Virus record (IMG/VR): IMGVR_UViG_3300022660_000043
Length of the DNA stretch: 64,000 bases
Origin: a virus
Taxonomy: Duplodnaviria > Caudoviricetes
Reading direction: 5' to 3' (one strand)
Shown here: positions 1 to 64,000 of the stretch, piece after piece
Numbering within the stretch: position 1 is the stretch's first letter
How the letters are laid out: each line of letters opens with the position of its first letter
Program-made: the position numbers and the translations under genes
The notes under the pieces: model-generated
What the model was told of the DNA's origin: nothing
What the model saw: only the letters and a program-made list of their open reading frames with translations
The model's database searches: none

Positions 1-1159
1 CTCCTTTAGGGCCTTGCTCACCAGGCTCACCCTGTGGGCCTGTAGCAGCAACACCAGTATCTAAATCACCGATAAACCAATTGCCATTTTCAATGTGAGG
101 GGTTATACCATCAGTACCATCTCTACCGTTTGTAACGCTAAAGCTAGACTCTGTGCTATCAGTATAAACAATACGATATTGTGTAACTAAGCCGGCACTT
201 GCACCAGGATCAGGGGCAATACCAGCAATGCCACGACCTGGATCACCTTTAGGACCCTGTTCACCCTGAATACCTTGTGAACCCTGAGGACCTTGTGGGC
301 CTTGAGCTCCATCTTTACCAGGATCACCTTTATCACCCTTGTCGCCTTTTTCACCTTGGTCGCCCTTATCGCCTTTTTCACCCTGAATACCTTGAATACC
401 CTGTAGGCCTTGTTCGCCAGGGTCACCTTTATCACCTGGGTCGCCTTTAGGACCCTGTGAACCAGTATCACCCTTTGGGCCTGGCTCTCCTGTTGCACCC
501 TTCAAAGAGGCAAGCCAAGCTTCTTCATCACCTTCAAAACCAAGCTCTACTGCTAGAGCATAAGCAGACTGACCATCAGATCCATTCGTGCCATCAGCAC
601 CGTCTATACCATTCTGACCATCCTTACCGTCAACACCGTCTTTACCGTCAGCACCAGCTTCGCCTTTTAGGGACTCAAGCCAAGCAGCTTCATCTCCCTC
701 AAAGCCAAGTTCTACTGCTAGTTGATAGGCAGACTGTCCATCAGCACCATTTTGACCATCTTTACCATCTATGCCGTTTGTACCGTCTTTACCATCTTTA
801 CCATCAGTGCCATTTGCACCGTCAGCTCCTTTTAAAGACGCCAGCCAAGCAGCTTCATCTCCCTCAAATCCAAGGCTAACTGCCAACTGATAGGCAGATT
901 GTCCGTCTTGACCTGCTGGACCCTCCGGACCTTGGGTACCTTGAGGACCTTGAGGTCCTTCTGGACCAGTCTCACCTTGAGGACCTTGAATACCTTGAGG
1001 ACCTTGTGGACCCTGTTTGCCTCGTAATTCTTCGGTTTCAGCTAAAAGTTCTTCTTTTAACTTAGCCGCCATTATTTGTAATTTTACATCTTCACTTGCG
1101 CCTACAGGTACCTGAGGATATCCGCAGCCGCCAGAAGGAATCTTTGGAATTCTTGGCAT
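1..1159 (-). CDS. Collagen-like (Gly-X-Y) tail fibre/spike protein, runs off left edge
   Basis: Not in ORF track. ATG at 1159 after AAGGAG: MPRIPKIPSGGCGYPQ...GKQGPQGPQGIQGPQGE, with repeated SAYQLAVxLGFEGDEAAWLxSLKG blocks typical of phage collagen fibres. Confidence 0.85.
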   Translation of the reverse strand, partial: MPRIPKIPSGGCGYPQVPVGASEDVKLQIMAAKLKEELLAETEELRGKQGPQGPQGIQGPQGETGPEGPQGPQGTQGPEGPAGQDGQSAYQLAVSLGFEGDEAAWLASLKGADGANGTDGKDGKDGTNGIDGKDGQNGADGQSAYQLAVELGFEGDEAAWLESLKGEAGADGKDGVDGKDGQNGIDGADGTNGSDGQSAYALAVELGFEGDEEAWLASLKGATGEPGPKGDTGSQGPKGDPGDKGDPGEQGLQGIQGIQGEKGDKGDQGEKGDKGDKGDPGKDGAQGPQGPQGSQGIQGEQGPKGDPGRGIAGIAPDPGASAGLVTQYRIVYTDSTESSFSVTNGRDGTDGITPHIENGNWFIGDLDTGVAATGPQGEPGEQGPKG

Positions 1160-1233
1160 CTATCTATCTCCTTTTTAGATTTTTGCTTATCGATTAATTT
1201 AGCAAATTAAAGTAATAGGAAAGCCCTAAGGCC

Positions 1234-1452
1234 TCAATTTGAGGCCTTAGGATCATCCAATTCTTCGTATTCAGCAAATTTGCGTTCTTTGTTTACGCAA
1301 ATACCAGTTTTATATATCTGACCAGATTCCTTATGCCTAATAATTTTGCCCGCATCAGGCTCCAGGAGATAGGTTTCATTTAATCTTGATGACAATAGAT
1401 TTCTCTCCATGTCAAAGATTTTTGTAATATTCTGTACTATAGTTATTTTCAT
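1234..1452 (-). CDS. Hypothetical protein
   Basis: 72-aa ORF, GGAGG SD, directly after the giant gene. Confidence 0.7.
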   Translation of the reverse strand: MKITIVQNITKIFDMERNLLSSRLNETYLLEPDAGKIIRHKESGQIYKTGICVNKERKFAEYEELDDPKASN

Positions 1453-1463
1453 AAAAACCTCCG

Positions 1464-4400
1464 TTAAACGTCTGCACCTGAAAAGTCTAATTCAAAAGCA
1501 GTATTTGTATCCGCGTTATAAGCATAAATACGCCAACAAGGACCATAGGCGTCTATTATTGAATAATGTAGTGGATCACTAATAAATACTTTTGGTACCT
1601 GAGGCATTAAATTAGCATCACAACCGTAGAACCAGCCATCAGTAAAGTTAGTTATACTAGGTCTACTAGAAGTAAGTCTTAATATCACATTCGTTAATGT
1701 AGAAGTAAATCCAAATACTCTAGGACCTAGATAGCTTACTGTACTCGGAACATCTACTGAAGATAACGCTGTGTAATAGAAAGCTTCTTCCTCAATAGAA
1801 GTTACTGTTGCTGGAATTGTAATTTGTGTAATAGCAGAACCCTTAAAAGCGCCCTTACCTATAGTTACAAGGGTGTCAGGCAAATCTACACTTTCAAGAT
1901 AAGATTGTCTAAAGTTTACGCCAGCAGCAAAAGCATACTCAGGAATTTTAGTAGTCCAAGCATATTCTATATCATACTTAGTTTGTTTACCTGCACCAAT
2001 ACCCCAGTCAATAGGCCCAGCAGAATTCAATCTTAAAGTACTATTAAATATACGCTCTCCAACCTGTAATTCCGGGTTAAGCAATACTACCTTTTCAAGT
2101 TTACCACAGTTACCAAATGCCTCTGACTTAATAAGATTAATATACTCTGGTACAATAAGCTCTTTAATACCGCTATTATTAGCGAATTGGCTACCTATTT
2201 CTCTTAAGGCCCCATTTTCTTCAAAGATAATTCTTGTTAAATTGGAGCAATTAGCAAATACATTGTTTCCTACCTCTAGCACAGTCTTTGGAATAATAAT
2301 ATCACCTGTAAGGCCAGAGCAGTTCTCAAATGCTTGAGTACCAATTCTTGTAATACTAGAAGGAATGTCTATTGTTTTTATTTTTCTGCATACCGCAAAA
2401 GCGGCAGTAGCAATAGAAGTCATGTAAGGTGTTAGTTTTAACTCTGTAATATTAGCACCTTTAAATGCATAATCACCTGTAGTAACTAGATCCCATGCAA
2501 ATTCTATGTCAGTTATACAGCAAGCTGGATCTACAGCTTGGTTTTTAAAGCTACCACCTAATTTATAGCCATGTGGAGTACCATAAATTTCTACAATATA
2601 AGTACCTGGCTCAGAATAAGTATGAGAAACAGACGTGGTATAAATAGTTTGTGAGCTTGAAAATTCTCCAGAGTCATCTCCAAAATATATTTTTATATCG
2701 TTTGCCCTATTTTGAGAGTAATTAATTGTTATGGTATAAGGATCTATTACTTCATCGTCTGCAGGCTTATCTTCTAAAGCATTAATATCAAATGGAATTT
2801 GAATAGTTACTTTAGTTGGGGTACGATATTCCTGCCACTCTGCATAAAGTTGCATATCTCCCTCAACAACATCAGTATCAAAATCCCATCTATTTATTAA
2901 TCCAGGTTCAGTGTACCAGTTGCTTATAATATAGCCTGCATGGTAGAGAGGCAAAGGCAAGTTAACTTTATGTAGGTAAGTAATAGTTTGGTCTTCAACT
3001 ACTTTATCATTTATCTCCTGCCCTGTAGTGAACTTAACCACATAGTTTTTAGGTGAACAGGTAGTCTCTACTGTAAAATCTGTATTAATTACCTGAGAAC
3101 TACCATTTTCAACTATCTCCCCATTAACTAATATACTTAATTTTTCATAGTGTGGGTCTAAGGTTGAAGTAACAGATACAGTTGTGCCACTCAAAGCAAA
3201 TGTAGTAAGAATATTTTCAGCTTCTTTAACCACGATACTATCTGTGCCAACTGCAGGTAAATAAATAATAGGCTTAGAAATAAGTTTTGTGTTAGCTACA
3301 TTACCATTTTTATCTGTAATCCAAAAGTAGTACTCACCAGAATTATCAATTTGTTGTTCACCAATCCATGAAGTAACAGGCGTTAGTGTATTCCATTCTT
3401 GAGGAGCATCAGCAGAGTTATGAATAAGCGCCCAACCTGAAATACCTAAGTTATCTTTAGCTTCAAAAGAAAATGTATTAAAATTCTTTCTAGTAGCAAC
3501 TACAGTAGGTTTATTTGCGTCTTCCCATTTTGCAGTTAAAATCACATTATCTGTAACTAGAGTCGGATTTTCAGTATTAAAAGACCAGTATTGATTGTCA
3601 GGTGTATACCAGCCAAGCAGTGTAACACCCTCAGGAATTCCAGTACAAATAGGTTCTTCCACTGCAGTGCCGTAATATTTAACAATTTCTGTAGGATTAA
3701 CTACGATTATATCAGAATCAGCATTAAAGCTTACCTTATACTGCTGTATATATTCGTCATATACGGCTGTAATTACGATATTTCTAGTAATCTTATCCTC
3801 AGCTGTCCATGTTTTATTATCATCAGTCTTCCAACTATTGAATACCCAATAGTTTTTTTGAGTCTCTGGCTTAGTAGGGTCTCCAGGATAATATGCATTG
3901 AAGCCCTGGTTAACTAGCTGCTCGTTAAAGATCTCACCGTTGTTAATAAATGTAACAGAACATACAACTGCATCAGTATTGATAATTACTTCAGGGTATC
4001 TAGCTGAGAACTCAGTATACTCAGCATAGGGAATATGAGGTACAAAGACTTTACCTGTAACCTGTGCCTTAGCAGTTGTAAGACCCTCAGAATCAAGACC
4101 TTGCATTGTATCTAAGAGCTCATAGAAATCTCTTAGATCTTCCCACTTCTCATAAGTCTCATCAATACCAATAAGTCTTACAGCTGAATTATATTTCATC
4201 TGTGCTACTAAAGCTTTAGCATCAATAGAGGTAGATGGAATATTTTCTAGCCACAAAGACTCAATATTACTAGTACCAGCAAGTTGCAAGTCATTTAGCA
4301 GTGGCTGATTCTTAATTGTAAGCTTAGTTAGAGTTTCAGGAAGGTGAAGTACCTTGATATTACCACCATCAGGAAGAGTAATACCTGTGATCTTGGTACC

Positions 4401-7400
4401 ATCAAAGTAAATTTCCTCAATATTTGTGCACTTACTAATATCAATAGCTTGCGCCAGATTAATACAGTTTCTAACATCAAGTGTTCTTAACAATGTATTA
4501 CTTCCAAGAGTGAGCTCTTTCAAGTGTGGATTAGAATAATCAGGGCTTGCATCACCAATCTTAAGATCCTGAAGCTTTACAGCATTACCAACCTTAACAG
4601 TATCTGGGTGGAAAGGCGAAATATCACCAATAGACTTAAGCTGAGAAGCTGAATAAATATAGGTTTCCTGGTCGTTCTGTTTTTCATCACGGCCAAAAGG
4701 ATTTTCTATAATAATAGGTTCGTTTCTCTTAGCACGCTTTGACTTTGTACCTACAGCAGAGTTTGCAAAGCTTACAGTTGCATAGATATCTGCATAAGGT
4801 GTGATAGTAATATTAGGCTTCTCAACGCCAGCTTCTACATAAGCACGGAACTGAATGAAGTCAGCTTTAGCATCACCAGCATTAAATTTACTATCCATAT
4901 ACTTAAATCTGTTATAAAGCCACCATTTACGCTGCTGCGCTTTACTTCCTTGAAGCATTTCAAGATAGTTATCGCCGTTAGCAAGAGGTTTTACGTATTT
5001 GATTGAAGCATCTTCGTTAAATATACTTTCAGTCCACTTGCCTTGATGCTCTTCAAACATTCTTTCTACGTTCTCATAACTAATAAGCTTCTGAGTACGA
5101 AGAGTTGCATACATTTCTGCAATTTCACCAGGGAAAGCATCTCTCAAATTTGTCCAGATTACAGAATCCTGACCGTTATAAACGTCAGCACCATTAAGCT
5201 GGTCGAAGTCTTCGAGATTATAATCGAAGGAAAGCTTACCTTTGTTATCGATACCGATTGCAGTGTCCATGTCATAAGGCAACCAGAACCAACGATCGCC
5301 ACCGTCACCTGCAGTTCTAGACTTAAAATAAGTCGGGAACGCGTTTTTAGCTCTTGAGTCAATCATCAAGAACAATAAAGTAAATATATAATAGAAAATA
5401 GTAGAGTCTACATTAAACCAATCAGCTAATTCAGCTTTAAATTTAGTTAAACGATACTCTGCAGTATCTGCTTCGAATGATTTTGATACCTTTACTTTAG
5501 AAAATGTACCATCTTCAGCTTTAGTAGTCTCATCGTATTCAAAAGTAATAGGCTCAGGTAGAGGCTCATTAGTCGCTTCGGCTCTATAGGTAGAAGCTAA
5601 CCAAGCAGACATAGGTCCAAGCTTGGACATGTCATTATAGCCATCTTCATCTGGGAAACGAATTTCAAGTCCGTTCTCAAAATTATCTACTGTAATTGGA
5701 ACTTGGAACTTACCTTCAGCTGCAGAGTTATTAGCAATTTCCCAAGACTCGTCACCGTCAGCAAAACCATAAACATCTTCGTTAGCTTTATCATTGTTAA
5801 AGTTTGCTTTAGTGCAGAAACTTACATTTCCATCAGAATCTTGATGGAAAGCAACTACAGGGAAGCCATCAATACCCACACGAGTCTTAACTGCTTTAAT
5901 ATCTCCACCATTTTTAAGTAATTCCGCCTTCTGAGGAGGTGTAAATATACCTGCAGCTAAGGCAGCTTCATTATAGAGTCTAACAAGTTCTACGTTGTTA
6001 GCACCTTCAGAAGATGCATAGTCCACTTTGAAAGTATAATAATTAGCTCCAATACCATCTGGGTAGGTAATTGGGAATTCTTTTATCTCATCTCCATTAT
6101 CATCATACCAAACTGCGCCCTTACTTGAACGAATTCTGAGTCTTATGTTCTTTACTGGATAAACAGATGATGAAGTACCCTGTACATTATACTCAGCATT
6201 TTCAGCAGTAAAGTTACGTTCTGGCTGATTAGTGTCTACATAACGTGCATTACCATTACGTTTATCACCTTTATACTCTGGCAACGGATCAATATCCCAT
6301 ATGATATAGGGAAGATCTGCAGGAAGCTGCGAAATAACAATTTCATTTTTATCATTATAGTTATTATTTCTAGCAAAACGCTTAACACGTAAAGAAGCAT
6401 CCTGAGTATCAGCAATCCAGTTGTTAACAACCTGCTTACTATTTAAACTATTGTCATAAATACGAATATTATAGATGTCAAGAATAGCATCATTAGAACC
6501 AATCTCAATATAATCAGGATCAAGTTGTCTAAAGCTATCATCTGCAGGATATTGACAAGCACCAGATGCAATACCATTAATATACATCCAAATAATTCGG
6601 TTTGCAGTATTTCTTTCGATAACGAAAGTAAGTCTTACGTGTTCTTCTTCTTTATATTGAGAAGAAAGCGAAGACTGTTGCGATCTAAATGCAGCAACTT
6701 GTGGGGTTACATAGAAACCTCGAGCCTGTAAAGAGTAATTAATAATAATGTTATCTCCAAGATAAACAAACTCTTCTCCCTCGCCCTCAATATTGAGCAC
6801 ACTTTCTGTTAAAGTAATACCCCAGTCTTCTAGATCTACTATTGTTTTATCATAGACCCAGCCTTCAGCAGTATAGTTTAATACGTGGCTACCAAGAGTA
6901 AGCTCCTTAGCCTTTAATTTTTCTGTATTTAACTCAACGTCAAATACTTTTTTACGAGTATCTTGCTCGACAAAAGAAGTATCTGCTGCGTAGAAATCAG
7001 TTCTGGACTTATCTAAGCATGAAATAATTGTTGAGCTGTAGTTTCTAACTGCACTTGTAGCTATTTCAAGTTCAATAGTTTTACCTCTTGTCTTAAAATC
7101 ATCCTTAAATGGCATGTAGGGTATTTTTACTCTAGCATCGCCACTAACTCTAAGAACGGTATTACCCTCAGCATCATTAACCCAACCATTAGAGCTCCAG
7201 TTAAAGTTAGTTAGCTCACAGCTAATATTATTAGCTTTGTCTTCCCATAGGTTTCTTTCTGTTGCAGCCTCAGCATTAGATCTACCCTGAGTGGTCAAAC
7301 CAAGTACAAGGTCAGAAGTAACAGGAGTAAGCTCTACAGAAGATTTGTTAATATGGATTTTAAACGACTTTTTAGTTTTGCCACATACTATTTCTAAGGT

Positions 7401-8597
7401 ATAATTACCTGGTACGTCATTTTTATAGTTCCAGTATTGTACCGCTGAGTTAACGGTTAACTGTTGAACAGAAGTTCCATTTACAAAAAGCTCAACATCA
7501 AAGCTATTTCTGTCATAAATAAATACACGGTATGGGATATTAAAGCTTATAAACTGTTCCTGCTCTAGCTCATTAAAAGTAGAAGCAATAATAGGAGTTT
7601 TATTTCCGGCTTTATAGTAAATTAAATCATAATACAGAATATTTGATTTAACTGCTACACCGCCCACAACTGAAATAAAGTAAACTTCTAGGCTATGGGA
7701 GCCATGACTAAGGTCTTTAATCTGGAAAGTTTGAGATTCACCAGTAGATTTTACTCTCTGGGTACCCAAATTTTTTCCGTCTACTACAAAATATACGGTT
7801 TTATCAAGGTCACCGTAGGGAGTATAAGTATAGTTAATAACGCCAGTATAACTCAAATCAGCATTAAAGTCTGATTTTAACTCAAGTGTTACTGCATTTA
7901 CTGTACTGACTGTAATACCAGTTGTTCCATACATATCAAGTACTTTAACTTGAATATTATTAGAGCCAGCTATAATGTGTTTAGTTACATCAAAAGTTAC
8001 AATACCCTGTTCAACGTTGGATCTAACCTCGACTTGTTTCGAGTTTACAGTTAGATACATAGTGCCATTACCAGTAGGAGAATTATCTTCTCCAATAGTT
8101 GATGACCAATTTATAGAAAGCTCAGTTTTTGCGCCAACAACAATAGTAGCAGGCCATTCATGAGGCTTAATATTAACTGTGGTAACTCCGCCACCTCCAG
8201 ATCCACCACCAGATCCTCCTGCTCCGAGGTTATAAGGCCCAGAAATTACTGAGTCCTTAGTTCCCATTTTGGTTACTGGGTCTACTTCTGACGTTAGGTA
8301 CCAGTAAGATTTACGAGCAAGCTGTTTCATTGCATCAAAATAGAGACCCTTAGCTTTGCCGCTAATGGCTTCATCTATCAAGGGCATTGCAGTCTTAGAG
8401 TTTAACTTAGAGTCTAGCTCATGTCTTAAGCCAGTAACAGCTTCAATTGGGTGCTGATTCTCTAAATCTCTATTTATTAATCTATTATGGTCTGCGGATC
8501 CGCCTCCGGAAGCGCTTGCCTTGGCAGTAAAGCTTGCGTTGCGGCTAGTTACGGAACCAGAAAGCTTTTTATTATTATTAATTGTTCCACTCGCCAT
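1464..8597 (-). CDS. Giant tail-associated/adhesin-like protein: beta-rich N-terminus, CotH-like kinase-fold region, LRR, InlB B-repeats, PKD-like, BspA-type LRRs
   Basis: 2377 aa. DSRAKN...WLPYDMDT (CotH-like); FxGWY...WDF...VxxDxxLYAxW (B-repeat); IPxxVxxIGxxAF repeats (BspA/LRR_5). Confidence 0.75.
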   Translation of the reverse strand: MASGTINNNKKLSGSVTSRNASFTAKASASGGGSADHNRLINRDLENQHPIEAVTGLRHELDSKLNSKTAMPLIDEAISGKAKGLYFDAMKQLARKSYWYLTSEVDPVTKMGTKDSVISGPYNLGAGGSGGGSGGGGVTTVNIKPHEWPATIVVGAKTELSINWSSTIGEDNSPTGNGTMYLTVNSKQVEVRSNVEQGIVTFDVTKHIIAGSNNIQVKVLDMYGTTGITVSTVNAVTLELKSDFNADLSYTGVINYTYTPYGDLDKTVYFVVDGKNLGTQRVKSTGESQTFQIKDLSHGSHSLEVYFISVVGGVAVKSNILYYDLIYYKAGNKTPIIASTFNELEQEQFISFNIPYRVFIYDRNSFDVELFVNGTSVQQLTVNSAVQYWNYKNDVPGNYTLEIVCGKTKKSFKIHINKSSVELTPVTSDLVLGLTTQGRSNAEAATERNLWEDKANNISCELTNFNWSSNGWVNDAEGNTVLRVSGDARVKIPYMPFKDDFKTRGKTIELEIATSAVRNYSSTIISCLDKSRTDFYAADTSFVEQDTRKKVFDVELNTEKLKAKELTLGSHVLNYTAEGWVYDKTIVDLEDWGITLTESVLNIEGEGEEFVYLGDNIIINYSLQARGFYVTPQVAAFRSQQSSLSSQYKEEEHVRLTFVIERNTANRIIWMYINGIASGACQYPADDSFRQLDPDYIEIGSNDAILDIYNIRIYDNSLNSKQVVNNWIADTQDASLRVKRFARNNNYNDKNEIVISQLPADLPYIIWDIDPLPEYKGDKRNGNARYVDTNQPERNFTAENAEYNVQGTSSSVYPVKNIRLRIRSSKGAVWYDDNGDEIKEFPITYPDGIGANYYTFKVDYASSEGANNVELVRLYNEAALAAGIFTPPQKAELLKNGGDIKAVKTRVGIDGFPVVAFHQDSDGNVSFCTKANFNNDKANEDVYGFADGDESWEIANNSAAEGKFQVPITVDNFENGLEIRFPDEDGYNDMSKLGPMSAWLASTYRAEATNEPLPEPITFEYDETTKAEDGTFSKVKVSKSFEADTAEYRLTKFKAELADWFNVDSTIFYYIFTLLFLMIDSRAKNAFPTYFKSRTAGDGGDRWFWLPYDMDTAIGIDNKGKLSFDYNLEDFDQLNGADVYNGQDSVIWTNLRDAFPGEIAEMYATLRTQKLISYENVERMFEEHQGKWTESIFNEDASIKYVKPLANGDNYLEMLQGSKAQQRKWWLYNRFKYMDSKFNAGDAKADFIQFRAYVEAGVEKPNITITPYADIYATVSFANSAVGTKSKRAKRNEPIIIENPFGRDEKQNDQETYIYSASQLKSIGDISPFHPDTVKVGNAVKLQDLKIGDASPDYSNPHLKELTLGSNTLLRTLDVRNCINLAQAIDISKCTNIEEIYFDGTKITGITLPDGGNIKVLHLPETLTKLTIKNQPLLNDLQLAGTSNIESLWLENIPSTSIDAKALVAQMKYNSAVRLIGIDETYEKWEDLRDFYELLDTMQGLDSEGLTTAKAQVTGKVFVPHIPYAEYTEFSARYPEVIINTDAVVCSVTFINNGEIFNEQLVNQGFNAYYPGDPTKPETQKNYWVFNSWKTDDNKTWTAEDKITRNIVITAVYDEYIQQYKVSFNADSDIIVVNPTEIVKYYGTAVEEPICTGIPEGVTLLGWYTPDNQYWSFNTENPTLVTDNVILTAKWEDANKPTVVATRKNFNTFSFEAKDNLGISGWALIHNSADAPQEWNTLTPVTSWIGEQQIDNSGEYYFWITDKNGNVANTKLISKPIIYLPAVGTDSIVVKEAENILTTFALSGTTVSVTSTLDPHYEKLSILVNGEIVENGSSQVINTDFTVETTCSPKNYVVKFTTGQEINDKVVEDQTITYLHKVNLPLPLYHAGYIISNWYTEPGLINRWDFDTDVVEGDMQLYAEWQEYRTPTKVTIQIPFDINALEDKPADDEVIDPYTITINYSQNRANDIKIYFGDDSGEFSSSQTIYTTSVSHTYSEPGTYIVEIYGTPHGYKLGGSFKNQAVDPACCITDIEFAWDLVTTGDYAFKGANITELKLTPYMTSIATAAFAVCRKIKTIDIPSSITRIGTQAFENCSGLTGDIIIPKTVLEVGNNVFANCSNLTRIIFEENGALREIGSQFANNSGIKELIVPEYINLIKSEAFGNCGKLEKVVLLNPELQVGERIFNSTLRLNSAGPIDWGIGAGKQTKYDIEYAWTTKIPEYAFAAGVNFRQSYLESVDLPDTLVTIGKGAFKGSAITQITIPATVTSIEEEAFYYTALSSVDVPSTVSYLGPRVFGFTSTLTNVILRLTSSRPSITNFTDGWFYGCDANLMPQVPKVFISDPLHYSIIDAYGPCWRIYAYNADTNTAFELDFSGADV

Positions 8598-8610
8598 AGT
8601 TTATTTCCTC

Positions 8611-9000
8611 TTAGTCACAAATAATGAATTTAGTTTTATTAATGACAGTTACTACTCTGTCAACTCGGTCTCCAGTGGGTAAACCAGTATTAGGATCAAT
8701 ATCATCATGATTCAAATGCAGCTTAACCGCATAAAAATATTTGCCTGGATAAAGATCTAAAGTATCTTCAGGTTTTAAACTAATTACTAAGTTTCCCATA
8801 TCATCAGTGTCTTCTACTGTAAATTTTTTTCTCACCAATGCAACCTCAAAAGGCTGCCCAGGATCCATTAAACCAAAATATACAGTATCATCACCAGTAA
8901 GTCTATATCGTCCACTTGCGGAAGCTTCATCAGAAATTGTTAAATCAAAATCATAAGAATCTCCACGGTTCATTACAATAATATTATTTAAAGCTCCCAT
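8611..9000 (-). CDS. BppU-like baseplate/structural protein
   Basis: MNRGDSYDF...LKPEDTLDLYPGKYFYAVKL pattern; late-gene context. Confidence 0.55.
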   Translation of the reverse strand: MGALNNIIVMNRGDSYDFDLTISDEASASGRYRLTGDDTVYFGLMDPGQPFEVALVRKKFTVEDTDDMGNLVISLKPEDTLDLYPGKYFYAVKLHLNHDDIDPNTGLPTGDRVDRVVTVINKTKFIICD

Positions 9001-9002
9001 AA

Positions 9003-9638
9003 TTAGCCTCCAATTCTTGCAAATAGGCTATCTATAACACCGATAGGGTGCTGAGGCTCAATAATAATAGAGTCATTATTTCCAAGGCTAGCAAAACTGT
9101 CGGTATTTAATCTAATAACAATCTCAAACTCAACCATAGTTTCTGGAGTAGTAGCATAAAAATATGCAGTTTCTTTAGATGAAAGAATTAAGGAAATATA
9201 ATCATAACCAATACCAGAGCTCTGACAGAAGTGTGGGTCTAAAATATATTTAGTATTTCTCCAGCTGTAATTACCATCTACTACTTCATAATAGCCAAGC
9301 TCTTTTGGGTTATCACCGGGTTCTAATACTTCAGTACCTGTACATTGGTATGATTCATCATCTTCACCAATAGACTGTATATTGGAATAATATGTTTTAC
9401 CAGCTACTGGGATTTCATCCTCAGTCTCAACGATATATGTGAACATTTTATACCAATGAGTAGTTTTACCCTGCTTCAAAATAAAAGTTATCTGATCTGT
9501 ATCCTCAAAACTGTAAACCTTGTTTCCAAAATTAAAGTTTAAAGTTGCGGTAGTACCTCTAGTAATGTAAATAACTTCATGAGCTCTTGCCATTGAGGGG
9601 CTCAAAGATAATGTTGTTCTAATATCAAAATTTCTCAT
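9003..9638 (-). CDS. Hypothetical structural protein
   Basis: 211-aa ORF with SD in late operon. Confidence 0.7.
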   Translation of the reverse strand: MRNFDIRTTLSLSPSMARAHEVIYITRGTTATLNFNFGNKVYSFEDTDQITFILKQGKTTHWYKMFTYIVETEDEIPVAGKTYYSNIQSIGEDDESYQCTGTEVLEPGDNPKELGYYEVVDGNYSWRNTKYILDPHFCQSSGIGYDYISLILSSKETAYFYATTPETMVEFEIVIRLNTDSFASLGNNDSIIIEPQHPIGVIDSLFARIGG

Positions 9639-9648
9639 GTTTATCTCC

Positions 9649-10107
9649 TCATCTAATAACTAATAATCCATCTCGCTCCGAGAATAAAGGATAACTTCCA
9701 TCAGAAAACTCAAGAGTTAGCTTAATGCTATATGATTCTTTTCTCAATTTAGACATATCAGCGGAAGTTAAATTAATGACAATATCATTTGTATTGCTAT
9801 TAAAGACCTCTTGAATGCTAAATGTTTTTTCTAGTGCTACTTTATGATTAGTAGTAATCAGCTCAAATTTAACTAAACTATCAGTTAAGATATCTAATAA
9901 ACTCTGGCCAGAAGTCTCTACTAAATTAAAGTACAAAGTAGTAGGCATCTCATAATTGACTTCTAGACCAATTGGGTCACCTTTAATATTACAGATTAAT
10001 GCTGACCTAGAACTAGATGTTAAATCTGGAAATAGTGGTCGTATAGGACAAGCATGTTCTAAATCAACGTCTATATTATTGTCATAATTATAAAACATAT
10101 TGCTCAT
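9649..10107 (-). CDS. Hypothetical structural protein
   Basis: 152-aa ORF, AAGGAG SD, preceded by TGCTAAATTA motif. Confidence 0.7.
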   Translation of the reverse strand: MSNMFYNYDNNIDVDLEHACPIRPLFPDLTSSSRSALICNIKGDPIGLEVNYEMPTTLYFNLVETSGQSLLDILTDSLVKFELITTNHKVALEKTFSIQEVFNSNTNDIVINLTSADMSKLRKESYSIKLTLEFSDGSYPLFSERDGLLVIR

Positions 10108-10169
10108 AATGGTTTCTCCTTATAAAAACTCGCTAATCAAATAATTTAGCAAATGTTTATAATATAAAA

Positions 10170-10198
10170 GGATCGCCCCTCAAAAGAAGGACGATCCT
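10170..10198 (-). terminator. Hairpin terminator after holin-like gene
   Basis: ggatcgcccct...aggacgatcc inverted repeat followed by a short U tract on the minus strand. Confidence 0.55.
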
Positions 10199-10207
10199 AA
10201 AGCTTTA

Positions 10208-10546
10208 TTATTTCATACTATTTACAAAGTCTATAGTCTGATCAATATACAAACTAAGCTGGTCTAAAAACATACTTAAATCTAGATTTGCAGCTAGCGC
10301 ACTTGCTTTTATTGATTCTATAACCATATCTTTTTTATCTGCACCTGACGCTCCTGATTTCTCAGCTATCTTCATAGCAGCGTCGGCCATTTCCATAATA
10401 AGCGCCCACTGCTCTGCTCTGGTCTTTTCTTTAATAGCTTTCAACCAGTTTTTAATGGCAAAAAATGTACCAATACCTGTTCCAATCAGGCCTAAAAAAC
10501 TTGTAAGCAGGACAATGAGCTCATTTGCTGTGCTCATAAATTCCAT
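10208..10546 (-). CDS. Holin-like protein (LL-H type)
   Basis: Single N-terminal TM followed by AMKIAEKSGASGADKK...V...ID motif. Confidence 0.6.
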   Translation of the reverse strand: MEFMSTANELIVLLTSFLGLIGTGIGTFFAIKNWLKAIKEKTRAEQWALIMEMADAAMKIAEKSGASGADKKDMVIESIKASALAANLDLSMFLDQLSLYIDQTIDFVNSMK

Positions 10547-10571
10547 TTAGCTTTTCCTTTCTAATATTCTC

Positions 10572-11189
10572 TTATAATACTCTGCTGGACATTAGTGCAG
10601 CAAGTCTTTCCGTGTCGCACATTGAAATTTCTTCTAGATCATTCATTGCCGGAAGTACAGTCTTATGAATATAATCATTTCCATCAAGTTTTTCATAGTC
10701 TTTTACCTGAGACATAAAAGCCTTACGTTCCATTTCAGACCAAGCTTTCATGGGATTTTTATTTGGATTGGTAAATAATCTATATTCATTAATTAACTTC
10801 TGTCTTAAATCATTCTTCGCACGTTCATTAGTCTGCGCCTGTGTTGCCTTAAGTCGCTCATCCATAGCTATTATAGTTTCTTTGAGAGCTTTACATAGCT
10901 GAACAACTTCACTATTTTCTGCCTCTAGCTTAGCTTGGATCTGAAAACTTTGCTGACGATATCCAGGAAGAGCATCAACAGCTTGTTCTACGCGTTTTAA
11001 TCTAGCATCAATTTCGGCTTTATATTCTCTTTCAGCTTTTTCTTTTGCAGCCACCGCTTTTAGCTCCTCCTCCTTCTGTTTTTTTATTGCCGCTGGAAGG
11101 GCAATTAGCTTATTAAACATAAGCGTCACTACTAGTGTTACTATAACAGATAGCACTGTAGCTAAAATTGTGGTTCCTACATTCTGCAT
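10572..11189 (-). CDS. Membrane-anchored coiled-coil protein (lysis cassette)
   Basis: N-terminal TM, coiled coil, C-terminal YEKLDGNDYI motif; adjacent to holin-like gene. Confidence 0.6.
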   Translation of the reverse strand: MQNVGTTILATVLSVIVTLVVTLMFNKLIALPAAIKKQKEEELKAVAAKEKAEREYKAEIDARLKRVEQAVDALPGYRQQSFQIQAKLEAENSEVVQLCKALKETIIAMDERLKATQAQTNERAKNDLRQKLINEYRLFTNPNKNPMKAWSEMERKAFMSQVKDYEKLDGNDYIHKTVLPAMNDLEEISMCDTERLAALMSSRVL

Positions 11190-11317
11190 TGGTATATGCT
11201 CCTCCTAAATATATTCCAGAGCCTAGACTATACCATGCAGAGCTCTGTCATTTAATTTAGCGGATAAATTATTACACAAAAAATAAAAGCTAGGTTTATG
11301 CAACCTAGCTAAAAAAT

Positions 11318-11392
11318 TGGAGCTGGCGATAGGAGTCGAACCTACAACCTGCTGATTACAAGTCAGCTGCTCTGCCATTGAGCCACACCAGC
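11318..11392 (-). tRNA. trnT: tRNA-Thr(UGU)
   Basis: Cloverleaf, anticodon arm CTGAC-TTGTAA-TCAG, CCA encoded. Confidence 0.95.
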
Positions 11393-11480
11393 ATGTTGTA
11401 CTACTCAACCCGTTATTTGTTAGTACTCTACTCAGATTCATTTGCAACGGGGAGCGAACTGAACCTTCTGAGTATTTAAT

Positions 11481-11555
11481 TGGGTGCGGGGAGTGGATTC
11501 GAACCACTGACCTCCAGCTTATGAGGCTGGTAAGCTACCACTGCTATACCCCGCA
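11481..11555 (-). tRNA. trnM: tRNA-Met(CAU), initiator-like acceptor stem
   Basis: TGCGGGG acceptor, CCAGC-CTCATAA-GCTGG. Confidence 0.9.
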
Positions 11556-11561
11556 ATATAT

Positions 11562-11851
11562 GGTCCAACTGTTTTTAGTAAATATCTGATAATTTGAAAA
11601 GAAATAAGTATGGACTCTATGTAAAAACGGCTTAGCTGTTAACTGTATTGGTTAGCGGGACGTTTAACCCGCTCATAATTAATTCTAGAAATAAGCATAA
11701 GCTCTACAAAGTTTTTTAAATTTAGGCCTGACTACTATGTATACCTACTATTCATCTAGAAAAGAAATAAGTACAGGCTCTGTTATAATAAATTGGCCAA
11801 ACTGCTACTTTTAAAATCCCAAATTTTATGTAAGAAATAAGTATTGGCTCT
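11562..11851 (-). ncRNA. Tandem array of 4 short bulged-stem RNAs (family A, Y-RNA-like)
   Basis: Units 11562-11618, 11629-11705, 11725-11781, 11795-11851. Each reads AGAG-N4-U-RCU-UAUUUCU...AGY-N4'-CC with compensatory changes; promoter at 11857-11866. Confidence 0.8.
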
Positions 11852-11856
11852 ATATT

Positions 11857-11866
11857 ATTATACAAT
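11857..11866 (-). promoter_or_regulatory. Recurrent sigmaA-like extended -10 promoter (ATTGTATAAT)
   Basis: Same 10-mer also at about 13352, 18366, 19818, 21576, 27079, 53671, 56191, 61320, mostly intergenic and upstream of minus-strand units. Confidence 0.75.
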
Positions 11867-11903
11867 ATATATTTTATTTTTTTGCTATTATTTTAGCAAA
11901 TTT

Positions 11904-12116
11904 TTACCAAGGCATTTCCTCTTCTGCATCTACAATTTCTCTCATTTGACCGGAGAAAATAGATACATCGCGCTCATCTACAATCAAAGCTCTTGACTTG
12001 TATGTATGACCAAGGTCATTGGTAAGTCTATAAGTTTTTCCTATCTCAAGATTAAGGTCTGAAAGAAACTCATAAGTATTCCTTCCGTAATGAAATTCTA
12101 CTTCATAAACTTTCAT
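11904..12116 (-). CDS. Hypothetical protein
   Basis: 70-aa ORF with GAGGAG SD. Confidence 0.7.
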   Translation of the reverse strand: MKVYEVEFHYGRNTYEFLSDLNLEIGKTYRLTNDLGHTYKSRALIVDERDVSIFSGQMREIVDAEEEMPW

Positions 12117-12138
12117 AAGACAAACTCCTCAAAATTTT

Positions 12139-12215
12139 TGGCACGCCTTATTGGATTCGAACCAATGACTTACTGCTTAGAAGGCAGTTACTCTGTCCAG
12201 CTGAGTTAAAGGCGC
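12139..12215 (-). tRNA. trnR: tRNA-Arg(UCU)
   Basis: Cloverleaf, loop CTTCTAA, CCA. Confidence 0.95.
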
Positions 12216-12218
12216 TTA

Positions 12219-12293
12219 TGGCACGCAGTACAGGAATCGAACCCATACCTTGTGGTCCGTAGCCACACGTTCTGTCCTTTAAACTAACCGCGC
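12219..12293 (-). tRNA. trnR: tRNA-Arg(ACG)
   Basis: Loop CTACGGA, CCA. Confidence 0.9.
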
Positions 12294-12307
12294 AAAATAT
12301 AATTTAA

Positions 12308-12383
12308 TGGTACTCGATACGGGATTCGAACCCATGTTTTTAGCGTGAGAGGCTAACTTCCTGGCCAACTAGAAGAATCGAGC
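12308..12383 (-). tRNA. trnE: tRNA-Glu(CUC)
   Basis: TTAGC-CTCTCAC-GCTAA, CCA. Confidence 0.9.
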
Positions 12384-12454
12384 ATAAAATACTAATTGAC
12401 AGGGGCTACATCCCTGTCTTAACAGCATCCTTTCAGACAATTAGTATATATGGT

Positions 12455-13343
12455 AAGAAGGTTAAAAGACTGAGAATACATCTTCATAATTGCTACGGCT
12501 TAATGACCTTATTGATTAGTCACTTTTCCACTTCCTTTTGGGAAGTACCGCTCATGCCTGCAATTCGTCACCCCAGCACAAGGGCTCCAGGCTTGCTTTC
12601 GCCTTTACAGAAACAATTACTCGATTATCACTCCACTATCAACCTTGCGGGCTGTTCGAGGTTGCTACGCCTCTATAGATTCGTTTCAATCAAATACCAA
12701 ATGCTTGTGACACTTGATATCCCAGATTGCTTACCACTCTGGGCTTAAGACACTTTTCTTTGTTTCCAACAATAGGTTTTTACTCATGACATTGTTTTCC
12801 TATGACAACCGCTCTGCCTACTGAGCTACCGGCGTATAAAAGAGATAAGTGCTAATTATCTCTATAGATAAAATTGGCACGCCGGGTGGGACTCGAACCC
12901 ACGCTAAGTTGAGATTTGACAGAAGACAGACTATTGTTGTAGTTCTCACACCTTTTGAGTGCAAGAATGCTACCCGCCTTCAACACTTTCCTTGGCTTCG
13001 TACTCGTATTTCTTATACCCACCGTAGCAGATATAAATGGAAGTCGCCCTTGCTTGCTAAAACTTGAACTATTTTACTTCCTGTAGCTTACCTTACCTCA
13101 TCAAATCCTTTTGCGTTGAAACCAGCTCCTTGCGAGAGCGAAAATAGTTCAGTCAGTTGACCCTACAACTATTTTCTTTTCATTTCATCATTGACAAGTT
13201 AGAACATGGGGTTAGCATATTCGTAAGAATCTTTTCAATTCTTACAGGTCCCGTCACACATTGCCTGAGGTACTGTTCATCACAGCGGAGTCTTGTCAGT
13301 ATACTCCTTTCATTCCCTTACGGGAAGTTATCGGTCAGGCCCG
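12455..13343 (-). ncRNA. Large structured ncRNA, GOLLD-like, containing a circularly permuted tRNA domain
   Basis: About 890 nt with no credible ORF, starting just after the promoter at 13352. Many GNRA/CAAAAGG hairpins and a 3' ...GUAUUCUCAG end resembling GOLLD as recalled; lies in a tRNA array. Confidence 0.55.
12807..12912 (-). ncRNA. Circularly permuted tRNA-like domain
   Basis: T-arm + CCGGCGU-GCCA (12875-12903) precedes ACGCCGG + D-arm (12811-12835); hairpin spacer between them. Confidence 0.8.
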
Positions 13344-13400
13344 TATATTATATTATACAATATAATTTTTAAAATTTTAATTTAATTTTTAAAAAATTTT

Positions 13401-13524
13401 AGGCTGTTTATTTCATTCCATTTACTACAGCTTCTGGTATTCACGACTATGTACAGTTGGACCCTCTACCACTTAAGGATAGCTCCCTCTATCGGTATAT
13501 ACACATGTCTGCTTCGTAGCACCT
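13401..13524 (-). ncRNA. Family B scaffold RNA copy 1
   Basis: AGGUGCUACGAAGC...AGCUGUAGUAAAUGGA...AAACAGCCU. Confidence 0.75.
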
Positions 13525-13528
13525 ATTA

Positions 13529-13615
13529 GTATCTTCAATAATATTCTCGCAACCTAAACTATCACGCCATAGCGGCGATGTGGGATTTCAACCCATGCCT
13601 TTATTCCGTCGATAC
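13529..13615 (-). ncRNA. Permuted tRNA-like (YrlA-like) RNA
   Basis: GUAUC/GAUAC closing stem, T-arm AUGGG-UUGAAAU-CCCAC, loop-closed acceptor stem, D-like arm. Confidence 0.55.
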
Positions 13616-13628
13616 ATTATAAAATAAT

Positions 13629-13786
13629 GAGCTGTTTTCACTTCCATTAACCACTAAACCATTTATACCTGTTCGGGGAGCTTTACTCCATAATTAGAGT
13701 CCTCTGCCGACGGCACATGCTAACACCGACAAGTTCTTAACACTCCGCTTGAGCATGCTGGGACTGTATAAATTCTTAGTGCACTC
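13629..13786 (-). ncRNA. Family B scaffold RNA copy 2 (divergent)
   Basis: GAGUGCACUAA...UUAGUGGUUAAUGGA...AAACAGCUC. Confidence 0.6.
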
Positions 13787-13789
13787 TTT

Positions 13790-13864
13790 TGGTAGCGGGT
13801 ACGGGAATCGAACCCGTCTCTCCGGCTTGAAGGGCCGGCGTCTTAGCCGCTTGACTAACCCGCC
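13790..13864 (-). tRNA. trnE: tRNA-Glu(UUC)
   Basis: Glu-type D arm GTCAAGCGGCTAAGAC; loop CCTTCAA (C33). Confidence 0.85.
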
Positions 13865-14290
13865 ATATTACTTTTACAATCATACCAGTTCAAAAGTAAT
13901 AAACGAAAGGGAGTTTACTCACGGTTATCTCGCCGTCGCTGCTCTGGTATTTCTTAGTCTGCGCAATTATATCACTATATAAGTGAAACCAGTGGGTGTG
14001 AAGGCAGGACTTAAACCTACTTATAACTCATTACTAAGTACATGGTACCGAAGTACATCACCTACTTTTCACTTCAACAAATCGGTCGTTATGCTTACAG
14101 CTGATATCATAACTTACCTATTGTAGCGTTGTCACCGGCATATGCTCCCGGCCGCCTCGATGCTTCGACTTCTTCACGATATTAAATGGCGATCTTAAGG
14201 TCGACCAACCGCACATCCTTTTACGTTGTACACTCTTAGCTAGCCAGTATACAACTCTGACCCAAAAGATATTTGCTATAAACGGCAACG

Positions 14291-14366
14291 TGGCTCGGGA
14301 TACAGGGCTCGAACCTGTGACAACGCGGTTAACAGCCGCGGGCTCTACCAACTGAGCTAATCCCGA
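14291..14366 (-). tRNA. trnN: tRNA-Asn(GUU)
   Basis: CGCGG-CTGTTAA-CCGCG, CCA. Confidence 0.95.
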
Positions 14367-14448
14367 ATATTAATGTGCCAAAAACTCCTCGAGAGTCACT
14401 TTTGCGCCCTCTAACGTGCAAAACAATGGACTTTATGTTTTTCTATCT

Positions 14449-14525
14449 TGGCGACTCCAGCGGGACTCGAACCCGCGGCCTTCAGCGTGACAGGCTGACG
14501 TGATAACCAGCTTCACCATGGAGCC
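14449..14525 (-). tRNA. trnD: tRNA-Asp(GUC)
   Basis: TCAGC-CTGTCAC-GCTGA, CCA. Confidence 0.95.
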
Positions 14526-14547
14526 ATAAAGGGCATTTAGCCCAAAA

Positions 14548-15579
14548 TTATAATTTACCTAAAAATTTATACTGAATAGTTGAATTTCTAATAAGCTCAG
14601 AGTCTAACAACTCCATAAGTTCTTCATAACTTTGTATATTAGATAACATATTCAAAACTATGCTGCTAGAACTTAAATGTCGTAAATACATTTTACAAAC
14701 CTTAATAGCATCTTTTAAATGTACAGCAGAATTAAAATTATTTTTATAAACTAGATGTTTTTTTAAAACAGTTATTAATCTTTCTGAAGTTAAATCGTCT
14801 ATAAATTCGCCTTTTAATAAAGCTAAAGAATCTTGAAAGATAAATGGATTTCCCATAGCGCCTCTAGCAATCATTACACTATCTACTTCACAATACTCAA
14901 ACATTCTTAAAACATCCCGAGCATTAAAAAGATCACCATTACCTACTACAGGTATCTTAACTGCTTTTTTCGCTTTCTTAATATTATCTAGACTATTTGT
15001 ATTACATTTATAAGCATCAGTATAAGTTCTACCATGAACCGTAATAAAATCAACACCACAGCTTTCAGCCATACGTGCAAAATCAACAACATTTACAGAT
15101 TTAGCATCCCAACCAGTACGAATCTTTATACTTAAGGGTAAATTAGTAGATGATCTGGCTGCGCGTATAACTTTTTCAGCTCTTTTTAAGTCTTTCAGAA
15201 AACAAGCCCCTTCATTCAAATTAATGATATTAATATTTGGACATCCCATATTTAAATCAATAACTTTAGGCAATGTAGTAACTTTACGACCTAAATATTT
15301 ACCAGAAGATAAAGCCCCTATACAAAAAGCTGTATCTTTTTCAGCAAAACACCGTAGTTGCACGCCAATTGGCTCGGTACTTTCGTAGTCAATAATAGCA
15401 GCATTATTAAAAGTTGTAGCTAACTTATTCGTCTGCTCCTTAAAAAAACCACGAGTTGATACAAACTCTGTAAAACAAAATTCTGCTCCAAAATCTAAAC
15501 AAATTTTACGAAAAGCTTTATCTGTAATATTTGTCAATGGTGCTAGCATAAGCTTCGGCGGAATAAATTTATTACTCAT
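14548..15579 (-). CDS. dus: tRNA-dihydrouridine synthase (DusB-like)
   Basis: LAPL, IDLNMGCP, KIRTGWD, VHGRT, GNGD, MIARGAMGNP motifs. Confidence 0.92.
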   Translation of the reverse strand: MSNKFIPPKLMLAPLTNITDKAFRKICLDFGAEFCFTEFVSTRGFFKEQTNKLATTFNNAAIIDYESTEPIGVQLRCFAEKDTAFCIGALSSGKYLGRKVTTLPKVIDLNMGCPNINIINLNEGACFLKDLKRAEKVIRAARSSTNLPLSIKIRTGWDAKSVNVVDFARMAESCGVDFITVHGRTYTDAYKCNTNSLDNIKKAKKAVKIPVVGNGDLFNARDVLRMFEYCEVDSVMIARGAMGNPFIFQDSLALLKGEFIDDLTSERLITVLKKHLVYKNNFNSAVHLKDAIKVCKMYLRHLSSSSIVLNMLSNIQSYEELMELLDSELIRNSTIQYKFLGKL

Positions 15580-15599
15580 ATAAACCCCCTAGCTTACTT

Positions 15600-15682
15600 T
15601 GGTGCGGGCGAAGAGACTTGAACTCTTACGTACTGGACACTAGATCCTAAGTCTAGCGCGTCTGCCATTCCGCCACGCCCGC
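15600..15682 (-). tRNA. trnL: tRNA-Leu(UAG)
   Basis: CTAGA-CTTAGGA-TCTAG, variable arm, CCA. Confidence 0.95.
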
Positions 15683-15686
15683 ATAT

Positions 15687-15815
15687 AGTATCCCTAACAA
15701 GCCTCGCACTTGTATCTTTGGATTATCGTCCAATGCTCTAGCCTACCGGACCTCTGAAAACTAAGCTTATACCATTCGTAGCTTTCATAACCTTTTGAGC
15801 TATTATTGAGATACT
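15687..15815 (-). ncRNA. tRNA-like RNA with about 50-nt D-loop insertion
   Basis: AGTATCTC/GGGATACT stem, GCTC-AAAAGG[insert]CTA-GAGC, TTGGA-CGATAA-TCCAA, ACAAG-TGCGAGG-CTTGT. Confidence 0.55.
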
Positions 15816-15920
15816 GAAAATTATACGCCGAACATCCTATTGGCACGCTTTCACCTTGCGGGACTTCTATTGTTTATTTGCTAGCAGAATTTGAACCATT
15901 AACTATGGCGTATTTTTTTC

Positions 15921-15996
15921 TGGTGGACCCAAAGGGGATCGAACCCTTGACCCCAAGCTTGCAAAGCTTGTGCTCTCCCAGCTGAGCTATGGGCCC
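15921..15996 (-). tRNA. trnA: tRNA-Ala(UGC)
   Basis: Loop TTTGCAA, G3:U70, CCA. Confidence 0.95.
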
Positions 15997-16010
15997 ATAT
16001 TTATTTTTAT

Positions 16011-16096
16011 TGGTGGGAGGGGTGGGAGTCGAACCCACTCACCACGAGGGAACGGATTTACAGTCCGCCGCGACTCTCCGACTTCGCCGCCCTCCC
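16011..16096 (-). tRNA. trnY: tRNA-Tyr(GUA)
   Basis: Loop CTGTAAA, variable arm, CCA. Confidence 0.95.
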
Positions 16097-16247
16097 ATAA
16101 AAACTCGTCTTTCCGAGTTGTCAAATAAGGTGACCATAAACCAATCTTAGCCGAAGTTTTAACCTTATTTATCTCTCACTGCCATCATCAATGAAAGCCT
16201 TAGCAAGTTCTTTTTGTGTGCCTCAGATGGAAGACTACACACGGTAT

Positions 16248-16340
16248 TGGCGGAGGCGGCTGGATTTGAACCAGCGGAGGAGTATTAAGCCCCTCGGCTC
16301 CTTAGCAGGGAGCTGGTTTAAGCCTCTCACCCACGCCTCC
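16248..16340 (-). tRNA. trnS: tRNA-Ser(GCU)
   Basis: Loop CTGCTAA, long variable arm, CCA. Confidence 0.95.
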
Positions 16341-16564
16341 ATACCATACAATATAATATACGACATGAGTTTTTATTTTTTAGCTACTTACCATTAATTT
16401 AGCAGATAAAATAAAATAATTTTAATAAAAATATCAGGTCTCTGTTATTTACCTCATACCCTAATGGAATCGAACCATATCCCCTCCCGTTTTTAACCTG
16501 ATTAACGCGGCGAGAATGACCCTCTGAGCGCAGAATCGAACTGCAATAACAGTGTTTTATGTAA

Positions 16565-16816
16565 TTAGATATGAAACAAATTATAAATGCACTTATAAAT
16601 GAACATACATGGTGATACAATACCAAGGGCAATCCAAGTAAGTACACAACCAACCCAGTTCATTTTAGTGCCACGCTTTAGAGAGGCAGGTGATAATAAT
16701 TTATATTCTTTCTTATTATCACAACAACTTTTCCATTCTGCACCTTCAATAGCACATGGAAAAATCAAAATAAATGCAAAGAATATAATAACAGCTGCCC
16801 ATTGCTGAGGTGCCAT
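16565..16816 (-). CDS. Small membrane protein
   Basis: 83 aa, two hydrophobic segments. Confidence 0.65.
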   Translation of the reverse strand: MAPQQWAAVIIFFAFILIFPCAIEGAEWKSCCDNKKEYKLLSPASLKRGTKMNWVGCVLTWIALGIVSPCMFIYKCIYNLFHI

Positions 16817-16947
16817 TAAAGCTGTGCCTCAAGAGCTCTGCGCTTGCGAAGCTGCTTCTTAATGATAGGTGCATTCAGAGTCTCGCCACGAGACTTAAGA
16901 ATACCAATTCTGATATCAATAGCCTTGATCTTATCTTCTACAGTCAT
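16816..16947 (-). CDS. Small basic protein (43 aa)
   Basis: Not in track: MTVEDKIKAIDIRIGILKSRGETLNAPIIKKQLRKRRALEAQL; stop overlaps next ATG. Confidence 0.65.
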   Translation of the reverse strand: MTVEDKIKAIDIRIGILKSRGETLNAPIIKKQLRKRRALEAQL

Positions 16948-16952
16948 AATTC

Positions 16953-17480
16953 TTAATTCCCTTCATTTTGATTTGTTAGTGGTACATTAATACCTTGAAT
17001 AAACCCGCGAGCAGGTGGTACCCTTACAGCATTACTTCCAGAAGTAGGTGGAGCTGGAGGTTTTTGAGGACTACCTTGAGGTTGATATGGACGTCCAGAA
17101 CCATTATTACCTTGTGGCCCTGCTGCTTGATTGGGCTGCATATTTGGTGATCTCTGAGGAGGATTATTTGGCATTCTACCAGCCATAGGAGATAGAACCC
17201 TACCAGATCTCATATCAGGCGGCTGATGCTGATTATCATTTTCTGCTTTAAGCTTATCCATAATCAGCATATTTATTGTTGCTCTTATATTCAGAAGATC
17301 TTGAACAGATAAAGCATCTTTTTCAAGCTTTGTAATATCTTTAGGTAAAGCAATAATTCTATCACCATATAGCTTTCTAAGTTGCTGCATTGAATTATTT
17401 AGCCCTTGAGGACTAGTACCTAATTTATAATACAATACATGAATCTTCTTTTCTTCTGTTTCTTTAAGAATTTTTTCCAT
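16953..17480 (-). CDS. Hypothetical protein with Pro/Gln/Asn-rich disordered C-terminus
   Basis: 175 aa, translationally coupled to the peptidase gene. Confidence 0.75.
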   Translation of the reverse strand: MEKILKETEEKKIHVLYYKLGTSPQGLNNSMQQLRKLYGDRIIALPKDITKLEKDALSVQDLLNIRATINMLIMDKLKAENDNQHQPPDMRSGRVLSPMAGRMPNNPPQRSPNMQPNQAAGPQGNNGSGRPYQPQGSPQKPPAPPTSGSNAVRVPPARGFIQGINVPLTNQNEGN

Positions 17481-18310
17481 TACTTTTTCTTAAACAAGCG
17501 GCCAAAGAAATTAATAATCTTATTAAAAACTCTTACATACCACTTATCGGTAGGTCTTACGATATTCTCATCATCTACAATAGAATCAGTAATTAACCAA
17601 GCTTCGTACCACTTGAAATCAAAAGGAAGAATAAACTTTCCTTTACGACCCCATCCATGACCCCAGCTGTTCTGAACAAGCCAACCTTGCTCATTCCAGC
17701 CATAGATAAGTACTGCATGACAGCCACGAGTTTCAGGATTCTCAAAAGTATAGACTCCATCCTTAAGCTTATAATCTACATGCCAAGGCATTGAAATAAG
17801 CACAGGTCCATACTTCATAAGAGCCTGCTTAACACCAGTAGTAGAATTTACTTGCATATAAGTTGAGACTCTGTGAGGATAAGCTACTTCCTTAAGCTCT
17901 TCTAATTGAGCATTTACTGCTTCCATAGCTTCCGGACAATCATGGTTGCCTCTAAGCTTCGTGAGCGGTACATCTCCGACTTTTTGAAGAGTCTTAAGTG
18001 CCTCTCTTGGATACATGCCCTCACCTACATAATAGCCATCTGGGCGATAGCCATAAATAAATTCTGTACTGAAAATAGTATTTTCACCAGTCTGACGCTT
18101 ACTGTGGAACTCTACAACTGAAGAACAAGCATGAGCTACACAGCTTCCGGTACTTCCCTGATCTTTCACTGCGATATTTACATTAACATTTTCATTTGCT
18201 GTGCAATCAAACGTATCTGGAAGTGGTGTTTCTGCTACACATGCAAACTTATAATCTCGCACATCATATGGAGAAATTAGATTTGTAAACCTACGATCTT
18301 CAACTCGCAT
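17480..18310 (-). CDS. Papain-like cysteine peptidase (C1)
   Basis: QGSTGSC (catalytic Cys), GCHAVLIYGW (His), QNSWG (Asn). Confidence 0.92.
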   Translation of the reverse strand: MRVEDRRFTNLISPYDVRDYKFACVAETPLPDTFDCTANENVNVNIAVKDQGSTGSCVAHACSSVVEFHSKRQTGENTIFSTEFIYGYRPDGYYVGEGMYPREALKTLQKVGDVPLTKLRGNHDCPEAMEAVNAQLEELKEVAYPHRVSTYMQVNSTTGVKQALMKYGPVLISMPWHVDYKLKDGVYTFENPETRGCHAVLIYGWNEQGWLVQNSWGHGWGRKGKFILPFDFKWYEAWLITDSIVDDENIVRPTDKWYVRVFNKIINFFGRLFKKK

Positions 18311-18617
18311 TAAAGAACTCCTTAAAATATAAAAAAATAATATTGAAGCTAAAAGACTTCAATATATTATACAATATATTTAATATTATTTTAAGCATTT
18401 TGCCAGAGGTATTTCAGATAGCTTTTAGCGTACTACATTAAAAATGTCTACTTGCGTTCAACCCCAGTCTTGCTATCAAGGCGTTTGGACTCACTTTACT
18501 AGCTTCCTACCTGTAATATGATACAAGTCTATGTAAAGGTTCGGTGATGCCACTTGTATACCGCTGCTTTCCCTCTTCCCTTGCGGTGACCGTTTATTCT
18601 TAGCTACGGACAAACTT

Positions 18618-18693
18618 TGGAGCTGACACCCAGACTTGAACTGGGGACCTCATCCTTACCAAGGATGTGCTCTACCAACTGAGCCATGCCAGC
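18618..18693 (-). tRNA. trnT: tRNA-Thr(GGU)
   Basis: CATCC-TTGGTAA-GGATG. Confidence 0.95.
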
Positions 18694-18696
18694 AAA

Positions 18697-18772
18697 TGGT
18701 ACAGCCCTAAAGAGTCGAACTTTATGTGCCGGCTTATAAGGCCGGTCCTCAATACCGTCGAGGACGAGCTGC
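18697..18772 (-). tRNA. trnI: tRNA-Ile(UAU)
   Basis: CCGGC-CTTATAA-GCCGG, atypical D arm, CCA. Confidence 0.8.
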
Positions 18773-18788
18773 ATAATATAATATAAAA

Positions 18789-18865
18789 TGGTGGAAGGGA
18801 TGGGTATCGAACCCATGTCCTCTGGTTTTTCAGACCAGCGCTCAGACCTCCTAAGCTACCCTTCC
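18789..18865 (-). tRNA. trnF: tRNA-Phe(GAA)
   Basis: CTGGT-CTGAAAA-ACCAG. Confidence 0.95.
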
Positions 18866-18868
18866 AAG

Positions 18869-18943
18869 TGGTCGGGATGACAGGAGTCGAACCTGCCTGA
18901 TCTAGTTCCCAAAACTAGCGCGTAGCCGATACGCTACATCCCG
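18869..18943 (-). tRNA. trnP: tRNA-Pro(UGG)
   Basis: CTAGT-TTTGGGA-ACTAG. Confidence 0.93.
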
Positions 18944-19194
18944 AAATATTGCCAGTCAAAGCCTTTTTGTGCTGTTCTCACATTATCTTACTGGCTGGGT
19001 GGGTGAATTTTAATTAGCCACTATCACCGTCGTGGCGCGCCTAATGAACAGCTAGCGTGGCAACCGGCGGACTACGTACCTTTCTAACTCATTGAGTTTG
19101 CAACCTCTCCGAGGAACATCCTTTCGCACACGAGGGCCCGTAACTTTGAGCCGGCTTTGTTATTCGACGAAAACTAGTATAAACCGAACCGGTC

Positions 19195-19270
19195 TGGTGC
19201 ACCTTCAGGGATTCGAACCCGGGACCTAAGCATTAAGAGTGCCTTGCTCTACCAACTGAGCTAAAGGTGC
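19195..19270 (-). tRNA. trnK: tRNA-Lys(CUU)
   Basis: Loop CTCTTAA, CCA. Confidence 0.93.
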
Positions 19271-19273
19271 ATA

Positions 19274-19349
19274 TGGTGCGGAGTACTGGGTTCGAACCAG
19301 TGACCCCCTGTTTGTAAGACAGGTGCTCTCCCAGCTGAGCTAACCCCGC
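19274..19349 (-). tRNA. trnV: tRNA-Val(UAC)
   Basis: CCTGT-CTTACAA-ACAGG. Confidence 0.95.
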
Positions 19350-19356
19350 AAGAGCA

Positions 19357-19692
19357 TTAAATACTTAATGCTGCAAGTACTAATATAATAGTCACAATAG
19401 TACTAAAAAATCTTAAACCTAAAGAAAAAATTCTTGGCTTATGGTGACACAGAACATGTTCATCATCCTCTCCTTCACCCTCATGCTTAGGCTTTTCAGG
19501 TAAAGTAATATGACAAACACCACACGGACAACAAGCTAAACCTGTATGTTCCTTATTAAGATACACATTATCAATACTATGATCATGGGTATTTAGCTGA
19601 GTAATATAACCATAAATTCTAAAACCAACAGCTAAACAACAGCCAATAATCAATAAACAAATTAATAGTATATCCAATATTTTATGTGCCAT
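19357..19692 (-). CDS. Two-TM membrane protein with Cys/His-rich loop
   Basis: 111 aa, AAGGAG SD, CCPCGVCH motif. Confidence 0.7.
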   Translation of the reverse strand: MAHKILDILLICLLIIGCCLAVGFRIYGYITQLNTHDHSIDNVYLNKEHTGLACCPCGVCHITLPEKPKHEGEGEDDEHVLCHHKPRIFSLGLRFFSTIVTIILVLAALSI

Positions 19693-19712
19693 AAGTATCT
19701 CCTTAGATATGC

Positions 19713-19786
19713 TGGAGCAATATACGAGAGTCGAACTCGTGACTCAACCTTGGCAAGGTCACGTTTTACCGCTAAACTAATACTGC
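19713..19786 (-). tRNA. trnG: tRNA-Gly(GCC)
   Basis: Loop TTGCCAA, U73, CCA. Confidence 0.93.
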
Positions 19787-20105
19787 ATTAAAAATGTTAT
19801 TTTTATTTTTACTACATATTATACAATAACTTATTTTGTTTTCTACGGTTCTTCCTAGAAGTTTTTATAAGCTTCTTGTAAAATGAACACTTTTTATTTT
19901 TTCTGCACTTAGTACCGTAATAATCACACCAAGCGCATTCTTTTGTTGTTAATTTTTTGTAAGAATTAGTTTTCATAAATATAAAAGGTGCCTAAAGCGA
20001 TCCTGGTAGGTGTTTTATCCTTTCAGTGTTAAAGACGTATCCATCCTTGCTTTAACTTCTTCCAGTTTCTTTGTAAGACTTGATGGCTGTTACTTACAAC
20101 GCATT

Positions 20106-20182
20106 TGGAGGTAACAATTGGATTCGAACCAATGAATAACGCTTTTGCAGAGCGCCCTCTTAAGCCACTCGAGCATGTTACC
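20106..20182 (-). tRNA. trnC: tRNA-Cys(GCA)
   Basis: Loop CTGCAAA, U73, CCA. Confidence 0.93.
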
Positions 20183-20274
20183 ATATACCTTCTGCTTTGT
20201 GTATCTGTACAGCAGACAAAAGGATTTTTAGAAGTGGAGCCTACCCTGTTAAGAGTATAAAAGATACGCACCAC

Positions 20275-20350
20275 TGGACCAAGATACCAGACTCGAACTG
20301 GCCCTTACTGCTTGGAAGGCAGTCGTGCTAGCCACTGACACTAATCCTGG
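20275..20350 (-). tRNA. trnG: tRNA-Gly(UCC)
   Basis: ACTGC-CTTCCAA-GCAGT. Confidence 0.93.
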
Positions 20351-20605
20351 ATAAAGCAAACCATAAGCGACGAATCACTCCGCTTATACAGCACTACTAA
20401 TAGCCGCCGGCATCCGATTTTCCGGTCGTCTGGTTTATTTTTGTATATAGATTTATCCGATTTTTACTATATACCGTTTAAGCTACCCATTTCATCTTGG
20501 CTGGAGACTACTCTTTCTTAGCGTACCACAGATAATACTCTGTGCTGCTATATGCTCTTAACATTAACAGTTATATCTGCTGCTGCAGGGGCCAATCGGT
20601 GCTTA

Positions 20606-20692
20606 TGGTGCAGGTTAAAGGACTTGAACCTTCACGAGATTGCTCTCATCAGCCCCTCAAGCTGACGCGTCTGCCAATTCCACCAAACCTGC
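20606..20692 (-). tRNA. trnL: tRNA-Leu(GAG)
   Basis: TCAGC-TTGAGGG-GCTGA, variable arm. Confidence 0.93.
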
Positions 20693-20947
20693 ATTAATAT
20701 CATCAGTTAATGTAGAATATCTCAGGCCAATACCATGACGCTTTTCCTGCATAGTAGGTATATGTCTACCGTTATAGTCCTTTGATCTACACATTCTACA
20801 AGAACAATGAATCTTATTTTTTGAAAACATTCCATCGTGATGGTAAAATTCATGCTCACCATACCAGCGCCAATTAGAAACAATTCTTTTCTTACGCTTG
20901 ATTGCCTTGGCTCTCATTTTACGTGTATAAGCTCTAGTTCTACTCAT
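20657..20947 (-). CDS. Basic hypothetical protein with HCSCxxC motif; 3' end overlaps tRNA-Leu
   Basis: 96 aa, GAGG SD. Confidence 0.7.
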   Translation of the reverse strand: MSRTRAYTRKMRAKAIKRKKRIVSNWRWYGEHEFYHHDGMFSKNKIHCSCRMCRSKDYNGRHIPTMQEKRHGIGLRYSTLTDDINAGLVELADASA

Positions 20948-21103
20948 AAACTTACCTCACAATATAAAATTTTTAACTAAATACTCCCCTAGTCGTTAAT
21001 GTGGTTTAACTAAGTTCCTCATGTTTGACAACCGAATCGAACGGTACTTTAACCACACCACACTGGCCACAAGAATTACATGAGATTAAGTAGTATTTAA
21101 GTC

Positions 21104-21180
21104 TGGTCGCTCTGCTTGGACTTGAACCAAGGACCTATCGGGTATGAACCGAGTGCTCTAGCCAACTGAGCTACAGAGCG
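21104..21180 (-). tRNA. trnM: tRNA-Met/Ile2(CAU), elongator type
   Basis: Loop TTCATAC, CCA. Confidence 0.9.
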
Positions 21181-21391
21181 AAATAAAACAAGCCGAACTA
21201 TATCAGTTTCAGATATAGGAGATGTGTTTACCTGTCGTTGCGCACCGTCAAGTAAAAGTTGTCTATTAGTTACACTCCATCTTTACTCCCAGACAAAAGG
21301 CCTACTTTGTAGTAATTAAGTTAATAAGTAAGCAAGTCTTGTTTGTGGGCACATCTTTTTCATTCGCGATAATTTTAAAGGATTTTCTTCT

Positions 21392-21530
21392 TGGTCACGC
21401 TCATCGGATTCGAACCGAACCACCGCCTCATCAAACCAGGCAGTATGCTACCCTTACACCATCTTTACGCTAATCCTTGCCTTCCTACTTCGGAGCTTGT
21501 ACAGGGCTCTGGTGAAGTAGCTTGTACGTG
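21392..21530 (-). ncRNA. Aberrant tRNA-like RNA (insertion before D arm, 9-nt anticodon loop)
   Basis: CACGT/GCGTG-ACCA, D arm GGTGTAAGGGTAGCAT, CTGCCT-GGTTTGATG-AGGCGG, canonical T-loop. Confidence 0.6.
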
Positions 21531-21588
21531 AAGGCATACCAGGAATGGATTTTTACTCACTATTCAGCTTATTATATTATACAATGTT

Positions 21589-21981
21589 TTAATCGTAATT
21601 CCAGCGATCTTCGTATTTTTTATAGAAACTTTTTTCTCTCCAAGCGGCATCATCCTCAGTGATTTTAATTCGACGATTCCGTCTTGCAGTTTGCCACTTC
21701 ATTACCTTTTTCCAGCCATGTCTACCCCAATGATGCTCAATAATACTATAGGGTACCTCAGGACGGTCAAAATATATGTAATAATCATGACCTCTGCGCT
21801 TATCCCACTCTGGAGTTATCCTTGGATCACTAAGATACCAATGGTTATCTTCTCTCAATGCCCTTGTGTCTGGTTCATTTGTAATAAAATAAACATTAGA
21901 AAAATAACCACCATTATTATGGTTGGTCTCAAGTTTTTGCTTGTAACGAAGATTTCTAAAATACTTGTGTCTGTTATTCAT
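21589..21981 (-). CDS. Basic hypothetical protein
   Basis: 130 aa, AAGGAG SD. Confidence 0.75.
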   Translation of the reverse strand: MNNRHKYFRNLRYKQKLETNHNNGGYFSNVYFITNEPDTRALREDNHWYLSDPRITPEWDKRRGHDYYIYFDRPEVPYSIIEHHWGRHGWKKVMKWQTARRNRRIKITEDDAAWREKSFYKKYEDRWNYD

Positions 21982-22125
21982 TTGCTTTAGCTCCTTAATT
22001 AAAATTTACTATAGCATAATGAATACCTCTCTTTCATAATTTATAACTGAGTTTTTCAGATTTTTTTAGTTAGCATCGTTTAGTTTAAATAGTCTCACCA
22101 CGTAAAGGAAATGCTATCAAGACCG

Positions 22126-22199
22126 GGTAACCGACGCGGATCGAACGCGCGACACTCAGAGCCACAATCTGACGCTCTACAAACTGAGCTACGGCTACC
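22126..22199 (-). tRNA. trnH: tRNA-His(GUG), G-1 encoded, CCA not encoded
   Basis: TCAGA-TTGTGGC-TCTGA; G-1:C73. Confidence 0.93.
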
Positions 22200-22204
22200 A
22201 TATC

Positions 22205-22295
22205 TGGCGGAGGCTCTGGGATTCGAACCCAGGGACGGCTCAGCACCGTCGGCAGTTTTCAAGACTGCTGTCATAAACCGCTCGGCCAAACCTCC
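22205..22295 (-). tRNA. trnS: tRNA-Ser(UGA)
   Basis: GCAGT-CTTGAAA-ACTGC, long variable arm. Confidence 0.95.
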
Positions 22296-22378
22296 ATATT
22301 AGCGTAAAAGCACCCCTCCATGCTTGCACATGTACACCCCATTAAACACATTTCCTTTCTAGGTGTACTCCCAAATAA

Positions 22379-22747
22379 TTATTTTTCAAGTTTTCTAATA
22401 AAACCTTCAAACACATTTGTCTGCCTTGTAATAGCAGCAGCAAGGTCTTGTATTGCAGTAGCTAGATCATCAGCCTCTTTTGATACTGGCTTATCCACAG
22501 ATAAACCAAATCTTTGATTTGCATAATCAGCTATATGATGGCTATCTTTTAATAAACCAGTATATTCTACAAGTCTGCCAGTCGATGCCATACACATTGC
22601 TGTAATGCATCGCAATACAGATGCTTGACTTATTTTCAGCTTCATTGCAATAGCGGCACAATCCATGCCCTGCTCATAAAGCTTCCAAACATGTTCTATA
22701 GTAGCATCAGTTATTCTTGTTCTCTTGCTCATAAACATTATCTCCAT
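22379..22747 (-). CDS. Helix-turn-helix protein
   Basis: LYEQGMDCAAIAMKLKISQASVLR HTH pattern. Confidence 0.7.
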   Translation of the reverse strand: MEIMFMSKRTRITDATIEHVWKLYEQGMDCAAIAMKLKISQASVLRCITAMCMASTGRLVEYTGLLKDSHHIADYANQRFGLSVDKPVSKEADDLATAIQDLAAAITRQTNVFEGFIRKLEK

Positions 22748-22863
22748 CTTTTAATGACACATATACTTCTTAAAGCATATGTAAAGATAATGTTTTTCTT
22801 AGCTCCCCACCTAGCTAAACACATACATACCCACAAGTTTTCACTCGTTTATGTATTCCCTTT

Positions 22864-22948
22864 TGGTGCTTAAGGTGGGACTTGAACCCACACGTGTTGC
22901 CACTGCGGTGTTTGAGACCGCCTCGTCTGCCAATTCCGACACTCAAGC
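22864..22948 (-). tRNA. trnL: tRNA-Leu(CAA)
   Basis: GCGGT-CTCAAAC-ACCGC. Confidence 0.93.
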
Positions 22949-22959
22949 AGGTAAAGATC

Positions 22960-23151
22960 TTATCTAGATTTTTCAATTGGCCAATCAAGAATCTTTCGAC
23001 CATCTTGGCGATACATATAGCTAGTTAACTTACAATGGCTACACTCTAATAGCTTCTTTGTTCCGAGGTGTGGTGTCCAAAACCATTTCCAAAAGCTTGT
23101 GATTTCATTTGTATGTGCACAATACTTACAAATATATCTTACTTTCATCAT
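22960..23151 (-). CDS. Small zinc-ribbon protein
   Basis: CxxC...CxxC. Confidence 0.65.
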   Translation of the reverse strand: MMKVRYICKYCAHTNEITSFWKWFWTPHLGTKKLLECSHCKLTSYMYRQDGRKILDWPIEKSR

Positions 23152-23157
23152 TAACTC

Positions 23158-23799
23158 CTAAATAATTTGATAACACCAAATATAACCATAAGCGGTTTTA
23201 CGTTTACCGTTACAAACATCAGCAATATGTCCAGCTGAACCACGATCTGTTTGTTTATTTTGCACTTTACCTAAAGCTTTCACAGCAGCTAAAGTAGACG
23301 GAAAGGTTGCAATATATTCACCCGTAAGTGAGTATTGTTCAACAGCTTTTCCAGTTTTTTCTAATAGCACCTCAGAAGATGTTCTCACATCAACTTGCTT
23401 AATTCGTAAAATTTTACGAACTGTTTCCCGGTGGATATTAAGTCTGTCTGCTACGGCTGAAATGGTACCGAGTTGTTTATATGCAGTAACCACTAAGTCA
23501 TAGTCTAAGTATTTTTTACCATCGCCACCCAAAGTAGCATTATAGCCCTGCTTATAGGTCTGCTTAGTCGAAATCCAAAATATTTCACGTTCTTCGGGTG
23601 ACTCTGTTTCTTCCAATAATTCAATATGAAAATGTTCAATACCGTACTTTCGCATTGCAGCATATAAAGGACGTTTTTCACAACGATTGCGAAAAGCTTC
23701 TTTACAATGCTCTTTAAACCTACGCTCGATTGCAAATTCAGTCTTCCCTATATAACTTTTATTATTTATGTCATTAATAATTTCATAAATATAAGCCAT
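23158..23799 (-). CDS. GIY-YIG homing endonuclease with NUMOD1-like C-terminus
   Basis: YIY...YIG, RFxEH, GYN, KTAYGYIW; free-standing within the tRNA array. Confidence 0.9.
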   Translation of the reverse strand: MAYIYEIINDINNKSYIGKTEFAIERRFKEHCKEAFRNRCEKRPLYAAMRKYGIEHFHIELLEETESPEEREIFWISTKQTYKQGYNATLGGDGKKYLDYDLVVTAYKQLGTISAVADRLNIHRETVRKILRIKQVDVRTSSEVLLEKTGKAVEQYSLTGEYIATFPSTLAAVKALGKVQNKQTDRGSAGHIADVCNGKRKTAYGYIWCYQII

Positions 23800-23820
23800 A
23801 GTGAATACCTCATTTAAATC

Positions 23821-23895
23821 TGGTGCACCCGGTGGAACTCGAATCCACGACTCTCTGATTAAAAGTCAGATACTCTACCACTGAGTTACGGGTGC
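23821..23895 (-). tRNA. trnK: tRNA-Lys(UUU)
   Basis: TCTGA-CTTTTAA-TCAGA. Confidence 0.95.
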
Positions 23896-24296
23896 ATATG
23901 TTAAACAGAAGTTGCTTAAGGTGAACCACTGTATCTTGGGCGCCTCGGTGCAGGGCGCTTAAAAAGATCTTAATGATATAGCCGCATATATCAAGCCGAT
24001 ATTATAACCAGTACATTTTATTATACGATGTTTTGACCGTATTTTTACATACTTTTTAAAAATAAATAGCGCCAAAAAGTTCTTAAAACCTCTTGACGCT
24101 AATACACTCTTATATTATAAAGCCTGTATTAACGTTTTCGGGGTGGTTTCAATGACTTGGATCCAAAAAAGGGCATAGCTCCGCCACATACAGTTTTTAT
24201 TGTACTAAGTGATACAAAATGTGACATAACTTTACTCTCCTTTAGATTTTTTCATTCTAATTAATTTAGCGTATAATTTTTATTAAAAAATAAATT

Positions 24297-24418
24297 TGGA
24301 CACGGCAGTCGGTTATTACCCGACTCCTCTTCAACTCAGCTATCTGCTGCAGCTTAATAGCGTCAACGTTTCTCTCTTCCCTGTGATTTGGGTGCTCTCA
24401 CTTATGAACTATACCGTG
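24297..24418 (-). ncRNA. Aberrant CCA-ending tRNA-like RNA with expanded central region
   Basis: CACGGTA/TGCCGTG-TCCA, D arm GTTC..GAGC, T-stem GTCGG/CCGAC with non-canonical loop. Confidence 0.6.
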
Positions 24419-24425
24419 ATATGTA

Positions 24426-24731
24426 TTAAATAATTTTAATACTCTCAAACACTTTACCATCAGCTTCTATATTAATTTGCTGATTAAGATCTGGAGTAAT
24501 TATATAAGTAATTCCAAAAGATTTGCCGAATTCATATTCTCCATAAGTCTTTGTTATTGGAGACTTCACAAAGCCATTGAAGAATACAAGGATAGGAGCA
24601 ACATCACCTGAGCATTTACAAACTAAATTAGTTCCTTTAAGAGCAGTAGTTTCTAAAATCAAATCTTGAAGTGTATTATTCCATTCAAATTTAGTCTTAC
24701 CAATAGCAGGTGCTTTTGACCAAATAATCAT
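24426..24731 (-). CDS. Hypothetical protein
   Basis: 101-aa ORF with SD. Confidence 0.65.
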   Translation of the reverse strand: MIIWSKAPAIGKTKFEWNNTLQDLILETTALKGTNLVCKCSGDVAPILVFFNGFVKSPITKTYGEYEFGKSFGITYIITPDLNQQINIEADGKVFESIKII

Positions 24732-24844
24732 AAATCAGCTTTCCTCTCTCTTAAAGATTCCTTCTTTGTTTTACTCGTAGCTTATAGGTACCTATAATCT
24801 TAACGTTTTCAGTTTTCTGTTGAAGGATAGTCATACTCTGGAGC

Positions 24845-24918
24845 TGGCTGCCCATCAAGGTATCGAACCTCGGCATTCCGGGTCAGAGCCGGACGCTCTA
24901 CCATTAAGCTAATGGGCA
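24845..24918 (-). tRNA. trnQ: tRNA-Gln(CUG)
   Basis: Loop CTCTGAC, CCA. Confidence 0.93.
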
Positions 24919-25013
24919 GTATAAAAGTAATCAAGTAATACTTCTAATCGGTTTATTTGGACATAGCCCCAAAGGGGAACCGTAAGTTCTCTAACCAAAC
25001 TTGATTACTTATC

Positions 25014-25205
25014 TGGCTGGGGTGGCAGGATTTGAACCTGCGAATCCGGGAGTCATGGTGCCTGAGGTGAGATTTGAACTCACGACGAGGTGCTTTCCCC
25101 ATAGTCTAAGTAGTTTCCATCTTAGCATTTCGGGTTGGTCCCCAGCTCTTCCAGACTGAGGTACTCAGACAAGTCCCGTGCCTTAACCAACTTGGCCACA
25201 CCCCA
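25014..25205 (-). tRNA. trnQ: tRNA-Gln(UUG) interrupted in the anticodon by a 115-nt tRNA-like insert
   Basis: 5' part 25205-25171 (TGGGGTG...CGGGACTT) + 3' part 25055-25014 (TGACTCCCG...CACCCCAGCCA) joins into a canonical 77-nt tRNA-Gln. Confidence 0.9.
25056..25170 (-). ncRNA. Nested tRNA-like element inside tRNA-Gln anticodon
   Basis: GTCTGAG/CTCAGGC-ACCA acceptor, D arm, T arm GTGAG-TTCAAAT-CTCAC; anticodon arm replaced by about 60 nt. Confidence 0.85.
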
Positions 25206-25294
25206 ATATAAAATTATCGGTTCACCATGAGAAGCAGACACGACTATCTTACGATATTAACTTCCCCTGCACTCTAGTTCTCAAGTGTTAACCG

Positions 25295-25369
25295 TGGTGG
25301 ATAAGGTAGGAGTCGAACCATACTTCCCGCGGGACGTTTAACGTCTGCATTCCACAATGCTACTTACCC
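25295..25369 (-). ncRNA. tRNA-like RNA with collapsed anticodon loop
   Basis: GGGTAAG/CTTATCC-ACCA; GACG-TTAAA-CGTC; TTCGA T-loop. Confidence 0.65.
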
Positions 25370-25552
25370 ATAAAATTTGGAAACTTTCTGCACTTTGTGA
25401 ACAGAGGTTTACCAACCCTGATGCATCATCGCCGCTTTATGCTTTCGTCACTAAGCGTCCGTCAAATATACCGTTGTTGAACTCAAGAGTTTAATTTATC
25501 AGGAGCTACCCTGAAAGGAAGTTTGCACAACAACAGACTGATCTTCCCGCGC

Positions 25553-25629
25553 TGGTGGGCATAGATGGACTCGAACCATCGACCTTTCGCTTATCAGGTG
25601 AATATTCTAACCAGCTGAACTATATGCCC
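25553..25629 (-). tRNA. trnI: tRNA-Ile(GAU)
   Basis: Loop CTGATAA, CCA. Confidence 0.95.
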
Positions 25630-25636
25630 ATATTTT

Positions 25637-25713
25637 TGGCAGGGGCTGGAGGACTTGAACCCCCGACACCCAGTTTTGGAGACTGGTGTTCTTACCAACT
25701 GAACTAAACCCCT
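25637..25713 (-). tRNA. trnW: tRNA-Trp(CCA)
   Basis: CCAGT-CTCCAAA-ACTGG. Confidence 0.95.
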
Positions 25714-25914
25714 ATAGGACACCGAAGGCTAGTAGCAATCTTTCTGCACGTTAGTGAGACGTTAGTCAGACAGTTTTCACCTTCTATCAACAAAGCACTA
25801 CCAATATTGATACAGGGGTTCGGAGCCTCCCTGGTACTGATTAGTTTTTCACAGCCGACGATGGTCACACAGCACTTCCCGCACCGTTACCTTACTTAAA
25901 TTTTCTATACTATA

Positions 25915-26002
25915 TAGTACCGCGATAGAGGATTCGAACCTCACCTTCAGCGCAGATTTAACTGCCAGGACCAATGCTCTACCAATTAAGCTAGCACGCG
26001 GA
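25915..26002 (-). ncRNA. Degenerate tRNA-like RNA
   Basis: Canonical D arm GCTTAATTGGTAGAGC and T-loop, irregular anticodon region, no CCA. Confidence 0.55.
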
Positions 26003-26156
26003 TATTGAACAAATAGTTAGTAGCGCAAGAACCTTATCTACTTTTTAACGCCTCAACCTAATGGTATTTTGGTGGCGCGATTTCTTATCCACCTTTGATG
26101 CAAACTATTTGTCTATTTATACATTATATAATGTAATCGAAGGTTAAACATCTCTG

Positions 26157-26518
26157 CCAATAAACTAAATAAGGAACACTTACTCTACGCCGAGACACTG
26201 GAGCAGATAATTAAATGGATGGACTCGAACCATCGACATGCCCCTTATCACGGAGCTGCTCATATCCAACTGAGCTACATTTAATTAGTGTTTAGTTGGT
26301 CTGCGTAGCCACACCTCATCCTAAGCCCTACCTTCATGCCGTTCAGTCTGACGTCTTGTATACAGACTTACTAGCGCCTACTCCATATCAAGCTGGAGGA
26401 ACCTCTCGTGGTACGATTCTTGTTTACAGTCTTTACTTCTTCCACCACATTATCGGGGCCCTTTGACATTAGCCATTCTTGTGAATGGTTCGCCTCAGTG
26501 TGTTATTTAGTTTATTGG
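26157..26518 (-). ncRNA. About 360-nt RNA closed by a 16-bp stem with an embedded tRNA-Ile(GAU)-like domain (26211-26284)
   Basis: ccaataaactaaataa (26157-26172) / ttatttagtttattgg (26503-26518) perfect inverted repeat; internal cloverleaf lacking CCA. Confidence 0.6.
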
Positions 26519-26743
26519 TTTTGACGCCGAATTACCTAGTAGCTCATTAATGCCATGCTTTAATCCAAAGAGGTAGTTATCGTCCCTCTTGAACTACCAG
26601 ATAACCGATAAAAATAAGTATTAGCATAGAAATCTAATCATGCCCCTCACGATAAGTACTGAGGATTAACGCACCTCAGGTGGGCTAACGCCAGACTTAA
26701 CTACAAGATATATCATTTCACTTATAATCAGTTTCTGGATTTC

Positions 26744-26830
26744 TGGTGCCCCTGACCGGAATCGAACCGGTACGGCCTTGCGGCCAACGGATTTTAAGTC
26801 CGTTGCGTCTGCCAGTTCCGCCACAGGGGC
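26744..26830 (-). tRNA. trnL: tRNA-Leu(UAA)
   Basis: ACGGA-CTTAAAA-TCCGT, variable arm. Confidence 0.95.
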
Positions 26831-26840
26831 ATATTAAATT

Positions 26841-26948
26841 ATACCTGCTCGGGAGTCGAACACCGAATCTCCTCCTTTGAAGGGAGGGGCTCTGTCCCTT
26901 AAATTGACGTGTAAAACCATCCAGGATTTGCCGTTAAGCTAACAGGAC
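26841..26948 (-). ncRNA. tRNA-like RNA with UCA anticodon and about 36-nt D-loop insertion
   Basis: CCTCC-CTTCAAA-GGAGG; GCTTAACGG[insert]CAGAGC; imperfect acceptor stem, no CCA. Confidence 0.65.
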
Positions 26949-26956
26949 TTTTATTA

Positions 26957-27073
26957 AGACCAAGCTAAATGAAAGCTGGAGCTCTCCCATCTGAGCTACA
27001 TCCCAAAGCGGAATGACGGGGCTCGAACCCGTGACCACCAGCTGGAATAATCAAAGAAATAAGCATTGGTTCT
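26957..27073 (-). ncRNA. Family A RNA with permuted tRNA domain (YrlA-like)
   Basis: AGAACCAAUGCUUAUUUCUU...T-arm, loop-closed acceptor, D-arm...AGCUUGGUCU. Confidence 0.85.
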
Positions 27074-27091
27074 AGTATATTATACAATAGA

Positions 27092-27700
27092 TTAACAAGA
27101 AATTTGACTTAAATTTGTAATTGTTCGATCAAGTTTTTCTTGAGTCCACCAACCATAGGTGTCTAAAATATCAAGATTAGCCTTAAGCTCATACAGCTTA
27201 TCGAGAATGGCCTGTTTCTGCTCTTCTGTGATATGTCCAACACGATGAACTAACCTAGTACGCTCAACTGACACGATTGAAGCAGTATTAAAAGAGCTAG
27301 GAAATCTTAAATTACAAGCAGTATGATTAGGAACCTCTACAAGATAATCTAGAAGCGAAGCAGGATGGCTAGTAGTTAACTGAAAACCATAAACTCTAAA
27401 AGCATTCGCATAAATAACAAGAAGTGGACGACGAATATGATCTAAGTTAATGTTTCTACCATACTGAAAAAGATCTGCAACAAGAATATCACCACGCTGA
27501 AACTCTACTAAGTCTGTTCCATAATCTTCTGTTATATCAGCAAAAGGTAAGTCTTGATACTCAACTTCTTCTTGCCACCCAAGATTAGGGTCGAGATCAA
27601 GTGCATCAGCAAAAGGAGAAGGTTTTAAATCCTCATACAAAGAACTTAAAACATCAAACACATTATCTTCTTCACAGATATAAAAACCGTCCTCTCTCAT
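27092..27700 (-). CDS. PemK/MazF-like endoribonuclease with acidic N-terminal extension
   Basis: FQRGDILVADL...RRPLLVI...QLTT...IVSVERTRL..RVGHI; start reassigned to the ATG after AGGAG. Confidence 0.75.
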   Translation of the reverse strand: MREDGFYICEEDNVFDVLSSLYEDLKPSPFADALDLDPNLGWQEEVEYQDLPFADITEDYGTDLVEFQRGDILVADLFQYGRNINLDHIRRPLLVIYANAFRVYGFQLTTSHPASLLDYLVEVPNHTACNLRFPSSFNTASIVSVERTRLVHRVGHITEEQKQAILDKLYELKANLDILDTYGWWTQEKLDRTITNLSQISC

Positions 27701-27721
27701 CATAACTCCTCTAAATAAAAC

Positions 27722-27865
27722 GGCCAAGCTAATATATACGTTGCTCTACCACTGAGCTACAATCCACGAGTATTGGCCTTATTCAGGCAGTGCCTCCATC
27801 GGAAAGGTAGGACTCGAACCTACGACCTACGGCTTAGCAGGCATTAAGAAATAAGCATTGGCTCT
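27722..27865 (-). ncRNA. Family A RNA with permuted tRNA domain (YrlA-like), enlarged acceptor loop
   Basis: AGAGCCAAUGCUUAUUUCUU...GUAGGUUCGAGUCCUAC...GCUCAGUGGUAGAGC...AGCUUGGCC. Confidence 0.85.
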
Positions 27866-27896
27866 GTATTATATTATACGATATAAATAACTTAGA

Positions 27897-28199
27897 TTAA
27901 GCGTATTTTACAATAATTCTGAAAATATTTTTCTGTTCACTAAGTGCGGCGACAAGGTCTCTAAGGCGTTTATACTTAGTGCCACACCAATAAAGCTCTC
28001 CTTGTTTATTACGATATTCCCTATCTACAAAAGCCATCAATTCAATACAGTCAGGATATTCATCAAAAGTAAACTCTTCGAACTCTACACTAAATTTAAG
28101 TACCTCTTTGTGTGTTTGCAAAAATCTATCTACCAAGGAATCCCTTGCCCAACTGTTATCAAAGTTCTTATGAACAATCATCTTGTCAGAATAAATCAT
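27897..28199 (-). CDS. Hypothetical protein
   Basis: 100 aa, preceded by TGCTAAATTA motif. Confidence 0.7.
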   Translation of the reverse strand: MIYSDKMIVHKNFDNSWARDSLVDRFLQTHKEVLKFSVEFEEFTFDEYPDCIELMAFVDREYRNKQGELYWCGTKYKRLRDLVAALSEQKNIFRIIVKYA

Positions 28200-28270
28200 A
28201 AAACTACCTTTAATATATAATTTAGCAGAAATTTAAGGGCGTAGCATAAAACTACACCCTTATTTTGTTT

Positions 28271-30244
28271 TTAGGCGTTAACCAGAGTAGAAAGCTTCTC
28301 TACATCGAAGGAACGAATTACGATCTGCTCTCTGGTAGAACCGTCTTCTGCCTCAGGAAGATTCTTAACCTTAGAAACATAGTCATTTGCAAAGACAATA
28401 TCTGCCTCCTCAGGAGTCTCAACTAGTTCACCACGCCAAGAAGCGATCAAGCCCATGTTAAGCTCAAGCTTAGAAGCATCGAGATACTGAGCCATTACCT
28501 GAAGCTCACGACCGGTAACAACTCGAGAGTCATCATCAGTCATAAGATTAAGGACAATAATCTCATTAGTCTCAAAGTCGATTGCAAAGCCAACGTAAGC
28601 GCGCTTTTCACCCTTGACGTGCATCTTAAGCTCGATATTCTTAGGATCCCAAGCACGAGTCATAAGATCAGTCTTCTGCTGATAGCCACAGTAAATCTCA
28701 CCCTCATTGAGAGTAGAACGGAAACCATGGAAAGTAAAGATCAGCTTGCTTGCACCAAGATGGCGCATTGCACCAAGACGAATATCATAGTACTCAGTAC
28801 CGTCACGCGAGGTGTTATCACCAGAGAACAGCAGAGCATTGCCAAAACGCTTGTTGCTATAGTTACACCAGTTAACAGTAGTCATGATATTGTTATCCTT
28901 ATCGAGAACGATAACAGAAGAGTCAATATCAAACGCATTCTCCCAATGTACGAAAGTACGGATATTATCGGCAGTAATAGGCAGACGAGTACCAGTAGGA
29001 ACAATGTCAATGCCACGACCGCTTGCAGAAGTGTTTACAGGCATAGCAACCTTATAGAAGTCAGGATGTACGTAAACCTTACCCAGAGACTCAAGGGCAC
29101 GGTAGTGACCTTCGATCTTTGCAAGGCAAGTATCATGTACAAGCTTCTTGGTAGCATCGTTGAGGCGAGACTTACGCCAACGAGCCTCATACTCAGTCTC
29201 AACGTGTGCCTTTACACGATTCTTTGCATAGAAGGAGAAAGTACGAGCCTCCTCCGAGTCTGCCATAACGGTAGACATAAGCTGATAAAGAACAATAGGA
29301 TTCTTATCAGAAAGCATATCAAGAATCTTTACTGCCTCTACAGGGTTTGCACGAGAAAGCAGGAACTTAAGGTTACGCTCAAGCAGAGAACCACTCTTAG
29401 CAAATACTTCAGCGGCTCCAAGAATGTCACCATTCTTGAGCTTCTCAGTAGCAATACGATTAGGGGACTGAGCGTTAGTAGTAGGCTTTATATTACGCAC
29501 CTTAGTAAGCTGAACAAGCTTGTTGTAGAACTTTGCCTGCTTCTTAGACATAGGACAATCCTTAACAAGAAGAATAGCCTTACGAATAAGCTCCTTGGTG
29601 TCAGGATCAAGAGTAAGCTCCTTCTTCTCACCGCAGCGAGCAATAGAAAGCTTTACAAGATCCTTCTTATACAGGAAGCGAGCAAAATTGATATCGCGCT
29701 CCATCATAAACACAGCGTTATCACCACAAGCTACATCGTAGTTGTTGTAGTAACCAAGGTTATAGAGCTCTACGAACTCTACCTGCTCATCAAGGCCCCA
29801 AGGACGCTTATAGCCACAGTAGTCCTTAGCGATATCACAGAGAACTACATTTGCCTCATCTACATCGAGGATCTTAAACTCACGAAGCTTGATATCGGAA
29901 CCAACCTCATACTCAGGGAGCTGCTTATCGAATACCTTTACGTGAGAATCATCTGCGCCGTAAGCGAAGAAATAAGACAGAACCTGCTCAATAAAGAGCT
30001 CATCACGAGTGTAATAGCTCATATCCTGAGGATTCTTAAAATAAGACGCAGGAACCTCAAGACGATATTCGTCAGAAATAGCCTTAACGTGGCCCTTGGT
30101 GAGCAGCTCAGGCTTATCCACAACAATACCAAAGTTTGCAAACAAGAAAGCATTAAGGTAGGCCTGCTCCACCTTAGTACCAGCCTCAACAGGCTCTGCC
30201 TGCAGATAACGACGAGAAATGAGAATCTTAGAAATATTCTTAAT
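28271..30244 (-). CDS. Large helical protein with C-terminal TerD-like domain (candidate TROVE/Ro-like RNP subunit); probable AUU start
   Basis: IRTFVHW..DIDSS...FSGD...TEYYDI TerD-like motifs; strongly biased codons; GGAGG 5 nt before in-frame ATT. Confidence 0.75.
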   Translation of the reverse strand: MKNISKILISRRYLQAEPVEAGTKVEQAYLNAFLFANFGIVVDKPELLTKGHVKAISDEYRLEVPASYFKNPQDMSYYTRDELFIEQVLSYFFAYGADDSHVKVFDKQLPEYEVGSDIKLREFKILDVDEANVVLCDIAKDYCGYKRPWGLDEQVEFVELYNLGYYNNYDVACGDNAVFMMERDINFARFLYKKDLVKLSIARCGEKKELTLDPDTKELIRKAILLVKDCPMSKKQAKFYNKLVQLTKVRNIKPTTNAQSPNRIATEKLKNGDILGAAEVFAKSGSLLERNLKFLLSRANPVEAVKILDMLSDKNPIVLYQLMSTVMADSEEARTFSFYAKNRVKAHVETEYEARWRKSRLNDATKKLVHDTCLAKIEGHYRALESLGKVYVHPDFYKVAMPVNTSASGRGIDIVPTGTRLPITADNIRTFVHWENAFDIDSSVIVLDKDNNIMTTVNWCNYSNKRFGNALLFSGDNTSRDGTEYYDIRLGAMRHLGASKLIFTFHGFRSTLNEGEIYCGYQQKTDLMTRAWDPKNIELKMHVKGEKRAYVGFAIDFETNEIIVLNLMTDDDSRVVTGRELQVMAQYLDASKLELNMGLIASWRGELVETPEEADIVFANDYVSKVKNLPEAEDGSTREQIVIRSFDVEKLSTLVNA

Positions 30245-30326
30245 ACCTACCTCCAAAAAAAATTAAAGTGATTTATTTTTAGATACCTACCCCTACCAAA
30301 ATAAACCACTTGATTGTTTTTATTTT

Positions 30327-30383
30327 GGCCTAACTATAAATAAAATTTTTGCAGAATTTTGTTAAGAAATAAGTATAGGCTCT
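30327..30383 (-). ncRNA. Family A short RNA in the leader of the TerD-domain gene
   Basis: AGAGCCUAUACUUAUUUCUU...AGUUAGGCC. Confidence 0.8.
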
Positions 30384-30457
30384 AAGTTATTACATTATAT
30401 AATACAACATTAATTTTATTTTTTTAACGTTATAATGTTAATTTATAAAAATATTTT

Positions 30458-30637
30458 TTAATCTACAAGCTCACAGACAATATCCATATCTTCCGGATCA
30501 ATAGCATCCTTAGACATACTTGCTTTCATAACCGCTTTCATAATAACAAGTAATTCCTGGTCTGTCTCACAGCCGAACTGCTCCTTAAGGCAGTCACAAA
30601 TCTCTTCGCCATAAGTAAGAGTCATTTTAAGTTTCAT
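30458..30637 (-). CDS. Small hypothetical protein
   Basis: MKLKMTL... after AAGGAG. Confidence 0.6.
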   Translation of the reverse strand: MKLKMTLTYGEEICDCLKEQFGCETDQELLVIMKAVMKASMSKDAIDPEDMDIVCELVD

Positions 30638-30647
30638 ATTTTTCTCC

Positions 30648-31589
30648 TTAATGTGCATTTACATCTGCTTCATGAATAGTATCAATATACCACTTCCAAT
30701 GAGAATCAAGCTTCTGATAATAACCTGAATTAAAGAAAGGCTCCATGTGCGTTGAGATAATCCAGCTTATAAGACAAATATCAGACATCTCTACATCACG
30801 TATCAAATGGTCAGGATCTAAGAACAAACCATATGCTAAGTAGCCACCGACACAGTGATGATCATAATAATGCGCAACATCTTCACCAGGCTTAAAGAAT
30901 TTAGTATAAGGCTTTCCAATATCATGCCAATAAGCTGCCTTAGCAAGCTTGTTATAAGCTGAATACTCTATTATATCAGTAGTAGCTGCGCCCTTATCAA
31001 TAATATTAACATGAGCCTGCATACAATGTTCCCAAATGCCTAACGTATGATGTGGATTGTCATGGGAGATATGTAGGTCTGAAGCTTTAGAAGCAACATA
31101 CTTAACCTGATCAAAGTCGTACTGATTTAGATGAACTTCAATCTTATCAAAGCCTTCATCAAGCCAAGGGCTTTGCCAGCGACGAAGCATCTTATCAATT
31201 ACGGCAGGACCTACCTTACGATCTCTAAAGCTGTCACGACGAATACACTCTTCAGGCTCTGCCCACACTATATGGCACTCTACAGTATCATGAGTGGGAT
31301 GAGCACATGCTATAGCTGACTTACGTGCCTTTCTGGTAACGTTAGTAGCATCATAAATGACAGTCTTATCTGCTCTAAGGTCTTCAATAGTGCGCTGTCT
31401 CATGAGCTCAAAAACTCTGCCATTATCTTCCTGAGAACCTGCATCCCCAAAAAGCTCTTCTCTGATAGCATCAGACGAATGAATTACAGTAACGCCAGTG
31501 CAGATAGCATCATCAACAGCCTTAAACTGCTCCGCATAATAACTCTTACCACTTCCAGGTAAGCCGACTAAAACAATCAATCTTCCCAC
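30648..31589 (-). CDS. Polynucleotide kinase (AAA_33) - HD phosphohydrolase fusion
   Basis: GLPGSGKS P-loop, SSDAIR, YDATN; HH..WEH, HDIGK, H..HM..D HD motifs. Confidence 0.88.
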   Translation of the reverse strand: MGRLIVLVGLPGSGKSYYAEQFKAVDDAICTGVTVIHSSDAIREELFGDAGSQEDNGRVFELMRQRTIEDLRADKTVIYDATNVTRKARKSAIACAHPTHDTVECHIVWAEPEECIRRDSFRDRKVGPAVIDKMLRRWQSPWLDEGFDKIEVHLNQYDFDQVKYVASKASDLHISHDNPHHTLGIWEHCMQAHVNIIDKGAATTDIIEYSAYNKLAKAAYWHDIGKPYTKFFKPGEDVAHYYDHHCVGGYLAYGLFLDPDHLIRDVEMSDICLISWIISTHMEPFFNSGYYQKLDSHWKWYIDTIHEADVNAH

Positions 31590-31600
31590 TTTAATCCTCC

Positions 31601-32173
31601 TTAGATTCCATATACCTTTGGCGTCCTTGCATCAAGCTCTGCTGGATCACTATCTTCATATACGTATTCGTTATACCAGCCTGCAAAAATATTAGGACAC
31701 CATCTAAGCTCGACCACACAATTTTCATTCTGCGCGATATCACGAGCCTCTACATACTCTGCATAATTAGGTGCCCCAACAACATAAAACGTTTTAATTG
31801 GCTTCAGCATTTTTTTCTCCTCCTGTGCTGCTTTATACATCAAGTTAAGATAAATCTCAGGCTTTACCACTGGAGTATCCCAGTTAAGCATTTCCCATTG
31901 TCTTCTTATATTAGGTGATTGAATAGCCATAAATCTTGTCTCAGGAATTCTAACCTCAAGTACTCGACACTCCTGATCCCACCACTCCGATTTACGTGGG
32001 TCTCCGTCAATACGTTTTGAGATAGGTGTATAATCTTCAAGAATTTTTACAAGAATAGTCTTTTCTATAAATTCTTTATACTGCTTTATAAGATCATGCT
32101 GATATTTACATAGTTCCCAAAGACCCTCGTTAACATCATAAGGAACTTTAAAATTCTTGAGCTTATCCTTCAT
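31601..32173 (-). CDS. Hypothetical protein
   Basis: 190-aa coupled ORF. Confidence 0.75.
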   Translation of the reverse strand: MKDKLKNFKVPYDVNEGLWELCKYQHDLIKQYKEFIEKTILVKILEDYTPISKRIDGDPRKSEWWDQECRVLEVRIPETRFMAIQSPNIRRQWEMLNWDTPVVKPEIYLNLMYKAAQEEKKMLKPIKTFYVVGAPNYAEYVEARDIAQNENCVVELRWCPNIFAGWYNEYVYEDSDPAELDARTPKVYGI

Positions 32174-32691
32174 CAGTCATACCACTCCCAAATATGTTTT
32201 CCAATTACGTTGTACATACCTTCAGTATATTTCTTTTCAAAATAACTCCAAGCGATACCATACATAAGCTTAGGCTTTGCCTCAATACCCGTTTTCTTTT
32301 CCCATTTTTCTACGTACTTCTTAAAGCCAGGATCCTTGTCTGCAATAGCAAGCAATTCCTCTTCTTCGAGATCTTCATATGTATCAAGATCATGAGCAAA
32401 GTCTAAAGCTTTTTTAGTCTGCGCAGCAACACGCTTTACACGCTGCTCCTCACTCCAGCAACAATCACCCGCTTCATAAGTCTTATTATAGAACTCTAGC
32501 ATAGTGGTCATCATCTTATGCATATACCAGCCAGACCAAGGGCAAAATTCCTTAGCCTGTTTGATCATCTCCTTACGGAAGGCTTCTTGACGTATCATAT
32601 AACGCTTCCACTGCTTATAATACTGCCTATCAGTAAAGAAAAGCTTAAAACCGTTGAAAAATATTTTAATTTGTCTGAACATGCTTTTCAT
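32173..32691 (-). CDS. Hypothetical protein
   Basis: Start reassigned to MKSMFRQ after AAGGAG. Confidence 0.7.
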   Translation of the reverse strand: MKSMFRQIKIFFNGFKLFFTDRQYYKQWKRYMIRQEAFRKEMIKQAKEFCPWSGWYMHKMMTTMLEFYNKTYEAGDCCWSEEQRVKRVAAQTKKALDFAHDLDTYEDLEEEELLAIADKDPGFKKYVEKWEKKTGIEAKPKLMYGIAWSYFEKKYTEGMYNVIGKHIWEWYD

Positions 32692-35097
32692 ACTCCTTAA
32701 TAATTTTTTGCTTCTCGCTCTCAAGTACCTCTTTGAGAGTATAACGCTCATTATTGTATAATACAGTAAAATTACGCATAATATAGTCTTCAATTGGCTC
32801 TAAATCAGGAATATTTCCGTGTACAGCAGACACTATAAAATATTGAGGTTGTTCCGTTTCAAAAACCTGATTTTTAATTATATTTCCAACATTCACCAAT
32901 GCTCACCTTGCTTTCTATAAGCGTCTTGAATCACAAACTCGGCCTGCTGAGCAGCAATAATATAACTATCGTATACCTCATCCCAATATATTTGGTTACC
33001 TATAGTTACAATAACTCTCCAGTCTTTATCTTGCGGTCTAATTTCTACAGAATAGTCAAACATGTTAGTCTCGAGGTCCTGGAGTATTTTTAATCTGCTC
33101 AGCCATAGTCAAAGAATGCTTATAACCGGCGATACATTCTTTCTGAAGCTCAATAAACTCCTCTATGGTACCAAGCTCAGGAGTACAGCCTTCAGAATAC
33201 TGTTCCTCCCAAGGAAGCCATACCCAGCCCTCAGTGAAAGTATTCCACTTCTGATAGGAGCCATCCTTAAACCAGGGTCGATAACCAAGGAAATGCCAGC
33301 TCCACTCACAAATTTCTGAAATCTCTTCTTTCTTAATATAAAAGAAATTGTGCCCATGGCCTTCACCATCTTCACAAACTCTATGTCTAGCAGAATTGCT
33401 ATATTTGTCTAACAAATATTCATATCTTAGACATTCAGCCTCACTGAGAAATTTCTTTTTATTCTTAGCAATAAAATAAACTTCCGCAGGAATTTCTACT
33501 CTTTCCATTATTGATCTCCCCAAACATCAGTATAATTACAATTATTTGTACTTACAGTTGTGTTCCAACTAGTATCATAAATATTTTTTGCGTGGTTAAA
33601 ACCATCTGCGTAGGTCTTTTCCAACAGTTCTCTTAACTGCTTAGGTGTAAAAGTATAACAAGTTTCGCCTTGAGGCAAACAAGGAATCCAAGGTCCTACT
33701 TGTGTAATATATCCACTAGTATCCACGTGTAATTCTCTCCAAATTTATTAGTTCTCCTGCCATAGCGGCAAGGAATAGCTTAGATCTCTGATCTACAGGT
33801 AGCTTTTGCCATGCAGCATACTTAGCACATTTAGCTCTGGATACAATATCTAGAGCACCACCACAGGAAGTACTTGAGCACTTAGCACAACAAGCTGAAA
33901 TAAACATCTGCAACGCAGGGTCAATACTCATTTAACATATCCTTCTTTTCTCAGCAGTGTACAAAAAGTATGATGCTCACAAGTCGTACAGCCACAATAC
34001 TTTTCACCACGCTTATTAATGGAGCACATGAGTGCTTTTTCATATTGCCAATAAGGCTCAGAGCAATAGCCATCTCTTTCTAGACAGCGCGCAAGGTCCT
34101 GTTCATCTACGTGCTCTCTGGCTTCAGACATGCCACCAAGACTCCAGTTTAAATAATTATCAAGATAAGTACTAAGTTTTTCTTCAGTCATTGTCAAATT
34201 TACTCCTATCGTATTCATCAATTTTACGCCCACATTCAGGACAATACTTTGGAAAATATCCAGCAACTGCTAACCACTGCGGAGGATGTAAATCACTTCG
34301 CCAATGGCTAAACTCCAGTACTAACGGGCGATGCGGATCCTTAACAAACATCACTCGAAACCCAGGATCTGATATACCTGTAGTCATTGCATAAGAACAT
34401 TGCTCTTCGTCAAGCTCCCATTCAGGATTTGTTCTGTTATTAGCACAAAATTTACAGCTCATAAATCCTCCTTAAAACGTCCACCATTTACGATGATAGC
34501 CACAGCAAATATAAACTACCTCACCATTTTCCCACTTGGGAGTAAGGCTCTTCTGAAACTTTACCTTAAAGTCTCTAATAAGATACTCTCGAATCCGCTT
34601 AGCATCTGTTTCATCCCACCAAGGATGATCTGCCATTACATGGTTTACAAAATTTTCCCAATTCTGCTTAACCATCTCACAAAGCTCTGCTGCAAGCTCT
34701 GGAGTGTACTTTTCGGTCATATAAAACAGATCTCTAAATCTGTCTGCTCGCAGAAATAGTTCAATCTTCTTATCTTGAGTAAGCGTATCATTCTCAGGCT
34801 TACAGACTTTCAACAAATAAGCAGAGCCTTCAGGGTCATTAGCAAACTGTTCAAGCTCTTGAGTAAAATCATTATCTCCAACAGTAATTCTTAAAATCAT
34901 CTTCCACTATAACTCCTATTATAATGAGTTTCTCCGTTAATAACTACCTTTGTAGCATCTACTTCAATATCGATAATACCACAATCTAAGGGTAAATCAA
35001 GAAACTTAAGTAAGTCTTCAAAATCTTCTTCACATTTAAACTTGGACTTATAAAGCCTAATAAAAGACGTGCCAGGTCTGTAATCATAAATGTTCAT
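32666..35097 (-). other. Run of about 9 small coupled hypothetical phage genes (32666-32899, 32893-33063, 33065-33508, 33508-33726, 33716-33931, 33928-34191, 34184-34462, 34472-34900, 34897-35097)
   Basis: Tiled minus-strand ORFs with overlapping stop/start codons; several Cys-rich. Confidence 0.7.
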
Positions 35098-35117
35098 ACC
35101 AAATACCTCTCTTTTTA

Positions 35118-35837
35118 TTATACAGCCTTCTCTGCTTCCTTTTTAGCCAAATAATCACAAAACTCTTGACAACGTTCCTTGCTATGAAATACACTATACC
35201 ATTCATTAAGGTCTTTGAAAGGTAGGTTATCTACTGTCCGATGAGTTCCAACATCAGAAAAATCAGAAATCTGAAACTCGCACTCATTAGTAATGCTATC
35301 ACAACGAGTAGTATACCAATAATAAACTGGCTTATCAAAAGTAGAATCTCTAAATTGATTTACAATAGGAAATTTAGGATGTACCTTAAATCTAGTCAGT
35401 AATGCAGGTACAGGCTCGAAGACCGTTGTATACTTATCGCACTCACAAGGTTCAGTAAGTTCTTTGCCACGAGGTGACTTAAAATGAACTTTGCGCTCAT
35501 CATCACATTTATCACACTTAGGAACATAAACCTTACGACGTCCTACTTTCCAAGCTTCAACAACACATTCACCAAATAGCTCTTCAAGAGTAAGTCTTTT
35601 AGCATTATCTTCAGCTGCTTCAATACGACGTTCACAGTCTCGCCGTACGGTATCAAGCTCTGCCCGCATACGATCACGCTCATATTTATAAGGTCGAAGC
35701 TCTTCATTTTCCTTTCTAAGCTTCTCAAGCTCATCAAGAAATTCTTGCTTTACAGTACCAAGTAAAACTTTCTTGATCTCTTCATATACTAGATCACCTG
35801 TACTTGGCTCATCATAATCAAAAAAATTGTCGTACAT
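35118..35837 (-). CDS. Coiled-coil + zinc-finger hypothetical protein
   Basis: 239 aa, CDKC...CEC. Confidence 0.75.
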   Translation of the reverse strand: MYDNFFDYDEPSTGDLVYEEIKKVLLGTVKQEFLDELEKLRKENEELRPYKYERDRMRAELDTVRRDCERRIEAAEDNAKRLTLEELFGECVVEAWKVGRRKVYVPKCDKCDDERKVHFKSPRGKELTEPCECDKYTTVFEPVPALLTRFKVHPKFPIVNQFRDSTFDKPVYYWYTTRCDSITNECEFQISDFSDVGTHRTVDNLPFKDLNEWYSVFHSKERCQEFCDYLAKKEAEKAV

Positions 35838-35849
35838 GAAATCCTCCTA

Positions 35850-36786
35850 TTATTTATAACATGAATTAAATTCTTCCATAAACTTATCATAGTCTGCCGG
35901 GGTTCTAGGTCTAAGATCTACTTCTTCATTTGCAATGTCTTCTTTGGCTAATTTATCAAGAACCCAGAATAAATGAGATACGAGAGTGTGGGCTGGTTCT
36001 CTACGATCTGTGTACCTTGAAGCACTATAGTAAGTCTTAACTTTTGTCACAAAGCGATCAATTACTTCCTGATCCGTCATTATCTTCCTCCCACCATACA
36101 TGAATAATTTCATCTTCTGAATTACAGTTTCTCCAGCGGTGTCTGTAGCCAGCTTTCTGAAGTTCCTGCGTAATAATCTCGCGATCTTTGACCGTAAGGT
36201 AGAAGTCACCAGTGCATACAATAACATCCCCTCGACCATGTTCTGCGGCATAATCAATTTCTTTCTGAATCTTAATCGCAACCTTTTCTGTATTTGGCTT
36301 AGGTCGACGTGCCTCTCTCATAGCACTCTTGATAATAGCATAATTAGTAAACAAATTAGTCATTTACTTTTTCCTCCCCAAAAGAATTATACATCTTACC
36401 GTCCCACCAAAAACCTTGATAAGACAAGCTATAAAATTCAGTCCATTTATGTCCTTGCTCACACATCATATTGGCATGTACCCCAATACCAATACCAGCC
36501 TTTGCAAACTGACATTCTTTATAAACACCACCACATTTCGGGCATGTTCTACCAAAAAGCTTTTCTTCCATATTTAATCCTCAAAGGTAACACATTTAAG
36601 CTCATATCTACGCTGTCTATGCTCATCAACGTATACAAACTCATTTTCCCAATGCCCTGTCCCACGAAGTCTCATAACCAAGGCATCCTGAGCCTTTTGC
36701 AGAGAAGAATAGCCGTCAGAACTTACTACCGACGGCTGAGCAAAAGTATAAGTATGAACTAAACAAATCCAAATATCTTTCTTCAT
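35850..36786 (-). other. Four small hypothetical genes (35850-36080, 36058-36363, 36356-36571, 36574-36786)
   Basis: Tiled ORFs with SDs. Confidence 0.65.
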
Positions 36787-36804
36787 ATAAATACCTCTAA
36801 AAAT

Positions 36805-36881
36805 TGGTGCCGACCGCAGGATTCGAACCTGGCTACCTCGCGATTATAAGTCGCGTGCACAGCCATATGTGCTTGACCGGC
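36805..36881 (-). tRNA. trnI: tRNA-Ile(UAU), second copy
   Basis: CGCGA-CTTATAA-TCGCG, CCA. Confidence 0.85.
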
Positions 36882-36907
36882 ATAAGGCCCGGTGGGGCCT
36901 AAGTAAA

Positions 36908-37279
36908 TCAGTTAATGCCTGTGAACATTGCCTCAAGCTCTGCTTCCATGTCCTTGGCTTCACAAACACGATCAAGAGCTGCGATCTCTGCACGCTCCAT
37001 TGCCTTCTGCGCACGACGTCTCTCGATCTCAATCCACTCAAGATGCTGCTTACACATCTTAGCATAAGCTACCATACTTGCATGGCGCTTCATAGCAATC
37101 TTAATATCAAGACGCTTAAGAGCCACGTCGGTACCAAACTTAAGATCAAAGTTATCATTAGGGTCACACTTAGCAAAAGCGCTTACAGGCTTACCTGCAT
37201 ACATAGTAGTTGCCTTAACGATATGTGCGCCGGTCTTCTTGTCTACGTAATCGAAAACCTTAGTCTCATAATTTCTCAT
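36908..37279 (-). CDS. Hypothetical phage protein
   Basis: 123 aa, strong SD, high-expression-like codon bias. Confidence 0.8.
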   Translation of the reverse strand: MRNYETKVFDYVDKKTGAHIVKATTMYAGKPVSAFAKCDPNDNFDLKFGTDVALKRLDIKIAMKRHASMVAYAKMCKQHLEWIEIERRRAQKAMERAEIAALDRVCEAKDMEAELEAMFTGIN

Positions 37280-37340
37280 TTTATAATCTCCTTTTTAACG
37301 AGTCAAATTTATTTACATTATATAATACAATATACACTAC

Positions 37341-38318
37341 TTAATTTTTAGAGCTATTTTTAAAAACTTTAGTAATGTTGTCAGCTGTAAAATCTTCTTT
37401 GTTCAGAATACGAACAGGTCGACCATATTGATAGGTGCCAGGCAAAGGAATTCCAGGAATTTGAGAGCCATTTACGATACACTCAAATTTCTCTACACCT
37501 TTCTCATCAATATAAGGCATACAACCATCCATAGTAATAGCCTTCCAATAAATACCCTGCATATCCTCACAGAAATGATGCGGATTACCATGAATAGCTC
37601 TTGTTTTGACTAGAATATGATAGCCACCTGAGGTATCAATAATTAAGTAATTACCCAAACCAAATCTTTGGTTAAGGCTGTCAAGCATCTGACTATAATA
37701 GCCTTGGTACCCACAGGCATGATCCTTAAACCACGGCGGAACATCGAGATCAAAGTCAAGCCAATAAACTGAACCCTTACAATGAGCTCTTGCATGCTTT
37801 ACATTGCTTTCAATATTGCTGAAATTTTGATATGACTGCAAATTAGCGTCAAGTGTCTTACCGTTCAACATTGCTTTAACGATAGCTGTCTTAGTATCAT
37901 TAAGCTTCTGCATTACTTCATCAGCTACTTTAAGTTCATCACAAGGATTTACATAAAAGATAGTAGCAATACATTTCTCAGGAAGTGGATAGCCACCAGA
38001 AGTAAGATAAGCTCCCTTATCTACATTAAATCTCTTAAGCTTCTTTACGAAATTAGTCATGTTCCAGCCATCATCTTCGGCAAGATCGGCTGCATCATGA
38101 AACTTTCTAACTCGAAAAGTCTGAGTAGCTAAAAACTCTGCATCCTTTTTTGCAATACCTACCTCAGCTCTTTCCTCTGCAGTAAGCTTCTTAAATCTCG
38201 CTACAAAAACTGCAGCATAAGACTCATTTACTTGTGGCTTCTGAATAACGTGCTCAAAAAACCACTTGAGTTCATCTTCATCTGCAATAACTTCAAAACG
38301 ATCTAAATCTCTGATCAT
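37341..38318 (-). CDS. Possible AEP/PrimPol-like nucleotidyltransferase
   Basis: WLDFDLD (DxD) and DTSGGYH motifs. Confidence 0.5.
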   Translation of the reverse strand: MIRDLDRFEVIADEDELKWFFEHVIQKPQVNESYAAVFVARFKKLTAEERAEVGIAKKDAEFLATQTFRVRKFHDAADLAEDDGWNMTNFVKKLKRFNVDKGAYLTSGGYPLPEKCIATIFYVNPCDELKVADEVMQKLNDTKTAIVKAMLNGKTLDANLQSYQNFSNIESNVKHARAHCKGSVYWLDFDLDVPPWFKDHACGYQGYYSQMLDSLNQRFGLGNYLIIDTSGGYHILVKTRAIHGNPHHFCEDMQGIYWKAITMDGCMPYIDEKGVEKFECIVNGSQIPGIPLPGTYQYGRPVRILNKEDFTADNITKVFKNSSKN

Positions 38319-39019
38319 CGTATATCCTCCAAAAGCTCCCAGTCCATAAATAAGAAGTGCATCTTATCATGGTGTTTGTTTGTATGCCAATGTCCACAGA
38401 ACCAAGCCTTATAATCAAGTTTATCTTCAATCTCATCAAGCCAACGCTCTGTGCTATCGTCTACCTTAGACTGGTCAATACCAGAAATGAACTCCTCAAC
38501 AGGCTCATACTTAAACGGACAAGTATGCGAGAATACCGCATCTACCTTATAATTTATACTATCAAGTTTTTCGGCGACATTTGCTTTAATAGCCTCAGAA
38601 GGCTGTTCACTCTCAAACCAAGCATAACCACTTGCCAAACGATAATATTTATCTACACTATAGGCACCACCAAGAACGAGGCACTGTTTGCCGGCAAGAG
38701 TATAAACTTGGCCATCAATCGCAAACAGAAGCTTTGGATACTGTGGCTGTCTATATACTAGACCACCACCCCAAAGCATAATCTCGTACCCAGCTACATT
38801 CTGAGGTCGTTCCTCGTGATTACCATGAATACAAAGAATAGTAGCTTCAATATATTTATCCAAAGCTTCTTTTAGCCGATCATCTTTTTTATTAAGATAA
38901 TAATTTGCACCGACATCTCCGAGAAGCACAATAATATCATCTTTAGTTACACCAAGTTGCTGGGCTCTATAAATCAAGAACTCAGGATTTCCATGAATAT
39001 CTCCAGTAATATATACCAT
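38315..39019 (-). CDS. Calcineurin-like metallophosphoesterase
   Basis: GDIHG, LGD, GNHE, SHTCP, GHWH. Confidence 0.92.
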   Translation of the reverse strand: MVYITGDIHGNPEFLIYRAQQLGVTKDDIIVLLGDVGANYYLNKKDDRLKEALDKYIEATILCIHGNHEERPQNVAGYEIMLWGGGLVYRQPQYPKLLFAIDGQVYTLAGKQCLVLGGAYSVDKYYRLASGYAWFESEQPSEAIKANVAEKLDSINYKVDAVFSHTCPFKYEPVEEFISGIDQSKVDDSTERWLDEIEDKLDYKAWFCGHWHTNKHHDKMHFLFMDWELLEDIR

Positions 39020-39081
39020 AATAAACCTCCGATACAGTTCTAATATATTATACAACAGGCAAAAAAGAAAAGTTGCGTATT

Positions 39082-39285
39082 TCAGCAACTTTCTTTCTGC
39101 TTTTCTTCCAAAGCTTTATCGATCATATCCCTAATTTCTAATAAGCGTTCTGCAGGGCAATCTAATACTAATTCAAAGTTTTTTGGTACGGCTATTAAAT
39201 CAACACCAACCTTATTTTGAATTACTTTAAACAGCTTCATAAGGTTTTCTTTTGGTAGAGAATCATCATAGTACAGAATGTTCAT
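39082..39285 (-). CDS. Hypothetical protein
   Basis: 67-aa coupled ORF. Confidence 0.6.
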   Translation of the reverse strand: MNILYYDDSLPKENLMKLFKVIQNKVGVDLIAVPKNFELVLDCPAERLLEIRDMIDKALEEKQKESC

Positions 39286-39685
39286 AAGTTATCTCCTTAT
39301 AAAACGGATCTTCAGAGTACTCATAATAATCATCTGCCTCAGAACAGTTATACCAACAAAATTCAACAACACGAATTGCTGAAAATTCAGCTGCCGGCAT
39401 AATCTGAGCAAAAAGCCGAGCAAAAACATTAAACTCAGTTTGATAAAGCTCACGCACTTTGCCCCACTCGCCGTCATTGGCGTCATATTCACGCTCAATT
39501 ACAAAATCAATAAAAGTGCTCTCAGTAGGAGCAAACTGAAATTTGCCTACTTTACCATACTCAAATAAACTCTTAAAATTTTGTTCACAGTACTCTCTAG
39601 CAGCATCAACATCCTCAAACCTATGCTGCCAACCTGTTTTTTCATAAGGAATTCTCAATACCTTTTCTCTTACATAAGTACTCAT
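39266..39685 (-). CDS. Hypothetical protein
   Basis: 139-aa coupled ORF. Confidence 0.7.
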   Translation of the reverse strand: MSTYVREKVLRIPYEKTGWQHRFEDVDAAREYCEQNFKSLFEYGKVGKFQFAPTESTFIDFVIEREYDANDGEWGKVRELYQTEFNVFARLFAQIMPAAEFSAIRVVEFCWYNCSEADDYYEYSEDPFYKEITYEHSVL

Positions 39686-40242
39686 GTTCTAGCCTCCTTA
39701 ACAAAAGTTGCACTTTCATCTGCTACATGAAGAAGCCAAGCCAGAGGGCAATGCTCCCAAGCAGCTGCAATTACATTATTCTCTCCGTCCCAGGTGCCCA
39801 TATGACAATTAATTGATACAGCTTCCTCTGGAAGAAGTCTAATAAAGTTCTGCAGAATAAATACAGACTTACTACCATGTCCACCGTAATGAAGCTCTTC
39901 ATTATGAACATAAGCATCATATGTCTCCCACTTACCCTGAGCATCCTTACGATACTTAACTTCCTTGCCATACATATTTACTTTACACAAATCATGAAAC
40001 AAGGAAATAATAACAAGACTCTCTTCAGAAGCATTGATCTCAGGATAAATAGCAATCAAACGCTTTAACTCATTATATACATTAAGGCTATGTTCAACAA
40101 GTCCACCTTCATAAGCACCGTGATACCGAGTGCTTGCTGGGGCAGTAAAGAAATCACTGTTCTCAAGCCAAGCAAGCAACTCTGGCATTCCTGGTCTCGT
40201 AATAGATTGACACAACGAAATAAAAGTTTCTTTATTTGTCAT
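39682..40242 (-). CDS. HD-domain phosphohydrolase
   Basis: APASTRYH, GGLVEHS, HDLCK, HMG, AD. Confidence 0.9.
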   Translation of the reverse strand: MTNKETFISLCQSITRPGMPELLAWLENSDFFTAPASTRYHGAYEGGLVEHSLNVYNELKRLIAIYPEINASEESLVIISLFHDLCKVNMYGKEVKYRKDAQGKWETYDAYVHNEELHYGGHGSKSVFILQNFIRLLPEEAVSINCHMGTWDGENNVIAAAWEHCPLAWLLHVADESATFVKEART

Positions 40243-41052
40243 TTAGCTCTCCTTGGGAAGAAATCTCTCAATATAGTTTCGGTCCTGTGTAAAAATAGGA
40301 CATTCTTTATCAATATACCACTCAGATCGTGCTGCTCCATTACGCTCTACAGATCTCTTATAGCAACAAACACCACGCTTAAACTCAATAGGCATATCAT
40401 TGAAATTAATACCCTTCTGCCACAACATCTCCTGAATATCTGAAGTAGACTTCTTGTGCAGCTCCTTATGACTAAAGTGTGTTTGTCCAAGCATCTGAAT
40501 GGCATTACGAGTAGCATCTTCTTGCCTCCAGATATACACGTTACAAACTTCTGAGGTAGGAATGCTGAAGCAGCGAGCATCAAACATTGCACCCTTATCC
40601 TTGGCCTTCAGCAGTTCAATAGAATAGTTATCAAGAGTTTTGCCGGCAGTATACTCATTAACATAAGTTCTGAAAGCCTTATTGAAGTGCAAGGTAGCCA
40701 TAGAAGCAGCAATAGAGCACATCTTTTGCACACCGTATCCAAACCAAGCATCAGTATTAATAGTGTCGTAATCAGTCAACAGAAGTGAAATTTCGTCGCT
40801 CTGTGTATATCCAAACTTACAACCCTGGATATTTTTACAAAGATACTGCAAGGTAGAATTCATTGCCTTATGGAAAACCTCGTCATAAGGCTTTTGAAAA
40901 TTCTTACAAAATGAATGAAAACATTTGCCGTCGATTCGAATCACCACAGGAAGCCTTCTGGTAAGATAAGTCTTAGCTCTATTTTCATAATTATTTTTCA
41001 TTCTATCGCCGAGCGAATCTTTTTTATTTGCCATAACATAATTGCCTTTCAT
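40243..41052 (-). CDS. thg1: tRNA-His guanylyltransferase / Thg1-like 3'-5' polymerase
   Basis: RIDGKCFHSF, YTQSDEISL, FDAR, WRQEDATRN, KRG motifs. Confidence 0.95.
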   Translation of the reverse strand: MKGNYVMANKKDSLGDRMKNNYENRAKTYLTRRLPVVIRIDGKCFHSFCKNFQKPYDEVFHKAMNSTLQYLCKNIQGCKFGYTQSDEISLLLTDYDTINTDAWFGYGVQKMCSIAASMATLHFNKAFRTYVNEYTAGKTLDNYSIELLKAKDKGAMFDARCFSIPTSEVCNVYIWRQEDATRNAIQMLGQTHFSHKELHKKSTSDIQEMLWQKGINFNDMPIEFKRGVCCYKRSVERNGAARSEWYIDKECPIFTQDRNYIERFLPKES

Positions 41053-41172
41053 TATTTAATTTTATTTAACTCTTTTATGATTACGTGAAGCCTCTCCAAT
41101 ATGACATTTGTGTTCTGCAGATAATGGGAGCTTTCCTCTTAGCCAACCAAGCGCCAAATATGTAAAAAATTA

Positions 41173-41409
41173 TTAATCTCGTCTTTTGTTAGCTTTACAG
41201 ATAGCTCTAACAATTCCGATAAAGACACCTACAATAAAAATTACGATACAAACCGCAACAAAAAGTGCAATAGGAATCCAAAGAGGTGCTGTTACCCACC
41301 ACCAGGACCAATTAATTATATTACAAAGTTTAAGAACCAGAAAAACAATAAAAACCAAACCACTGAGGGTAATACCACCACCAGCGCTAACTCCACTTTC
41401 TCTATTCAC
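41173..41409 (-). CDS. Small membrane protein
   Basis: LKLCNIINWSWWWVTAPLW motif. Confidence 0.75.
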   Translation of the reverse strand: MNRESGVSAGGGITLSGLVFIVFLVLKLCNIINWSWWWVTAPLWIPIALFVAVCIVIFIVGVFIGIVRAICKANKRRD

Positions 41410-41414
41410 AGCTA

Positions 41415-41819
41415 TTACCTCGTTCTAAATTTACCAAAAGGCAAAGTAGCCCAACGAATAATACACTGTCTGCAAGTCTCTTGGTCTGTATTCTCATCCT
41501 CAGTTGCCTGGCAAACATAATCCTTAACATCTGGCGGGCACTTATCCGCTACTGCAAGCTCAAGAGCTTCCAATAGTCTCTTAGACTTTGCAGTATCGGG
41601 TCCGGCTACCTTAGCTGCCCAGTTTCTAAAGCACTGCGCACAGATCTCTTCCTCAGAACCCTTAGCATTAGGGTCTTCACAAAGGTAATCTACATTTTCA
41701 GGTGGACAGTCTTCTCCAAGAGCAGATCTGAGTACATCATACAAATGCTCCTCTCTTGCAGTATCAAGAGAATAATCATACATTTTATCCTTAATAGGAT
41801 CAAGCTCTGATCTAATCAT
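41415..41819 (-). CDS. Cys-rich protein with internal duplication
   Basis: Two CPP...C...CxxC..W repeats. Confidence 0.7.
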   Translation of the reverse strand: MIRSELDPIKDKMYDYSLDTAREEHLYDVLRSALGEDCPPENVDYLCEDPNAKGSEEEICAQCFRNWAAKVAGPDTAKSKRLLEALELAVADKCPPDVKDYVCQATEDENTDQETCRQCIIRWATLPFGKFRTR

Positions 41820-42238
41820 TCTTTATCAATCTCCTTCTTAGATTTATCACAGGTACAAAAATAGTCAGCTGGGATCTCTGCAATAGTTTCATCTGCCTTA
41901 TTTAATATCCAATAGGTATAACTATTTTTAACAGTCTCAAACTTAAGTACAGCAGTATCAGCATTTGTACTAATAATCTCAAGCTTTTCAATAGCTATCG
42001 GTCTAATATGTCTATGGTACTTACCTTTGCCGTCTACATATTCAAAACGAGTGATAGGCTTGGAATAGGGAGCACTATTAATAACCTGAACATCAGAAGT
42101 AAGTTCAACTCTATAGGTATCAGAGCTCTTAAGCAAAAACCTAAGAGCCTGATCCCTAAGATCACTTAAATTAAGTGCTTCCTGTAGATCTCTATAGTGT
42201 TGTTCACTAAGGTCCCGCCAATATTTCTTAGTTCTCAT
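41816..42238 (-). CDS. Hypothetical protein
   Basis: Coupled ORF (MRTKK start). Confidence 0.7.
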   Translation of the reverse strand: MRTKKYWRDLSEQHYRDLQEALNLSDLRDQALRFLLKSSDTYRVELTSDVQVINSAPYSKPITRFEYVDGKGKYHRHIRPIAIEKLEIISTNADTAVLKFETVKNSYTYWILNKADETIAEIPADYFCTCDKSKKEIDKE

Positions 42239-42239
42239 A

Positions 42240-43658
42240 TTACATCTCCGCAAGGACATCCTCTGCTACGTCAGCAGTAGACTCGGCAAGCTTCTCGCCA
42301 ATAATTCCCTCAAGAACCTTGAAAGAGAAATTTTTATGCTTGAAAGCAGCAAACTTAGGACGGTTTACGATACGTACCACTACACCCTCACGAGTATGGG
42401 TCTTGCCAACAGGATCAGGACCATCGAAGTAGTCCTCAGCGCAACGCATAATCATATCTCCAAGCTCACCATCGCCAATAAGGTAATCATGATCATAGCC
42501 ATTAGGTGCAGTGAAATGAAGTCTATCCTCAGAAAGAGTAGCCTTACCAAATACAAGAACAGTCTTTACACCCATCTGCTCACAACGGTAACGCATGAAG
42601 TCAGGAGTATACTCTACAACCTCTCCGTCCTCGTTAGTCATAGTCATACGATATACGTAGATATCTGACTGAGGCAGTGCATTTTCAACACCAATTTGGT
42701 TATGCTCTTCATCAAGATAATACCCAACACCATTAGGAGCACAGCCATAGGAGAACACAGTCTCCTTACCATACTGCTTTACAAAGTCTTTACCAAGCTT
42801 CTCGTTATTACCATTACCCATGATAGGTGCTCCAGTGTGAGTAAAGCCTACGACCTCGTAATAAACAGTCTCACCCTTCCAAAGCTTTCCTACAAAAGTA
42901 TCATGATGCTGCTTACGGAACTCATTAGAGCCATAGAAGCCGCCATCAAAAGTATCGAGTACTACACGACGAGTACCAGATACATAGCCCCAGTCATATA
43001 CAGGCTTACCAGGTCTATGAAGAATACGATCCATAATAGATCTCTTATAACCAGTAAGTACCTTCAAATGGCCAGTACGCTGGGAAGTACCATGCATCTT
43101 AAGAGAAAGCTCAAGCTCATCGCCAACCTTGAAAGCTCCAAGATTATACGCAAGCTGCTCAGTATCTGCATGCTCTGCAAAGGTAGGTGCAATAGGTGCC
43201 TTAAACTTACGAGTATGATTACCCTCAGATACATGACCTCTACGTGCCTGAGTACGAGGGATGTACTTAGTGCAAATCTCCTCACCATTAAATACATCAA
43301 TACGGTCTCCTACTCTAAGGGTAGAGATATCACCAAAAGACTCAAGACAATGGAGAGGAAGGAAAAGACCATCAGACTTCTCGCCTCTAAGCTTAATAGC
43401 AGTTACATTTCTCTTATCAGGATCCATGTAGCCACCAATATTATTGCCATCAGCATCCTTCTTTCTAAGAAGGTTATTAGCCTCAGCAAACTTCACAGAA
43501 AGCTGGCCACCGGTAGGGAAATATACACCAAGTTGGCCCTCAGTATAATCAAGAGATACGCAAACAGTGTTACCGAACACATCAGCAAGCTGCAAACGAT
43601 CTGCATTAGGATGCTTTCTAACATCCTTCAAAGTAGTTACAATAGCATAATAACTCAT
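42240..43658 (-). CDS. ATP-dependent RNA ligase with N-terminal tRNA-binding OB fold (DRB0094-like)
   Basis: HPNADRL, KLRGEKSDG, KMHGTS (motif I), YYEVVG, EGVVVR, FKHKN. Confidence 0.88.
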   Translation of the reverse strand: MSYYAIVTTLKDVRKHPNADRLQLADVFGNTVCVSLDYTEGQLGVYFPTGGQLSVKFAEANNLLRKKDADGNNIGGYMDPDKRNVTAIKLRGEKSDGLFLPLHCLESFGDISTLRVGDRIDVFNGEEICTKYIPRTQARRGHVSEGNHTRKFKAPIAPTFAEHADTEQLAYNLGAFKVGDELELSLKMHGTSQRTGHLKVLTGYKRSIMDRILHRPGKPVYDWGYVSGTRRVVLDTFDGGFYGSNEFRKQHHDTFVGKLWKGETVYYEVVGFTHTGAPIMGNGNNEKLGKDFVKQYGKETVFSYGCAPNGVGYYLDEEHNQIGVENALPQSDIYVYRMTMTNEDGEVVEYTPDFMRYRCEQMGVKTVLVFGKATLSEDRLHFTAPNGYDHDYLIGDGELGDMIMRCAEDYFDGPDPVGKTHTREGVVVRIVNRPKFAAFKHKNFSFKVLEGIIGEKLAESTADVAEDVLAEM

Positions 43659-43690
43659 AATAATGTCTCCTTTATTTTTACTTCATTTAA

Positions 43691-44590
43691 TTATACATTG
43701 TGCCAGTGTACATTTTCAAAGTCTGCCACAAAAATAAGATGATTTCTTTCTAAATAAATATTTTTAAAGTCTTCAAAATAAGAGGTATTGAATCCAAAAG
43801 TAGAAGGCATGTCAACAAAGAATCTTGCAAGCGGGTCAATGTGCCCTTCATACGTATAAAGCTTTGCAGGACATACCTTACCAAAGCGTTCGAGGTAACT
43901 TCTACAGAAATTACGGTATTGATGCTCAGGCATGATTACATAACAGGGAAATTGCTCGGAATCCTTAATCATCTGCTGAATCCAAGCAGTTTTTCCGCAT
44001 CCTCGACCTGCACGGAATTTATGTACTCTAGCAAAAGGAGGACGACCAAAACGACCTCTTACAAGCTCTTTAACTAGAATATAAAACTCTTTCCAGGAAC
44101 CTACTCGATAATCCTGCACAGTAGAATTCTGATTATAAGGTGCATCAAAAAGAACCTTAATCCCCTGACAACCTACAAGATTGTGCTCTGCATCATCGAG
44201 AATAATGTCGCAACGAATAAGTGACTTATTATAAGTAATAATTACATTCTCTTTATCTAAAAATGGAAAATGAGCAAACAAGCACTTCTTAAGCTTATAA
44301 GGCAAAGTCTTATAATGTGAACTTGTAATGACATAGATCTCGTGACCTTCTTGCATCAAACGTGCTACCACATCTACTGCCTCTGGTTTAATCTTTACCT
44401 CATCCCAAAACTCAGGTGTGTTAAGAGGTTCAAAAAGATCTGCCTTAGACAAAAAAGGATAGCATTTAGCGAGCTCCCAATCTTTAACCTCGTCAACTGC
44501 TACCGACCTACCATGCTTTCTATTTAGCCACTCAATCCAAGTATCAAGCATGCTATTAATAGTGCTGTCAAAATCAATTCCGATAACCAT
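43691..44590 (-). CDS. 5'(3')-deoxyribonucleotidase (HAD) with C-terminal P-loop-like extension
   Basis: IDFDST, IILDD, FDAPYN; AGRGCGKT in the C-terminal part. Confidence 0.85.
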   Translation of the reverse strand: MVIGIDFDSTINSMLDTWIEWLNRKHGRSVAVDEVKDWELAKCYPFLSKADLFEPLNTPEFWDEVKIKPEAVDVVARLMQEGHEIYVITSSHYKTLPYKLKKCLFAHFPFLDKENVIITYNKSLIRCDIILDDAEHNLVGCQGIKVLFDAPYNQNSTVQDYRVGSWKEFYILVKELVRGRFGRPPFARVHKFRAGRGCGKTAWIQQMIKDSEQFPCYVIMPEHQYRNFCRSYLERFGKVCPAKLYTYEGHIDPLARFFVDMPSTFGFNTSYFEDFKNIYLERNHLIFVADFENVHWHNV

Positions 44591-44617
44591 TTTATATTTT
44601 TCTCCTTATTAAAGGTT

Positions 44618-44736
44618 TGGCCCAAGACCCAGGACTTGAACCTGGACGCTACCCTGATCATTGATAGCTGATCTATTCCGACCTGCGTCTACCGTGATAG
44701 GACTTACCAACCTGCCTATACTTCCGCCAGCCTTGG
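44618..44736 (-). ncRNA. tRNA-Leu-like RNA with D-loop hairpin insertion and abnormal anticodon arm
   Basis: CCAAGGC/GTCTTGG-GCCA; GCGGAA[insert]GGTAGACGC; T arm CCAGG-TTCAAGT-CCTGG. Confidence 0.65.
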
Positions 44737-44748
44737 ATATAAAAATTA

Positions 44749-44809
44749 GGGGTCATTATGAGATTTGAACTCATCAAGGCGTCCCTCGCTCACCTAAAAG
44801 CAATGACCC
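44749..44809 (-). ncRNA. Minimal tRNA-like RNA (about 60 nt)
   Basis: GGGTCATT/AATGACCC stem, T arm ATGAG-TTCAAAT-CTCAT, shrunken D and anticodon arms. Confidence 0.6.
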
Positions 44810-44826
44810 ATACAGCAAAAATTTAA

Positions 44827-44918
44827 TAGCTGTTCGTCTAACTCCATTTACTACAGCTCCTGTACCCAAGCATGACGCATTCTCAAAGCGTTTCTTGCAT
44901 CTTGGCTTTGTGGCACTA
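44827..44918 (-). ncRNA. Family B scaffold RNA copy 3
   Basis: UAGUGCCACAAAGCC...AGCUGUAGUAAAUGGA...GAACAGCUA. Confidence 0.75.
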
Positions 44919-44939
44919 TTAAATTTAATACAGATAGGG

Positions 44940-45056
44940 GTGAAGGAGATGGGATTTCGTTACCCACAACACACCCGATATTTACTCAGGCCGCTCTTAT
45001 TACTTATCGCTCTTTACCTCAAGCTTTATAACTTCGCAATTGGCGTACTCCTTCAT
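44940..45056 (-). ncRNA. Degenerate tRNA-like RNA
   Basis: TGAAGGAG/CTCCTTCA stem, D-like CGC-CAATT-GCG, T-like GTGGG..CCCAT. Confidence 0.45.
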
Positions 45057-45416
45057 TTGGGTTGCATGCAAAAAACTTATTTTATTCGTTCAGAAAAAAC
45101 AAGCAAAAACTCCTAGCTGTCAATACTTGACAAATCGTATATAGCTGCTTCCGAGCCGCCAGAAGCACCGCTAGTACGTCTCTAAAACCCAGTCATAACC
45201 GCCTACTGACTGCTAGCGCCCACTTTTCTCTAGACCTTCCCACCTTAGTCCTACACAGTTCCTTCTCATCAATCCCAGTAGATAAGCGGATCTACTGCTG
45301 TGCCCACAAATTTAGGTTGCGCTCTCCCTACAGCTTATAAACTGTTGGGCGGAGTATCCTCACAAAAATCAAAAATCATTAAAATAAGGTCTCCTTCCTA
45401 AATAAAAGATTTCAAA

Positions 45417-45979
45417 GAGCTGTTCATCTCACTCCATTTACTACTGCTGCTTCAGGGACACCGCTTTCCGATACAGGCTTGCCTAACGCTCAATCGGCTT
45501 CGTAGCACTCTTTGATAATAAGTCTCTTGTTTTGGCAGTCCAAGCGAAGACTACGGGGAACTTCCCACGTTCAACACCAAATCAGACCCGGCTGTTTAAC
45601 TCTTTCCATTACCACAGCTTCTTACAACCTCACCAAATACTTCGCTCATGATCTCCATATTCAGCGCTTCGTGGCACCCAAGTCTCAGCAACTGTCAAAG
45701 CTCGTTGCACTCTTCCCTTCTGAGTTTGTTTCTCTACGAGTCTCAGCCGGTTGGCGTATTGTTCGTAGTGTAGGCTGGTTTTCGCATTATCCATTTACCA
45801 CAGTTTTCCTCCGTTCATGCTTGACTTCCGGCTTCGTGGCACCTACTTGTGAGCTGTTCATTGCACTCCATTTACCACTGCTCCAGCTTCCGTCTCTTAA
45901 TCCCATATTGGCATTGGCTTCTTAGGCCATCTCTTAACTGCCGTATCTACATTAAGTCCATAGGCTTCGTGGCACTCAC
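45417..45979 (-). ncRNA. Array of four family B scaffold RNAs (45417-45510, 45589-45679, 45770-45846, 45849-45979)
   Basis: Each NNGUGCYACGAAGC-[variable]-GYWGURGUAA(A)UGGA-N7-9-AA(C)CAGCNN; promoter-like TGTATTATATAAT just upstream. Confidence 0.8.
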
Positions 45980-46009
45980 ATTATATAATACAATAGGGAG
46001 CTTAGAAAT

Positions 46010-46725
46010 TTAAGCTCCCTTTTTATAATTTTTCCAATCTTTTTTCCACTGCTTTGAGTATTTGTCAAGAATATGTTCCACAATAACAGCATTACCTTGT
46101 TCTATACCACAAGATCCAGCAAAATACCAATCATCTCCGAGTAAATAATCACAGAGTATGTGTATTGCAGTCTGAGCATTAAGTGGTGGAGGATAAATAC
46201 CATAAGTAGTATCCTCAATATTATCTCTCATTAAGTCAAAGCTCTTGTTGTAAATATAATTCTCTTTCTTTTTCACGCTCCAATACCATCGCTTTCATTT
46301 TTGCTAAATCAGCTCCATCAATATATACAGTTCCACAATTTGCACAAACCAAAGGCTCTACAGAAAAACCAAAATAGCGATTAGTTGTAAGCTTTAAGTA
46401 ACAGCAAGCATCAGTAGCGTCTGATCTAAGCTTTAAAACTTGATTATACCCACAATTAGGACAACCTCTAATATTTGTCATATTTAACTCCTTATCCTGC
46501 ATCAAACATAAGTTCAGGGATCTTAGTAGTCTTCTGTCCAGGTGTAAGATTAAACTCTGTATCAAATCTGAATCTAGGTCTAAAATCACCATCTCCATCT
46601 GCATAAAAACCAACAAGAGAAGAATGTCCTAAACTACCATTTCTTTGAATATACCTCAAAAAAGAACAAAAGTCATCAACCCAGCGCTCTTCCATAGTAA
46701 CTTCAATATTAAACGTTTTTTCCAT
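46010..46725 (-). other. Three small hypothetical genes (about 46010-46230, 46236-46481 zinc ribbon, 46492-46725)
   Basis: Tiled ORFs. Confidence 0.65.
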
Positions 46726-47291
46726 TATACTATATCTCCTATATTACGTACTTCTACTTGACAAGACTGCATTACTCTAAGTGCTGCTACGTGGGCATCC
46801 GGAGTAGTACCGGCACAACAAGAAGCATCGCAGCTAATAACCGTCTTTTCACCCCAAACAGACGCCTTTAAGATAAGCGCATTAGAAACCACACAAATAT
46901 CAGTACAAAAACCAATAAGCTCAATCTCTTCAATAGGCTCTTTTTCAAGCAGCTTCTCCGGTACACACATTTCAACTCTATGATAAAGCTCAAGATCACC
47001 GAAACGGGTCTTAGTTAGCCGCCAACGACCCTCCAAAAACTCTTTAAGCTCAGGCACAATATACCAACCTTCAGTCTCATCAATACAATGCTTAACAGGC
47101 AGGTACTTTCCTTCCATAGTTTTATCATAATCGTCAAAATGTGTATCCTGCGTAAATACTACTTGCCAGCCTTCATCAATTCGCTGCTGAATCTTTTCTT
47201 TAATAACAGGGATTTTAGCCTGAGCTTCAGGATTTGCCAGAGTACCAGTCACAAAATCATTCTGAACATCAACTACCAGTAATACTTTCAT
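46725..47291 (-). CDS. Isochorismatase/nicotinamidase-family cysteine hydrolase
   Basis: VDVQNDF, QDTH, HC, GFCTDICV. Confidence 0.92.
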   Translation of the reverse strand: MKVLLVVDVQNDFVTGTLANPEAQAKIPVIKEKIQQRIDEGWQVVFTQDTHFDDYDKTMEGKYLPVKHCIDETEGWYIVPELKEFLEGRWRLTKTRFGDLELYHRVEMCVPEKLLEKEPIEEIELIGFCTDICVVSNALILKASVWGEKTVISCDASCCAGTTPDAHVAALRVMQSCQVEVRNIGDIV

Positions 47292-47292
47292 A

Positions 47293-47715
47293 TCACACCT
47301 GCTTTACAAGAGCTGCAATCTTAGACTTGTCAAAACGGTTACCAACTTCTTTTGCGGTAAGACCGATTACTTTGCCCGTGTTAGGCTCAGTCTCCTTGAT
47401 ACGCTTAATGATAGTAATAACTTCCTCCTCACTCATCTGCTTAGGAAGATATTGGTCAAGCTCATCAATAATGAACTGAGCTTCAGCATATTCATCATCT
47501 CCAATTGAATAAACTGAAAGAAGATCGTTTCTTTCTTTATATTCCTTTACAATAAGATTAGTAATCTGTTCATCAGTAAGAGGTAATTCAAACTGACCAG
47601 ATTTCTCTGCAACAAGGATTCGTTGTTTAAGATACTCATAACAAGTTCTTTTTTCTGTATCCCTATTCTTGAATGCTTCTTTCCATTTTTCATTAATAGT
47701 TTCTTTCAATGACAT
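47293..47715 (-). CDS. YqeY/GatB-domain tRNA-binding protein
   Basis: MSLKETI..WKEAFK.RD, YLPKQMSEEE, GKVIG. Confidence 0.85.
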   Translation of the reverse strand: MSLKETINEKWKEAFKNRDTEKRTCYEYLKQRILVAEKSGQFELPLTDEQITNLIVKEYKERNDLLSVYSIGDDEYAEAQFIIDELDQYLPKQMSEEEVITIIKRIKETEPNTGKVIGLTAKEVGNRFDKSKIAALVKQV

Positions 47716-47716
47716 T

Positions 47717-49764
47717 TTAATAATCCTCTCTCAATTCCTTTGATATCTTAGGCAAAGGCTTTGCATTCTCTTTCTTTAAAATTTTATTAGGCGTAAATCT
47801 AATATTAATTGTACCAAAACTACAATCTCCCTTACGCCAACCGTCTTCTATGGTATACTTGTTTCGTAGCTCTGTCGCCCATTTATAACCCTGAGCATGA
47901 ATATAATACTCAGAGTCCTTTGAACGACAATAATAAATTTGTGCATCTCCTTCTTTTACAAGAGCAGCCTTAAAAAACCAGCTATGCCAGAGTTTTTTAA
48001 GCCAAATATAAGTATTACCTACTAGTAAAACAATACCTCCAGCAATACCTGCAGAAGCCACAATAGCATTCTCTTCATTATGCTGCCAGATATAATAAAA
48101 GATCAATGAACAAACTTGCCATATAATAATACCAATAATAATTCCAATCCAAATCATAACTTAATCCTCAAATACAAGTCTAGGGTCAGGTTTTACATAA
48201 TGTGTATCTTTAATATCTACGTAGGACTGACTCAAAAAATCATCCTCTAGTAGCTGTTTTTCCAGAGTCTTCAGTTTCTCTCTTAAGTCAGCATTCTCCT
48301 CAAACAAAGCAGTCTCGTGTAGACCATAACGCTGTTGATCAGTCCATAGCTTTGTAAGCACAATAAGCTGAGGCAAATACTCAAGAGCTCCTTTACAATA
48401 GCCTATGAGCTCTTTATCTTGATGAACAGGTGCCTTAGAACACTCCAGGTCTAATAGATTACGCAAGTTCTCTTGCTGGTCTTTTAATCTTATAAGTGAA
48501 TACTTCCCGATCATAGATCATCTACCTTTATAAAAATATCTTTGTAAGCCTCTGCAATATTACCTTGCTCATCTAAAATTCCACAAGCTTGAAGCTTTTT
48601 AATGGCTGCTTGCTTATTAACAAGGCTTGCAGGCGGATTAATGTAGCACCAATACAAAATATTATTTGCACATAGCAGACTAGCAAATAAAGCAGTGTTA
48701 CCCTTAGAAACCCTCAGTACTTTCATTTCAAGCTTATTATATGGATCTGTATAGCAGACCATCATATAATATTCTTTATCAGTATTAATAACGGGCTGAT
48801 CTACAGACAATGCTATCCACTGGAAAGCAGGATAATATTTATTATTTGCAGACGGGCCAAAAGTAGTTTGCTCTACCTCGACGTTTTCTTCTTGTATACA
48901 AGCAGTCCGCTTATATTCATAAAAATCGCACTTACTCATATCGCCACCACAAGAACAGATCTCCGGCTCTTTAACCCCATCACAATAATCCTTACCACTA
49001 TGCAGGTTAAATACCTTACCAGAGCGAAAACAATTACATTTCGCCATTTATTTCACCTCGTCTTTGTTTAATAATTTCAGTTAAAGCATTACTTGCTGCT
49101 TCTTTAGAGAAAAATACAAGTCTGCCAAGGTCATGGCTCGTTACTACGGTTCCTTCATGCTCTCTAGAACACCAAAGTTTTTCAATCTTATCTTTTACGA
49201 ATACTACTCGATCAACTTCATACTCATAGATGTCGTAAAAGCCAGGCATATCAAAAAGAATCCAGCATTTCTCTGGAATAGCCTCTAATCTATAGCCCGG
49301 CTCCTGAGTCTTCTCAAGATACTCGAGCAAATCACCGCAGTCCGAAGAAAAGCTCATAAGATCTACATTCTGTACTTCAATAGGCTTAGTAGCCCAAAGC
49401 TCTCTGCCAGCTCTCTGGCCCTGGAAAAAATCAAATTTACGCACAATCTCAATAGCTTGCTCTTTACTGATCATCTCATAATTCTCCCTCTAAACTGATG
49501 TAGTTCCTCCGGTTTATCAAAGTACTCTTTAATAAGGTCTCTAAGCTCTCTATACAAGGAATTACCTCTCTGAGCCGTACTAGATATAATACGATATTCA
49601 ATAATATATCTATCATGCTCCGTAGTGCCACACTGAAATTCAATTTCAAATGCATTACAAAATTCACCAACTTTTTCAAGCTGCTTCATATGCTTGGCTT
49701 CCCAGGCTTCCATATCAGTTACATCCCAATCCAAACAAAATGCGCCTCTAATAAATCTATCCAT
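47717..49764 (-). other. Five hypothetical genes (47717-48157 membrane, 48161-48514, 48511-49047, 49034-49474, 49471-49764)
   Basis: Tiled ORFs, several with ATGA-type overlaps. Confidence 0.7.
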
Positions 49765-49767
49765 AGT

Positions 49768-50181
49768 TTACCTCACAAATTCTAAATTTTCAGAATACCA
49801 CATGTCCCAATTATCTGGCGCCTTGCACTCAAATAAATCTACTGGCATAAGATCCCAGCATCTATGTTGGTCTGATTCAAACCAGATGATCTTACAAATT
49901 CGACCATACTTGGTTTTTACGCAATCTCCCTCATAAAGCTCACGACCGTTCTTATCTTTTGCGCCCACAGAACGTTTTGCAGTCTTAATAAGCTTTTCTC
50001 CACAGTAAGGACAGAACCCTATAGTGCAGTCAAGCCTATTTCTATACATAGTATTCCAATAGCTTATCACTAATTTAACTTCTTCACCATCTTTCATAAG
50101 CTCGATTTCTGTACCATTATAGTCTGCAGCCAATCTACTATGAACATGATCTTCTGTTAATCTTCTACATACGTCGCACAT
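49768..50181 (-). CDS. Zinc ribbon + YopX-like protein
   Basis: FCPYCG; KDKNGRELYEGDCV. Confidence 0.7.
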   Translation of the reverse strand: MCDVCRRLTEDHVHSRLAADYNGTEIELMKDGEEVKLVISYWNTMYRNRLDCTIGFCPYCGEKLIKTAKRSVGAKDKNGRELYEGDCVKTKYGRICKIIWFESDQHRCWDLMPVDLFECKAPDNWDMWYSENLEFVR

Positions 50182-50704
50182 TCGTCAAATCTCCTGTAAT
50201 CCTTCTGTTTTCTTTCCGGAAAAGATCCTCCATGGCCGTTGTCTTTATTAAAGATCTCTTCAAACCTTTCAAATTCCTTAAGAGTAAAACCAACTCTATA
50301 GTCAGTCTGGATAAAATGACCTATCTGCTCAGGAAGCATATCACAATCATCATCGATAATAACATAGTAATTAATCTCAGGATGCTCTTCAAGATAAGTC
50401 TTTATCTCAAAACCCCTGCACTGCTCCCTAATTTCTTTAGTACGTCCTAAAATCTCAATTCCAGATCTCAGACCACCATTAATAAGACACTCTTTGTAAT
50501 TCTCATCCCAGCGCCAAGTAGAAGTTACTACAATATCATAATGAAACTTCTTGCACGCTTCAGAAAGCCATTGTACAGCCTGAAAATTATTTACTTTATT
50601 ATCCTTAGGAAAATTATAAGAGCACCTTGTACCCTTCTCATTCCACATCGGAGTATTTACGACCCCATCTAATCATAGTCAAGAAAAACAACTCTTGACT
50701 TCAT
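50157..50704 (-). pseudogene. HAD-family phosphatase (Swiss-army-knife RNA-repair HAD-like) split by a 5-nt insertion in the DxD motif
   Basis: MKSRVVFLDYD* then DGVVNTPMW... in another frame; downstream VTSTWR, RG.EI, YVIIDDD motifs. Confidence 0.75.
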
Positions 50705-50714
50705 TTAAACCACC

Positions 50715-51569
50715 TCAATTCTTTTGTTTATATATAAAATATCGATCTAACTTTGCATACTTGTGAGAATCTCTAGTACAAGCAGTACGGATATAGCCTG
50801 AATCTAAAGACAATAGTTTTGCAGCAGCTGAAGCAGATTCATATTCTGCTATTACCTTACCATTAGAGTCTATTTCTAAAACAGGCTGTTTATATTTTCG
50901 TACTTTATGCTCTATTGGAGATAGCTTATCTAACCTTAAATAGCTCCATTGAGTCTCGGCAGCAAGTTGTCCTGGCACAGTAAGTGCAAAAAATAAGCTC
51001 TTAGTTGAAATATTCAAAGATTCTGCTGCTGTAGCCACTGAGTCATAAGTCATCAAATAAGTGCCATCTGGCGCGTACTGATAAATAGTCTTTAATCTTA
51101 AACTATGCTGATATCTATTCCCGCGGCGCCGGCTTTCTGTCTCATTATAATCTGGTAGTACCTTTAAAACACCTCGGATGCTGTATCTAGTAGCCCCAGT
51201 AATTGTACTAATTTCTGCAATACTTTTACCATCCCGCCAAAGCTGATAAATTAAATCATAATCTAATAATATAGCACCCTCTCCACCACGAGTAGCATTG
51301 TATCCCTTCCCAAGTGGAGCAAAGCTTTCATATCTAGAAATATATAGTTGTTCAGCATCTGCAACCTTATCTGCATCTACTTCTTCGACTAACTCTATTT
51401 TAAAATTTTCGATTCCATATTTACGCATTGCACTGTACAAAGGCCTTTTAAGCTTTAATGTAAAAGCAGCAATTTGATGTTGTCGAAATCTACGATCTAA
51501 AGTAGTAGAAGTCTGCCCTATATAAATCTTATTGTTTTGTAAATTAGTAATTTTATAGATAAATGCCAT
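50715..51569 (-). CDS. GIY-YIG homing endonuclease with NUMOD1-like repeats
   Basis: FIYKITN..IYIGQT, GYN; similar to 23158-23799. Confidence 0.9.
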   Translation of the reverse strand: MAFIYKITNLQNNKIYIGQTSTTLDRRFRQHQIAAFTLKLKRPLYSAMRKYGIENFKIELVEEVDADKVADAEQLYISRYESFAPLGKGYNATRGGEGAILLDYDLIYQLWRDGKSIAEISTITGATRYSIRGVLKVLPDYNETESRRRGNRYQHSLRLKTIYQYAPDGTYLMTYDSVATAAESLNISTKSLFFALTVPGQLAAETQWSYLRLDKLSPIEHKVRKYKQPVLEIDSNGKVIAEYESASAAAKLLSLDSGYIRTACTRDSHKYAKLDRYFIYKQKN

Positions 51570-51616
51570 ATTAAACTCCTTAATAATTTATTTCATTTAA
51601 TTTAGCATTTACTTTT

Positions 51617-53082
51617 CTAGATTTTAACGTTGAGTTCCAGAAAGAGGGAGCTCGTCCTCATCTCTCTTTTTATATTTATAATTATGACATGGAGCGGTAT
51701 CTCCATAGCACAAAAATCCAGCCCAACTAACTTCATCTTCAGGCGGATTAGAACAGCAGAGATTCCAATCTCCCATACCCAAGAAGAATTCACAATTTCC
51801 ACACTTAGCGCGCATCTTTAAGCTCCTCGTCTTCTCTATAAGAATGACAATAATTAAAACTAAAGTTAAGACTTGTATCATTTATATAGGTTTGAATAAT
51901 GTCATAAAGCTCATCCATACAAGTACAAGGAAGCGCTTTCTCAGTATCCTCTCCTTGATCTACTATTACAAGCTTGGACTTACAATGTTCAGACTCGTTC
52001 CCGCAATCCTCCATATAAATAAAATGATACAAAAGCTCTTCTATCGTTTCAAGCTTAGAATCTACTATCGAATGATGGCCTTTCTCTTTTTCAAAAGTAT
52101 AATTCTCAAAAAATCCTTCAGCAATAGCAGTAATAATTTTACATGGGGCATTTACCATCCAATTATCGTCAATATGACAATTCACAGCTGCCTCAAATTT
52201 CTCAATGCCGGCCTCTATCATAGCAATTGTTTCAATAAGCTCTTTAAAAGTATGTCTCTCAATCATAATTATATCTCCATCTAGCTTTATCAGCTAATTT
52301 CTTTTCGAAATCTAACGGAATTGTAATACCTGCAAAAACTGTACTACATCTAGGACAGACTAATGGGCTTACCCGAGGCTTTCGATAACTCAACTTACCG
52401 TCAGAACAATCTAATGCAACTATCTCCACATCATCTAGTTCAAATACATACTTGCATTCAGAACAGACTGGTTTCATTTCAATATATCCAGTAGGACCAG
52501 GCTGTTTAAAATCCATTTTTGTCCTCCTGAACCCATGAAGCATAATAACTTTCCTGAAATTCAAGATCACGCTTAATTTCCGCTTCTACATCAGCAGCGA
52601 ACTCTTCTTCAGTCTTACCATGTAAATCAAGCTGTTTACGAACAAATCTCTGATATCTCTCATTAATATCCTGAGGCCACCTGCCAGCACAAGAAATGTA
52701 GAGAACCATATCTCTATAACTTTCTTTTCCAGCTTCAATACAATCTATACATACTGCGTTACTATGTGCACCAAAAGCAGAAGCTACTACAAAACCAACA
52801 GCTTCTTTCTTTCCACACACATCACAAGTATCAATAGGCCAAGGCTTACGCTTCATCTTCTTCCTCCCTATTTTCTCTACAATACTTTCCAATAGTCTTC
52901 AAAATAGGTTCTTTGCCGTCTGGTACAATAAGGTAATAAGGGTAAAGACTATAGTCGTGTCCAGCACCCCATCCGACAAACTCACATTCTACCAAAGCTT
53001 GCTCCTCTGTCATGTGTTCATCATCAAAAAACATATGATACTTCAAACCGGTATTCATTGTAAAATCAATCTGCTTTAACAT
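51617..53082 (-). other. Small hypothetical genes (about 51617-51814, 51805-52266, 52259-52517, 52506-52856, 52846-53082)
   Basis: Tiled ORFs, several CxxC. Confidence 0.65.
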
Positions 53083-53468
53083 ACAAAGCCTCCAAACACA
53101 AATACAATAAAGGTACTAGCGATCTGAAGCATATGACAAGCCTGATCTACCCAAAGGTTAATTACTTTTACGTTTGCCTTCAGATGATCGACTGCTGCGT
53201 GAAAAATGGTATTAAAGACCAAGAAGTAAAGATATCCGAAGCCAACGTTAAAATCAAGAGCAAAAGCACAGGGCAACATAATCATGCAAGACCAAGACAA
53301 AGCATGCATAATCAAAGCTACTATGTAATCATACTTATAAATCTTATCAGGTGCAGTCTTCTTCCAAAAATCACGCTGCTTTAGATTACATAGGCAAGGT
53401 GCCTGCAAAACATAGTCGTCAAGAACGTGCATAAACAACATAGCGATCAAAACAAAAATATTACTCAT
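53076..53468 (-). CDS. DUF3307-like membrane protein
   Basis: H..DYVLQ, H..H..D..K, DQ..H. Confidence 0.8.
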   Translation of the reverse strand: MSNIFVLIAMLFMHVLDDYVLQAPCLCNLKQRDFWKKTAPDKIYKYDYIVALIMHALSWSCMIMLPCAFALDFNVGFGYLYFLVFNTIFHAAVDHLKANVKVINLWVDQACHMLQIASTFIVFVFGGFVC

Positions 53469-56161
53469 TTATATTTACTCCTAGTTCTTTAAATAATCTA
53501 ATACCGTCTTTACATAGCTCATCCCAAGACTTTCCCTGCAATGGGGGGATAACACAGTTATTTGAAGTTTCTCTTGCCGTAAGCTCTTCTACAATATCCC
53601 AAAGACATTCAAGCTTATAAGTATATTCGTGTTCCATAAGTTCCTCCAAAATATAAAGTGGCTACATATTATTATACAATATGTAACCACTCAGAATTAT
53701 ATCGATATTTAATTTTCTATTATTCAACTACGTAGAATTCCACAAGATATGAGATACCGCCGCCAGAAAGATAAGTTTTATATTTATCTTTCACACGATA
53801 AATAAAAGGTTCCTTAATAAATCCTGTTTCAGAATAAGGTTCCTCTACATCCCTAAGTAAAGCGACATATCCGGTATCTTCCCAAACTCTTCCATATACA
53901 GGCGAATCATTAAGATGAAATCTATTCTCTGCTTTAGGAATCAAAACCATCTTACCTTCTAGCTCAATACCCTGCTCTTTGGCTCTTTTTAGAATCTGTA
54001 AATATTCTGACATCATTTCTCTCCATATTTTACATCTTGAGGCAAAATCGTAATTTCTGCACCCTCTACGAGCTCGTCTCCAGCAATAGCATGACTCTGC
54101 ATAGACATACCATAAATATCGCCTCTAATAAAATTAATAAACGCGCACCTAGTATCATTAGGAAAATGTAAAATAAGCTTCATTATTTCTTACCTCCTTG
54201 TGCCGCTAAAGCAGCAAGATCTTTTTCTAAAGCATTAATGCAATTAAAAGCAGCACTCATAAGCTTATAAGTGCATTCTTCATGAGGCCCCTTTTCAGGC
54301 CCCATATACAAAGGGCAACCAGAACAATTTCTATAAACTGTACAGCAAATTAAACCTTGCTTAAGATCTCCAAATGAAAGTTCTACCATCAGTCTACCTC
54401 CGGAATAATATTGTCTTTAGGAAGATCTACATACATAACAATAGCTCTTCTCATATATTTAATAGCAATTTCTTTTAAATACTCTTCCAACCGAGCCTCA
54501 GCCAAACAATTAGCCGCAAACTGCTCCTCGGTATATTCCCCTCGTTCTACCGCAACAGCACAACAACGCGGCTCATAATTAAATTTCTCACAAAGTTCAT
54601 CAGAGTGCCGATCATAATAAACTTCAGTAAACTCTTCAAAGTCTGTATAATATCGCTCACCGATAAGACCTACTAACTCTACAGAAGCCGATCCACAATG
54701 ACCAAGCCAGTAGCCACAATCGTCTCCACATACCTCACCATGTACTAAGGTAATAATAGGCAAATCTGGATTTTGAGCAACAAGCTCTACAAAATCTTTA
54801 TTATTCATCTCCAGCCCTCCAATTATTTGCGATGCACTTTGCCGCCACATCATTTAGTAGCCTGTCATGGGTAGTCTTAATATTTCTTGACATATAACTT
54901 ACATTATGCCACTTACAATCCATTTCATCATAAGTAAGAAGATCTCCCATCTGATAAGTCTTTTCAATCCTATCACACTCAGATCCCATGTTGCCATAAA
55001 GCTTCGCAAACTCCCAAGCCTCTTTCCACTCTGCAGAACATGGGTGCACATTCACGACAATATAACCACATTCAGTTCTAAGTCTATTGAGCAGCCAGTC
55101 AAGGTATGCAGTATCATTAGCAAAAGTATACTCAACTAAATCAAGATTTATATACTTTGAATAATGATTCCAAAACATTACATCACCCTTATACAAGAAA
55201 GTCTTATACTTGTGGCAAAGATCTTCATAAATCTTACAAGCATCTTTATTCTGCTCAAACGGTGTACCATCATCTGCAAAATAACTTACAATCGTCTCTT
55301 CTCTCATTTCTCGTTCTCCATAATAAGTTCATATTCATGAATAGTGTCTGCCATTTCGTCTATCCAATCCCAAGGATTAGATTCATGATGTCTGCAACAA
55401 TGAGACCAAATAAAAGCAGCTTCTGCACGGCTGAAATAATGTCCATAAATAGCTTCATTCATAATATACTTATAAATAGCTTCATTAAGATTTGCATGAC
55501 TCTGTGCACACATATCTCTAGCCTGTCTCTGAAGCTCGATCTGCTTTTCATTCTGACGAGCTACCTCTTCTCTATTCCACTTCACGCTCTTATTTTCGTC
55601 AAATACATGATCGTCACGATACCGTTTTACAGGCACATAAAAATCATGATCTACTCTACAAATTGCTGCCCGAATGTCCTCTCCGCAGTGAATATCAAAA
55701 TTAGTAATAACTTCCATAATTTACCTCCAAATCAAATTTGCTCTATGAGAATAACAGCCTCTCAATAATTTTAATAAGTCTTCCCAATCATTTTTGCTAT
55801 AAGCTTGATAACGTAAGCTAATTTGAGCGAAATCCTCAATTTTGTTTACAATTAAAGACGTTAACAAATCTGCAAGCTTTTTACAAGTTTTATAATTTAC
55901 CTTGCCTTCACAATCAGACATAAACATAAACTCTGCTATATCTGCATCATTTGAAAATCTCGACTGCTCTAGAATTTCTGTAGTACGTCTATCGAAAGCT
56001 TCGAGCTCATTGAAACGAAAAGCATCCATCAATGTAGCATAATGCTCTCCAAATTCCGCATCCCAAGCTTTTGCTATTCTACTACGTATCTTAAACAACA
56101 TAAAGCTACTACCATCCAACGATGGGGCACCTTTATAATTAGCCGTAAGACTGATTCCCAT
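53461..56161 (-). other. Hypothetical genes (53461-53649, 53720-54016, about 54013-54184, 54183-54389, 54389-54808, 54801-55307, 55304-55717, 55721-56161)
   Basis: Tiled ORFs with SDs. Confidence 0.7.
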
Positions 56162-56243
56162 AGTTCCCCTCCATAAAATAATCTCATAATATTATACAAT
56201 AGTACAAAAGCTAAATTAGCCTAAAAAAAGAAAAAAGGCTGAA

Positions 56244-56573
56244 TTACTCAGCCTCAAAATGACGAATTGCAGTGTAAATATCTTTATCAGATTCACACCA
56301 GAGCTCATCAAACTCTCTTGCTGCTACCAAACCAAGAAAAGACTTAGCATTAATGCAACAGCGACCGCCATCTACTGTAATGCCTTTCTGAGTATCTCTT
56401 CTATTCCATTTCTTTATACAATCTTTGGAATCAAGGCCTCTAGGAAATTCTACCTCAACTTTGCACTTCTTGCAAATAAACCGGCATTTAATAGCTTCAC
56501 TATATTTCCAAAGCTCTACCTCACCTTTACAAAAAGGACAAGGCTTAAGCTTTACATCAGCAACTTGTACCAT
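56244..56573 (-). CDS. Lar-like restriction-alleviation zinc finger, with HPr-like C-terminal segment
   Basis: LKPCPFCKG...C..C...WNRR; INAKSFLGL resembles the HPr Ser46 motif. Confidence 0.65.
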   Translation of the reverse strand: MVQVADVKLKPCPFCKGEVELWKYSEAIKCRFICKKCKVEVEFPRGLDSKDCIKKWNRRDTQKGITVDGGRCCINAKSFLGLVAAREFDELWCESDKDIYTAIRHFEAE

Positions 56574-57570
56574 GTGTGCCTCTTTCTACTTTTGATCCAC
56601 AATAAGGGCAAAAATTTCCAAGCTCCACTAACTTATGACATTCTGAACAATACTCCCTAAAACCAACCTTCTGACCACCATGGCAGGTTTTGCGAGACCC
56701 TACATCCTCGGCAGGTAAACTACGAATATAGGAAGTAAAGGCACTTAAAAGCTCTTCTTGATGCGGATATTTAATTCTATAATCAAGCAAGTCTGCTAAT
56801 ACTCTACTACGTTTAATGTACATTATCAGACTCCTCTCTTGCTATTTGCGCTTCTGCAAGATAAATTAAAGGAGCAATCCAATCTGCTCTCTCTGACCAG
56901 ATTTTTCTAATACCTGCATTACTTCCACATTCACCTAAATAAATTGCAAGATGAAATTCTGCTTTTGCCTTCTCCAATGCAGTCTTTACATGCTCCATAT
57001 ATAAACTATTTTGCGGAATAGGTTTCTTCATTATTGGTAATCCTTTGCATAAATAAAATTATCTAATTTCTTTCCGTCCACATGATCTGGGCACTTTACT
57101 GTTTCGAGTCCATCAGATAGCTTTTCATACTTTTCTGCCTTTTCTGCTTGCTTTGCAGCCCACTGTTCTTGAGACTCAAAAATCGTAACCCCAAGGTCAT
57201 CAAGTGTAAAAAAGCCATTAAAAGTACACGAACCAGAACCAGTGGTTCCAGCAACAAAATGAAAAGGCTTATCAATCTTACAAGGCAGAAGCCCCCACAT
57301 AGGATCCTCTACAAAAACAATAGATCCTACAGGCGGATAAGGTATCTGCTTCCTTAGCTCTTCAAGTGTCTTAACAAGCTGCTCATTTTCCTCAACGATA
57401 CGTCTATTCTCTGCAGACAGACTACTTAACTTATCCTGCAAAACTTTAATAGTACGTTCAGGACTCTTTTGCAAGAGTGCACACTGCCCATCTTCACAGA
57501 TAGATAACATAGACTCCACAGTGCACAACCCTTTATCATTATTAACACAATCAGCTGCTGCACACTGCAT
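56557..57570 (-). other. Three hypothetical genes (56557-56823 zinc ribbon, 56813-57031, 57031-57570)
   Basis: Tiled ORFs. Confidence 0.65.
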
Positions 57571-57572
57571 AA

Positions 57573-57875
57573 TTAAACCACCTCAGATAGCTTCTTGAAA
57601 TTCTTCTGCAAAATCTTAGCAAATGCTCTGATAGCTACTGCATCAGTCTCATCAAGATCTCTCAAAGCGTCGGGGTCAGAAACTTGATTGACAAGAGTTT
57701 CAACAGTCTGAGCAATTTCAGGAAGAGTACTATACTTTTTAAAACAAATTACATCGCCTTCGACATAAAGCTCCATTGGATCGCCTTCTTTAAGTCCAAG
57801 AGTGTGACGAATCTCCTTAGGAACTACAATACGCCCAAGATCATCAATTCTACGAACAATACCAGTTGCTTTCAT
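57573..57875 (-). CDS. AbrB/SpoVT-family DNA-binding protein
   Basis: MKATGIVRRIDDLGRIVVPKEIR. Confidence 0.93.
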   Translation of the reverse strand: MKATGIVRRIDDLGRIVVPKEIRHTLGLKEGDPMELYVEGDVICFKKYSTLPEIAQTVETLVNQVSDPDALRDLDETDAVAIRAFAKILQKNFKKLSEVV

Positions 57876-57878
57876 TTT

Positions 57879-58262
57879 TTATACCTCCACAATACAAGAG
57901 CCTTCATGATGCAGATAAGCAATAGTACCAGGAATAGGCTCATAAAAATCTACATGCTCAACATGCATCTTATCAGAAGTCTTCTTTACAATAAGTCCTT
58001 GATTTATAAGGCTAAGAAAGTCATCTTGATAATAATGCTCATAAGCACAGTTGTTCAAAGCTCTAAGAGTAATCTTATAATTATCATCTACCTTGTATCT
58101 AGATTCGTCCACTCTGCACTCAAACCACTCCCAAGGTGTGTCTGAGCTAGTAAATGAAATCAAACCCATAAAAGTCTCGATAGGCTGCATCAAACAAAAA
58201 TAAGTCGCATCCTTATCAATATTACGATAATTCTTCTCCATCATAGTTAAAATCCTCCTCAA
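57879..58262 (-). CDS. Hypothetical protein
   Basis: Coupled ORF. Confidence 0.65.
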   Translation of the reverse strand: MRRILTMMEKNYRNIDKDATYFCLMQPIETFMGLISFTSSDTPWEWFECRVDESRYKVDDNYKITLRALNNCAYEHYYQDDFLSLINQGLIVKKTSDKMHVEHVDFYEPIPGTIAYLHHEGSCIVEV

Positions 58263-58492
58263 AAAATACCATCAGTCTCTTCAAGACGAACTTCTTTTAC
58301 CAAGCCAAACGGCAAAGCAAGTAGCTTCTGCTTGTAGCGGTCAATACGTTCACCCATGCGACCAATAAGCACACCAGGACGATCAGAGTAAATTGTAAGC
58401 ACACCACTTCTTACTCGATAAAGCATAATGTGAGTAAGACCAGACTCTTTCTTCCATTCATTAAGAACTTCCTGAATCATAAAGTTTTTCAT
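58259..58492 (-). CDS. Stand-alone type II KH domain resembling ribosomal protein S3 N-domain
   Basis: LTIYSDRPGVLIGRMGERI. Confidence 0.75.
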   Translation of the reverse strand: MKNFMIQEVLNEWKKESGLTHIMLYRVRSGVLTIYSDRPGVLIGRMGERIDRYKQKLLALPFGLVKEVRLEETDGIF

Positions 58493-58556
58493 AAAAACAC
58501 CTCCAAAGTTTTATTGTACATAATATAATACAATACCTCTGGAGGTGAATTAATAG

Positions 58557-58790
58557 TTATTCTAAAATTTTATTCCAAGCTTTTTCTGCCAGCATTCTAA
58601 ATTCTACGCTATGTTCTACCTTATGTCGAGTCAACGAGCTGTCTGGACGAATTAGCACTCTTGGTCCATAACAATGACAATTATTACAATACATTGCAAC
58701 ATACCAGGCACGTTTAAAACTAAGAGATGTAGTTTTTACTGAATATTTAATATCAGTGCAACCACAAAAAGGGCAAGAATCTAAAATCAT
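58557..58790 (-). CDS. Lar-like zinc-finger protein
   Basis: CPFCG...CNNC...AWN. Confidence 0.7.
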   Translation of the reverse strand: MILDSCPFCGCTDIKYSVKTTSLSFKRAWYVAMYCNNCHCYGPRVLIRPDSSLTRHKVEHSVEFRMLAEKAWNKILE

Positions 58791-59484
58791 TTCTTCACCT
58801 CTGGAAATGGAAGCATTTCAGTATTACATGATGGACACATTCTTCCTGCCTCCTCTGTAGGCATTACTTGACCACACTCGCTACACTCAACCCACAGAGA
58901 ATTTATATCTCCCTCTGGAAATTCCCAAACACCCCAAATTTTCTTTTCCATATTAAAACTCCTTTAAAGTACAGCCATGCTCATTAAAACAGTCACAATT
59001 TAAACAACGACCATCACAATCAATGCCTAAATATAGATCACATTTAGAACAATATTTCTCAATAGCCTCTTTTGCGGGAATACCTCCCGGCTCATCAAAA
59101 GCAAGCCAAATAGGACATTCACCACAATAATTACTTGGGTACTCTCGTGACATAGGGTACCTCCTTATAGAGCTTTGCCCCACAATAAGGACAATACTCA
59201 AAACCACAGTCATAAATAAAGGACAATGACCCAAGTTGCTTATCGCAATTTCCACATTTACCTAGATCATCAAACTGTCCACAAATCACTAAGCATGCAC
59301 TTATTTTAGGTTCACCAAGCTCATAGGTATCCAATAGCTCTAATTGTACACAAGCATGATTAATAGCCTCTCTATACACGTCTGCTTTCTCTGGTTCATC
59401 CATCAAAAGCTCAAAAGTATCAGCCATGCTATTACCATGATCTCTAATTACCTTAATTGCTTTTTGTTGCTCTACTACAAACAT
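58787..59484 (-). other. Three small Cys-rich genes (about 58787-58951, 58953-59153, 59131-59484)
   Basis: CxxC-rich tiled ORFs. Confidence 0.6.
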
Positions 59485-59612
59485 TGTATATCCTCCCATA
59501 AAATTGCTACATTTTATTATACGGTGTCTATGCAAAATATTTTATTATTTTTATAAAAAGAAGGCATATATTTCAATGCCTCCTTAAAGCCCAAATTTAG
59601 CTTTTATTAGTT

Positions 59613-60257
59613 TTACTTCTTGCACTTGCAATTTTTATTACCATTGCCTATTAAAGCGTCAGGATGAGAATTTTTGCCTTCTGTATTACAGTTTGAGTCA
59701 CACCTATTCAAAGCAGAACAGCCAGACGCATTATGAACCTCCTGAAGCTTCTCATTAACATAATCTCTATCTGCCTGATCTGCAACAGTAATAGCATCCA
59801 AATGAATAGTCGCAGTCGTTCCAGCGCTACACGAAGATGAAGTGGAAGAAATAGTTCTGTCAGCTAAATGAGCTTCAGGATAAGAGCCAGACTGTAAAAT
59901 CGAGCCACCAGAAGTATTACAGCTAAACTTATTCTTGGGACACCAAGTACAAGGAGTATCACCTACATAGGTACCATTCTTAAGAAGGTTCTTCATCCAA
60001 TCACACTCCGCACAAGGATCCTTAGCCTGATCTGTGCAAGGAATTGGCTCACCTGCTTTAGGCCAGTTAAGATAATCAATACCATAGCCTCCACCATTCT
60101 GAGACTTGTGATAATAATCCTTACCACAAGTAGGGCAAGCCACTTTATTGAGTGAACAACTCAAATTAAGATCACTAAGTTCATACGTAAATTCACAACC
60201 GCACATATCACAGGTAGCATAAAATTCTTTCTGTCCAGGTTTAATTACTTTTACCAT
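59613..60257 (-). CDS. Cys-rich zinc-ribbon protein
   Basis: 214 aa, multiple CxxC. Confidence 0.7.
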   Translation of the reverse strand: MVKVIKPGQKEFYATCDMCGCEFTYELSDLNLSCSLNKVACPTCGKDYYHKSQNGGGYGIDYLNWPKAGEPIPCTDQAKDPCAECDWMKNLLKNGTYVGDTPCTWCPKNKFSCNTSGGSILQSGSYPEAHLADRTISSTSSSCSAGTTATIHLDAITVADQADRDYVNEKLQEVHNASGCSALNRCDSNCNTEGKNSHPDALIGNGNKNCKCKK

Positions 60258-60468
60258 CTTTATTCTCCTTATTTATTGGAAATTCTTTTTTAAATTCATA
60301 GGTAGGCACCAAATCTACAGCAAATAGTAAAAACAAAAGCCATAGACAATGTAAGCTACCTGAAAAAACAACCATAAAATATACAAAAGCTAAAATTGCA
60401 GCTAGAGCAAGAAATCTGCAAATAATTGAAGCTATAATACAAACAGTCCAATTCTTATTCATCTTCAC
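60241..60468 (-). CDS. Small membrane protein
   Basis: Two TM segments. Confidence 0.65.
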   Translation of the reverse strand: MKMNKNWTVCIIASIICRFLALAAILAFVYFMVVFSGSLHCLWLLFLLFAVDLVPTYEFKKEFPINKENKDGKSN

Positions 60469-61051
60469 ACTCCCGATTTAGCTTAAAATTCCTCCAGCAG
60501 CGATAGCACATTGCTTTGTACTTTTCGTCTCCACCAATATCAATCTGATTACCTGAGAGAACTAGTTTACCGTTATTAAACTTCGCAGTCAAAACTGCCT
60601 TTTTTCCACACTCACAAAAAGTCTCAAGTTCTATAAGCCTATCCGCGATCTCAAATAGCCTTTGAGAACCGATAAATGCTCTTGTCCTAAAATCTGTTCT
60701 AAGACCATAGCAAAGAACTGGAATATCAAAGTCTTTTGCAATCTCATTTAGCTCATCTACCTGCCATGACTGTAAGAACTGTGCTTCATCACAAATAATA
60801 ATATTTGTATATAGTGGAGGAGCAATATGATCATTTCTATAGATAGGCTGAGCTTCTGCCTCAATACCGACTCTAGATCGAAGCATAGGAATACGACTAC
60901 CATCTTGCATAACCTTATCATCACGAGTATCTACTGCTGGCTTAATAAGCCACACATTCTGTCGCATACTTAAGGCGTTGTGTCTAGCCATAAGGGCATT
61001 AGCAGTCTTTGAACACCCCATAGGACCATAATAGAAAGTAAGATCTGCCAT
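60455..61051 (-). CDS. tdk: Thymidine kinase
   Basis: GPMGCSKT, DEAQF, YGLRTDF, CEC...C..C zinc site. Confidence 0.95.
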   Translation of the reverse strand: MADLTFYYGPMGCSKTANALMARHNALSMRQNVWLIKPAVDTRDDKVMQDGSRIPMLRSRVGIEAEAQPIYRNDHIAPPLYTNIIICDEAQFLQSWQVDELNEIAKDFDIPVLCYGLRTDFRTRAFIGSQRLFEIADRLIELETFCECGKKAVLTAKFNNGKLVLSGNQIDIGGDEKYKAMCYRCWRNFKLNRECEDE

Positions 61052-61290
61052 TACAGCTGCCCTGCCTCTTTACTATTTTTAATTACTTTCTCTGTAAACC
61101 CTGGCCTGACAGTGCCGTCAGCCTCCAGCTCTCTCATAAATTCAATAGCTTTTCCATACATAGCCTTCTTAAACTCTTCATAAGTATCACAAACTGCCAC
61201 TACCTGAATTACTTCAAATAAAGCCTGCTTTTTAATAAACTCTGTCTGCGCCTTCATAGCTGCGAGCATATCCTCATTATATCCAGCCAT
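61051..61290 (-). CDS. Hypothetical protein
   Basis: 79 aa, AAGGAGG SD. Confidence 0.7.
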   Translation of the reverse strand: MAGYNEDMLAAMKAQTEFIKKQALFEVIQVVAVCDTYEEFKKAMYGKAIEFMRELEADGTVRPGFTEKVIKNSKEAGQL

Positions 61291-61332
61291 TATAAGCCTC
61301 CTTTTATCTTATTCTTTATATTATACAATATA

Positions 61333-61725
61333 TTATACAATATCTTCTTGCTGTTTAAGCCATTCAAAATAAAATACTACGTTGCGTGGATGTTCTTCTA
61401 CCAAACCATAGTCTAAACCAACTTTATAAATATAATTATCTTCTCGCAGCTTCATTGGAATTTCTTCTATGTAACGCCTAAAAGTTTCTAAAGAATGAGC
61501 TCGTTTATAATGGTTGCACCTACGGCAAGAAGGCATAAAATTATTAAAATTTTCTACTTCTGATTCCAACGCCTTACCACACTTTTCTCTCTGAACTGGA
61601 ATAAGGTGATCTACTTGGAAATCTTTTCTTGTTAATTCCTTACCACAATAAGCACAATGACCATCATATTTTTTAAAAATTTCTTCTCTTAGCTTTGGTG
61701 GAATTGCTTTACGTTTTGCTGTCAT
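61333..61725 (-). CDS. HNH endonuclease
   Basis: CAYCG, VDHLIP, N..PSCRRCN. Confidence 0.9.
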   Translation of the reverse strand: MTAKRKAIPPKLREEIFKKYDGHCAYCGKELTRKDFQVDHLIPVQREKCGKALESEVENFNNFMPSCRRCNHYKRAHSLETFRRYIEEIPMKLREDNYIYKVGLDYGLVEEHPRNVVFYFEWLKQQEDIV

Positions 61726-61803
61726 AAAATTAATAAACCTCATAATAAATAATGTATTATATAATACAATCTTTATAAATAAAATATTTTTGTGCATGTA
61801 TAG

Positions 61804-61813
61804 TGCTAAATTA
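61804..61813 (+). promoter_or_regulatory. Putative phage late promoter YGCTAAATTA
   Basis: Same motif on the minus strand at about 1195, 10142, 11253, 16395, 24262, 28218, 51598, generally a short distance upstream of a gene. Confidence 0.65.
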
Positions 61814-61852
61814 TTTAGAAACTTATTTTAATAATTCTATAAGGAGCTTAAT

Positions 61853-62929
61853 ATGTATAATAAGTATTTTGATGTAGATTTTCCAGAAATTCAACCAAAG
61901 CTTATCAATGAAAGCTTTTCTAGAAAACTGTTAGAATCCGCTGCGTCTAATGAGTTATTTGCTTTAATTGATCGCATTGAGGCTTTAGATGCTGAATTGC
62001 GACAAATGGAAACAAAGAAAAGTAATGCATGGGATAAACGTTTTAGTACACAATTAGATAATGAAGATCGTAGAAGATTGCGTGAGCTTGAGAATCAATT
62101 AAGAGATCTTCAACGCTCTTATACATTCCGTCATTATAATGGACAGCTTGATGACTGGGACGATGATACTTACGATGAAAAAAGGAAGGCAGAAGTCGCA
62201 GAAGAAGAAGCCGCACTTAGAGCTGAAATTAAGAAGCTAAGTGATGCTTATGATGCCCTATATAGCAAAGTATCAGCTGAACACAGGGCCGAATTTACTA
62301 GCCATGATGAGATAGCTACAACCAAAGATGCTGAGAGAACTGCAGCTAAAAAAGCTAAGCCTGAAGCTATGGCTAAATTACTTGCGGAAGAAAAACCAGC
62401 TCTTGATAAAATCATGGCACAAATAGCAGCTTCATTAGAACCTGGCTTTACTGCAACACTAAATACCAAAGAAGCTACTTTTGATAGTAATACCGGTAAA
62501 TTAACTATTCCGATTTATGGAAAACCGTTCGAAATAGAACTTACTGAAGAAGACTATAAGGGAGATGGCTATGAAGCTGGTGATTATAGCTTTGATGTAG
62601 ACGATTTCCTAGACCAGTATGAGCGTGAATTTGAGGACTATGAAAAGCTTGGCGGTCTTGATCCGTATAATATTGCTGAGGGCCTAAATTTAAATCCAGA
62701 ACAGAATCACTTAGGTTATTTCCCTATAGATGACACTGGCTGGTCTATGCTATATGATATAAGCTTTGAGACAAATGATCAGCCAGAGGTGTCTTATGTT
62801 CATTATGATCCAGGCAAATATGACGGTCCTATGGAAGACAGTTATCCTTCTAGTTTTGAAATGGAATATGACACAGAATTAACTGTAACACCAATTTGTT
62901 ATTTAGTAAAAGAATTCCATCGTGAATAA
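61853..62929 (+). CDS. Acidic coiled-coil protein, possibly virion-internal; only credible plus-strand gene
   Basis: 358 aa, AAGGAG SD, late-type promoter motif, terminator downstream. Confidence 0.8.
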   Translation: MYNKYFDVDFPEIQPKLINESFSRKLLESAASNELFALIDRIEALDAELRQMETKKSNAWDKRFSTQLDNEDRRRLRELENQLRDLQRSYTFRHYNGQLDDWDDDTYDEKRKAEVAEEEAALRAEIKKLSDAYDALYSKVSAEHRAEFTSHDEIATTKDAERTAAKKAKPEAMAKLLAEEKPALDKIMAQIAASLEPGFTATLNTKEATFDSNTGKLTIPIYGKPFEIELTEEDYKGDGYEAGDYSFDVDDFLDQYEREFEDYEKLGGLDPYNIAEGLNLNPEQNHLGYFPIDDTGWSMLYDISFETNDQPEVSYVHYDPGKYDGPMEDSYPSSFEMEYDTELTVTPICYLVKEFHRE

Positions 62930-62967
62930 AAATAAAAGACCTTAACTTTGTTAAGGTCTTTTATTTT
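62928..62967. terminator. Bidirectional rho-independent terminator
   Basis: aaaataaaagaccttaac-ttt-gttaaggtcttttatttt between convergent genes. Confidence 0.85.
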
Positions 62968-63503
62968 TAATTATTATTTGGTATTCCAGCTTTCATAACT
63001 GGTCTACCTTCGAATAAAGATTCTTGAAGATCAAGTACTCTCTGATTTCTTGAGCCTCTCCAACGATTATTATCCGTAATATCTCGAAGTCGTTCTATAT
63101 ATCTACCTGTAATTAATACATCTATGTTATTTAACATAGTCTGAGTATAAATTCCTCTCTTACAGCCATCCGGTAATAAGTCATTTAATTCATACCCAGT
63201 ATAACACCAAATACTTTTACCTGTATACTTTTTAACTTTAGCACAAAGCTTTGCAAGAGCAGGCTGGTTTTCAGGCTCGAATGGTTCACCACCACAAAGG
63301 GTTAAACCAGCAATATGAGGCTTCTGAAGATGCTCCAAAATTTTAGCCTCAACTTCTTGAGTATAGCGCTCACCAGCTGCAAAACACCAGGTCTCTGGAT
63401 TATGACATCCCGGGCAACAATTACGACAGCCTGAGACAAACAAAGTGATTCTTATTCCAGGACCTTCGTTTACTGAGCTTTTGTTTATACGTACATAATT
63501 CAT
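62967..63503 (-). CDS. nrdG: Anaerobic ribonucleotide reductase activating enzyme
   Basis: GPGIR, CxxxCxxC, GGEP, YTGY, RGSRNQR. Confidence 0.95.
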   Translation of the reverse strand: MNYVRINKSSVNEGPGIRITLFVSGCRNCCPGCHNPETWCFAAGERYTQEVEAKILEHLQKPHIAGLTLCGGEPFEPENQPALAKLCAKVKKYTGKSIWCYTGYELNDLLPDGCKRGIYTQTMLNNIDVLITGRYIERLRDITDNNRWRGSRNQRVLDLQESLFEGRPVMKAGIPNNN

Positions 63504-64000
63504 TTAGATCTTACAAACTATCCAAGTATTAATATCAGACTTAATAGCTCTATAGCCAGGTGCAAGATAATTTACTACATCTGCACCATTATCATCAGTA
63601 TAAGCTTCTGCAGGATTGAAGCCTACAAAGGTACCACCTCTAACAATAATAGTGCCAGGCTTAGTATTGTTAGAGTTAAGAGTCCACCGAGGTGTCTCAC
63701 ATTCAAAGTAGCCACCATTAATCTCTACAATACCGCCATTCTTTACATAGATAAGATCGAAGTGAGAGGCATCATTGCCCTGAGCACCCTTATTTGTAAA
63801 AGTGCCATCATCAATAATAACATGTCCACCATCTGCCCAAATAGCCATACTATAATCATTCTTACCTACGCCATTAACGATACCTTTACCGCTGATAATA
63901 AGATAACCATTTTTCTTTACATGGAAAATACCTTCTCCAGCAGTATCCTCAGGTGCAGAAATCATTCTGCCAGCAAGATTAATAGACACAGGCTCAGAGA
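63504..64000 (-). CDS. Beta-helix-like protein, 5' end likely outside the window
   Basis: Repeated IxGGxF strands. Confidence 0.6.
   Translation of the reverse strand, partial: SEPVSINLAGRMISAPEDTAGEGIFHVKKNGYLIISGKGIVNGVGKNDYSMAIWADGGHVIIDDGTFTNKGAQGNDASHFDLIYVKNGGIVEINGGYFECETPRWTLNSNNTKPGTIIVRGGTFVGFNPAEAYTDDNGADVVNYLAPGYRAIKSDINTWIVCKI

Follow-up and report, generated by a model that had tools for sequence, protein, structure and literature searches.

A putative composite tRNA-maintenance island with RNA end-repair genes in an uncultured tailed phage

Bacteriophage T4 repairs PrrC-cleaved tRNA-Lys with Pnkp and Rnl1. The 64,000-nucleotide stretch of uncultured phage DNA analyzed here (IMG/VR record IMGVR_UViG_3300022660_000043, called the window) resembles T4 in encoding a 5' kinase, a 3'-end phosphoesterase, and an ATP-dependent RNA ligase and in having repair genes that adjoin phage tRNA genes. 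However, the fusion partner of the window kinase is an HD domain rather than the HAD phosphatase of T4 Pnkp; the ligase is of the Rnl5 type, with an N-terminal OB domain and a predicted preference for nicks in duplex RNA, whereas T4 Rnl1 seals the anticodon loop; and the window adds Thg1-like and AEP-like polymerases. Unlike the case of T4 and PrrC, we know of no cognate host nuclease for this repair system. A broader RNA-repair repertoire was described for jumbo phages in 2021 by Iyer, Anantharaman, Krishnan, Burroughs, and Aravind (PMC7824862, section 3.4.9), comprising tRNAs, ATP-grasp RNA ligases, polynucleotide kinases, HAD "Swiss-army-knife" proteins, calcineurin-like and HD phosphoesterases, sporadic Thg1, and occasional TROVE proteins, which they read as countermeasures to tRNA-cleaving immunity. 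The concept of a phage RNA-repair kit is therefore already published; the genes of the window are real, and the parts are loosely tied. That paper names Rnl1 and Rnl2 but not Rnl5 and treats AEP only as a replicative primase, and we found in it no description of an operon with Rnl5, Thg1-like, HD, metallophosphoesterase, and AEP-like genes.

The closest cultured homologues of the window ligase (~49% identity) belong to the Tsamsa-like Bacillus siphophages PBC2, Kirov, and Thrax1. In PBC2, a kinase-HD homologue is directly beside Rnl5, with a YqeY homologue 8 kb away, whereas the Rnl5 and kinase-HD genes of the window are 11 kb apart; in the 41 kb of PBC2 examined, neither the Thg1-like nor the AEP-like gene had a counterpart. 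The ligase shares with the Rnl5 enzymes (NgrRnl and Deinococcus DraRnl/TIGR02306) an N-terminal OB domain (NgrRnl, E value of 7e-5), a KxHG motif I, and an Rnl2-like nucleotidyltransferase core, which in profile searches matched that of T4 Rnl2, but it is ~130 residues longer and scored 48.9 bits against the TIGR02306 cutoff of 151 bits. The Thg1-like protein matches BtTLP (PDB 4kgk/4kgm) along its whole length, although one is phage encoded and the other comes from Bacillus thuringiensis; to our knowledge, neither has a known in vivo role. TLPs are described as carrying out templated 3'-5' nucleotide addition to 5'-truncated tRNAs (PMC3701042, PMC4820378). The Salmonella rsr-yrlBA-rtcBA locus (Ro60, Y RNA, RtcB) resembles the window in having YrlA-like permuted tRNA-like RNAs near RNA-repair genes, but the YrlA matches of the window reach only about half the gathering score. 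The pairing of Ro60 and Y RNA types invoked in the preliminary description of this DNA was not borne out, since searches of the window proteins and of the relatives G001 and G002 found neither TROVE/Ro60 nor RtcB.

Table 1. Coordinates of the RNA and protein features in the window
Feature	Position	Strand	Evidence
tRNA island, 32 canonical genes	11318..26830	-	ARAGORN, RF00005
GOLLD RNA	12467..12982	-	RF02032, 156.2 bits (gathering score, 150)
Dus, dihydrouridine synthase, within tRNA island	14548..15579	-	PF01207, 4.7e-57
Interrupted tRNA-Gln(UUG)	25014..25205	-	Insert between nucleotides 34 and 35
YrlA-like permuted tRNA-like RNA	26956..27055	-	RF02553, 35.5 bits, E 3e-4 (gathering score, 69)
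MazF/PemK-like endoribonuclease, N-terminal extension	27092..27727	-	PF02452, 1.2e-7; phrog_1936
Second YrlA-like permuted tRNA-like RNA, subthreshold	27714..27847	-	RF02553, 33.7 bits, E 1e-3
661-aa protein, helical N-terminal half, C-terminal TerD domain	28271..30256	-	
Kinase-HD fusion (polynucleotide kinase/HD phosphohydrolase)	30648..31589	-	AAA_33 4.5e-19, KTI12
Isolated second tRNA-Ile(UAU), just 3' of operon	36805..36881	-	ARAGORN, Rfam
AEP/PrimPol-like polymerase; start overlaps metallophosphoesterase stop	37341..38318	-	
Calcineurin-like metallophosphoesterase	38315..39088	-	PF00149, 3e-11
Stand-alone HD phosphohydrolase, abuts Thg1-like gene	39682..40242	-	phrog_28876, 2.3e-53
Thg1-like 3'-5' polymerase, bacterial TLP type	40243..41052	-	PF04446, 2.6e-32; 4kgk, 1e-65
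ATP-dependent RNA ligase, Rnl5 type	42240..43658	-	PHA02142 OB domain, TIGR02306, KMHG motif I
NT5C-family HAD nucleotidase, C-terminal extension, operon gene 1	43691..44590	-	PF06941, 1.1e-27
CCA-ended tRNA mimic, directly 5' of operon	44618..44736	-	Perfect T arm, 7-bp acceptor stem, GCCA end
Conserved small structured RNA, five tandem copies	44822..45981	-	UGCCAC-GAAGC ... GUGGUAAAUGGA ... AACAGC
Tad8, type II Thoeris inhibitor (acts in counter-defence rather than RNA repair)	46010..46276	-	PF25189, 4.2e-20
Isochorismatase-family protein	46725..47291	-	PF00857, 8.7e-23
YqeY (GatB-like) protein	47293..47715	-	PF09424, 5.5e-19
HAD_SAK_2 phosphatase, "Swiss-army-knife" RNA-repair family	50157..50648	-	PF18143, 7.9e-17

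ARAGORN called 33 tRNA genes in the window, all on the minus strand and 32 of them within the island, and 32 of the 33 reached the Rfam gathering score. Together, the 33 genes serve all 20 amino acids, which upholds the claim of a full tRNA set. Almost every canonical tRNA gene of the island encodes CCA, and 31 of the 33 tRNAs combine a perfect T arm with a 7-bp acceptor stem. The tRNA-His gene encodes G-1, opposite C73. Given this encoded G-1 and the perfect acceptor stems, the Thg1-like enzyme would not be needed for tRNA maturation or editing, which points to a role in repair.

A strict T-arm scan of both strands, with about one match expected per strand, returned 40 matches, every one of them on the minus strand. 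It recovered the 31 tRNAs above, and 8 of the 40 matches (7 of these in noncoding DNA) lay outside called tRNAs; the latter include three subthreshold YrlA-like modules, two mimics that end in CCA and have a 7-bp acceptor stem, and the interrupted tRNA-Gln(UUG). One YrlA-like subhit (12783-12929) overlaps GOLLD, in which a permuted tRNA-like module is embedded (T arm and GCCA at 12875-12902); GOLLD linker tRNAs have already been described in the literature. The YrlA-like RNA at 26956-27055 has a perfect T arm (27005-27032) and the order T arm, acceptor hairpin, D arm, and the second has its T arm at 27796-27823. ARAGORN made no tRNA call for the mimic 5' of the operon. The preliminary description had counted more than ten tRNA mimics: at least seven stand, but the rest are weak candidates, and the relaxed settings that yield more than ten also call mimics within coding DNA.

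Upstream of the operon, we also found a small structured RNA family that matched no Rfam family and is a new lead. Its pattern occurs six times in the window against 0.15 expected, with the sixth copy at 13396-13528; six relatives carry copies at the corresponding position, and P1 and P2 covary through compensatory changes. These RNAs bear on whether the region serves translation alone, with the tRNAs matching codons or replacing host tRNAs degraded in a phage-driven shutoff, the tRNA-like RNAs being functionless decaying copies, and the repair genes lying nearby by coincidence. The tRNAs do read nearly every codon box used by phage genes, a phage MazF-like RNase lies at the island edge, and some tRNA-like matches are weak enough to be relics. 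We nevertheless consider this explanation very doubtful: T arms and acceptor stems are still perfect in the YrlA-like modules, CCA-ended mimics, and nested inserts, all of which recur in relatives, the small RNA family shows compensatory changes, and the order tRNA island/TerD protein/kinase-HD is conserved.

The insert in tRNA-Gln(UUG) is 115 nucleotides long (25056-25170) and is itself tRNA-like, with an acceptor stem, a T arm, and an ACCA end of its own; acceptor stems pair in both host tRNA and insert, and removal of the insert restores a canonical 77-nucleotide tRNA by ARAGORN. This is the sole phage tRNA for CAA, which is used 140 times (versus 235 for CAG) in 48 genes. Relatives, too, carry nested inserts with T arms resembling this one: L090 has three, L113 one, and L114 two. 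Their recurrence raises a possible splicing role for the ligase and makes such inserts a new lead. Lak megaphages, a different phage group, are likewise reported to have tRNAs interrupted by an insert that may itself encode a tRNA (Devoto et al. 2019, PMC6784885), but the inserts of the window type share T-arm sequence across several tRNAs and genomes. On a self-maturation reading, unusual transcripts of the phage itself would be the main substrates of the healing and sealing enzymes: the insert would be excised by RNase P and 3'-end processing, and the stem-held tRNA halves would be joined by the phage ligase in a phage-encoded form of tRNA splicing. The insert's T-arm pattern is present in ligase-bearing G001 and G002 and was not found in G004, a complete genome with Thg1-like and kinase-HD genes in which searches for Rnl5 and for three other ligase families found nothing. 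However, G001 and G002 both lack Rnl5, so no specific ligase is tied to the inserts, and G005 has RNA ligases without such an insert. Only one interrupted tRNA is certain in the window, and the Thg1-like protein, three phosphoesterases, and kinase exceed what splicing of RNase P-type ends needs. We therefore regard self-processing as an unlikely main function.

Gene identities, gene packing, and synteny could be read directly. All ten proteins named in the preliminary description, from Dus to the TerD-domain protein, are present by domain or profile matches, and the enzymes belong to families of RNA or tRNA end healing, refilling, and sealing. NT5C, the Rnl5-type ligase, the Thg1-like and HD proteins, the metallophosphoesterase, and the AEP-like protein are among the products of an 11-gene minus-strand operon (44590 to 37341) in which neighbors abut or overlap by 1 to 20 nucleotides. 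NT5C is kept at the operon start in relatives. The stand-alone HD protein has weak PF01966 and YhaM matches and 72 to 80% identity to relatives' copies, and the metallophosphoesterase has a divergent counterpart at the same position in G001. Thg1-like genes are carried by 164 phage records.

Could the genes instead act independently, several of them on DNA or nucleotides? The AEP-like protein, metallophosphoesterase, and Rnl5 would then form a LigD-like trio laying short ribonucleotide patches at phage DNA breaks, and NT5C would adjust nucleotide pools. The fold matches of the AEP-like protein include the LigD polymerase domain and Prim-PolC, Rnl5 enzymes (DraRnl and NgrRnl) seal nicks with an RNA 3'-OH strand, and an ATP-dependent DNA ligase is two genes from the AEP-like gene in L095, L103, and L111. 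NT5C is a deoxynucleotidase family, with thymidine kinase and NrdG-like activase genes nearby, and the component makeup differs among close relatives. Against this, in 7 of ~13 contexts the gene closest to the AEP-like one encodes a tRNA/RNA-end enzyme, either a CCA-adding enzyme or HAD_SAK_2; a tRNA-specific Thg1-like polymerase sits inside the operon, and tRNA-like RNAs precede it. We judge a loose collection of independent genes to be quite improbable, and the AEP-like family, recurrent beside tRNA-end repair genes, is a new lead.

Outside the operon, the kinase domain of the kinase-HD fusion matches that of Clostridium thermocellum Pnkp (4jst, 1.3e-7) and TIGR04075, and its C-terminal half has H..HD..H motifs with HDIG and CCA-enzyme-HD matches. 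The fusion is kept in G001 and L093, and the HAD_SAK_2 gene is at the same relative position in G001, L003, and L005. The TerD-domain protein gene is always directly upstream of the tRNA island; we know of no demonstrated connection of TerD domains to RNA repair, and its assignment to such a system was not sustained. In L115, a YafQ/ParE-like toxin occupies the position of the MazF-like gene. The isochorismatase-family protein may act as a nicotinamidase, to judge from the NAD-salvage genes (NAD synthase, NAPRTase, NadR-like, and PnuC) that neighbor it in L112. Two GIY-YIG homing endonucleases and a papain-like peptidase also lie within the span. By family, NT5C, the isochorismatase-family protein, and Tad8 act on nucleotides, NAD, or signaling molecules.

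The nearest complete relatives of this phage are 220 to 233 kb. L093 and L097 share the order NT5C-Rnl-x-x-Thg1-HD ... metallophosphoesterase-AEP ... kinase-HD-x-TerD protein, and L112 has a shorter form of it. In 45 of 79 related viral loci, the Thg1-like gene has a kinase-HD gene no more than 10 kb away; these counts are not independent, because many of the loci belong to one clade. The Rnl5-type ligase is present in L093, L097, L112, and L101 and absent from G001, G002, and L002 to L006. Co-occurrence across related phages thus holds for the operon in L093, L097, and L112 but not for the complete 233-kb relative G001, from which Rnl5, Dus, YqeY, and the AEP-like and MazF-like genes are missing; G001 carries Rnl1-like and PF09414 ligases elsewhere, which suggests that ligation is retained by nonorthologous genes. 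The operon and synteny agree with the integrated tRNA-defense system proposed earlier, but a single 39-kb unit does not, since components vary between close relatives; the predicted strong promoter of the Rnl5 gene itself (43719-43690) and the unrelated genes between components also count against one integrated system. We lean toward reading the span as a composite tRNA-maintenance island and not one obligate machine.

For the substrates, cooperation, and source of RNA damage in such a composite island, we infer three layers. Supply would come from the 33 tRNAs, the tRNA-modifying Dus, the GOLLD RNA, and seven or more tRNA-derived RNAs that do not decode. For healing, the kinase-HD fusion would add a 5' phosphate to 5'-OH ends, and the HD domains, HAD_SAK_2, and the metallophosphoesterase are candidate removers of 2',3'-cyclic or 3' phosphates. 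The operon would supply rebuilding and sealing: the Thg1-like polymerase, which would require the 5' phosphate made by the kinase, would refill 5'-truncated acceptor stems, the AEP-family polymerase may fill recessed 3' ends, and the ligase would seal 3'-OH/5'-phosphate nicks in duplex RNA. The tRNA cutters would be the phage's own MazF-like RNase or host tRNA-targeting defenses, which are documented and some of which cut tRNA tails. Together, these parts most likely preserve a usable tRNA pool during infection.

ARAGORN called 33 tRNA genes in the window, 32 of them in a tRNA island at 11318-26830 and one at 36805-36881. These genes cover all 20 amino acids and are supported by Rfam; the coverage agrees with the full set claimed in the preliminary description. 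A set of this kind could serve translation autonomy only, with the tRNA mimics as relics, but we regard this as very improbable. We also scanned for strict T arms (a 5-bp T stem and a TTCRA loop), for which about one chance match per strand is expected, and found 40 matches, all of them on the minus strand. Eight matches lie beyond the called tRNAs, seven of them in noncoding DNA. These eight are two orphan T arms, the CCA-ended mimic at 44618-44736, a 115-nt CCA-ended insert (25056-25170), the tRNA-Gln(UUG) that it splits, and three permuted modules. The permuted modules run from T arm to acceptor hairpin to D arm, a YrlA-like order, and none of them reached the Rfam gathering score for YrlA RNA. 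More than 10 mimics had been proposed, and we can vouch for at least 7; a count above 10 depends on weak candidates, and under relaxed settings such calls also appear within coding DNA. We did not use relaxed ARAGORN settings for counting because they called many false tRNAs in coding DNA. In tRNA-His (22123-22199), G-1 is encoded and CCA is not (C73 is followed by CGG); CCA is encoded in all other tRNAs of the T-arm scan except an atypical second copy of tRNA-Ile(GAU) at 26209-26285. The island also contains a GOLLD RNA; tRNAs within GOLLD linkers are already known.

All genes in the window lie on the minus strand, and 11 of them form a packed operon (44590 to 37341) in which neighbors abut or overlap by 1 to 20 nt. 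Their order is NT5C (a HAD nucleotidase), an Rnl5-type RNA ligase, two small genes, a 78-aa gene, the Thg1-like polymerase, a stand-alone HD protein, two small genes, a metallophosphoesterase, and an AEP-like polymerase. An ORF-free stretch of 1.4 kb directly upstream contains a CCA-ended tRNA mimic along with a small structured RNA in five copies. The HAD_SAK_2 gene lies 6 kb upstream of the operon, and a polynucleotide kinase/HD-phosphohydrolase fusion (kinase-HD) lies 6 kb downstream, followed by a 100-aa gene, the gene for a TerD-domain protein, and the tRNA island. Every protein named earlier was found in the window: Dus, kinase-HD, metallophosphoesterase, HD, Thg1-like polymerase, ligase, YqeY, HAD_SAK_2, the AEP-like protein, and the TerD protein.

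Coordinates and supporting evidence for the proteins and RNAs of the locus
Feature	Position	Evidence or description
GOLLD RNA	12467-12982	RF02032, 156.2 bits versus gathering score of 150; full model length; within phage tRNA island
Small structured RNA, five copies	44822-45981	Conserved; directly upstream of operon
Small structured RNA, sixth copy	13396-13528	
Dus	14548-15579	5e-57
CCA-ended tRNA-like insert, 115 nt	25056-25170	Splits tRNA-Gln(UUG) between nucleotides 34 and 35
Kinase-HD fusion	30648-31589	Kinase half and C-terminal HD half
AEP/PrimPol-like protein	37341-38318	
Metallophosphoesterase	38315-39088	
Stand-alone HD	39682-40242	
Thg1-like polymerase	40243-41052	Nearest solved relative, B. 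thuringiensis TLP, 1e-65
RNA ligase	42240-43658	N-terminal OB of NgrRnl/DraRnl (Rnl5) kind, KMHG motif, Rnl2-like core
CCA-ended tRNA mimic	44618-44736	Strict T-arm scan
YqeY	47293-47715	
HAD_SAK_2	50157-50648	
Three YrlA-like permuted tRNA-like modules		33 to 35.5 bits versus Rfam YrlA gathering score of 69
Two orphan T arms outside called tRNAs		Strict T-arm scan

Genes of other functions are interspersed, namely, those for Tad8, an isochorismatase-family protein, YqeY, two GIY-YIG homing endonucleases, a papain-like peptidase, and a MazF-like RNase; genes for thymidine kinase and an NrdG-like activase lie just beyond the span. The homologue of the type II Thoeris inhibitor Tad8 (4e-20), at 46010-46276, sits between the isochorismatase/YqeY genes and the noncoding RNA array, and in the related contig L112 it lies beside the ligase gene amid genes of NAD salvage (NAD synthase, NAPRTase, isochorismatase, NadR-like, and PnuC). 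The GIY-YIG/NUMOD endonuclease genes are within the tRNA island (23158-23799) and beside HAD_SAK_2 (50715-51569), and the papain-family peptidase gene is also within the island (17480-18310). Proteins of 134, 139, 147, 190, 206, 152, 142, and 143 aa matched no family, and the sole match of a 239-aa protein was phrog_9300, of unknown function.

The kinase half of kinase-HD has a P-loop 5'-kinase domain (AAA_33, 4.5e-19; CthPnkp kinase domain, 1.3e-7; TIGR04075, 3e-16), with likeness to the Clostridium thermocellum Pnkp kinase domain and to PSTK/KTI12, and its C-terminal half carries HD motifs like those of CCA-adding enzymes. Together with the stand-alone HD, the metallophosphoesterase, and HAD_SAK_2, the fused HD makes four candidate domains for removal of 2',3'-cyclic or 3' phosphates. 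In the ligase, K187, H189, and G190 of the nucleotidyltransferase motif are nearly invariant, profiles of NgrRnl and T4 Rnl2 match, and PF21189 covers the N-terminal OB at residues 7 to 102 (NgrRnl residues 6 to 128 aligned, E value of 7e-5). The ligase scored below the TIGR02306 cutoff (48.9 versus 151.15 bits), with the profile aligned in the first half only. By these comparisons it is classed as a divergent Rnl5 relative and not as an equivalog of TIGR02306.

The Thg1 catalytic domain scored well above its cutoff (PF04446, 111.9 versus 29.2 bits), and the protein is closer to bacterial TLPs (BtTLP, 1e-65) than to eukaryotic Thg1 (1e-5 to 1e-8). Two roles were ruled out. The eukaryotic role of adding G-1 to tRNA-His is not needed, since that nucleotide is encoded at 22199 opposite C73, and there are no mismatched acceptor stems for a 5' editor, since stems are perfect in all 31 tRNAs of the T-arm scan (of 33). 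Since neither maturation nor editing thus requires the Thg1-like protein, the role that remains is repair of 5'-truncated tRNAs, a known in vitro activity of TLPs (PMC3701042 and PMC4820378).

We consider it somewhat probable that the locus is a tRNA-maintenance island that supplies, heals, rebuilds, and seals tRNAs. The kinase would provide the 5' phosphate needed by the Thg1-like reaction on 5'-truncated tRNAs, a need that fits the frequent neighborhood of kinase-HD and Thg1-like genes even without a ligase. HD, metallophosphoesterase, and HAD domains are enzyme kinds that could clear cyclic or 3' phosphates, and an Rnl5-type ligase is of the kind that would seal nicks in duplex RNA. The tRNA breaks may come from host defense or from the phage's own MazF-like RNase.

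The distribution of these genes in relatives divides them into two groups. A comparison of 17 kb of the window with 50,697 phage records gave no DNA-level match. The ligase is closest to those of Tsamsa-like Bacillus siphophages (∼49%), and in PBC2 the kinase-HD homologue is the next gene. Close relatives were recovered among IMG/VR and ENA contigs. The operon is retained in three of them (L093, L097, and L112), with Rnl5, metallophosphoesterase, and AEP-like genes all in place, and the first two also keep the order of kinase-HD and TerD. The complete 233-kb relative G001 is syntenic, with HAD_SAK_2, NT5C, Thg1-like, HD, a divergent metallophosphoesterase, kinase-HD, the TerD protein, a GOLLD RNA, and 13 tRNAs. 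A search of this complete genome with the window proteins found no Rnl5, AEP-like, Dus, YqeY, or MazF-like gene; two other ligases, one Rnl1-like and one of PF09414, are encoded elsewhere in it. The divergent metallophosphoesterase of G001 and HAD_SAK_2 of the contig L095 escaped tblastn with window proteins and were recovered with Pfam, so absences resting on tblastn alone are soft. Of 79 Thg1-like loci, 45 have kinase-HD and 12 have Rnl5 at a distance of up to 10 kb, counts that are not independent because the loci come mostly from one clade of roughly 150-kb phages in a single metagenome. In G004, a complete genome of that clade, we found no match to Rnl5 or to three ligase families searched.

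The stable core is therefore Thg1-like, HD, NT5C, HAD_SAK_2, kinase-HD, the TerD protein, the tRNA island, and GOLLD, and the swappable cassettes are Rnl5, AEP-like, Dus, YqeY, and the toxin. Independent distribution of the components, which the preliminary description named as refuting evidence, is thus observed in part. All components of the proposed integrated defense and RNA-repair system are present and the packed operon is conserved in relatives, but the cassettes are missing from G001 and no Ro60 is encoded in the window or in two relatives, so the proposal is upheld only in part. The putative decoy role of the tRNA mimics also belongs to this proposal.

Other arrangements were seen among the related contigs. 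At L111:15083-17179, an AAA_33 kinase, a metallophosphoesterase, and a T4 Rnl1-type ligase domain are joined in one protein of at least 757 aa, which resembles Pnkp in uniting healing and sealing domains. An adenylosuccinate synthetase gene lies within the repair operon at L093:7434-8618, between HD and metallophosphoesterase, and a tail-fiber-like block (Mtd_N, YadA-head, and BspA-type LRR) separates the repair operon from the kinase-HD region at L089:5997-16643 (G001, 166 to 177 kb).

The repair enzymes might instead process the phage's own interrupted tRNAs, which we consider unlikely. Removal of the 115-nt insert leaves a canonical 77-nt tRNA-Gln(UUG), and this split tRNA is the sole phage tRNA for the CAA codon. 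RNase P and 3'-end processing would give 3'-OH and 5'-phosphate ends that a ligase could join. Nested inserts with a common T-arm sequence recur in the tRNA islands of relatives: short CCA-ended tRNA-like inserts interrupt tRNAs at L090:9586-9740, 10811-10947, and 11447-11645, L113:12279-12412, and L114:5358-5511 and 6966-7111. Most carry the T arm GTGAG TTCAART CTYAY, which resembles that of the window insert. This sequence likeness suggests a recurrent, possibly mobile family, which appears to be a new lead; tRNA introns possibly encoding a tRNA have been reported for Lak megaphages (PMC6784885). Against self-maturation, insert-bearing relatives are without Rnl5.

The AEP motifs DxD, sGxGxH, and hD were found in the last operon gene product (D188/D190/D192, G231-G232-Y233-H234, and N283-D284); across 24 homologues these residues vary little or not at all, and they lie on predicted strands. 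Several hundred homologues make up the family, which is covered by no Pfam model and has no assigned role. In four contexts the gene and the metallophosphoesterase gene overlap, a CCA-adding enzyme adjoins it or lies within 3 kb in six and at 6 kb in one more, HAD_SAK_2 is close by in two of these, and Rnl5 is 2.4 kb away in one context. Two contexts had none of these neighbors. Strict covariation with Rnl5 was ruled out, as none of the 12 Thg1 loci with Rnl5 had an AEP-like gene within 10 kb. The family keeps company with tRNA-end enzymes, apparently a new lead, and a 2021 jumbo-phage survey has AEP as a replicative primase only (PMC7824862). It is quite unlikely, in our judgment, that the region is a loose collection of auxiliary genes in which the AEP-like protein, the phosphoesterase, and Rnl5 form a LigD-like trio for DNA or RNA-DNA repair.

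The small RNA upstream of the operon is ∼100 to 135 nt long and consists of P1, UGCCAC-GAAGC, a variable hairpin, GUGGUAAAUGGA, AACAGC, and P1'. The window contains six copies versus 0.15 expected. In six relatives it precedes the NT5C-Thg1 operon, and it occurs within tRNA islands as well, with copies at L093:42-631, L097:167-621, L005:8382-8779, L003:7915-8027, L002:1227-1326, L113:11135-11262, and L115:12813-12924. Compensatory changes occur in two helices (P1 and P2), a TATAAT box lies 5 to 7 nt ahead of P1 in several relatives, and a U-run often follows P1'. No Rfam family matched at E values up to 1, and this UGCCAC RNA appears to be a further new lead. A more elaborate proposal, which we consider quite unlikely, is that the operon encodes a tRNA splicing and rebuilding pathway. 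Ordinary tRNA-end processing would excise the tRNA-like inserts and Rnl5 would join the halves; the AEP-family polymerase, previously unrecognized, would fill recessed 3' strands of damaged acceptor stems, mirroring Thg1-like rebuilding of the 5' strand; and the conserved small RNA would act as partner or regulator.

The 661-aa TerD protein is helical in its N-terminal half and has the TerD β-sandwich fold in its C-terminal half, and its gene directly precedes the tRNA island in all contexts that were examined. A Ro60 role for it was unsupported: the clear fold match is to the TerD half only, no Ro60/TROVE protein is among the listed fold-search matches, and comparison of its profile with a DUF2828 protein by hhalign showed no likeness (probability of 0.1). 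The TROVE domain was absent from the ∼70 window proteins scanned and from G001 and a second relative, G002. The analogy to Ro60/Y RNA loci was therefore not upheld, as no Ro60 partner is encoded in the window or these two relatives and the YrlA-like RNAs fall below the gathering score. The TerD protein (28271-30256; also in L113, L114, and L115) is 64 to 69% identical across hundreds of contigs, and a 550-aa antisense ORF over its gene on the plus strand is probably spurious. Between the TerD gene and the tRNAs, directly behind the former, L115 has an RNase-type toxin that is YafQ/ParE-like (9333-9635), whereas the window has the MazF-like gene (27092-27727), flanked by two of the YrlA-like RNAs.

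Cleavage of tRNA is a widespread antiphage strategy (PrrC, PARIS, Cas13a, Cas12a3, Schlafens, and OLD), and to our knowledge T4 Pnkp/Rnl1 is the only phage repair answer understood experimentally. The overall concept is already published: Iyer et al. (PMC7824862) described jumbo-phage tRNAs, ATP-grasp ligases, kinases, and HAD-SAK, calcineurin-like, and HD phosphoesterases as countermeasures to tRNA-cleaving immunity, in a repertoire that also has sporadic Thg1 and occasional TROVE proteins. The individual leads are of more interest than the system as a whole. The compact conserved operon offers enzymes that can be expressed for assay on defined tRNA lesions (Rnl5-type, Thg1-like, HD, metallophosphoesterase, and AEP-like, with kinase-HD nearby). 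Three poorly understood matters meet in the locus: the purpose of phage Thg1-like enzymes, an AEP-like family beside tRNA-end enzymes, and tRNA-like inserts within phage tRNAs. Joining of the split tRNAs by the ligase, if it occurs, would amount to tRNA splicing with a ligase that the phage itself encodes.

What the first reader, a model, noticed from the sequence alone, without database searches (positions are those of the whole stretch)
11562..30383. Seven-member Y-RNA-like family (four tandem minis, two tRNA mimics, one in the leader of a helical+TerD protein)
Seen: seven elements (11562, 11629, 11725, 11795, 26957, 27722, 30327) share a 5-bp stem / bulged U / 3-bp stem followed by UAUUUCU. 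The stems covary fully: GCCAA/UUGGC, GCCUG/CAGGC, GCUUA/UAAGC, GUCCA/UGGAC, GCCUA/UAGGC, ACCAA/UUGGU. Each locus has its own -10 box. Two copies enclose a circularly permuted tRNA domain; the rest have short AU-rich loops. Known: YrlA RNAs combine a Ro60-binding bulged helix with such a permuted tRNA module. Inference: the helical+TerD protein at 28271-30244 is the cognate Ro/TROVE-like partner, loading interchangeable effector modules, and the leader copy could autoregulate it. The stem lacks the GNCGAA YrlA signature, so it may be a distinct family. TROVE-TerD-linked RNAs may already have been predicted in RNA-repair surveys, so novelty needs checking.
Basis: partly seen in the sequence, partly recalled or inferred. 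Interest (0 to 1): 0.9.

Follow-up and report, generated by a model that had tools for sequence, protein, structure and literature searches.

The report
Y-like RNAs displaying swappable anticodon loops
This large phage encodes seven small RNAs that share one protein-binding "handle" and always travel with a Ro60-shaped protein, and many carry a real tRNA anticodon loop that changes between close relatives, which suggests an undescribed RNA-protein decoy kit against host enzymes that cut tRNA.

Summary

New here: the "AU-rich loops" are often anticodon stem-loops. 25 of 57 seven-base hairpin loops match real tRNA loops, against 0.6% in shuffles. The permuted tRNA at 27723-27862 keeps an anticodon loop, which YrlA lacks, and its anticodon switches (Ser, Asn, Arg, Lys) among close relatives. 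Best reading: a non-Ro60, Y-RNA-like particle displaying tRNA decoys against anticodon nucleases. Binding, expression and function are untested. The scan noted this RNA/protein pairing before in other genomes. I found no paper on it, but one key survey (Burroughs and Aravind 2016) could not be read.

The parts
11562..11618 (-). Y-like RNA copy 1 (mini; handle GUCCA/UGGAC; short AU hairpin, no recognised tRNA part)
11629..11705 (-). Y-like RNA copy 2 (handle GCUUA/UAAGC; GC-rich hairpin loosely resembling a T arm)
   Evidence: T-arm likeness is my reading of the sequence
11725..11781 (-). Y-like RNA copy 3 (mini; handle GCCUG/CAGGC)
11795..11851 (-). Y-like RNA copy 4 (mini; handle GCCAA/UUGGC; hairpin with tRNA-Pro(UGG) anticodon loop at 11823-11817); first of the tandem four, 5 nt after TATAAT
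26958..27073 (-). Y-like RNA copy 5: YrlA-type permuted tRNA (tRNA-Gly-like body, handle replaces the anticodon loop)
27092..27700 (-). PemK/MazF-like ORF (202 aa) between copies 6 and 5; accessory, present in few relatives
   Evidence: Pfam PF02452 E 1.2e-7; 1 of 100 loci, also L186 and L187
27722..27865 (-). Y-like RNA copy 6: permuted tRNA that keeps an anticodon loop (GC-CUGCUAA-GC, loop 27840-27834, Ser GCU); handle grafted into the 5' strand of the anticodon stem
28271..30244 (-). 657-aa helical (Ro60-shaped) + TerD protein, RING-less relative of MXAN_6230/SCO0854; candidate RNA partner; start codon uncertain (homologous ATG reads AAG)
30255..30312 (-). Long hairpin followed by a U-tract between the leader RNA and the ribosome-binding site; conserved in close relatives; possible attenuator
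   Evidence: predicted folds only
30327..30383 (-). Y-like RNA copy 7 in the gene leader (handle GCCUA/UAGGC; 6-bp stem with tRNA-Cys(GCA) anticodon loop at 30354-30348)
30648..31589 (-). Polynucleotide kinase-HD (RNA end-healing type) gene upstream; syntenic in the closest relatives
   Evidence: 15 of 100 loci

Best explanation
The elements are genes for a family of small RNAs built like Y RNAs: a constant terminal handle plus a swappable cargo. The handle is the binding site for the neighbouring Ro60-shaped/TerD protein, which protects the paired ends and displays the cargo (inferred from linkage, co-variation of handle type with protein subfamily, and analogy to Ro60; binding not tested). 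The cargos are pieces of tRNA: bare anticodon stem-loops, T arms, permuted tRNA bodies with or without an anticodon loop, and whole tRNAs (shown in sequence). Most have a closed acceptor end and so cannot be charged or decode. Their likeliest job is to act as stable decoys or competitive inhibitors of host proteins that recognise anticodon loops, above all anticodon nucleases of anti-phage defence (inferred). This would protect the real tRNA pool, alongside the phage's 33 tRNAs, Pnk-HD and RNA ligase. Anticodons are exchanged as the set of host nucleases changes. Odds: real RNA family 0.97; cognate particle with this protein about 0.8; decoy as main function about 0.5.
For: Handle covariation without circularity: 178/215 own complement against 0.18% for others; 215 hits on the gene strand, 0 opposite. 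Linkage: 87/100 loci, 236/236 hits on the gene strand; 59/68 with a leader copy. Complete relatives hold the protein but no TROVE gene. Homologues at about 25% identity carry arrays with different, subfamily-specific stems around the same UAYUUC-type core, including cultured phages Weasels2, WXIN, LpeD, XacN1 and RcXuper and chromosomal loci. Four Ro60 chains align over 272-301 residues. Anticodon loops: 30/97 dereplicated minis against 1.9 +/- 1.3 in shuffles; 25/57 seven-base hairpin loops equal real tRNA loops against 0.6%, reverse-strand control 0/56. 18 of 25 loop-bearing permuted copies have natural loops. In alignment A3 the GC-YU and RA-GC flanks are fixed while the triplet varies; all 22 pairs hold in all rows, 8 with compensatory change. 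Orthologous copy 6 reads Ser here, Asn in L186 and L001, Arg in L188, Lys in L187; the leader copy reads Cys here and Ser in L186. Lys UUU, Asn GUU and Thr UGU make up 11 of the 25 and are the main AriB targets (PMC12409363); Lys UUU is the PrrC target (PMC10264068). Competitive inhibition was already suggested for YrlA (PMC7790460).
Against: No expression, binding or functional data. More than half of the minis have no recognisable anticodon loop, including window copies 1-3. Cys GCA, the commonest mini loop, is not a target of the nucleases I checked. The overlap with AriB targets was not tested against a null, and AriB is an E. coli system while the host here is unknown. Chromosomal homologues with a single leader copy and no clear anticodon loop (L021-L023) suggest a more general role. 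One record rated complete (G003) has a handle copy but no detectable protein. Sequence homology to TROVE was not detected. Loci are related by descent, so counts are not independent events.
Confidence: 0.5

Rival explanations
1. RYPER-like tether: the same particle, but the tRNA-like cargo recruits a host or phage RNA enzyme (PNPase, tRNA-modifying enzymes, Pnk-HD, ligase) to the ring for RNA decay or repair. The anticodon loop is then a docking site, not a decoy.
For: Y RNA tethers Ro60 to PNPase in Deinococcus (PMC4201824) and in Thermus phage phiLo (PMC12135203). Pnk-HD is adjacent in 15 loci. RtcB lies near the Weasels2 homologue. T-arm-only cargos exist.
Against: A fixed partner does not explain anticodon switching on an otherwise identical scaffold, nor up to nine different cargos per genome.
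Confidence: 0.25
2. Cis-acting protein-binding site: the handle is an operator or processing signal for autoregulation of the gene and for cutting the long tRNA-cluster transcripts. Cargos are captured tRNA debris with no function.
For: Leader position in 59/68 loci; a single leader copy in several chromosomal loci; conserved hairpin plus U-tract before the ribosome-binding site; copies interspersed among tRNA genes.
Against: Most copies in phages are not upstream of a coding gene and several have their own promoter motif. Cargo helices show compensatory change and the anticodon-loop flanks are invariant, which debris would not keep.
Confidence: 0.13
3. Permuted tRNA precursors: the handle is excised and the ends ligated, then the acceptor loop is opened, giving a working tRNA on demand.
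For: Joining ACG to GC in copy 6 restores a normal 5-bp anticodon stem. Several relatives have an ACCA in the acceptor loop. The phage has Pnk-HD and an RNA ligase. This route was raised for YrlA (10.1101/312249).
Against: Copy 6 has two U-U mismatches in its acceptor stem and no CCA. Some relatives close the acceptor with a UUCG-type loop. Minis cannot yield tRNA. The phage already encodes intact tRNAs with the same loops.
Confidence: 0.07
4. Type III toxin-antitoxin: the RNAs neutralise the PemK/MazF-like RNase that lies between copies 6 and 5.
For: PemK-like ORF flanked by two copies with no protein antitoxin seen; a PemK gene also lies near the LpeD homologue.
Against: Found in 1 of 100 loci plus two close relatives; L001 and L188 have the same two RNAs adjacent with no such gene.
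Confidence: 0.05

Closest known systems
YrlA Y RNAs with bacterial and phage Ro60/Rsr (Rfam RF02553; PMC4201824; 10.1101/312249)
   Same: Terminal stem plus permuted tRNA body (T arm, closed acceptor, D arm); encoded beside and on the same strand as a helical ring-type protein; several RNAs per locus; handle reads GCCAAUGCUU against GGCGAAUGCUU in the Rfam consensus.
   Different: No GNCGAA motif; scores below the Rfam cut-off; the partner has TerD and no detectable TROVE sequence. YrlA lacks the anticodon loop (10.1101/312249), whereas many members here keep one or consist of one. Up to nine copies per genome, most of them 45-65 nt minis.
Thermus phage phiLo Ro60 with Yrl1/Yrl2 (PMC12135203)
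   Same: Phage-encoded ring protein with small RNAs in its leader; proposed counter-defence role; its structure 9l5y aligns over 272-294 residues.
   Different: Canonical HEAT+vWA Ro60 and CGAA-motif RNAs acting on PNPase; no TerD, no anticodon cargo.
MXAN_6230/SCO0854 (NCBIfam NF041916) and Prok-RING_4 (PF14447) proteins
   Same: Sequence hit E 1.7e-18 over residues 266-566; whole-chain TM 0.79 to an Atlas model of that family. From memory, Pfam describes them as ROT/TROVE-like repeats plus TerD with a possible RNA role.
   Different: No RING finger detected, far below the equivalog cut-off (66 against 600 bits); I found no paper assigning RNAs to them.
Phage tRNAs as counter-defence against anticodon nucleases (PMC10264068, PMC12409363)
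   Same: Same conflict and overlapping isotypes (Lys UUU, Thr UGU, Asn GUU).
   Different: Those are working, cleavage-resistant tRNAs that replace the host's. These are mostly non-chargeable mimics whose loops match natural tRNA loops, so they could act only by competition or baiting.

Membership tests
YrlA (RF02553) | Permuted tRNA domain: T arm, closed acceptor stem, D arm | tested here: met
   Copies 5 and 6; not the five short copies
YrlA (RF02553) | GNCGAAN0-1G motif near the 5' end | tested here: not met
   5' ends read GCCAAUG, ACCAAUG, GCCUAUA etc.
YrlA (RF02553) | Score at or above the 69-bit gathering threshold | tested here: not met
   35.5 and 33.7 bits. YrlA-type hits beside true TROVE genes in L199 and L201 also scored only about 40, so this test is weak.
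YrlA (RF02553) | Encoded within about 4 kb of a TROVE-domain Ro60 gene | tested here: not met
   No PF05731 in the neighbour or in 4 near-complete relatives
YrlA (RF02553) | No anticodon loop | tested here: not met
   Copy 6 and 25 permuted relatives carry one; copy 5 conforms to YrlA
Y RNA (functional class) | Binds its ring protein through the 5'/3' stem; discrete transcript | not testable with these tools
   Only indirect: linkage and covariation.
Ro60/TROVE proteins | TROVE sequence profile (PF05731) | tested here: not met
   No Pfam hit; profile-profile comparison with a 35-sequence, low-diversity TROVE alignment gave probability 0.4%
Ro60/TROVE proteins | Helical-repeat ring fold | tested here: inconclusive
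Ro60/TROVE proteins | C-terminal vWA domain | tested here: inconclusive
TerD-fold proteins | TerD beta-sandwich | tested here: met
MXAN_6230/SCO0854 (NF041916) | Equivalog score of 600 bits and a RING finger | tested here: not met
   66 bits; no PF14447 hit. Related fold.
Type III toxin-antitoxin | Constant linkage of an RNA array to a PemK-fold toxin | tested here: not met
   PemK-like gene in 1 of 100 loci

The most novel reading that the evidence does not exclude
A widespread, undescribed ribonucleoprotein platform in which a Ro60-shaped TerD protein holds a library of non-coding anticodon decoys. Phages re-programme it by swapping anticodon loops to neutralise whichever tRNA-cleaving immune effectors their hosts carry: an RNA-based, modular sponge for anticodon nucleases.
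Probability: 0.4. Interest if true: 0.92.

Novelty: new variant of a known kind. Interest (0 to 1): 0.8.

Why it matters
What the tRNA-like domain of bacterial Y RNAs does has been open since 2014; competitive inhibition of anticodon nucleases was suggested but YrlA has no anticodon loop to test it with. This family supplies natural variants that differ only in the anticodon, so the decoy idea becomes directly testable. If true, it adds a new mode of phage counter-defence (non-coding decoys rather than resistant tRNAs or repair) and gives a function to a large uncharacterised protein family (1192 clusters at 50% identity hit). It would also show the Ro/Y plan realised with a different protein and handle. 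A cultured phage on a harmless host (Rhodococcus phage Weasels2) carries a four-copy array that includes a Lys-loop permuted tRNA.

Tried and rejected
Rfam at gathering threshold: no hit on any of the seven. Pfam and PHROGs on the protein: none. PDB sequence search with the family profile: nothing significant. Foldseek against PDB did not list Ro60; in the viral library a TROVE protein appeared only at E 0.014. The first structure model from a shallow alignment was poor (pLDDT 70) and was not used. The profile comparison with TROVE was negative but used a narrow Paenibacillus-type alignment. Reverse linkage test: of 53 viral stretches with the 5' motif, 7 lacked a 3' partner (chance hits). Of nine paired records not already known, eight are fragments of 3-59% completeness without the gene and one rated complete also lacks it, so this direction is only partly confirmed. 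No whole genome is held for the window. Papers not available: Burroughs and Aravind 2016 (three identifiers tried) and two Wolin-lab reviews; the look-up also failed. Searches for Ro60+TerD, tRNA mimic+TerD and the family names found no description. No covariance model was built, because the cargo varies from 15 to 120 nt and a descriptor with swap and strand controls served better.
Full report
Setting. The window is part of a large phage-like genome with nearly all genes on the minus strand, 33 tRNA genes, a GOLLD RNA, a dihydrouridine synthase, a kinase-HD protein, a PemK-like ORF and an RNA ligase. Relatives are 220-290 kb contigs.

Observation. Shuffles give 0.65 loose and 0 strict hits. 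Each starts AGA or similar just after a TATAAT box or after the previous copy. Copies 5 and 6 contain T arm, closed acceptor and D arm and hit YrlA below threshold.

The handle is a real helix. To avoid circularity I collected hits by the 5' motif alone in 100 homologue loci plus the window. There were 215 unique hits on the gene strand and none on the other, with 64 different stem sequences. 178 have their own exact complement downstream, while complements of other copies' stems occur in 0.18% of trials; most of the rest pair through G-U. The bulge is U in 196 and C in 19.

Linkage to the protein. 87 of 100 loci of homologues (38-82% identity) carry at least one strict copy, and all 236 are on the gene strand. 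In 68 non-redundant loci with enough upstream DNA, 59 have a copy within 300 nt of the start; five of the seven misses show variant handles on inspection and two are partial genes. Near-complete relatives hold 7-9 copies, one copy of the protein and no TROVE gene. Homologues at about 25% identity have their own arrays: a 7-bp stem without the bulge before UUAYUUC in L179-L185 and in phages Weasels2 and LpeD, a similar core in RcXuper, and UUCCUUC in chromosomal loci and XacN1. WXIN has a further variant. Handle type thus follows protein subfamily, as expected of a cognate pair. One exception is on record: G003, rated complete, has one copy and no detectable gene.

The cargos form a graded series: minis of 43-66 nt, T-arm-only forms, permuted tRNAs and whole unpermuted tRNAs. 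Among dereplicated minis, 30 of 97 have a stem of at least 4 bp closing a YUNNNRH loop, against 1.9 +/- 1.3 in shuffles. Conditional on a hairpin with a 7-base loop, 25 of 57 loops equal a loop seen at least twice among 475 real tRNAs from these loci, against 0.6% in shuffles and 0 of 56 on the reverse strand. Positions 37-38 mostly follow the tRNA type (Pro GA, Glu AC, Lys AA). In the window, copy 7 shows Cys GCA and copy 4 Pro UGG, identical to the phage's own tRNA loops. Copy 6 belongs to a class of permuted tRNA in which the handle is grafted into the 5' strand of the anticodon stem, leaving GC-loop-GC plus three upper pairs. All 22 pairs hold in all 11 distinct rows, 8 with compensatory change, and the triplet varies between fixed flanks. 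The orthologous copy reads GCU here, GUU in L186 and L001, UCU in L188 and UUU in L187; the leader loop is Cys here and Ser in L186. The same cargos recur on the distant handles (Lys CUU in Weasels2; Cys and Ile in L183; Lys and Val in L184). YrlA lacks the anticodon loop (10.1101/312249).

Mechanism. Shown: RNA structure, family, linkage, cargo identity and switching. Inferred: the protein binds the handle as Ro60 binds Y RNA (PMC4201824), and the cargos work in trans. Most cargos cannot be charged, yet keep natural anticodon loops that change quickly, which is the pattern expected of bait for proteins that read anticodon loops. Anticodon nucleases are common anti-phage effectors (PMC10264068). 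The main AriB targets, Lys UUU, Thr UGU and Asn GUU (PMC12409363), make up 11 of the 25 loop-bearing permuted copies; I did not test this against a null. Competitive inhibition was proposed for YrlA (PMC7790460). I put the decoy reading at about 0.5. Tethering of RNA enzymes (0.25), a cis-acting site (0.13), tRNA precursors (0.07) and a type III antitoxin (0.05) are the rivals. The leader copy is followed by a conserved hairpin and U-tract, so autoregulation by attenuation could be a second role.

Novelty. The system works like Ro60/YrlA but fails the YrlA membership tests (motif, partner, anticodon loop), and the protein is not a TROVE member by sequence. I found no paper that links TerD proteins to such RNAs; the jumbo-phage review mentions only ROT/TROVE proteins with a tRNA-like partner (PMC7824862). 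Burroughs and Aravind 2016 could not be read and may mention the pairing. Earlier notes of this scan report the same RNA/protein pairing in other genomes; three hold the words anticodon and decoy, but their text was cut, so I cannot say whether the anticodon-loop cargo was noted before. The statistics and the switching between relatives were established here. Verdict: a real, apparently undescribed variant of the Ro/Y plan with a testable counter-defence hypothesis; interest 0.8.

Noticed in passing
window 12467-12982 (-): GOLLD RNA at 156 bits (cut-off 150) with an insertion of about 86 nt that contains tRNA T-arm and D-arm sequence in permuted order.
   Followed up: no
window 30244-30239 (-): The start ATG of the 98%-identical relative L186 is AAG here; an in-frame AUU lies just upstream.
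   Followed up: partly
window 27092-27700 (-): PemK/MazF-like ORF with an acidic N-terminal extension, inserted between RNA copies 6 and 5; absent from L001 and L188.
   Followed up: partly
window 14548-15579 (-): Phage-encoded dihydrouridine synthase inside the tRNA cluster (Pfam E 5e-57); not seen in the homologue loci, which reach at most 10 kb from the gene.
   Followed up: no
window 26841-26950 (-): tRNA-like sequence directly after copy 5 that ARAGORN does not call.
   Followed up: no
L129 10896-11071 and L071 near 16346: Nested elements: a complete handle RNA sits inside the acceptor loop of a permuted-tRNA element.
   Followed up: no
L010 18347-18448, L071 16412-16516, L115 126-229: Handle closing around a whole, unpermuted tRNA-like body with an odd anticodon loop.
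   Followed up: partly
L013 12445-12560, L069 9800-9914: Permuted copies with the loop CUACAAA (anticodon ACA, unusual in bacteria) in a 3-bp stem.
   Followed up: no
L004 12106-12164, L184 3759-3813: A two-part cargo (small GNRA-type hairpin plus Lys UUU anticodon stem-loop) is shared between the close and the 25%-identity subfamilies.
   Followed up: partly
L153 7284-7630 (Rhodococcus phage Weasels2): Unannotated array of four related RNAs after gp266, one a permuted tRNA with a Lys CUU loop; RtcB about 3 kb away.
   Followed up: partly
L182 3731-3916: Chromosomal homologue with two handle copies directly after a class Ib tRNA synthetase gene; one cargo contains the Trp loop sequence CUCCAAA without a clean stem.
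   Followed up: no
L158 (G003, 727): Single handle copy inside a tRNA cluster of a record rated complete that has no detectable partner gene.
   Followed up: partly

Follow-up and report, generated by a model that had tools for sequence, protein, structure and literature searches.

A circularly permuted tRNA module in the linker of a phage GOLLD RNA

The main result of this analysis is that the linker of a GOLLD RNA encoded by a phage holds a tRNA-shaped module in circularly permuted order and with an internal NCCA. The window under study, meaning the whole stretch of DNA analysed, comprises 64,000 nucleotides of IMG/VR record IMGVR_UViG_3300022660_000043. Among the papers open to a full-text search, we found none on a permuted tRNA in GOLLD. 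The module almost certainly folds as a tRNA: its four stems and the tertiary pairs 15:48 and 19:56 are maintained by selection, and none of the signals that mark a genuine bacterial pre-tRNA is missing from its acceptor end. Our explanation as a whole, to which we assign a probability of roughly 0.55, is that this permuted module would be split by RNase P, turning the GOLLD into a two-piece RNA, and would act as a tethered tRNA mimic.

A GOLLD RNA within a phage tRNA array

GOLLD is among the largest non-coding RNAs of bacteria and phages, and to our knowledge no function has so far been established for it. The initial annotation had tentatively assigned the tract to this family, known from phage tRNA arrays, and both the assignment and the setting are borne out. 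The Rfam model RF02032 aligns over its entire length (positions 1-416 of 416) to 12467-12982 on the minus strand with 156.2 bits (E 7e-42), against a gathering cut-off of 150 bits, the score being taken over the conserved 3′ domain, and ARAGORN places 33 phage tRNAs in the surrounding array, co-oriented with the GOLLD. Relatives score 123-163 bits with the same model and sit on IMG/VR contigs of 122-233 kb. With its 5′ domain included, the RNA extends from about 13344 to about 12460 on the minus strand. A length of about 880 nt is likewise obtained by measuring from a promoter-like site (13380-13352) to the 3′ end (about 12460), in keeping with the about 800 nt or more expected of a GOLLD, in which a variable linker connects the variable 5′ domain with the 3′ domain. 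The tract is free of open reading frames longer than 81 aa. Its parts and immediate flanks are as follows:

13352..13380, minus strand: sigma-70-like promoter (TTAAAA, 17 nt, TATAAT; 10/12 matches), just upstream of the GOLLD 5′ end
12983..13344, minus strand: GOLLD 5′ (variable) domain, non-coding, delimited by alignments and outside the Rfam model
12921..12982, minus strand: hairpin aligned by Rfam to positions 1-62 of the GOLLD model, its first hairpin, directly upstream of the linker
12467..12790, minus strand: conserved GOLLD 3′ core, with pseudoknot and hairpins (Rfam positions about 114-416, Rfam alignment)
12398..12418, minus strand: terminator-like hairpin with a weak U tract, 3′ of the GOLLD end and before tRNA-Glu(CUC)

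The 5′ domain is conserved in most clade members and is swapped for another in L063, and the TTGTATAATATAAT block at the promoter-like site is kept in L001, L003, L064 and L072. A blastn search of 50,697 GenBank phage records gave no match to the locus, and a scan of genome contigs with the clade pattern gave 0 matches, so that no host or prophage assignment results from it. For other members of the family, cryo-EM has shown assembly into a multimeric nanocage, of 14 copies in the one full-length GOLLD solved (10.1101/2024.12.08.627333), with the linker in the cage interior and able to hold tRNAs (10.1101/2024.12.08.627333; PMC12990946).

Layout and conservation of the permuted module

Every element of the tRNA module is encoded on the minus strand. 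From 5′ to 3′ the order is variable region, T arm, acceptor 3′ strand, G73-CCA, spacer, acceptor 5′ strand, D arm and anticodon-like arm, and the permuted tRNA with internal CCA described in the initial annotation can thus be located element by element:

12910-12903, minus strand: variable region AACUUAGC, the point where the GOLLD chain enters the tRNA fold
12902-12886, minus strand: T arm GUGGG-UUCGAGU-CCCAC, 100% paired
12885-12879, minus strand: acceptor 3′ strand CCGGCGU, pairing with ACGCCGG
12878, minus strand: discriminator G73
12877-12875, minus strand: CCA, with A76 at 12875
12874-12836, minus strand: 39-nt spacer closing the acceptor stem, with A-2 at 12837 and U-1 at 12836
12862-12842, minus strand: spacer hairpin GAGAUAA-UUAGCAC-UUAUCUC, with loop UUAGCAC at 12855-12849
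12835-12829, minus strand: acceptor 5′ strand ACGCCGG, followed by U8 and A9 (element 12827..12835)
12826-12811, minus strand: D arm GCUC-AGUAGGCA-GAGC, containing A14, G15, G18, G19 and A21, with G26 next
12809-12791, minus strand: anticodon-like hairpin GUUGU-CAUAGGAAA-ACAAU, with a 5-bp stem and a 9-nt loop

The chain leaves the tRNA fold after nt 43 (12791), and the permutation break falls between nt 43 and 44, at the boundary of anticodon stem and variable loop. The ends foreseen by the initial annotation, at about 12875 and 12835, coincide exactly with the CCA end and with nucleotide +1. The tRNA core is present in full (four stems, U8, A14, G18 G19, U54 U55 C56, R15:Y48 and G19:C56), C12903 being nt 48, the Levitt partner of G15, and minimum-energy and centroid folds both return the T arm, acceptor, spacer hairpin and D arm. 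ARAGORN reads the rotated module sequence as a 78-nt tRNA; in its native order (12791-12910), neither ARAGORN nor Rfam calls a tRNA. Among the 33 array tRNAs there is no close paralogue, the best global score being 21 over 78 nt.

Homologues of the locus were collected from 13 contigs (IMG/VR and metagenomes), amounting to 12 distinct units in GOLLDs that are 62-97% identical to that of the window, and the permuted unit is kept in all 13 contigs. Across the 12 distinct units standard pairs occupy 99.6% of pair cells, and the module stems are 98-100% paired; sliding the 3′ partner by 1-3 columns leaves 32-58% paired, and none of 500 shuffles matched the observed paired percentage or covariation score. 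Changes on both sides are seen in 13 of 23 pairs. They are compensatory in six of the seven acceptor pairs and in four of the five pairs of the anticodon-like arm (98% of cells paired); one T-arm pair turns from G:C to A:U in four sequences, and the D stem is invariant. The tertiary pairs covary as well, both 19:56 (G19 with C56) and 15:48, which is 100% paired as U:A in eight sequences and C:G in four. The initial annotation had named a lack of conservation of the permuted halves as a finding that would undo its reading; since they are conserved and covarying in every homologue found, the reading survives on this point. A different fate befalls the anticodon stem GUUG/CAAC that it had drawn as leading into the flanking RNA: this closing helix is rejected because it is paired in just 63.9% of homologue cells, and the local GUUGU/ACAAU hairpin stands in for it.

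The signals of a pre-tRNA are likewise kept: the GC-rich acceptor stem has 7 bp and stacks on a T stem of 5 bp, and N73-CCA and U-1 are both there. Both CCA and A-2/U-1 are invariant in the 12 distinct units, with NCCA always kept, and the spacer between them varies in sequence and in length (16 to 41 nt). Within the variable region, AACUUAG is nearly invariant among units. The array tRNAs of the phage encode CCA in 31 of 33 cases and have T at -1 in 29 of 33. The discriminator is G or C depending on the member, the acceptor identity pairs vary, and the 3:70 pair is G:C, A:U or another standard pair, never G:U. The anticodon-like loop has 9 nt in all 12 units and a variable sequence, and the search for its pairing partner yielded no site complementary in all members.

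The spacer hairpin folds in 9 of the 13 members, with covarying stems, and is absent from L064, L078, L093 and L193, which still keep NCCA and U-1. Its loop can be matched to one other element of the RNA:

12572..12584, minus strand: clade-specific hairpin CCC-UUGUGCU-GGG in the 3′ domain, with loop GUGCU (12579-12575) complementary to the spacer loop

This hairpin sits in a 31-nt insertion at a place where the Rfam consensus has 11 nt. The complementarity of the two loops recurs at the same aligned site in 8 of 8 members, as GCAC:GUGC in some and CCAC:GUGG in others, and in L087 the spacer loop matches the UUGUGSU loop through a one-position shift and a G-U wobble. This covarying complementarity is new in this analysis, and it points to the two loops as candidate kissing partners. 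Pairing of the spacer loop with GUGC in the acceptor and discriminator was also considered, but the match holds in just five of eight members and the 3′-domain loop is preferred. The spacer hairpin is not a terminator, since its U tract is not conserved, and no promoter-like site was found on the coding (minus) strand of the spacer. The covariation of its stems, together with the complementarity of its loop to the 3′-domain loop, indicates that the spacer hairpin is itself under selection and suggests that the spacer persists, if only for a while.

Predicted processing and competing readings

We propose that the locus would form a single minus-strand transcription unit of about 880 nt encoding the GOLLD RNA, in which a complete tRNA-shaped module in circularly permuted order would take the place of the inter-domain linker. 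The GOLLD chain would enter this module at the variable loop (nt 44) and exit after the anticodon-like stem (nt 43), so that the whole L-shaped body, with its elbow and canonical acceptor end, would hang off a linker that, by analogy with the solved GOLLD cage, would lie in the cage interior. Host RNase P would be expected to cut between 12836 and 12835. Of the two products, the one on the 5′ side, about 510 nt long, would hold the 5′ domain, the T arm and the acceptor 3′ strand with its CCA and trailer, and the one on the 3′ side, about 375 nt long, would hold the acceptor 5′ strand, the D arm, the anticodon-like arm and the 3′ core. Both pieces would stay clamped by the tRNA fold, on the model of Mycobacterium smegmatis YrlA, and the 39-nt trailer would be either trimmed to the CCA or docked on the 3′-domain hairpin via the loop-loop contact. 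The module would probably interact with tRNA-handling factors as a tethered mimic of tRNA, and not take part in decoding.

The separate steps of this scheme differ in likelihood. RNase P cleaves M. smegmatis YrlA, which has the same topology and a 7-bp acceptor, both in vivo and in vitro, leaving a 5′ half with a terminal CCA that co-purifies with the other half (PMC4201824; 10.1101/312249); by this analogy, the predicted cleavage of GOLLD by RNase P in vivo appears likely, the odds lying modestly in its favour. On the other hand, the YrlA of S. Typhimurium and Yrn1 of D. radiodurans are uncleaved (PMC4201824). An acceptor end docked via the spacer might be shielded from RNase P and, if the linker lies inside the assembled cage, RNase P would need to act before assembly. 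A free CCA end falls somewhat below even odds. That such an end could be charged is doubtful, since G3:U70 is missing and members differ in their acceptor identity pairs, in the discriminator and in the would-be anticodon; with these elements unconserved, specific aminoacylation is unlikely, and we consider aminoacylation of the module very improbable.

An appreciable, if minority, share of the probability goes to a structural tRNA mimic that is never cleaved, its spacer keeping the acceptor closed as in most YrlA RNAs. The spacer hairpin would then dock on the 3′-domain hairpin, the module would be a rigid L-shaped strut or a bait for tRNA-binding proteins or ribosomes in the cage, and NCCA and U-1 would be kept by the binding of a factor that does not cut there (RNase P, the CCA-adding enzyme or a T-box-like partner). 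The covarying hairpin of nine members and the G/C swap shared by the two loops both fit this picture, as does the proposal, made in a review, of an 'inhibited storage' of linker tRNAs within the GOLLD cage (PMC12990946). Permuted tRNA mimics that stay uncut make up the majority of YrlA RNAs (10.1101/312249), and the Rfam YrlA model (RF02553) does find the unit, with sub-threshold scores of 33.1 bits in the window and 28.6 in L062 and L063 (gathering cut-off, 69 bits). However, an exact 7-bp acceptor with NCCA and U-1 is precisely the feature by which M. smegmatis YrlA, which is cleaved, differs from the YrlA RNAs that are not (PMC4201824), and the four members devoid of a spacer hairpin keep NCCA and U-1 all the same. 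Moreover, the same window contains a classic YrlA-type mimic (26951-27044) with a short closed acceptor and no CCA, which indicates that the GOLLD unit is built differently.

The acceptance of the rotated sequence by ARAGORN, together with the presence of an RNA ligase and a Pnkp-like kinase among the products of the phage, could be taken to mean that the module is a permuted gene for a free working tRNA, excised at nt 43/44, with its ends joined by these enzymes and its acceptor opened by RNase P to yield a standard tRNA, as happens in Cyanidioschyzon and Thermofilum. We deem this highly improbable, because the anticodon-like loop has 9 nt throughout, the 'anticodon' obtained under a 7-nt reading differs between members (AGG, UUG, UGA, AAU), the flanks offer neither a conserved helix nor a bulge-helix-bulge (the closing helix is just 64% paired), and excision would sever the GOLLD even though the flanks are its best conserved parts. 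The module could also be imagined as a decaying relic, now functionless, of a tRNA that was once duplicated in tandem in the linker and then lost the outer halves. The upstream CAAC does look like the remains of a second anticodon-stem 3′ strand, and L094 and L156, in which a repeat of the tRNA 5′ fragment comes after the complete tRNA, might represent an intermediate, but covariation already contradicts this reading: compensatory changes affect 12 of 22 secondary-structure pairs and both tertiary pairs among GOLLDs differing by up to 38%, and NCCA is invariant beside a freely varying spacer. A relic is hence hardly credible.

A complete tRNA body kept in the linker by selection points to tRNA-handling enzymes as GOLLD partners, and the intact acceptor end, CCA and RNase P signals provide a concrete, testable handle on GOLLD. 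In the most far-reaching form of the reading that we favour, which we regard as improbable, each subunit of an RNase P-made two-piece GOLLD cage would carry a tethered, fully tRNA-like acceptor arm with a free CCA inside, and the cage would act on the tRNA machinery of the host in the course of infection. If so, the cage might trap or display such partners as aminoacyl-tRNA synthetases, the CCA-adding enzyme, EF-Tu, RNase P or ribosomes, or the ends of the two-piece GOLLD might themselves be charged, and a first mechanistic link of GOLLD to tRNA biology would be in place.

Comparison with other GOLLD linkers, tmRNA and YrlA

The ordinary tRNAs and pseudo-tRNAs of GOLLD linkers share with this module the RNA family and the phage tRNA-array setting (10.1101/2024.12.08.627333; PMC12990946; PMC6582537), and the tRNA-shaped insert of other GOLLDs likewise separates the first model hairpin from the 3′ core, at a distance of about 320-440 nt from the 3′ end. 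Those inserts are joined at the acceptor end, whereas the insert of the window is permuted and joined at nt 43/44. Its acceptor is canonical (7/7 pairs, NCCA, U-1), whereas inserts in the ordinary order are mostly weak, AU-rich and devoid of CCA: the ordinary-order tRNA-likes of other GOLLD linkers form 2-6 of 7 acceptor pairs, with 0-2 GC pairs, and CCA is missing from nine out of ten. This difference suggests a reason for the permutation, by which a canonical acceptor end could be kept while the two GOLLD domains stay joined. In a wider survey of about 60 loci selected by the GOLLD 3′-motif pattern, not all of them confirmed as GOLLD, a permuted-tRNA scanner and a covariance model (R1) found no permuted unit in the linkers, and the permuted form is limited among these loci to the present clade; R1 matches outside it reach at most 44 bits and are tandem-tRNA junctions or YrlA-like modules, as opposed to 117-151 bits for true members.

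Two-piece tmRNA was the analogue put forward in the initial annotation, and the likeness in permuted layout stands, but the tRNA-like module of YrlA is the closer known analogue. Two-piece tmRNA made from a permuted ssrA was reportedly described by Keiler et al. in 2000, in α-proteobacteria and in some cyanobacteria and β-proteobacteria. The order of permuted ssrA (T arm, acceptor 3′ strand, CCA, intervening segment, acceptor 5′ strand) is that of the GOLLD module, and processing of tmRNA gives two RNAs held by a tRNA-like domain attached to a large functional RNA, as predicted for the GOLLD. Unlike tmRNA, the GOLLD module has a D arm and an anticodon-like arm, and it lacks the tag reading frame and the G3:U70 alanine identity pair; ARAGORN finds no tmRNA in the window. 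With canonical tRNA (RF00005) the module shares the four stems and the tertiary core, but not a contiguous cloverleaf, a 7-nt anticodon loop, a conserved anticodon or identity elements. The permuted tRNA genes of Cyanidioschyzon merolae, other algae and Thermofilum pendens (cited in 10.1101/312249) also place the 3′ half first and have a closed acceptor in the precursor, and they pass through a circular intermediate to free standard tRNAs with 7-nt anticodon loops. In the GOLLD module, by contrast, the open ends are continuous with the GOLLD domains, the loop has 9 unconserved nucleotides and there is no splicing helix; the anticodon-like arm is already continuous and local, and no conserved helix joins the flanks.

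YrlA of bacteria and phages (RF02553) presents the same order of T arm, loop-closed acceptor stem and D arm (PMC4201824; 10.1101/312249) and the same tRNA tertiary core, and its M. smegmatis representative adds the 7-bp acceptor, the RNase P cut, the CCA end and the two associated halves (PMC4201824). The GOLLD module departs from it in having no Ro60-binding stem or motif, the Ro60-helix positions of the YrlA model aligning with gaps and non-pairs in the window and the closing helix being unconserved. The 10 open reading frames, out of about 60, that were scanned against Pfam include no TROVE (Ro60/Rsr) protein. The GOLLD module adds an anticodon-like arm and a genome-encoded NCCA, its acceptor loop spans 16-41 nt, often with a hairpin of its own, as opposed to a few nucleotides in YrlA, and it lies inside an RNA of about 880 nt, whereas YrlA is a Y RNA of about 110 nt. 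With this module, the permuted tRNA mimic of YrlA type extends beyond small RNAs bound by Ro60 to a giant RNA from a self-assembling family and, if cleaved, GOLLD would join tmRNA and the YrlA of M. smegmatis as only the third kind of natural two-piece RNA that a tRNA fold holds together.

The GOLLD gene and its surroundings

With 33 tRNA genes called by ARAGORN, every one of them on the minus strand, the window is a tRNA island of phage type. The Rfam GOLLD model, which represents the conserved 3' domain only, matches the same strand over the full model length at 12467-12982 (score of 156.2 bits, above the cut-off of 150; E 7e-42), bearing out the GOLLD assignment of the initial annotation. 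Since this match is accompanied by a further non-coding tract upstream and by promoter-like and terminator-like signals, and since no ORF of more than 81 aa overlaps the tract, the region 12455-13343 singled out in that annotation amounts essentially to a single GOLLD gene, some 880 nt long, on the minus strand.

Elements flanking the model-covered part of GOLLD
13380-13352, minus: sigma-70-like promoter (TTAAAA, 17 nt, TATAAT), preceding the upstream tract
12983-13344, minus: some 360 nt of additional non-coding sequence, upstream of the model-covered part
12418-12398, minus: terminator-like hairpin, after the GOLLD 3' end

The roughly 400 nt from tRNA-Glu(UUC) to the GOLLD promoter (13380-13790, minus) are poor in ORFs and include a T-arm-like GGCAUGGGUUGAAAUCCCAC with a short closed stem after it. 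In L001 (L-numbers denote other IMG/VR or metagenome contigs compared with the window), the gap from tRNA-Glu(UUC) to the GOLLD start is about 40-60 nt, too short for such a tract. The window also encodes several tRNA-biology proteins, in and near the array.

Protein genes
14548-15579, minus: dihydrouridine synthase, a tRNA-biology gene in or near the array
23158-23799, minus: GIY-YIG homing-type endonuclease, in or near the array
30648-31589, minus: Pnkp-like kinase, a tRNA-biology gene in or near the array
42240-43658, minus: RNA ligase, 49% identical to the ligases of Bacillus phages Kirov and PBC2

A circularly permuted tRNA in the GOLLD linker

The GOLLD model has an unstructured linker that joins its first hairpin (12982-12921) to the 3' core; in the window, this linker is the site of a circularly permuted tRNA-shaped module, the permuted unit.

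Elements of the permuted unit, 5' to 3', and the candidate partner of its spacer loop
linker, minus: variable region AACUUAGC
linker, minus: T arm, GUGGG-UUCGAGU-CCCAC
linker, minus: acceptor 3' strand, CCGGCGU
A76 at 12875, minus: G73 and CCA
linker, minus: 39-nt spacer with a 7-bp hairpin
nucleotide +1 at 12835, minus: acceptor 5' strand, ACGCCGG
linker, minus: U8 A9
linker, minus: D arm, GCUC-AGUAGGCA-GAGC
linker, minus: G26, then an anticodon-like hairpin, GUUGU-CAUAGGAAA-ACAAU
12584-12572, minus: small 3'-domain hairpin, candidate target of the spacer loop by loop complementarity

In native order the unit yields no tRNA call from ARAGORN or the Rfam tRNA model; with the 5' half joined to the 3' half by script, ARAGORN calls a 78-nt tRNA. 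The native 134 nt form the T arm, acceptor stem, spacer hairpin and D arm in both minimum-energy and centroid folds. All four arms are present, and it is in the fourth that the initial annotation has to be corrected: the closing helix it had drawn into the flanks (downstream GUUG with upstream CAAC) was rejected, with only 63.9% of its cells paired in homologues as opposed to 98% for a local hairpin with compensatory changes, and the permutation break is thus placed between nt 43 and nt 44. The loop of this arm has 9 nt in every member and a variable sequence which, forced into a 7-nt frame, would read AGG, UUG, UGA or AAU, arguing that it has no conserved decoding function.

The GOLLD locus has no match among GenBank phages. 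Pattern scans of IMG/VR (L001-L004, L078, L087, L093 and L193, on contigs of up to 233 kb) and of metagenome contigs (L062-L064, L067, L072 and L075) recovered a single GOLLD clade, 62-97% identical to the window, in which 13 contigs contain the permuted unit, besides truncated copies. The unit occurs in every clade GOLLD that has the linker, in 12 distinct sequences, and in none of the prokaryote genomes of the searched collection. In an alignment of these 12, standard pairs fill 99.6% of pair cells, against 32-58% when the 3' partners are slid by 1-3 columns, and none of 500 shuffles matched the observed paired percentage or covariation score. Both sides have changed in six of seven acceptor pairs (variants CCGGCGU/ACGCCGG, CUGCCGC/GCGGCAG, CACCGCC/GGCGGUG and CCCGGGU/ACCCGGG), in four of the five anticodon-like stem pairs and in one T-stem pair. 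Tertiary contacts covary as well: at the Levitt pair 15:48, eight sequences have A:U and four have G:C, and the classical G19:C56 becomes C19:G56 in L001 and L072. No change is seen in U8, A9, A14, A21, the D stem or the T-loop core. The initial proposal of a permuted tRNA with an internal CCA, which had been made to depend on conservation of the permuted halves in homologues, is hence upheld by the linker layout, the tRNA call after rotation and covariation in relatives, both halves being kept and covarying in all 12 distinct units. These patterns show the unit to be a tRNA L-fold under selection, rather than a chance arrangement or a relic.

Three further loci deserve mention. In L063 (2204-2782, minus) the permuted tRNA and GOLLD 3' domain are kept, and all sequence preceding roughly tRNA nt 48 bears no relation to the clade 5' domain and first hairpin, placing a recombination breakpoint at the tRNA boundary. 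ROOL RNA (RF03087) lies directly beside the permuted-tRNA GOLLD in L067 (3042-3662, 294.6 bits) and L062 (3600-4172, 213.7 bits); the genes for the two cage-forming RNAs are thus neighbours in these phages. In the window, no ROOL reaches the gathering threshold.

Acceptor-end signals and proposed processing

Processing signals at the acceptor end are conserved. NCCA is invariant in permuted units (discriminator G in six distinct units, C in six), as are A-2 and U-1 ahead of nucleotide +1, and the 16 to 41 nt of spacer between them are otherwise free to vary. The phage's ordinary tRNAs share these signals, with CCA encoded in 31 of 33 cases and T at -1 in 29 of 33, most with a ...TAT leader. 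Permuted units have seven of seven acceptor pairs, mostly GC; ordinary-order tRNA-like inserts at the same linker position of other GOLLDs have two to six, with 0-2 GC pairs, and lack CCA in nine of ten distinct sequences. With the ordinary order, the GOLLD chain attaches at the acceptor end, and a cut there would release both domains, so that the signals presumably decayed; in the permuted order the end could stay canonical, as it is free of the chain and the halves would remain base-paired after a cut.

Among such ordinary-order tRNA-likes in other GOLLD linkers, those of L008, L012, L043, L051, L055 and L057, some 320 nt ahead of the GOLLD 3' end, have weak, AU-rich acceptor stems, and ARAGORN reports odd anticodon loops for them ('tca', of opal-suppressor type, 2-nt 'tt' and 4-nt 'tgat'). 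In L094 (about 3886, plus) and L156 (about 2524, minus), a full tRNA-Asn-like gene with a terminal CCA precedes, at a distance of 15-17 nt, a partial repeat of itself that comprises just the acceptor 5' strand and D arm; unrelated sequence comes next. Such an arrangement may represent a tandem-duplication intermediate toward the permuted layout.

The spacer hairpin, present in nine of 13 members with covarying stems, has a 7-nt loop ending in GCAC or CCAC. The sole site in the RNA complementary to it in all eight distinct sequences tested is a 3'-domain hairpin loop (UUGUGCU/UUGUGGU), whose stem covaries and which sits in an insertion of 31 nt, as against 11 nt in the GOLLD consensus. Loop GCAC goes with target GUGC, and CCAC with GUGG in L062 and L067; the different loop of L087, GCUACA, could match UGUGG through pairing that includes one G-U wobble. 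These observations point to a loop-loop contact, within or between chains, at about even odds, because the covariation behind it amounts to one or two independent events and chance alone gives a 5-mer complement about once per 900 nt.

We propose, with a probability of roughly 0.6, that RNase P cuts between 12836 and 12835. The tRNA fold would then clamp both pieces, and the spacer trailer might either be trimmed to the CCA, which is somewhat less likely than not overall, or be held through the loop-loop contact. The linker being interior in the one solved full-length GOLLD cage (10.1101/2024.12.08.627333), permuted modules would by analogy point into the cavity. The main rival, an uncleaved tRNA mimic docked through its spacer, is less likely: the complementary loops speak for it, and against it L064, L078, L093 and L193 lack the spacer hairpin but keep NCCA and U-1. 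Maturation to a free tRNA by cut-and-ligate would accord with the tRNA called after joining the halves and is poorly supported, given the fourth-arm loop; so is a functionless relic, in the face of the covariation. Specific aminoacylation is quite improbable, as the permuted units share no conserved identity set and lack G3:U70.

Relation to known tRNA-like modules

Both tRNAs in GOLLD linkers (10.1101/2024.12.08.627333; PMC12990946; PMC6582537) and permuted tRNA mimics in YrlA have been published; a literature search, with two key GOLLD papers outside its reach, turned up no description of a permuted tRNA within a GOLLD RNA. The YrlA module shares the order of the permuted unit (T arm, loop-closed acceptor, D arm). 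Among its members, YrlA of M. smegmatis alone has a 7-bp acceptor; RNase P cleaves it in vivo, as does M1 RNA in vitro, the 5' half acquires CCA, and the two halves are recovered together with Rsr. Members with shorter acceptor stems are uncut (PMC4201824). The window itself carries two classic YrlA-type mimics (26951-27044 and 27715-27823, both minus), with closing stem, T arm, short loop-closed acceptor and D arm but without CCA, which score 36 and 24.8 bits with our permuted-unit model and have no gathering-level Rfam match; the presence of such a textbook mimic at 26951-27044, with its short closed acceptor and no CCA, sharpens the contrast with the permuted unit. Against the Rfam YrlA model the unit reaches 33.1 bits (cut-off 69), the match is limited to the tRNA-like core and the Ro60-binding stem positions of YrlA do not align. 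By analogy, then, the permuted unit would resemble the YrlA module in its working, yet it is no YrlA itself.

Follow-up and report, generated by a model that had tools for sequence, protein, structure and literature searches.

The analysed stretch of DNA, 64,000 nucleotides in length and referred to as the window, harbors a tRNA-Gln(UUG) gene whose anticodon is split by a tRNA-shaped insert of 115 nt. Judged from sequence comparisons, this insert is probably a mobile intron (probability about 0.6), which would be excised in the manner of a pre-tRNA and whose flanking tRNA halves would be sealed by an ATP-dependent RNA ligase. The locus is real and under selection, and it is part of a widespread, barely described family of phage inserts. 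The interrupted gene consists of three parts:

25171..25205, minus strand: 5' exon of tRNA-Gln(UUG), positions 1-34, 35 nt, ending in GGGACTT (U34)
25056..25170, minus strand: candidate intron, the tRNA-shaped insert of 115 nt, GTCTGAG...CTCAGGC ACCA, flush with both junctions
25014..25055, minus strand: 3' exon of tRNA-Gln(UUG), 42 nt, starting with TGACTCCC (U35) and running through the encoded CCA

The 192 nt of the gene correspond to the length of the unspliced precursor. As the preliminary description of this locus had stated, removal of 25056-25170 restores tRNA-Gln(UUG): the joined halves were identified by ARAGORN as a 77-nt tRNA-Gln(ttg), and annotated phage tRNA-Gln genes match both halves. 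The break between U34 and U35 without duplication was likewise confirmed, as alignment with intact relatives places a clean gap exactly between GACTT and TGACTC. The joint expected after splicing is GGGACTT|TGACTCCCG, which is not present in the DNA. Alternative junctions (Pro UGG, Thr UGU) were rejected because they break the inner stem and disagree with the halves, which by identity and alignment belong to tRNA-Gln. In the window, which is a portion of a large phage genome, ARAGORN detected 33 tRNAs on the minus strand, among which a standard Gln(UUG) does not occur; the interrupted gene as it stands is either missed by the program or called as tRNA-Pro. The claim that it is the only UUG-Gln gene in the window therefore applies to canonical genes, whereas a non-canonical tRNA-like element at 21392-21480 (minus strand) also contains TTG. 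This CCA-ended element has a 7-bp stem and a 9-nt loop with the TTG, and is conserved as L005:19018-19094 in a related phage.

The insert itself can be divided into the following segments:

25164..25170, minus strand: 5' strand GTCTGAG of the acceptor stem; G1 is the predicted RNase P cut site and the host U34 is N(-1)
25145..25161, minus strand: D-arm-like hairpin, within a stretch of ~34 nt missing from the orthologous insert of the related phage L286
25084..25144, minus strand: variable middle with small hairpins, canonical anticodon arm absent
25067..25083, minus strand: T arm GTGAG-TTCAAAT-CTCAC
25056..25066, minus strand: 3' strand CTCAGGC of the acceptor stem plus ACCA, with the 3' junction right behind CCA

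The GTCTGAG at the start pairs 7/7 with the CTCAGGC upstream of the terminal ACCA; in a chance control, a 7/7 stem with the same 3' strand occurred at 2 of 3001 internal offsets. In the predicted fold of the unspliced precursor, the pair probabilities are 0.86-0.92 for the inner acceptor stem, 0.96-0.98 for the inner T stem and 0.95-1.0 for the host anticodon stem, while a local CTGAG/CTCAG hairpin, a possible competitor of the inner acceptor stem, has a probability of ~0. Taken by itself, the insert folds with an unremarkable energy (z -1.4); the argument is therefore built on covariation within the family and not on stability. With respect to a canonical tRNA gene, the insert has the 7-bp acceptor stem, the T arm and NCCA, but a 5-bp/7-nt anticodon arm was not found, and small hairpins are located between the D-like arm and the T arm instead. 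ARAGORN did not call the insert as a tRNA unless an intron was invented, and the match to the Rfam tRNA model reached 26.5 bits, below the cut-off of 29. The term complete tRNA-like element in the preliminary description thus claims too much. The absence of a canonical anticodon arm from the sequence indicates that the insert is a tRNA mimic rather than a second decoding tRNA. It harbors all features expected of a bacterial RNase P substrate, namely a 12-bp stack of acceptor and T stems, the T loop, RCCA and U(-1)/G(+1) (criteria according to PMC10731613). In long members of the family, homing endonuclease genes occupy the position corresponding to the variable middle.

The genes flanking the region show an identical spacing of 2361 bp in other JGI and ENA assemblies, a comparison of lengths only, not of letters. 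The preliminary description had pointed to related phages for the same gene with and without the insert, and both forms exist. Phage L286, whose kinase is 82% identical, contains an 81-nt insert at the same base of tRNA-Gln(UUG), and the gene is intact in L002, L005, L282 and L288. The inserts of the window and L286 are identical at 35 of 37 end positions and unrelated in their middles, and the host acceptor stems of the two differ by compensatory changes. L286 carries two inserts in total. The tRNA-Gln(UUG) at L002:6527-6618 has a long variable arm (92 nt), which is unusual in Gln. A search of IMG/VR with an exact-context pattern of the nested Gln gene returned one chance match only, and neither the nested gene nor both junctions were found among the matches listed for cultured phage records.

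The wider family was searched with a pattern of a T loop, CCA and a second T loop 17-18 nt further on, which yielded at least 116 viral matches. About half of the generic pattern matches were ordinary tRNAs plus a 3' fragment and were excluded; many ordinary tRNA genes in the arrays of L033-L148 and L149-L268 directly precede an orphan 3' fragment of a tRNA that includes the T arm. The 5' junction was set from the host tRNA only, by its 7-nt loop, U33, purine 37 and stems. In 45 of 48 unique viral candidates a 7/7 inner acceptor stem begins exactly at this host-defined junction, inner stems slid by 1-3 nt reach 5/7 at best, and the three failing candidates look like false host calls. Among the 120 matches listed for bacterial and archaeal genomes, five are true nested genes, all on tRNA-dense contigs of metagenome bins that are probably phage. 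The full set comprises 50 inserts of 44-880 nt, including the five from genome bins; the inserts are related and their counts do not represent independent events. As the searches demanded CCA or an intact host, decayed cases are under-sampled.

The 50 inserts are hosted by ten anticodons (Leu UAA, Lys UUU, Gln UUG, Ile UAU/GAU, Glu UUC, Thr UGU, Asn GUU, Arg UCU and Pro UGG). Insertion occurred at 34/35 in 26 inserts, at 35/36 in 23 and at 36/37 in one, which makes the proposed link to nucleases cutting between positions 34 and 35 weaker than had been claimed. In every case, removal of the insert gives an exact 7-nt loop with a valid anticodon. Only the acceptor stem, the T arm and CCA are kept throughout the family, and the smallest members are minihelices of 44-50 nt. 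Altogether 41 distinct acceptor stems are present in the set, and in an alignment of 22 inserts 96% of the cells were paired, with 70 double changes, compared with 40-50% in slid controls; the shuffle test of this covariation is inflated by the kinship of the inserts. A scan of close relatives without any assumption on the insert ends detected 12 tRNA-shaped inserts, all 12 of which end in NCCA. Nested inserts outside the strict filter are found in L054, L093 and L141, where the inner element is called as a tRNA by ARAGORN. Some family members may keep a full cloverleaf.

The distribution of the inserts is patchy. For each of Leu UAA, Gln UUG, Lys UUU and Thr UGU, some sister phages contain an interrupted gene and others an intact one. 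Every one of the nine interrupted genes found in five tRNA arrays is the sole copy of its anticodon. After its ortholog, the nearest kin of the window insert are inserts in Lys(UUU) (34/37 positions identical) and four of five inserts in Leu(UAA) (31-33/37), whereas other Gln inserts share only 17-21 of the 37 positions. These nearest Lys(UUU) and Leu(UAA) inserts are all located behind GACTT, at 34/35, in related phages. As the closest inserts reside in Lys(UUU) and Leu(UAA) and not in other Gln genes, we infer that the insert jumped between tRNA genes. A target duplication is absent in 44 of the 50 inserts, and a reverse transcriptase was not found in two near-complete relatives. Genes for HNH and GIY-YIG endonucleases, open under code 15, are located inside inserts of 735 and 880 nt. 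One such endonuclease is also encoded in the window:

23158..23799, minus strand: free-standing GIY-YIG endonuclease in the tRNA cluster

Its catalytic domain shares 40% identity with the one inside the L205 insert, and it possibly acts as a homing helper. Depending on the sister phage, the 34/35 site of Leu(UAA) contains a tRNA mimic, is empty or harbors a group I-like insert. The latter is a G-ending insert of 237 nt in the tRNA-Leu(UAA) gene at L284:10392-10712 (kinase 95% identical), which matches the group I profile weakly (21.8 bits, E 0.002, below the cut-off). A tRNA gene at L273:6875-7410 (G004) has a 464-nt insert in the anticodon loop that is not tRNA-shaped and, by eye, is possibly a group I intron in tRNA-Asp.

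For the excision of the insert the following route is proposed. In the transcript the host tRNA would fold around the insert, whose acceptor stem, T arm and ACCA form the top half of a tRNA in silico. Host RNase P, which leaves a 3'-OH on the leader, would then very probably cut 5' of G1 of the insert, with the 3'-OH remaining on U34. Bacterial RNase P reads the acceptor and T stack, the T loop and RCCA, and prefers U(-1)/G(+1) (PMC10731613). The conserved half of the inserts corresponds to these determinants, which supports the RNase P step. U occupies N(-1) in 31 of 35 lineages, against 24.5 expected, and among the 19 lineages in which the two sites differ it does so in 16; the binomial p of this bias, calculated by hand, is ~0.002 for lineages that are not fully independent. 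The bias could be explained by a nuclease preference, too.

In a second step, an endonuclease might cut directly behind the CCA of the insert, leaving a 5'-phosphate on U35. RNase Z of Bacillus is inhibited by CCA, and its cut would fall upstream of this sequence. The phage host may belong to the Bacillota, with one match labelled Lachnospiraceae; an RNase Z-like fold was not found in the two near-complete relatives. A precise cut right behind CCA is made by RNase E in E. coli tRNA-Pro (PMC5291269). The halves, held together by the acceptor and anticodon stems of the host tRNA, would finally be joined by a phage ATP-dependent RNA ligase; the products would be mature tRNA-Gln(UUG) and the released mimic with its CCA end. 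Two proteins of the window come into consideration for healing and joining the ends:

42240..43658, minus strand: ATP-dependent RNA ligase, DRB0094/Rnl5-like, candidate sealing enzyme with intact motifs KMHG, EGVV and FKHKN
30648..31589, minus strand: polynucleotide kinase-like P-loop and HD-like domain protein, putative end healing

The predicted ligase, which would seal the tRNA halves, possesses nucleotidyltransferase motifs and matches PHROG 968 (E 4e-65), TIGR02306 with 48.9 bits against a cut-off of 151, and NgrRnl weakly. Rnl5 prefers nicks in duplex RNA, whereas the joint in tRNA-Gln lies in a loop. Ends with 3'-OH and 5'-phosphate are sealed by Rnl5 (PMC4408790). Both near-complete relatives encode ATP-dependent ligases of the Rnl2 type, and one of them also Rnl1. 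However, tRNA-rich phages commonly encode RNA ligases whether or not they contain inserts, so the presence of a ligase permits the splicing model and is no proof of it. The kinase would be needed only if the 3' cut leaves a 5'-OH and is superfluous if the ends are of the RNase P type (3'-OH, 5'-phosphate); joining by both phage enzymes, as initially suggested, would in that case be reduced to the ligase. The phage gene could be dispensable if the tRNA-Gln of the host cell suffices. Spread of the inserts would occur by DNA homing via endonucleases encoded in long members or nearby, together with rare jumps into other tRNA genes with the same GACTT flank. The insert probably arose at the RNA level, when a mature tRNA was ligated into an anticodon loop that had been cut.

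With marginally less confidence than the reading of the single locus, but still with better than even odds, the inserts can be regarded as an undescribed mechanistic intron class of the bacterial world: a mobile tRNA mimic with or without homing endonuclease, which tRNA end-processing nucleases would excise and whose exons a phage ATP-dependent RNA ligase would join, with maturation of the tRNA confined to infected cells. Strong backing of a comparative kind exists for the initial idea of an intron that would be freed by tRNA-processing nucleases and sealed by a ligase: the ends are flush in 45 of 48 viral candidates, the stems covary, the host tRNAs are intact and non-redundant, the inserts are patchily distributed, and some carry homing endonucleases.

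Inserts of related design have been noticed before. Devoto et al. 2019 described 'enigmatic' introns in tRNAs of Lak megaphages, one of which may encode a tRNA (PMC6784885, Fig. 4, Table S6), and a survey of 2026 repeats the remark on a tRNA within a phage tRNA intron (PMC13037316). Like the window insert, these introns lie in anticodon loops of phage tRNAs and are present or absent between relatives, and inspection of Table S6 by eye shows a T arm plus an acceptor strand at the 3' end of all four. They differ in having an AT-rich leader of ~25-30 nt before the inner stem and in ending at the discriminator with CCA absent, whereas the window insert is flush from G1 to CCA. The paper holds no formal definition of a Lak-type intron and the comparison is a reading of Table S6, by which the Lak inserts are kin in design to the window insert, not the same. 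In the literature outside subscription journals only these two passing descriptions were found, and the flush G1-to-CCA type, its family, mobility or mechanism were defined nowhere. The proposal of a new kind of intron has to be qualified, as a tRNA inside a phage tRNA intron had already been remarked on.

Several known systems share single aspects with the insert. Group I introns in tRNA-Leu(UAA) and other bacterial anticodon loops occupy the same niche after U34, optionally carry a homing endonuclease and are spread patchily. The window insert differs from them in that a ribozyme core is absent, the end is A and not G, the family extends down to 44 nt, and enzymes in trans are needed. RF00028, searched for the P3-P9 core, gave no match to the insert, which has only 115 nt, up to E 10. 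The U that ends the 5' exon in group I introns is present (U34) and not specific, and the terminal G is replaced by A in all 50 inserts, for which CCA was demanded, and in 12/12 from the unrestricted scan. Archaeal and eukaryal tRNA introns (bulge-helix-bulge, EndA/TSEN, RtcB/Trl1) are likewise removed from the anticodon loop by protein-dependent cutting and ligation, and some archaeal ones carry homing endonucleases. In contrast to these, the window insert lacks the bulge-helix-bulge motif, RtcB and EndA are absent from the two near-complete relatives, and the signal would be the intron's own tRNA shape. The 4-bp central helix between 3-nt bulges is represented by two of four pairs here, and by four of four in none of the 50 inserts. 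As the defining features fail, identities as group I or bulge-helix-bulge introns were rejected. RNase P-processed tRNA mimics, such as tmRNA ends, mascRNA and T4 species I/II RNA, also use acceptor stem, T arm and RCCA as the processing signal and have a free middle. In those cases the mimic itself is the end product and its flanks are lost, whereas the flanks of the window insert would be rejoined. The T4 enzymes Pnk and Rnl1, which repair PrrC-cut tRNA-Lys, are a further example of a phage kinase and ligase sealing a broken anticodon loop, but they repair host damage without an encoded intron, and the window ligase is Rnl5-like, not Rnl1.

The surroundings of the gene in the window are rich in tRNA-related elements. 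Additional tRNA mimics, whose anticodon arms are collapsed or expanded, are located at 25295-25369, 25920-26000 and 44618-44736 (minus strand). Elements resembling Y RNA (YrlA), in which the T and D arms are permuted, were found at three places, 26956-27055, 27714-27847 and 12783-12929 (minus strand); they score below the Rfam cut-off, and relatives harbor similar elements at the same place. The tRNA array also contains a GOLLD RNA above the Rfam cut-off (12467-12982, minus strand). A PemK/MazF-like gene lies within the tRNA cluster (27092-27727, minus strand), and near the corresponding position a ParE/YafQ-like gene occurs in L285 and an endonuclease VII gene in L287. Genes for Dus, a metallophosphoesterase, an HD protein and Thg1 (14548-15579, 38315-39088, 39682-40242 and 40243-41052, minus strand) make up, next to the ligase and the kinase, a set of functions for tRNA maintenance.

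Besides excision as a pre-tRNA, other explanations were considered. The insert could be a removable intron that is cut by a dedicated nuclease of the phage or of host defence sensing the tRNA shape, followed by kinase/phosphatase healing before ligation. This is unlikely, although the exact cut behind CCA is unexplained by known host enzymes, the window encodes the kinase-HD protein, the metallophosphoesterase, the HD protein and Thg1, and the 5' leader preceding the stem of the Lak introns is not removable by RNase P alone. The 5' junction, however, fits the geometry and preferences of RNase P exactly, and an EndA-like gene was not found in relatives. No counterpart of the PemK-like gene is annotated at the corresponding position of L286 despite the two inserts of this phage, and the assignment of this gene as the 3' nuclease was therefore dismissed as unsupported.

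It is less probable again, and altogether doubtful, that the inner mimic is the functional product, serving as a decoy for anticodon nucleases or other tRNA binders, with host halves that are never rejoined and act as a scaffold or second decoy. Several more tRNA mimics without usable anticodon are indeed present in the window, the covariation of the inserts is compatible with selection on the insert alone, and the hosts are mostly U34 tRNAs, which are known targets of nucleases. Context on the latter point is provided by PMC10264068. However, a decoy does not require a location in the anticodon, and the restoration of a 7-nt loop and valid anticodon in every case, the lack of an intact second copy of the interrupted genes and the compensatory changes in host stems all argue against this reading, and the homing endonuclease cargo fits a selfish intron.

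A fossil of mis-repair, in which a mature tRNA was ligated into a nuclease-cut anticodon and copied to DNA and the gene is now dead, is very improbable as the current state. Such an event would account for insert ends that equal mature tRNA ends and for the general lack of target duplications, and the insertion sites at 34/35 and 35/36 coincide with the positions at which anticodon nucleases cut. It does not agree with the recurrence in dozens of lineages with preserved and covarying structure, nor with the lack of a reverse transcriptase in the near-complete relatives, and it is largely refuted by the L286 ortholog, which keeps the ends while the middle changes. Mis-repair, which the preliminary description had offered as an alternative, is thus plausible for the origin only, and the diverged middle of the ortholog and the compensatory host changes oppose it as a description of the present gene. 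An assembly chimera or a mis-annotated pair of adjacent tRNA genes, envisaged earlier as a refutation and conceivable given that tRNA arrays are repetitive and that many generic-pattern matches are an ordinary tRNA plus a 3' fragment, is contradicted by the equal spacing in other assemblies, the orthologous insert of L286 and the clean gap against intact relatives, and can practically be discarded.

To our knowledge, the known tRNA introns of bacteria and phages all self-splice, and splicing of tRNAs by proteins is regarded as a trait of archaea and eukaryotes. What the locus contributes is an orthologous pair of inserts whose ends are conserved, evidence that inserts jumped from one tRNA gene to another, and a site shared with a group I-like intron. 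The inserts would represent a new intron class if they are shown to be spliced by tRNA-processing nucleases and a ligase. Should the mobile tRNA-shaped intron be removed as predicted, phages would have a third splicing route with RNase P as a splicing enzyme, phage RNA ligases would gain an encoded substrate, and the 'enigmatic' Lak introns would be explained. Real phage tRNA genes would then have been overlooked by standard tRNA annotation.
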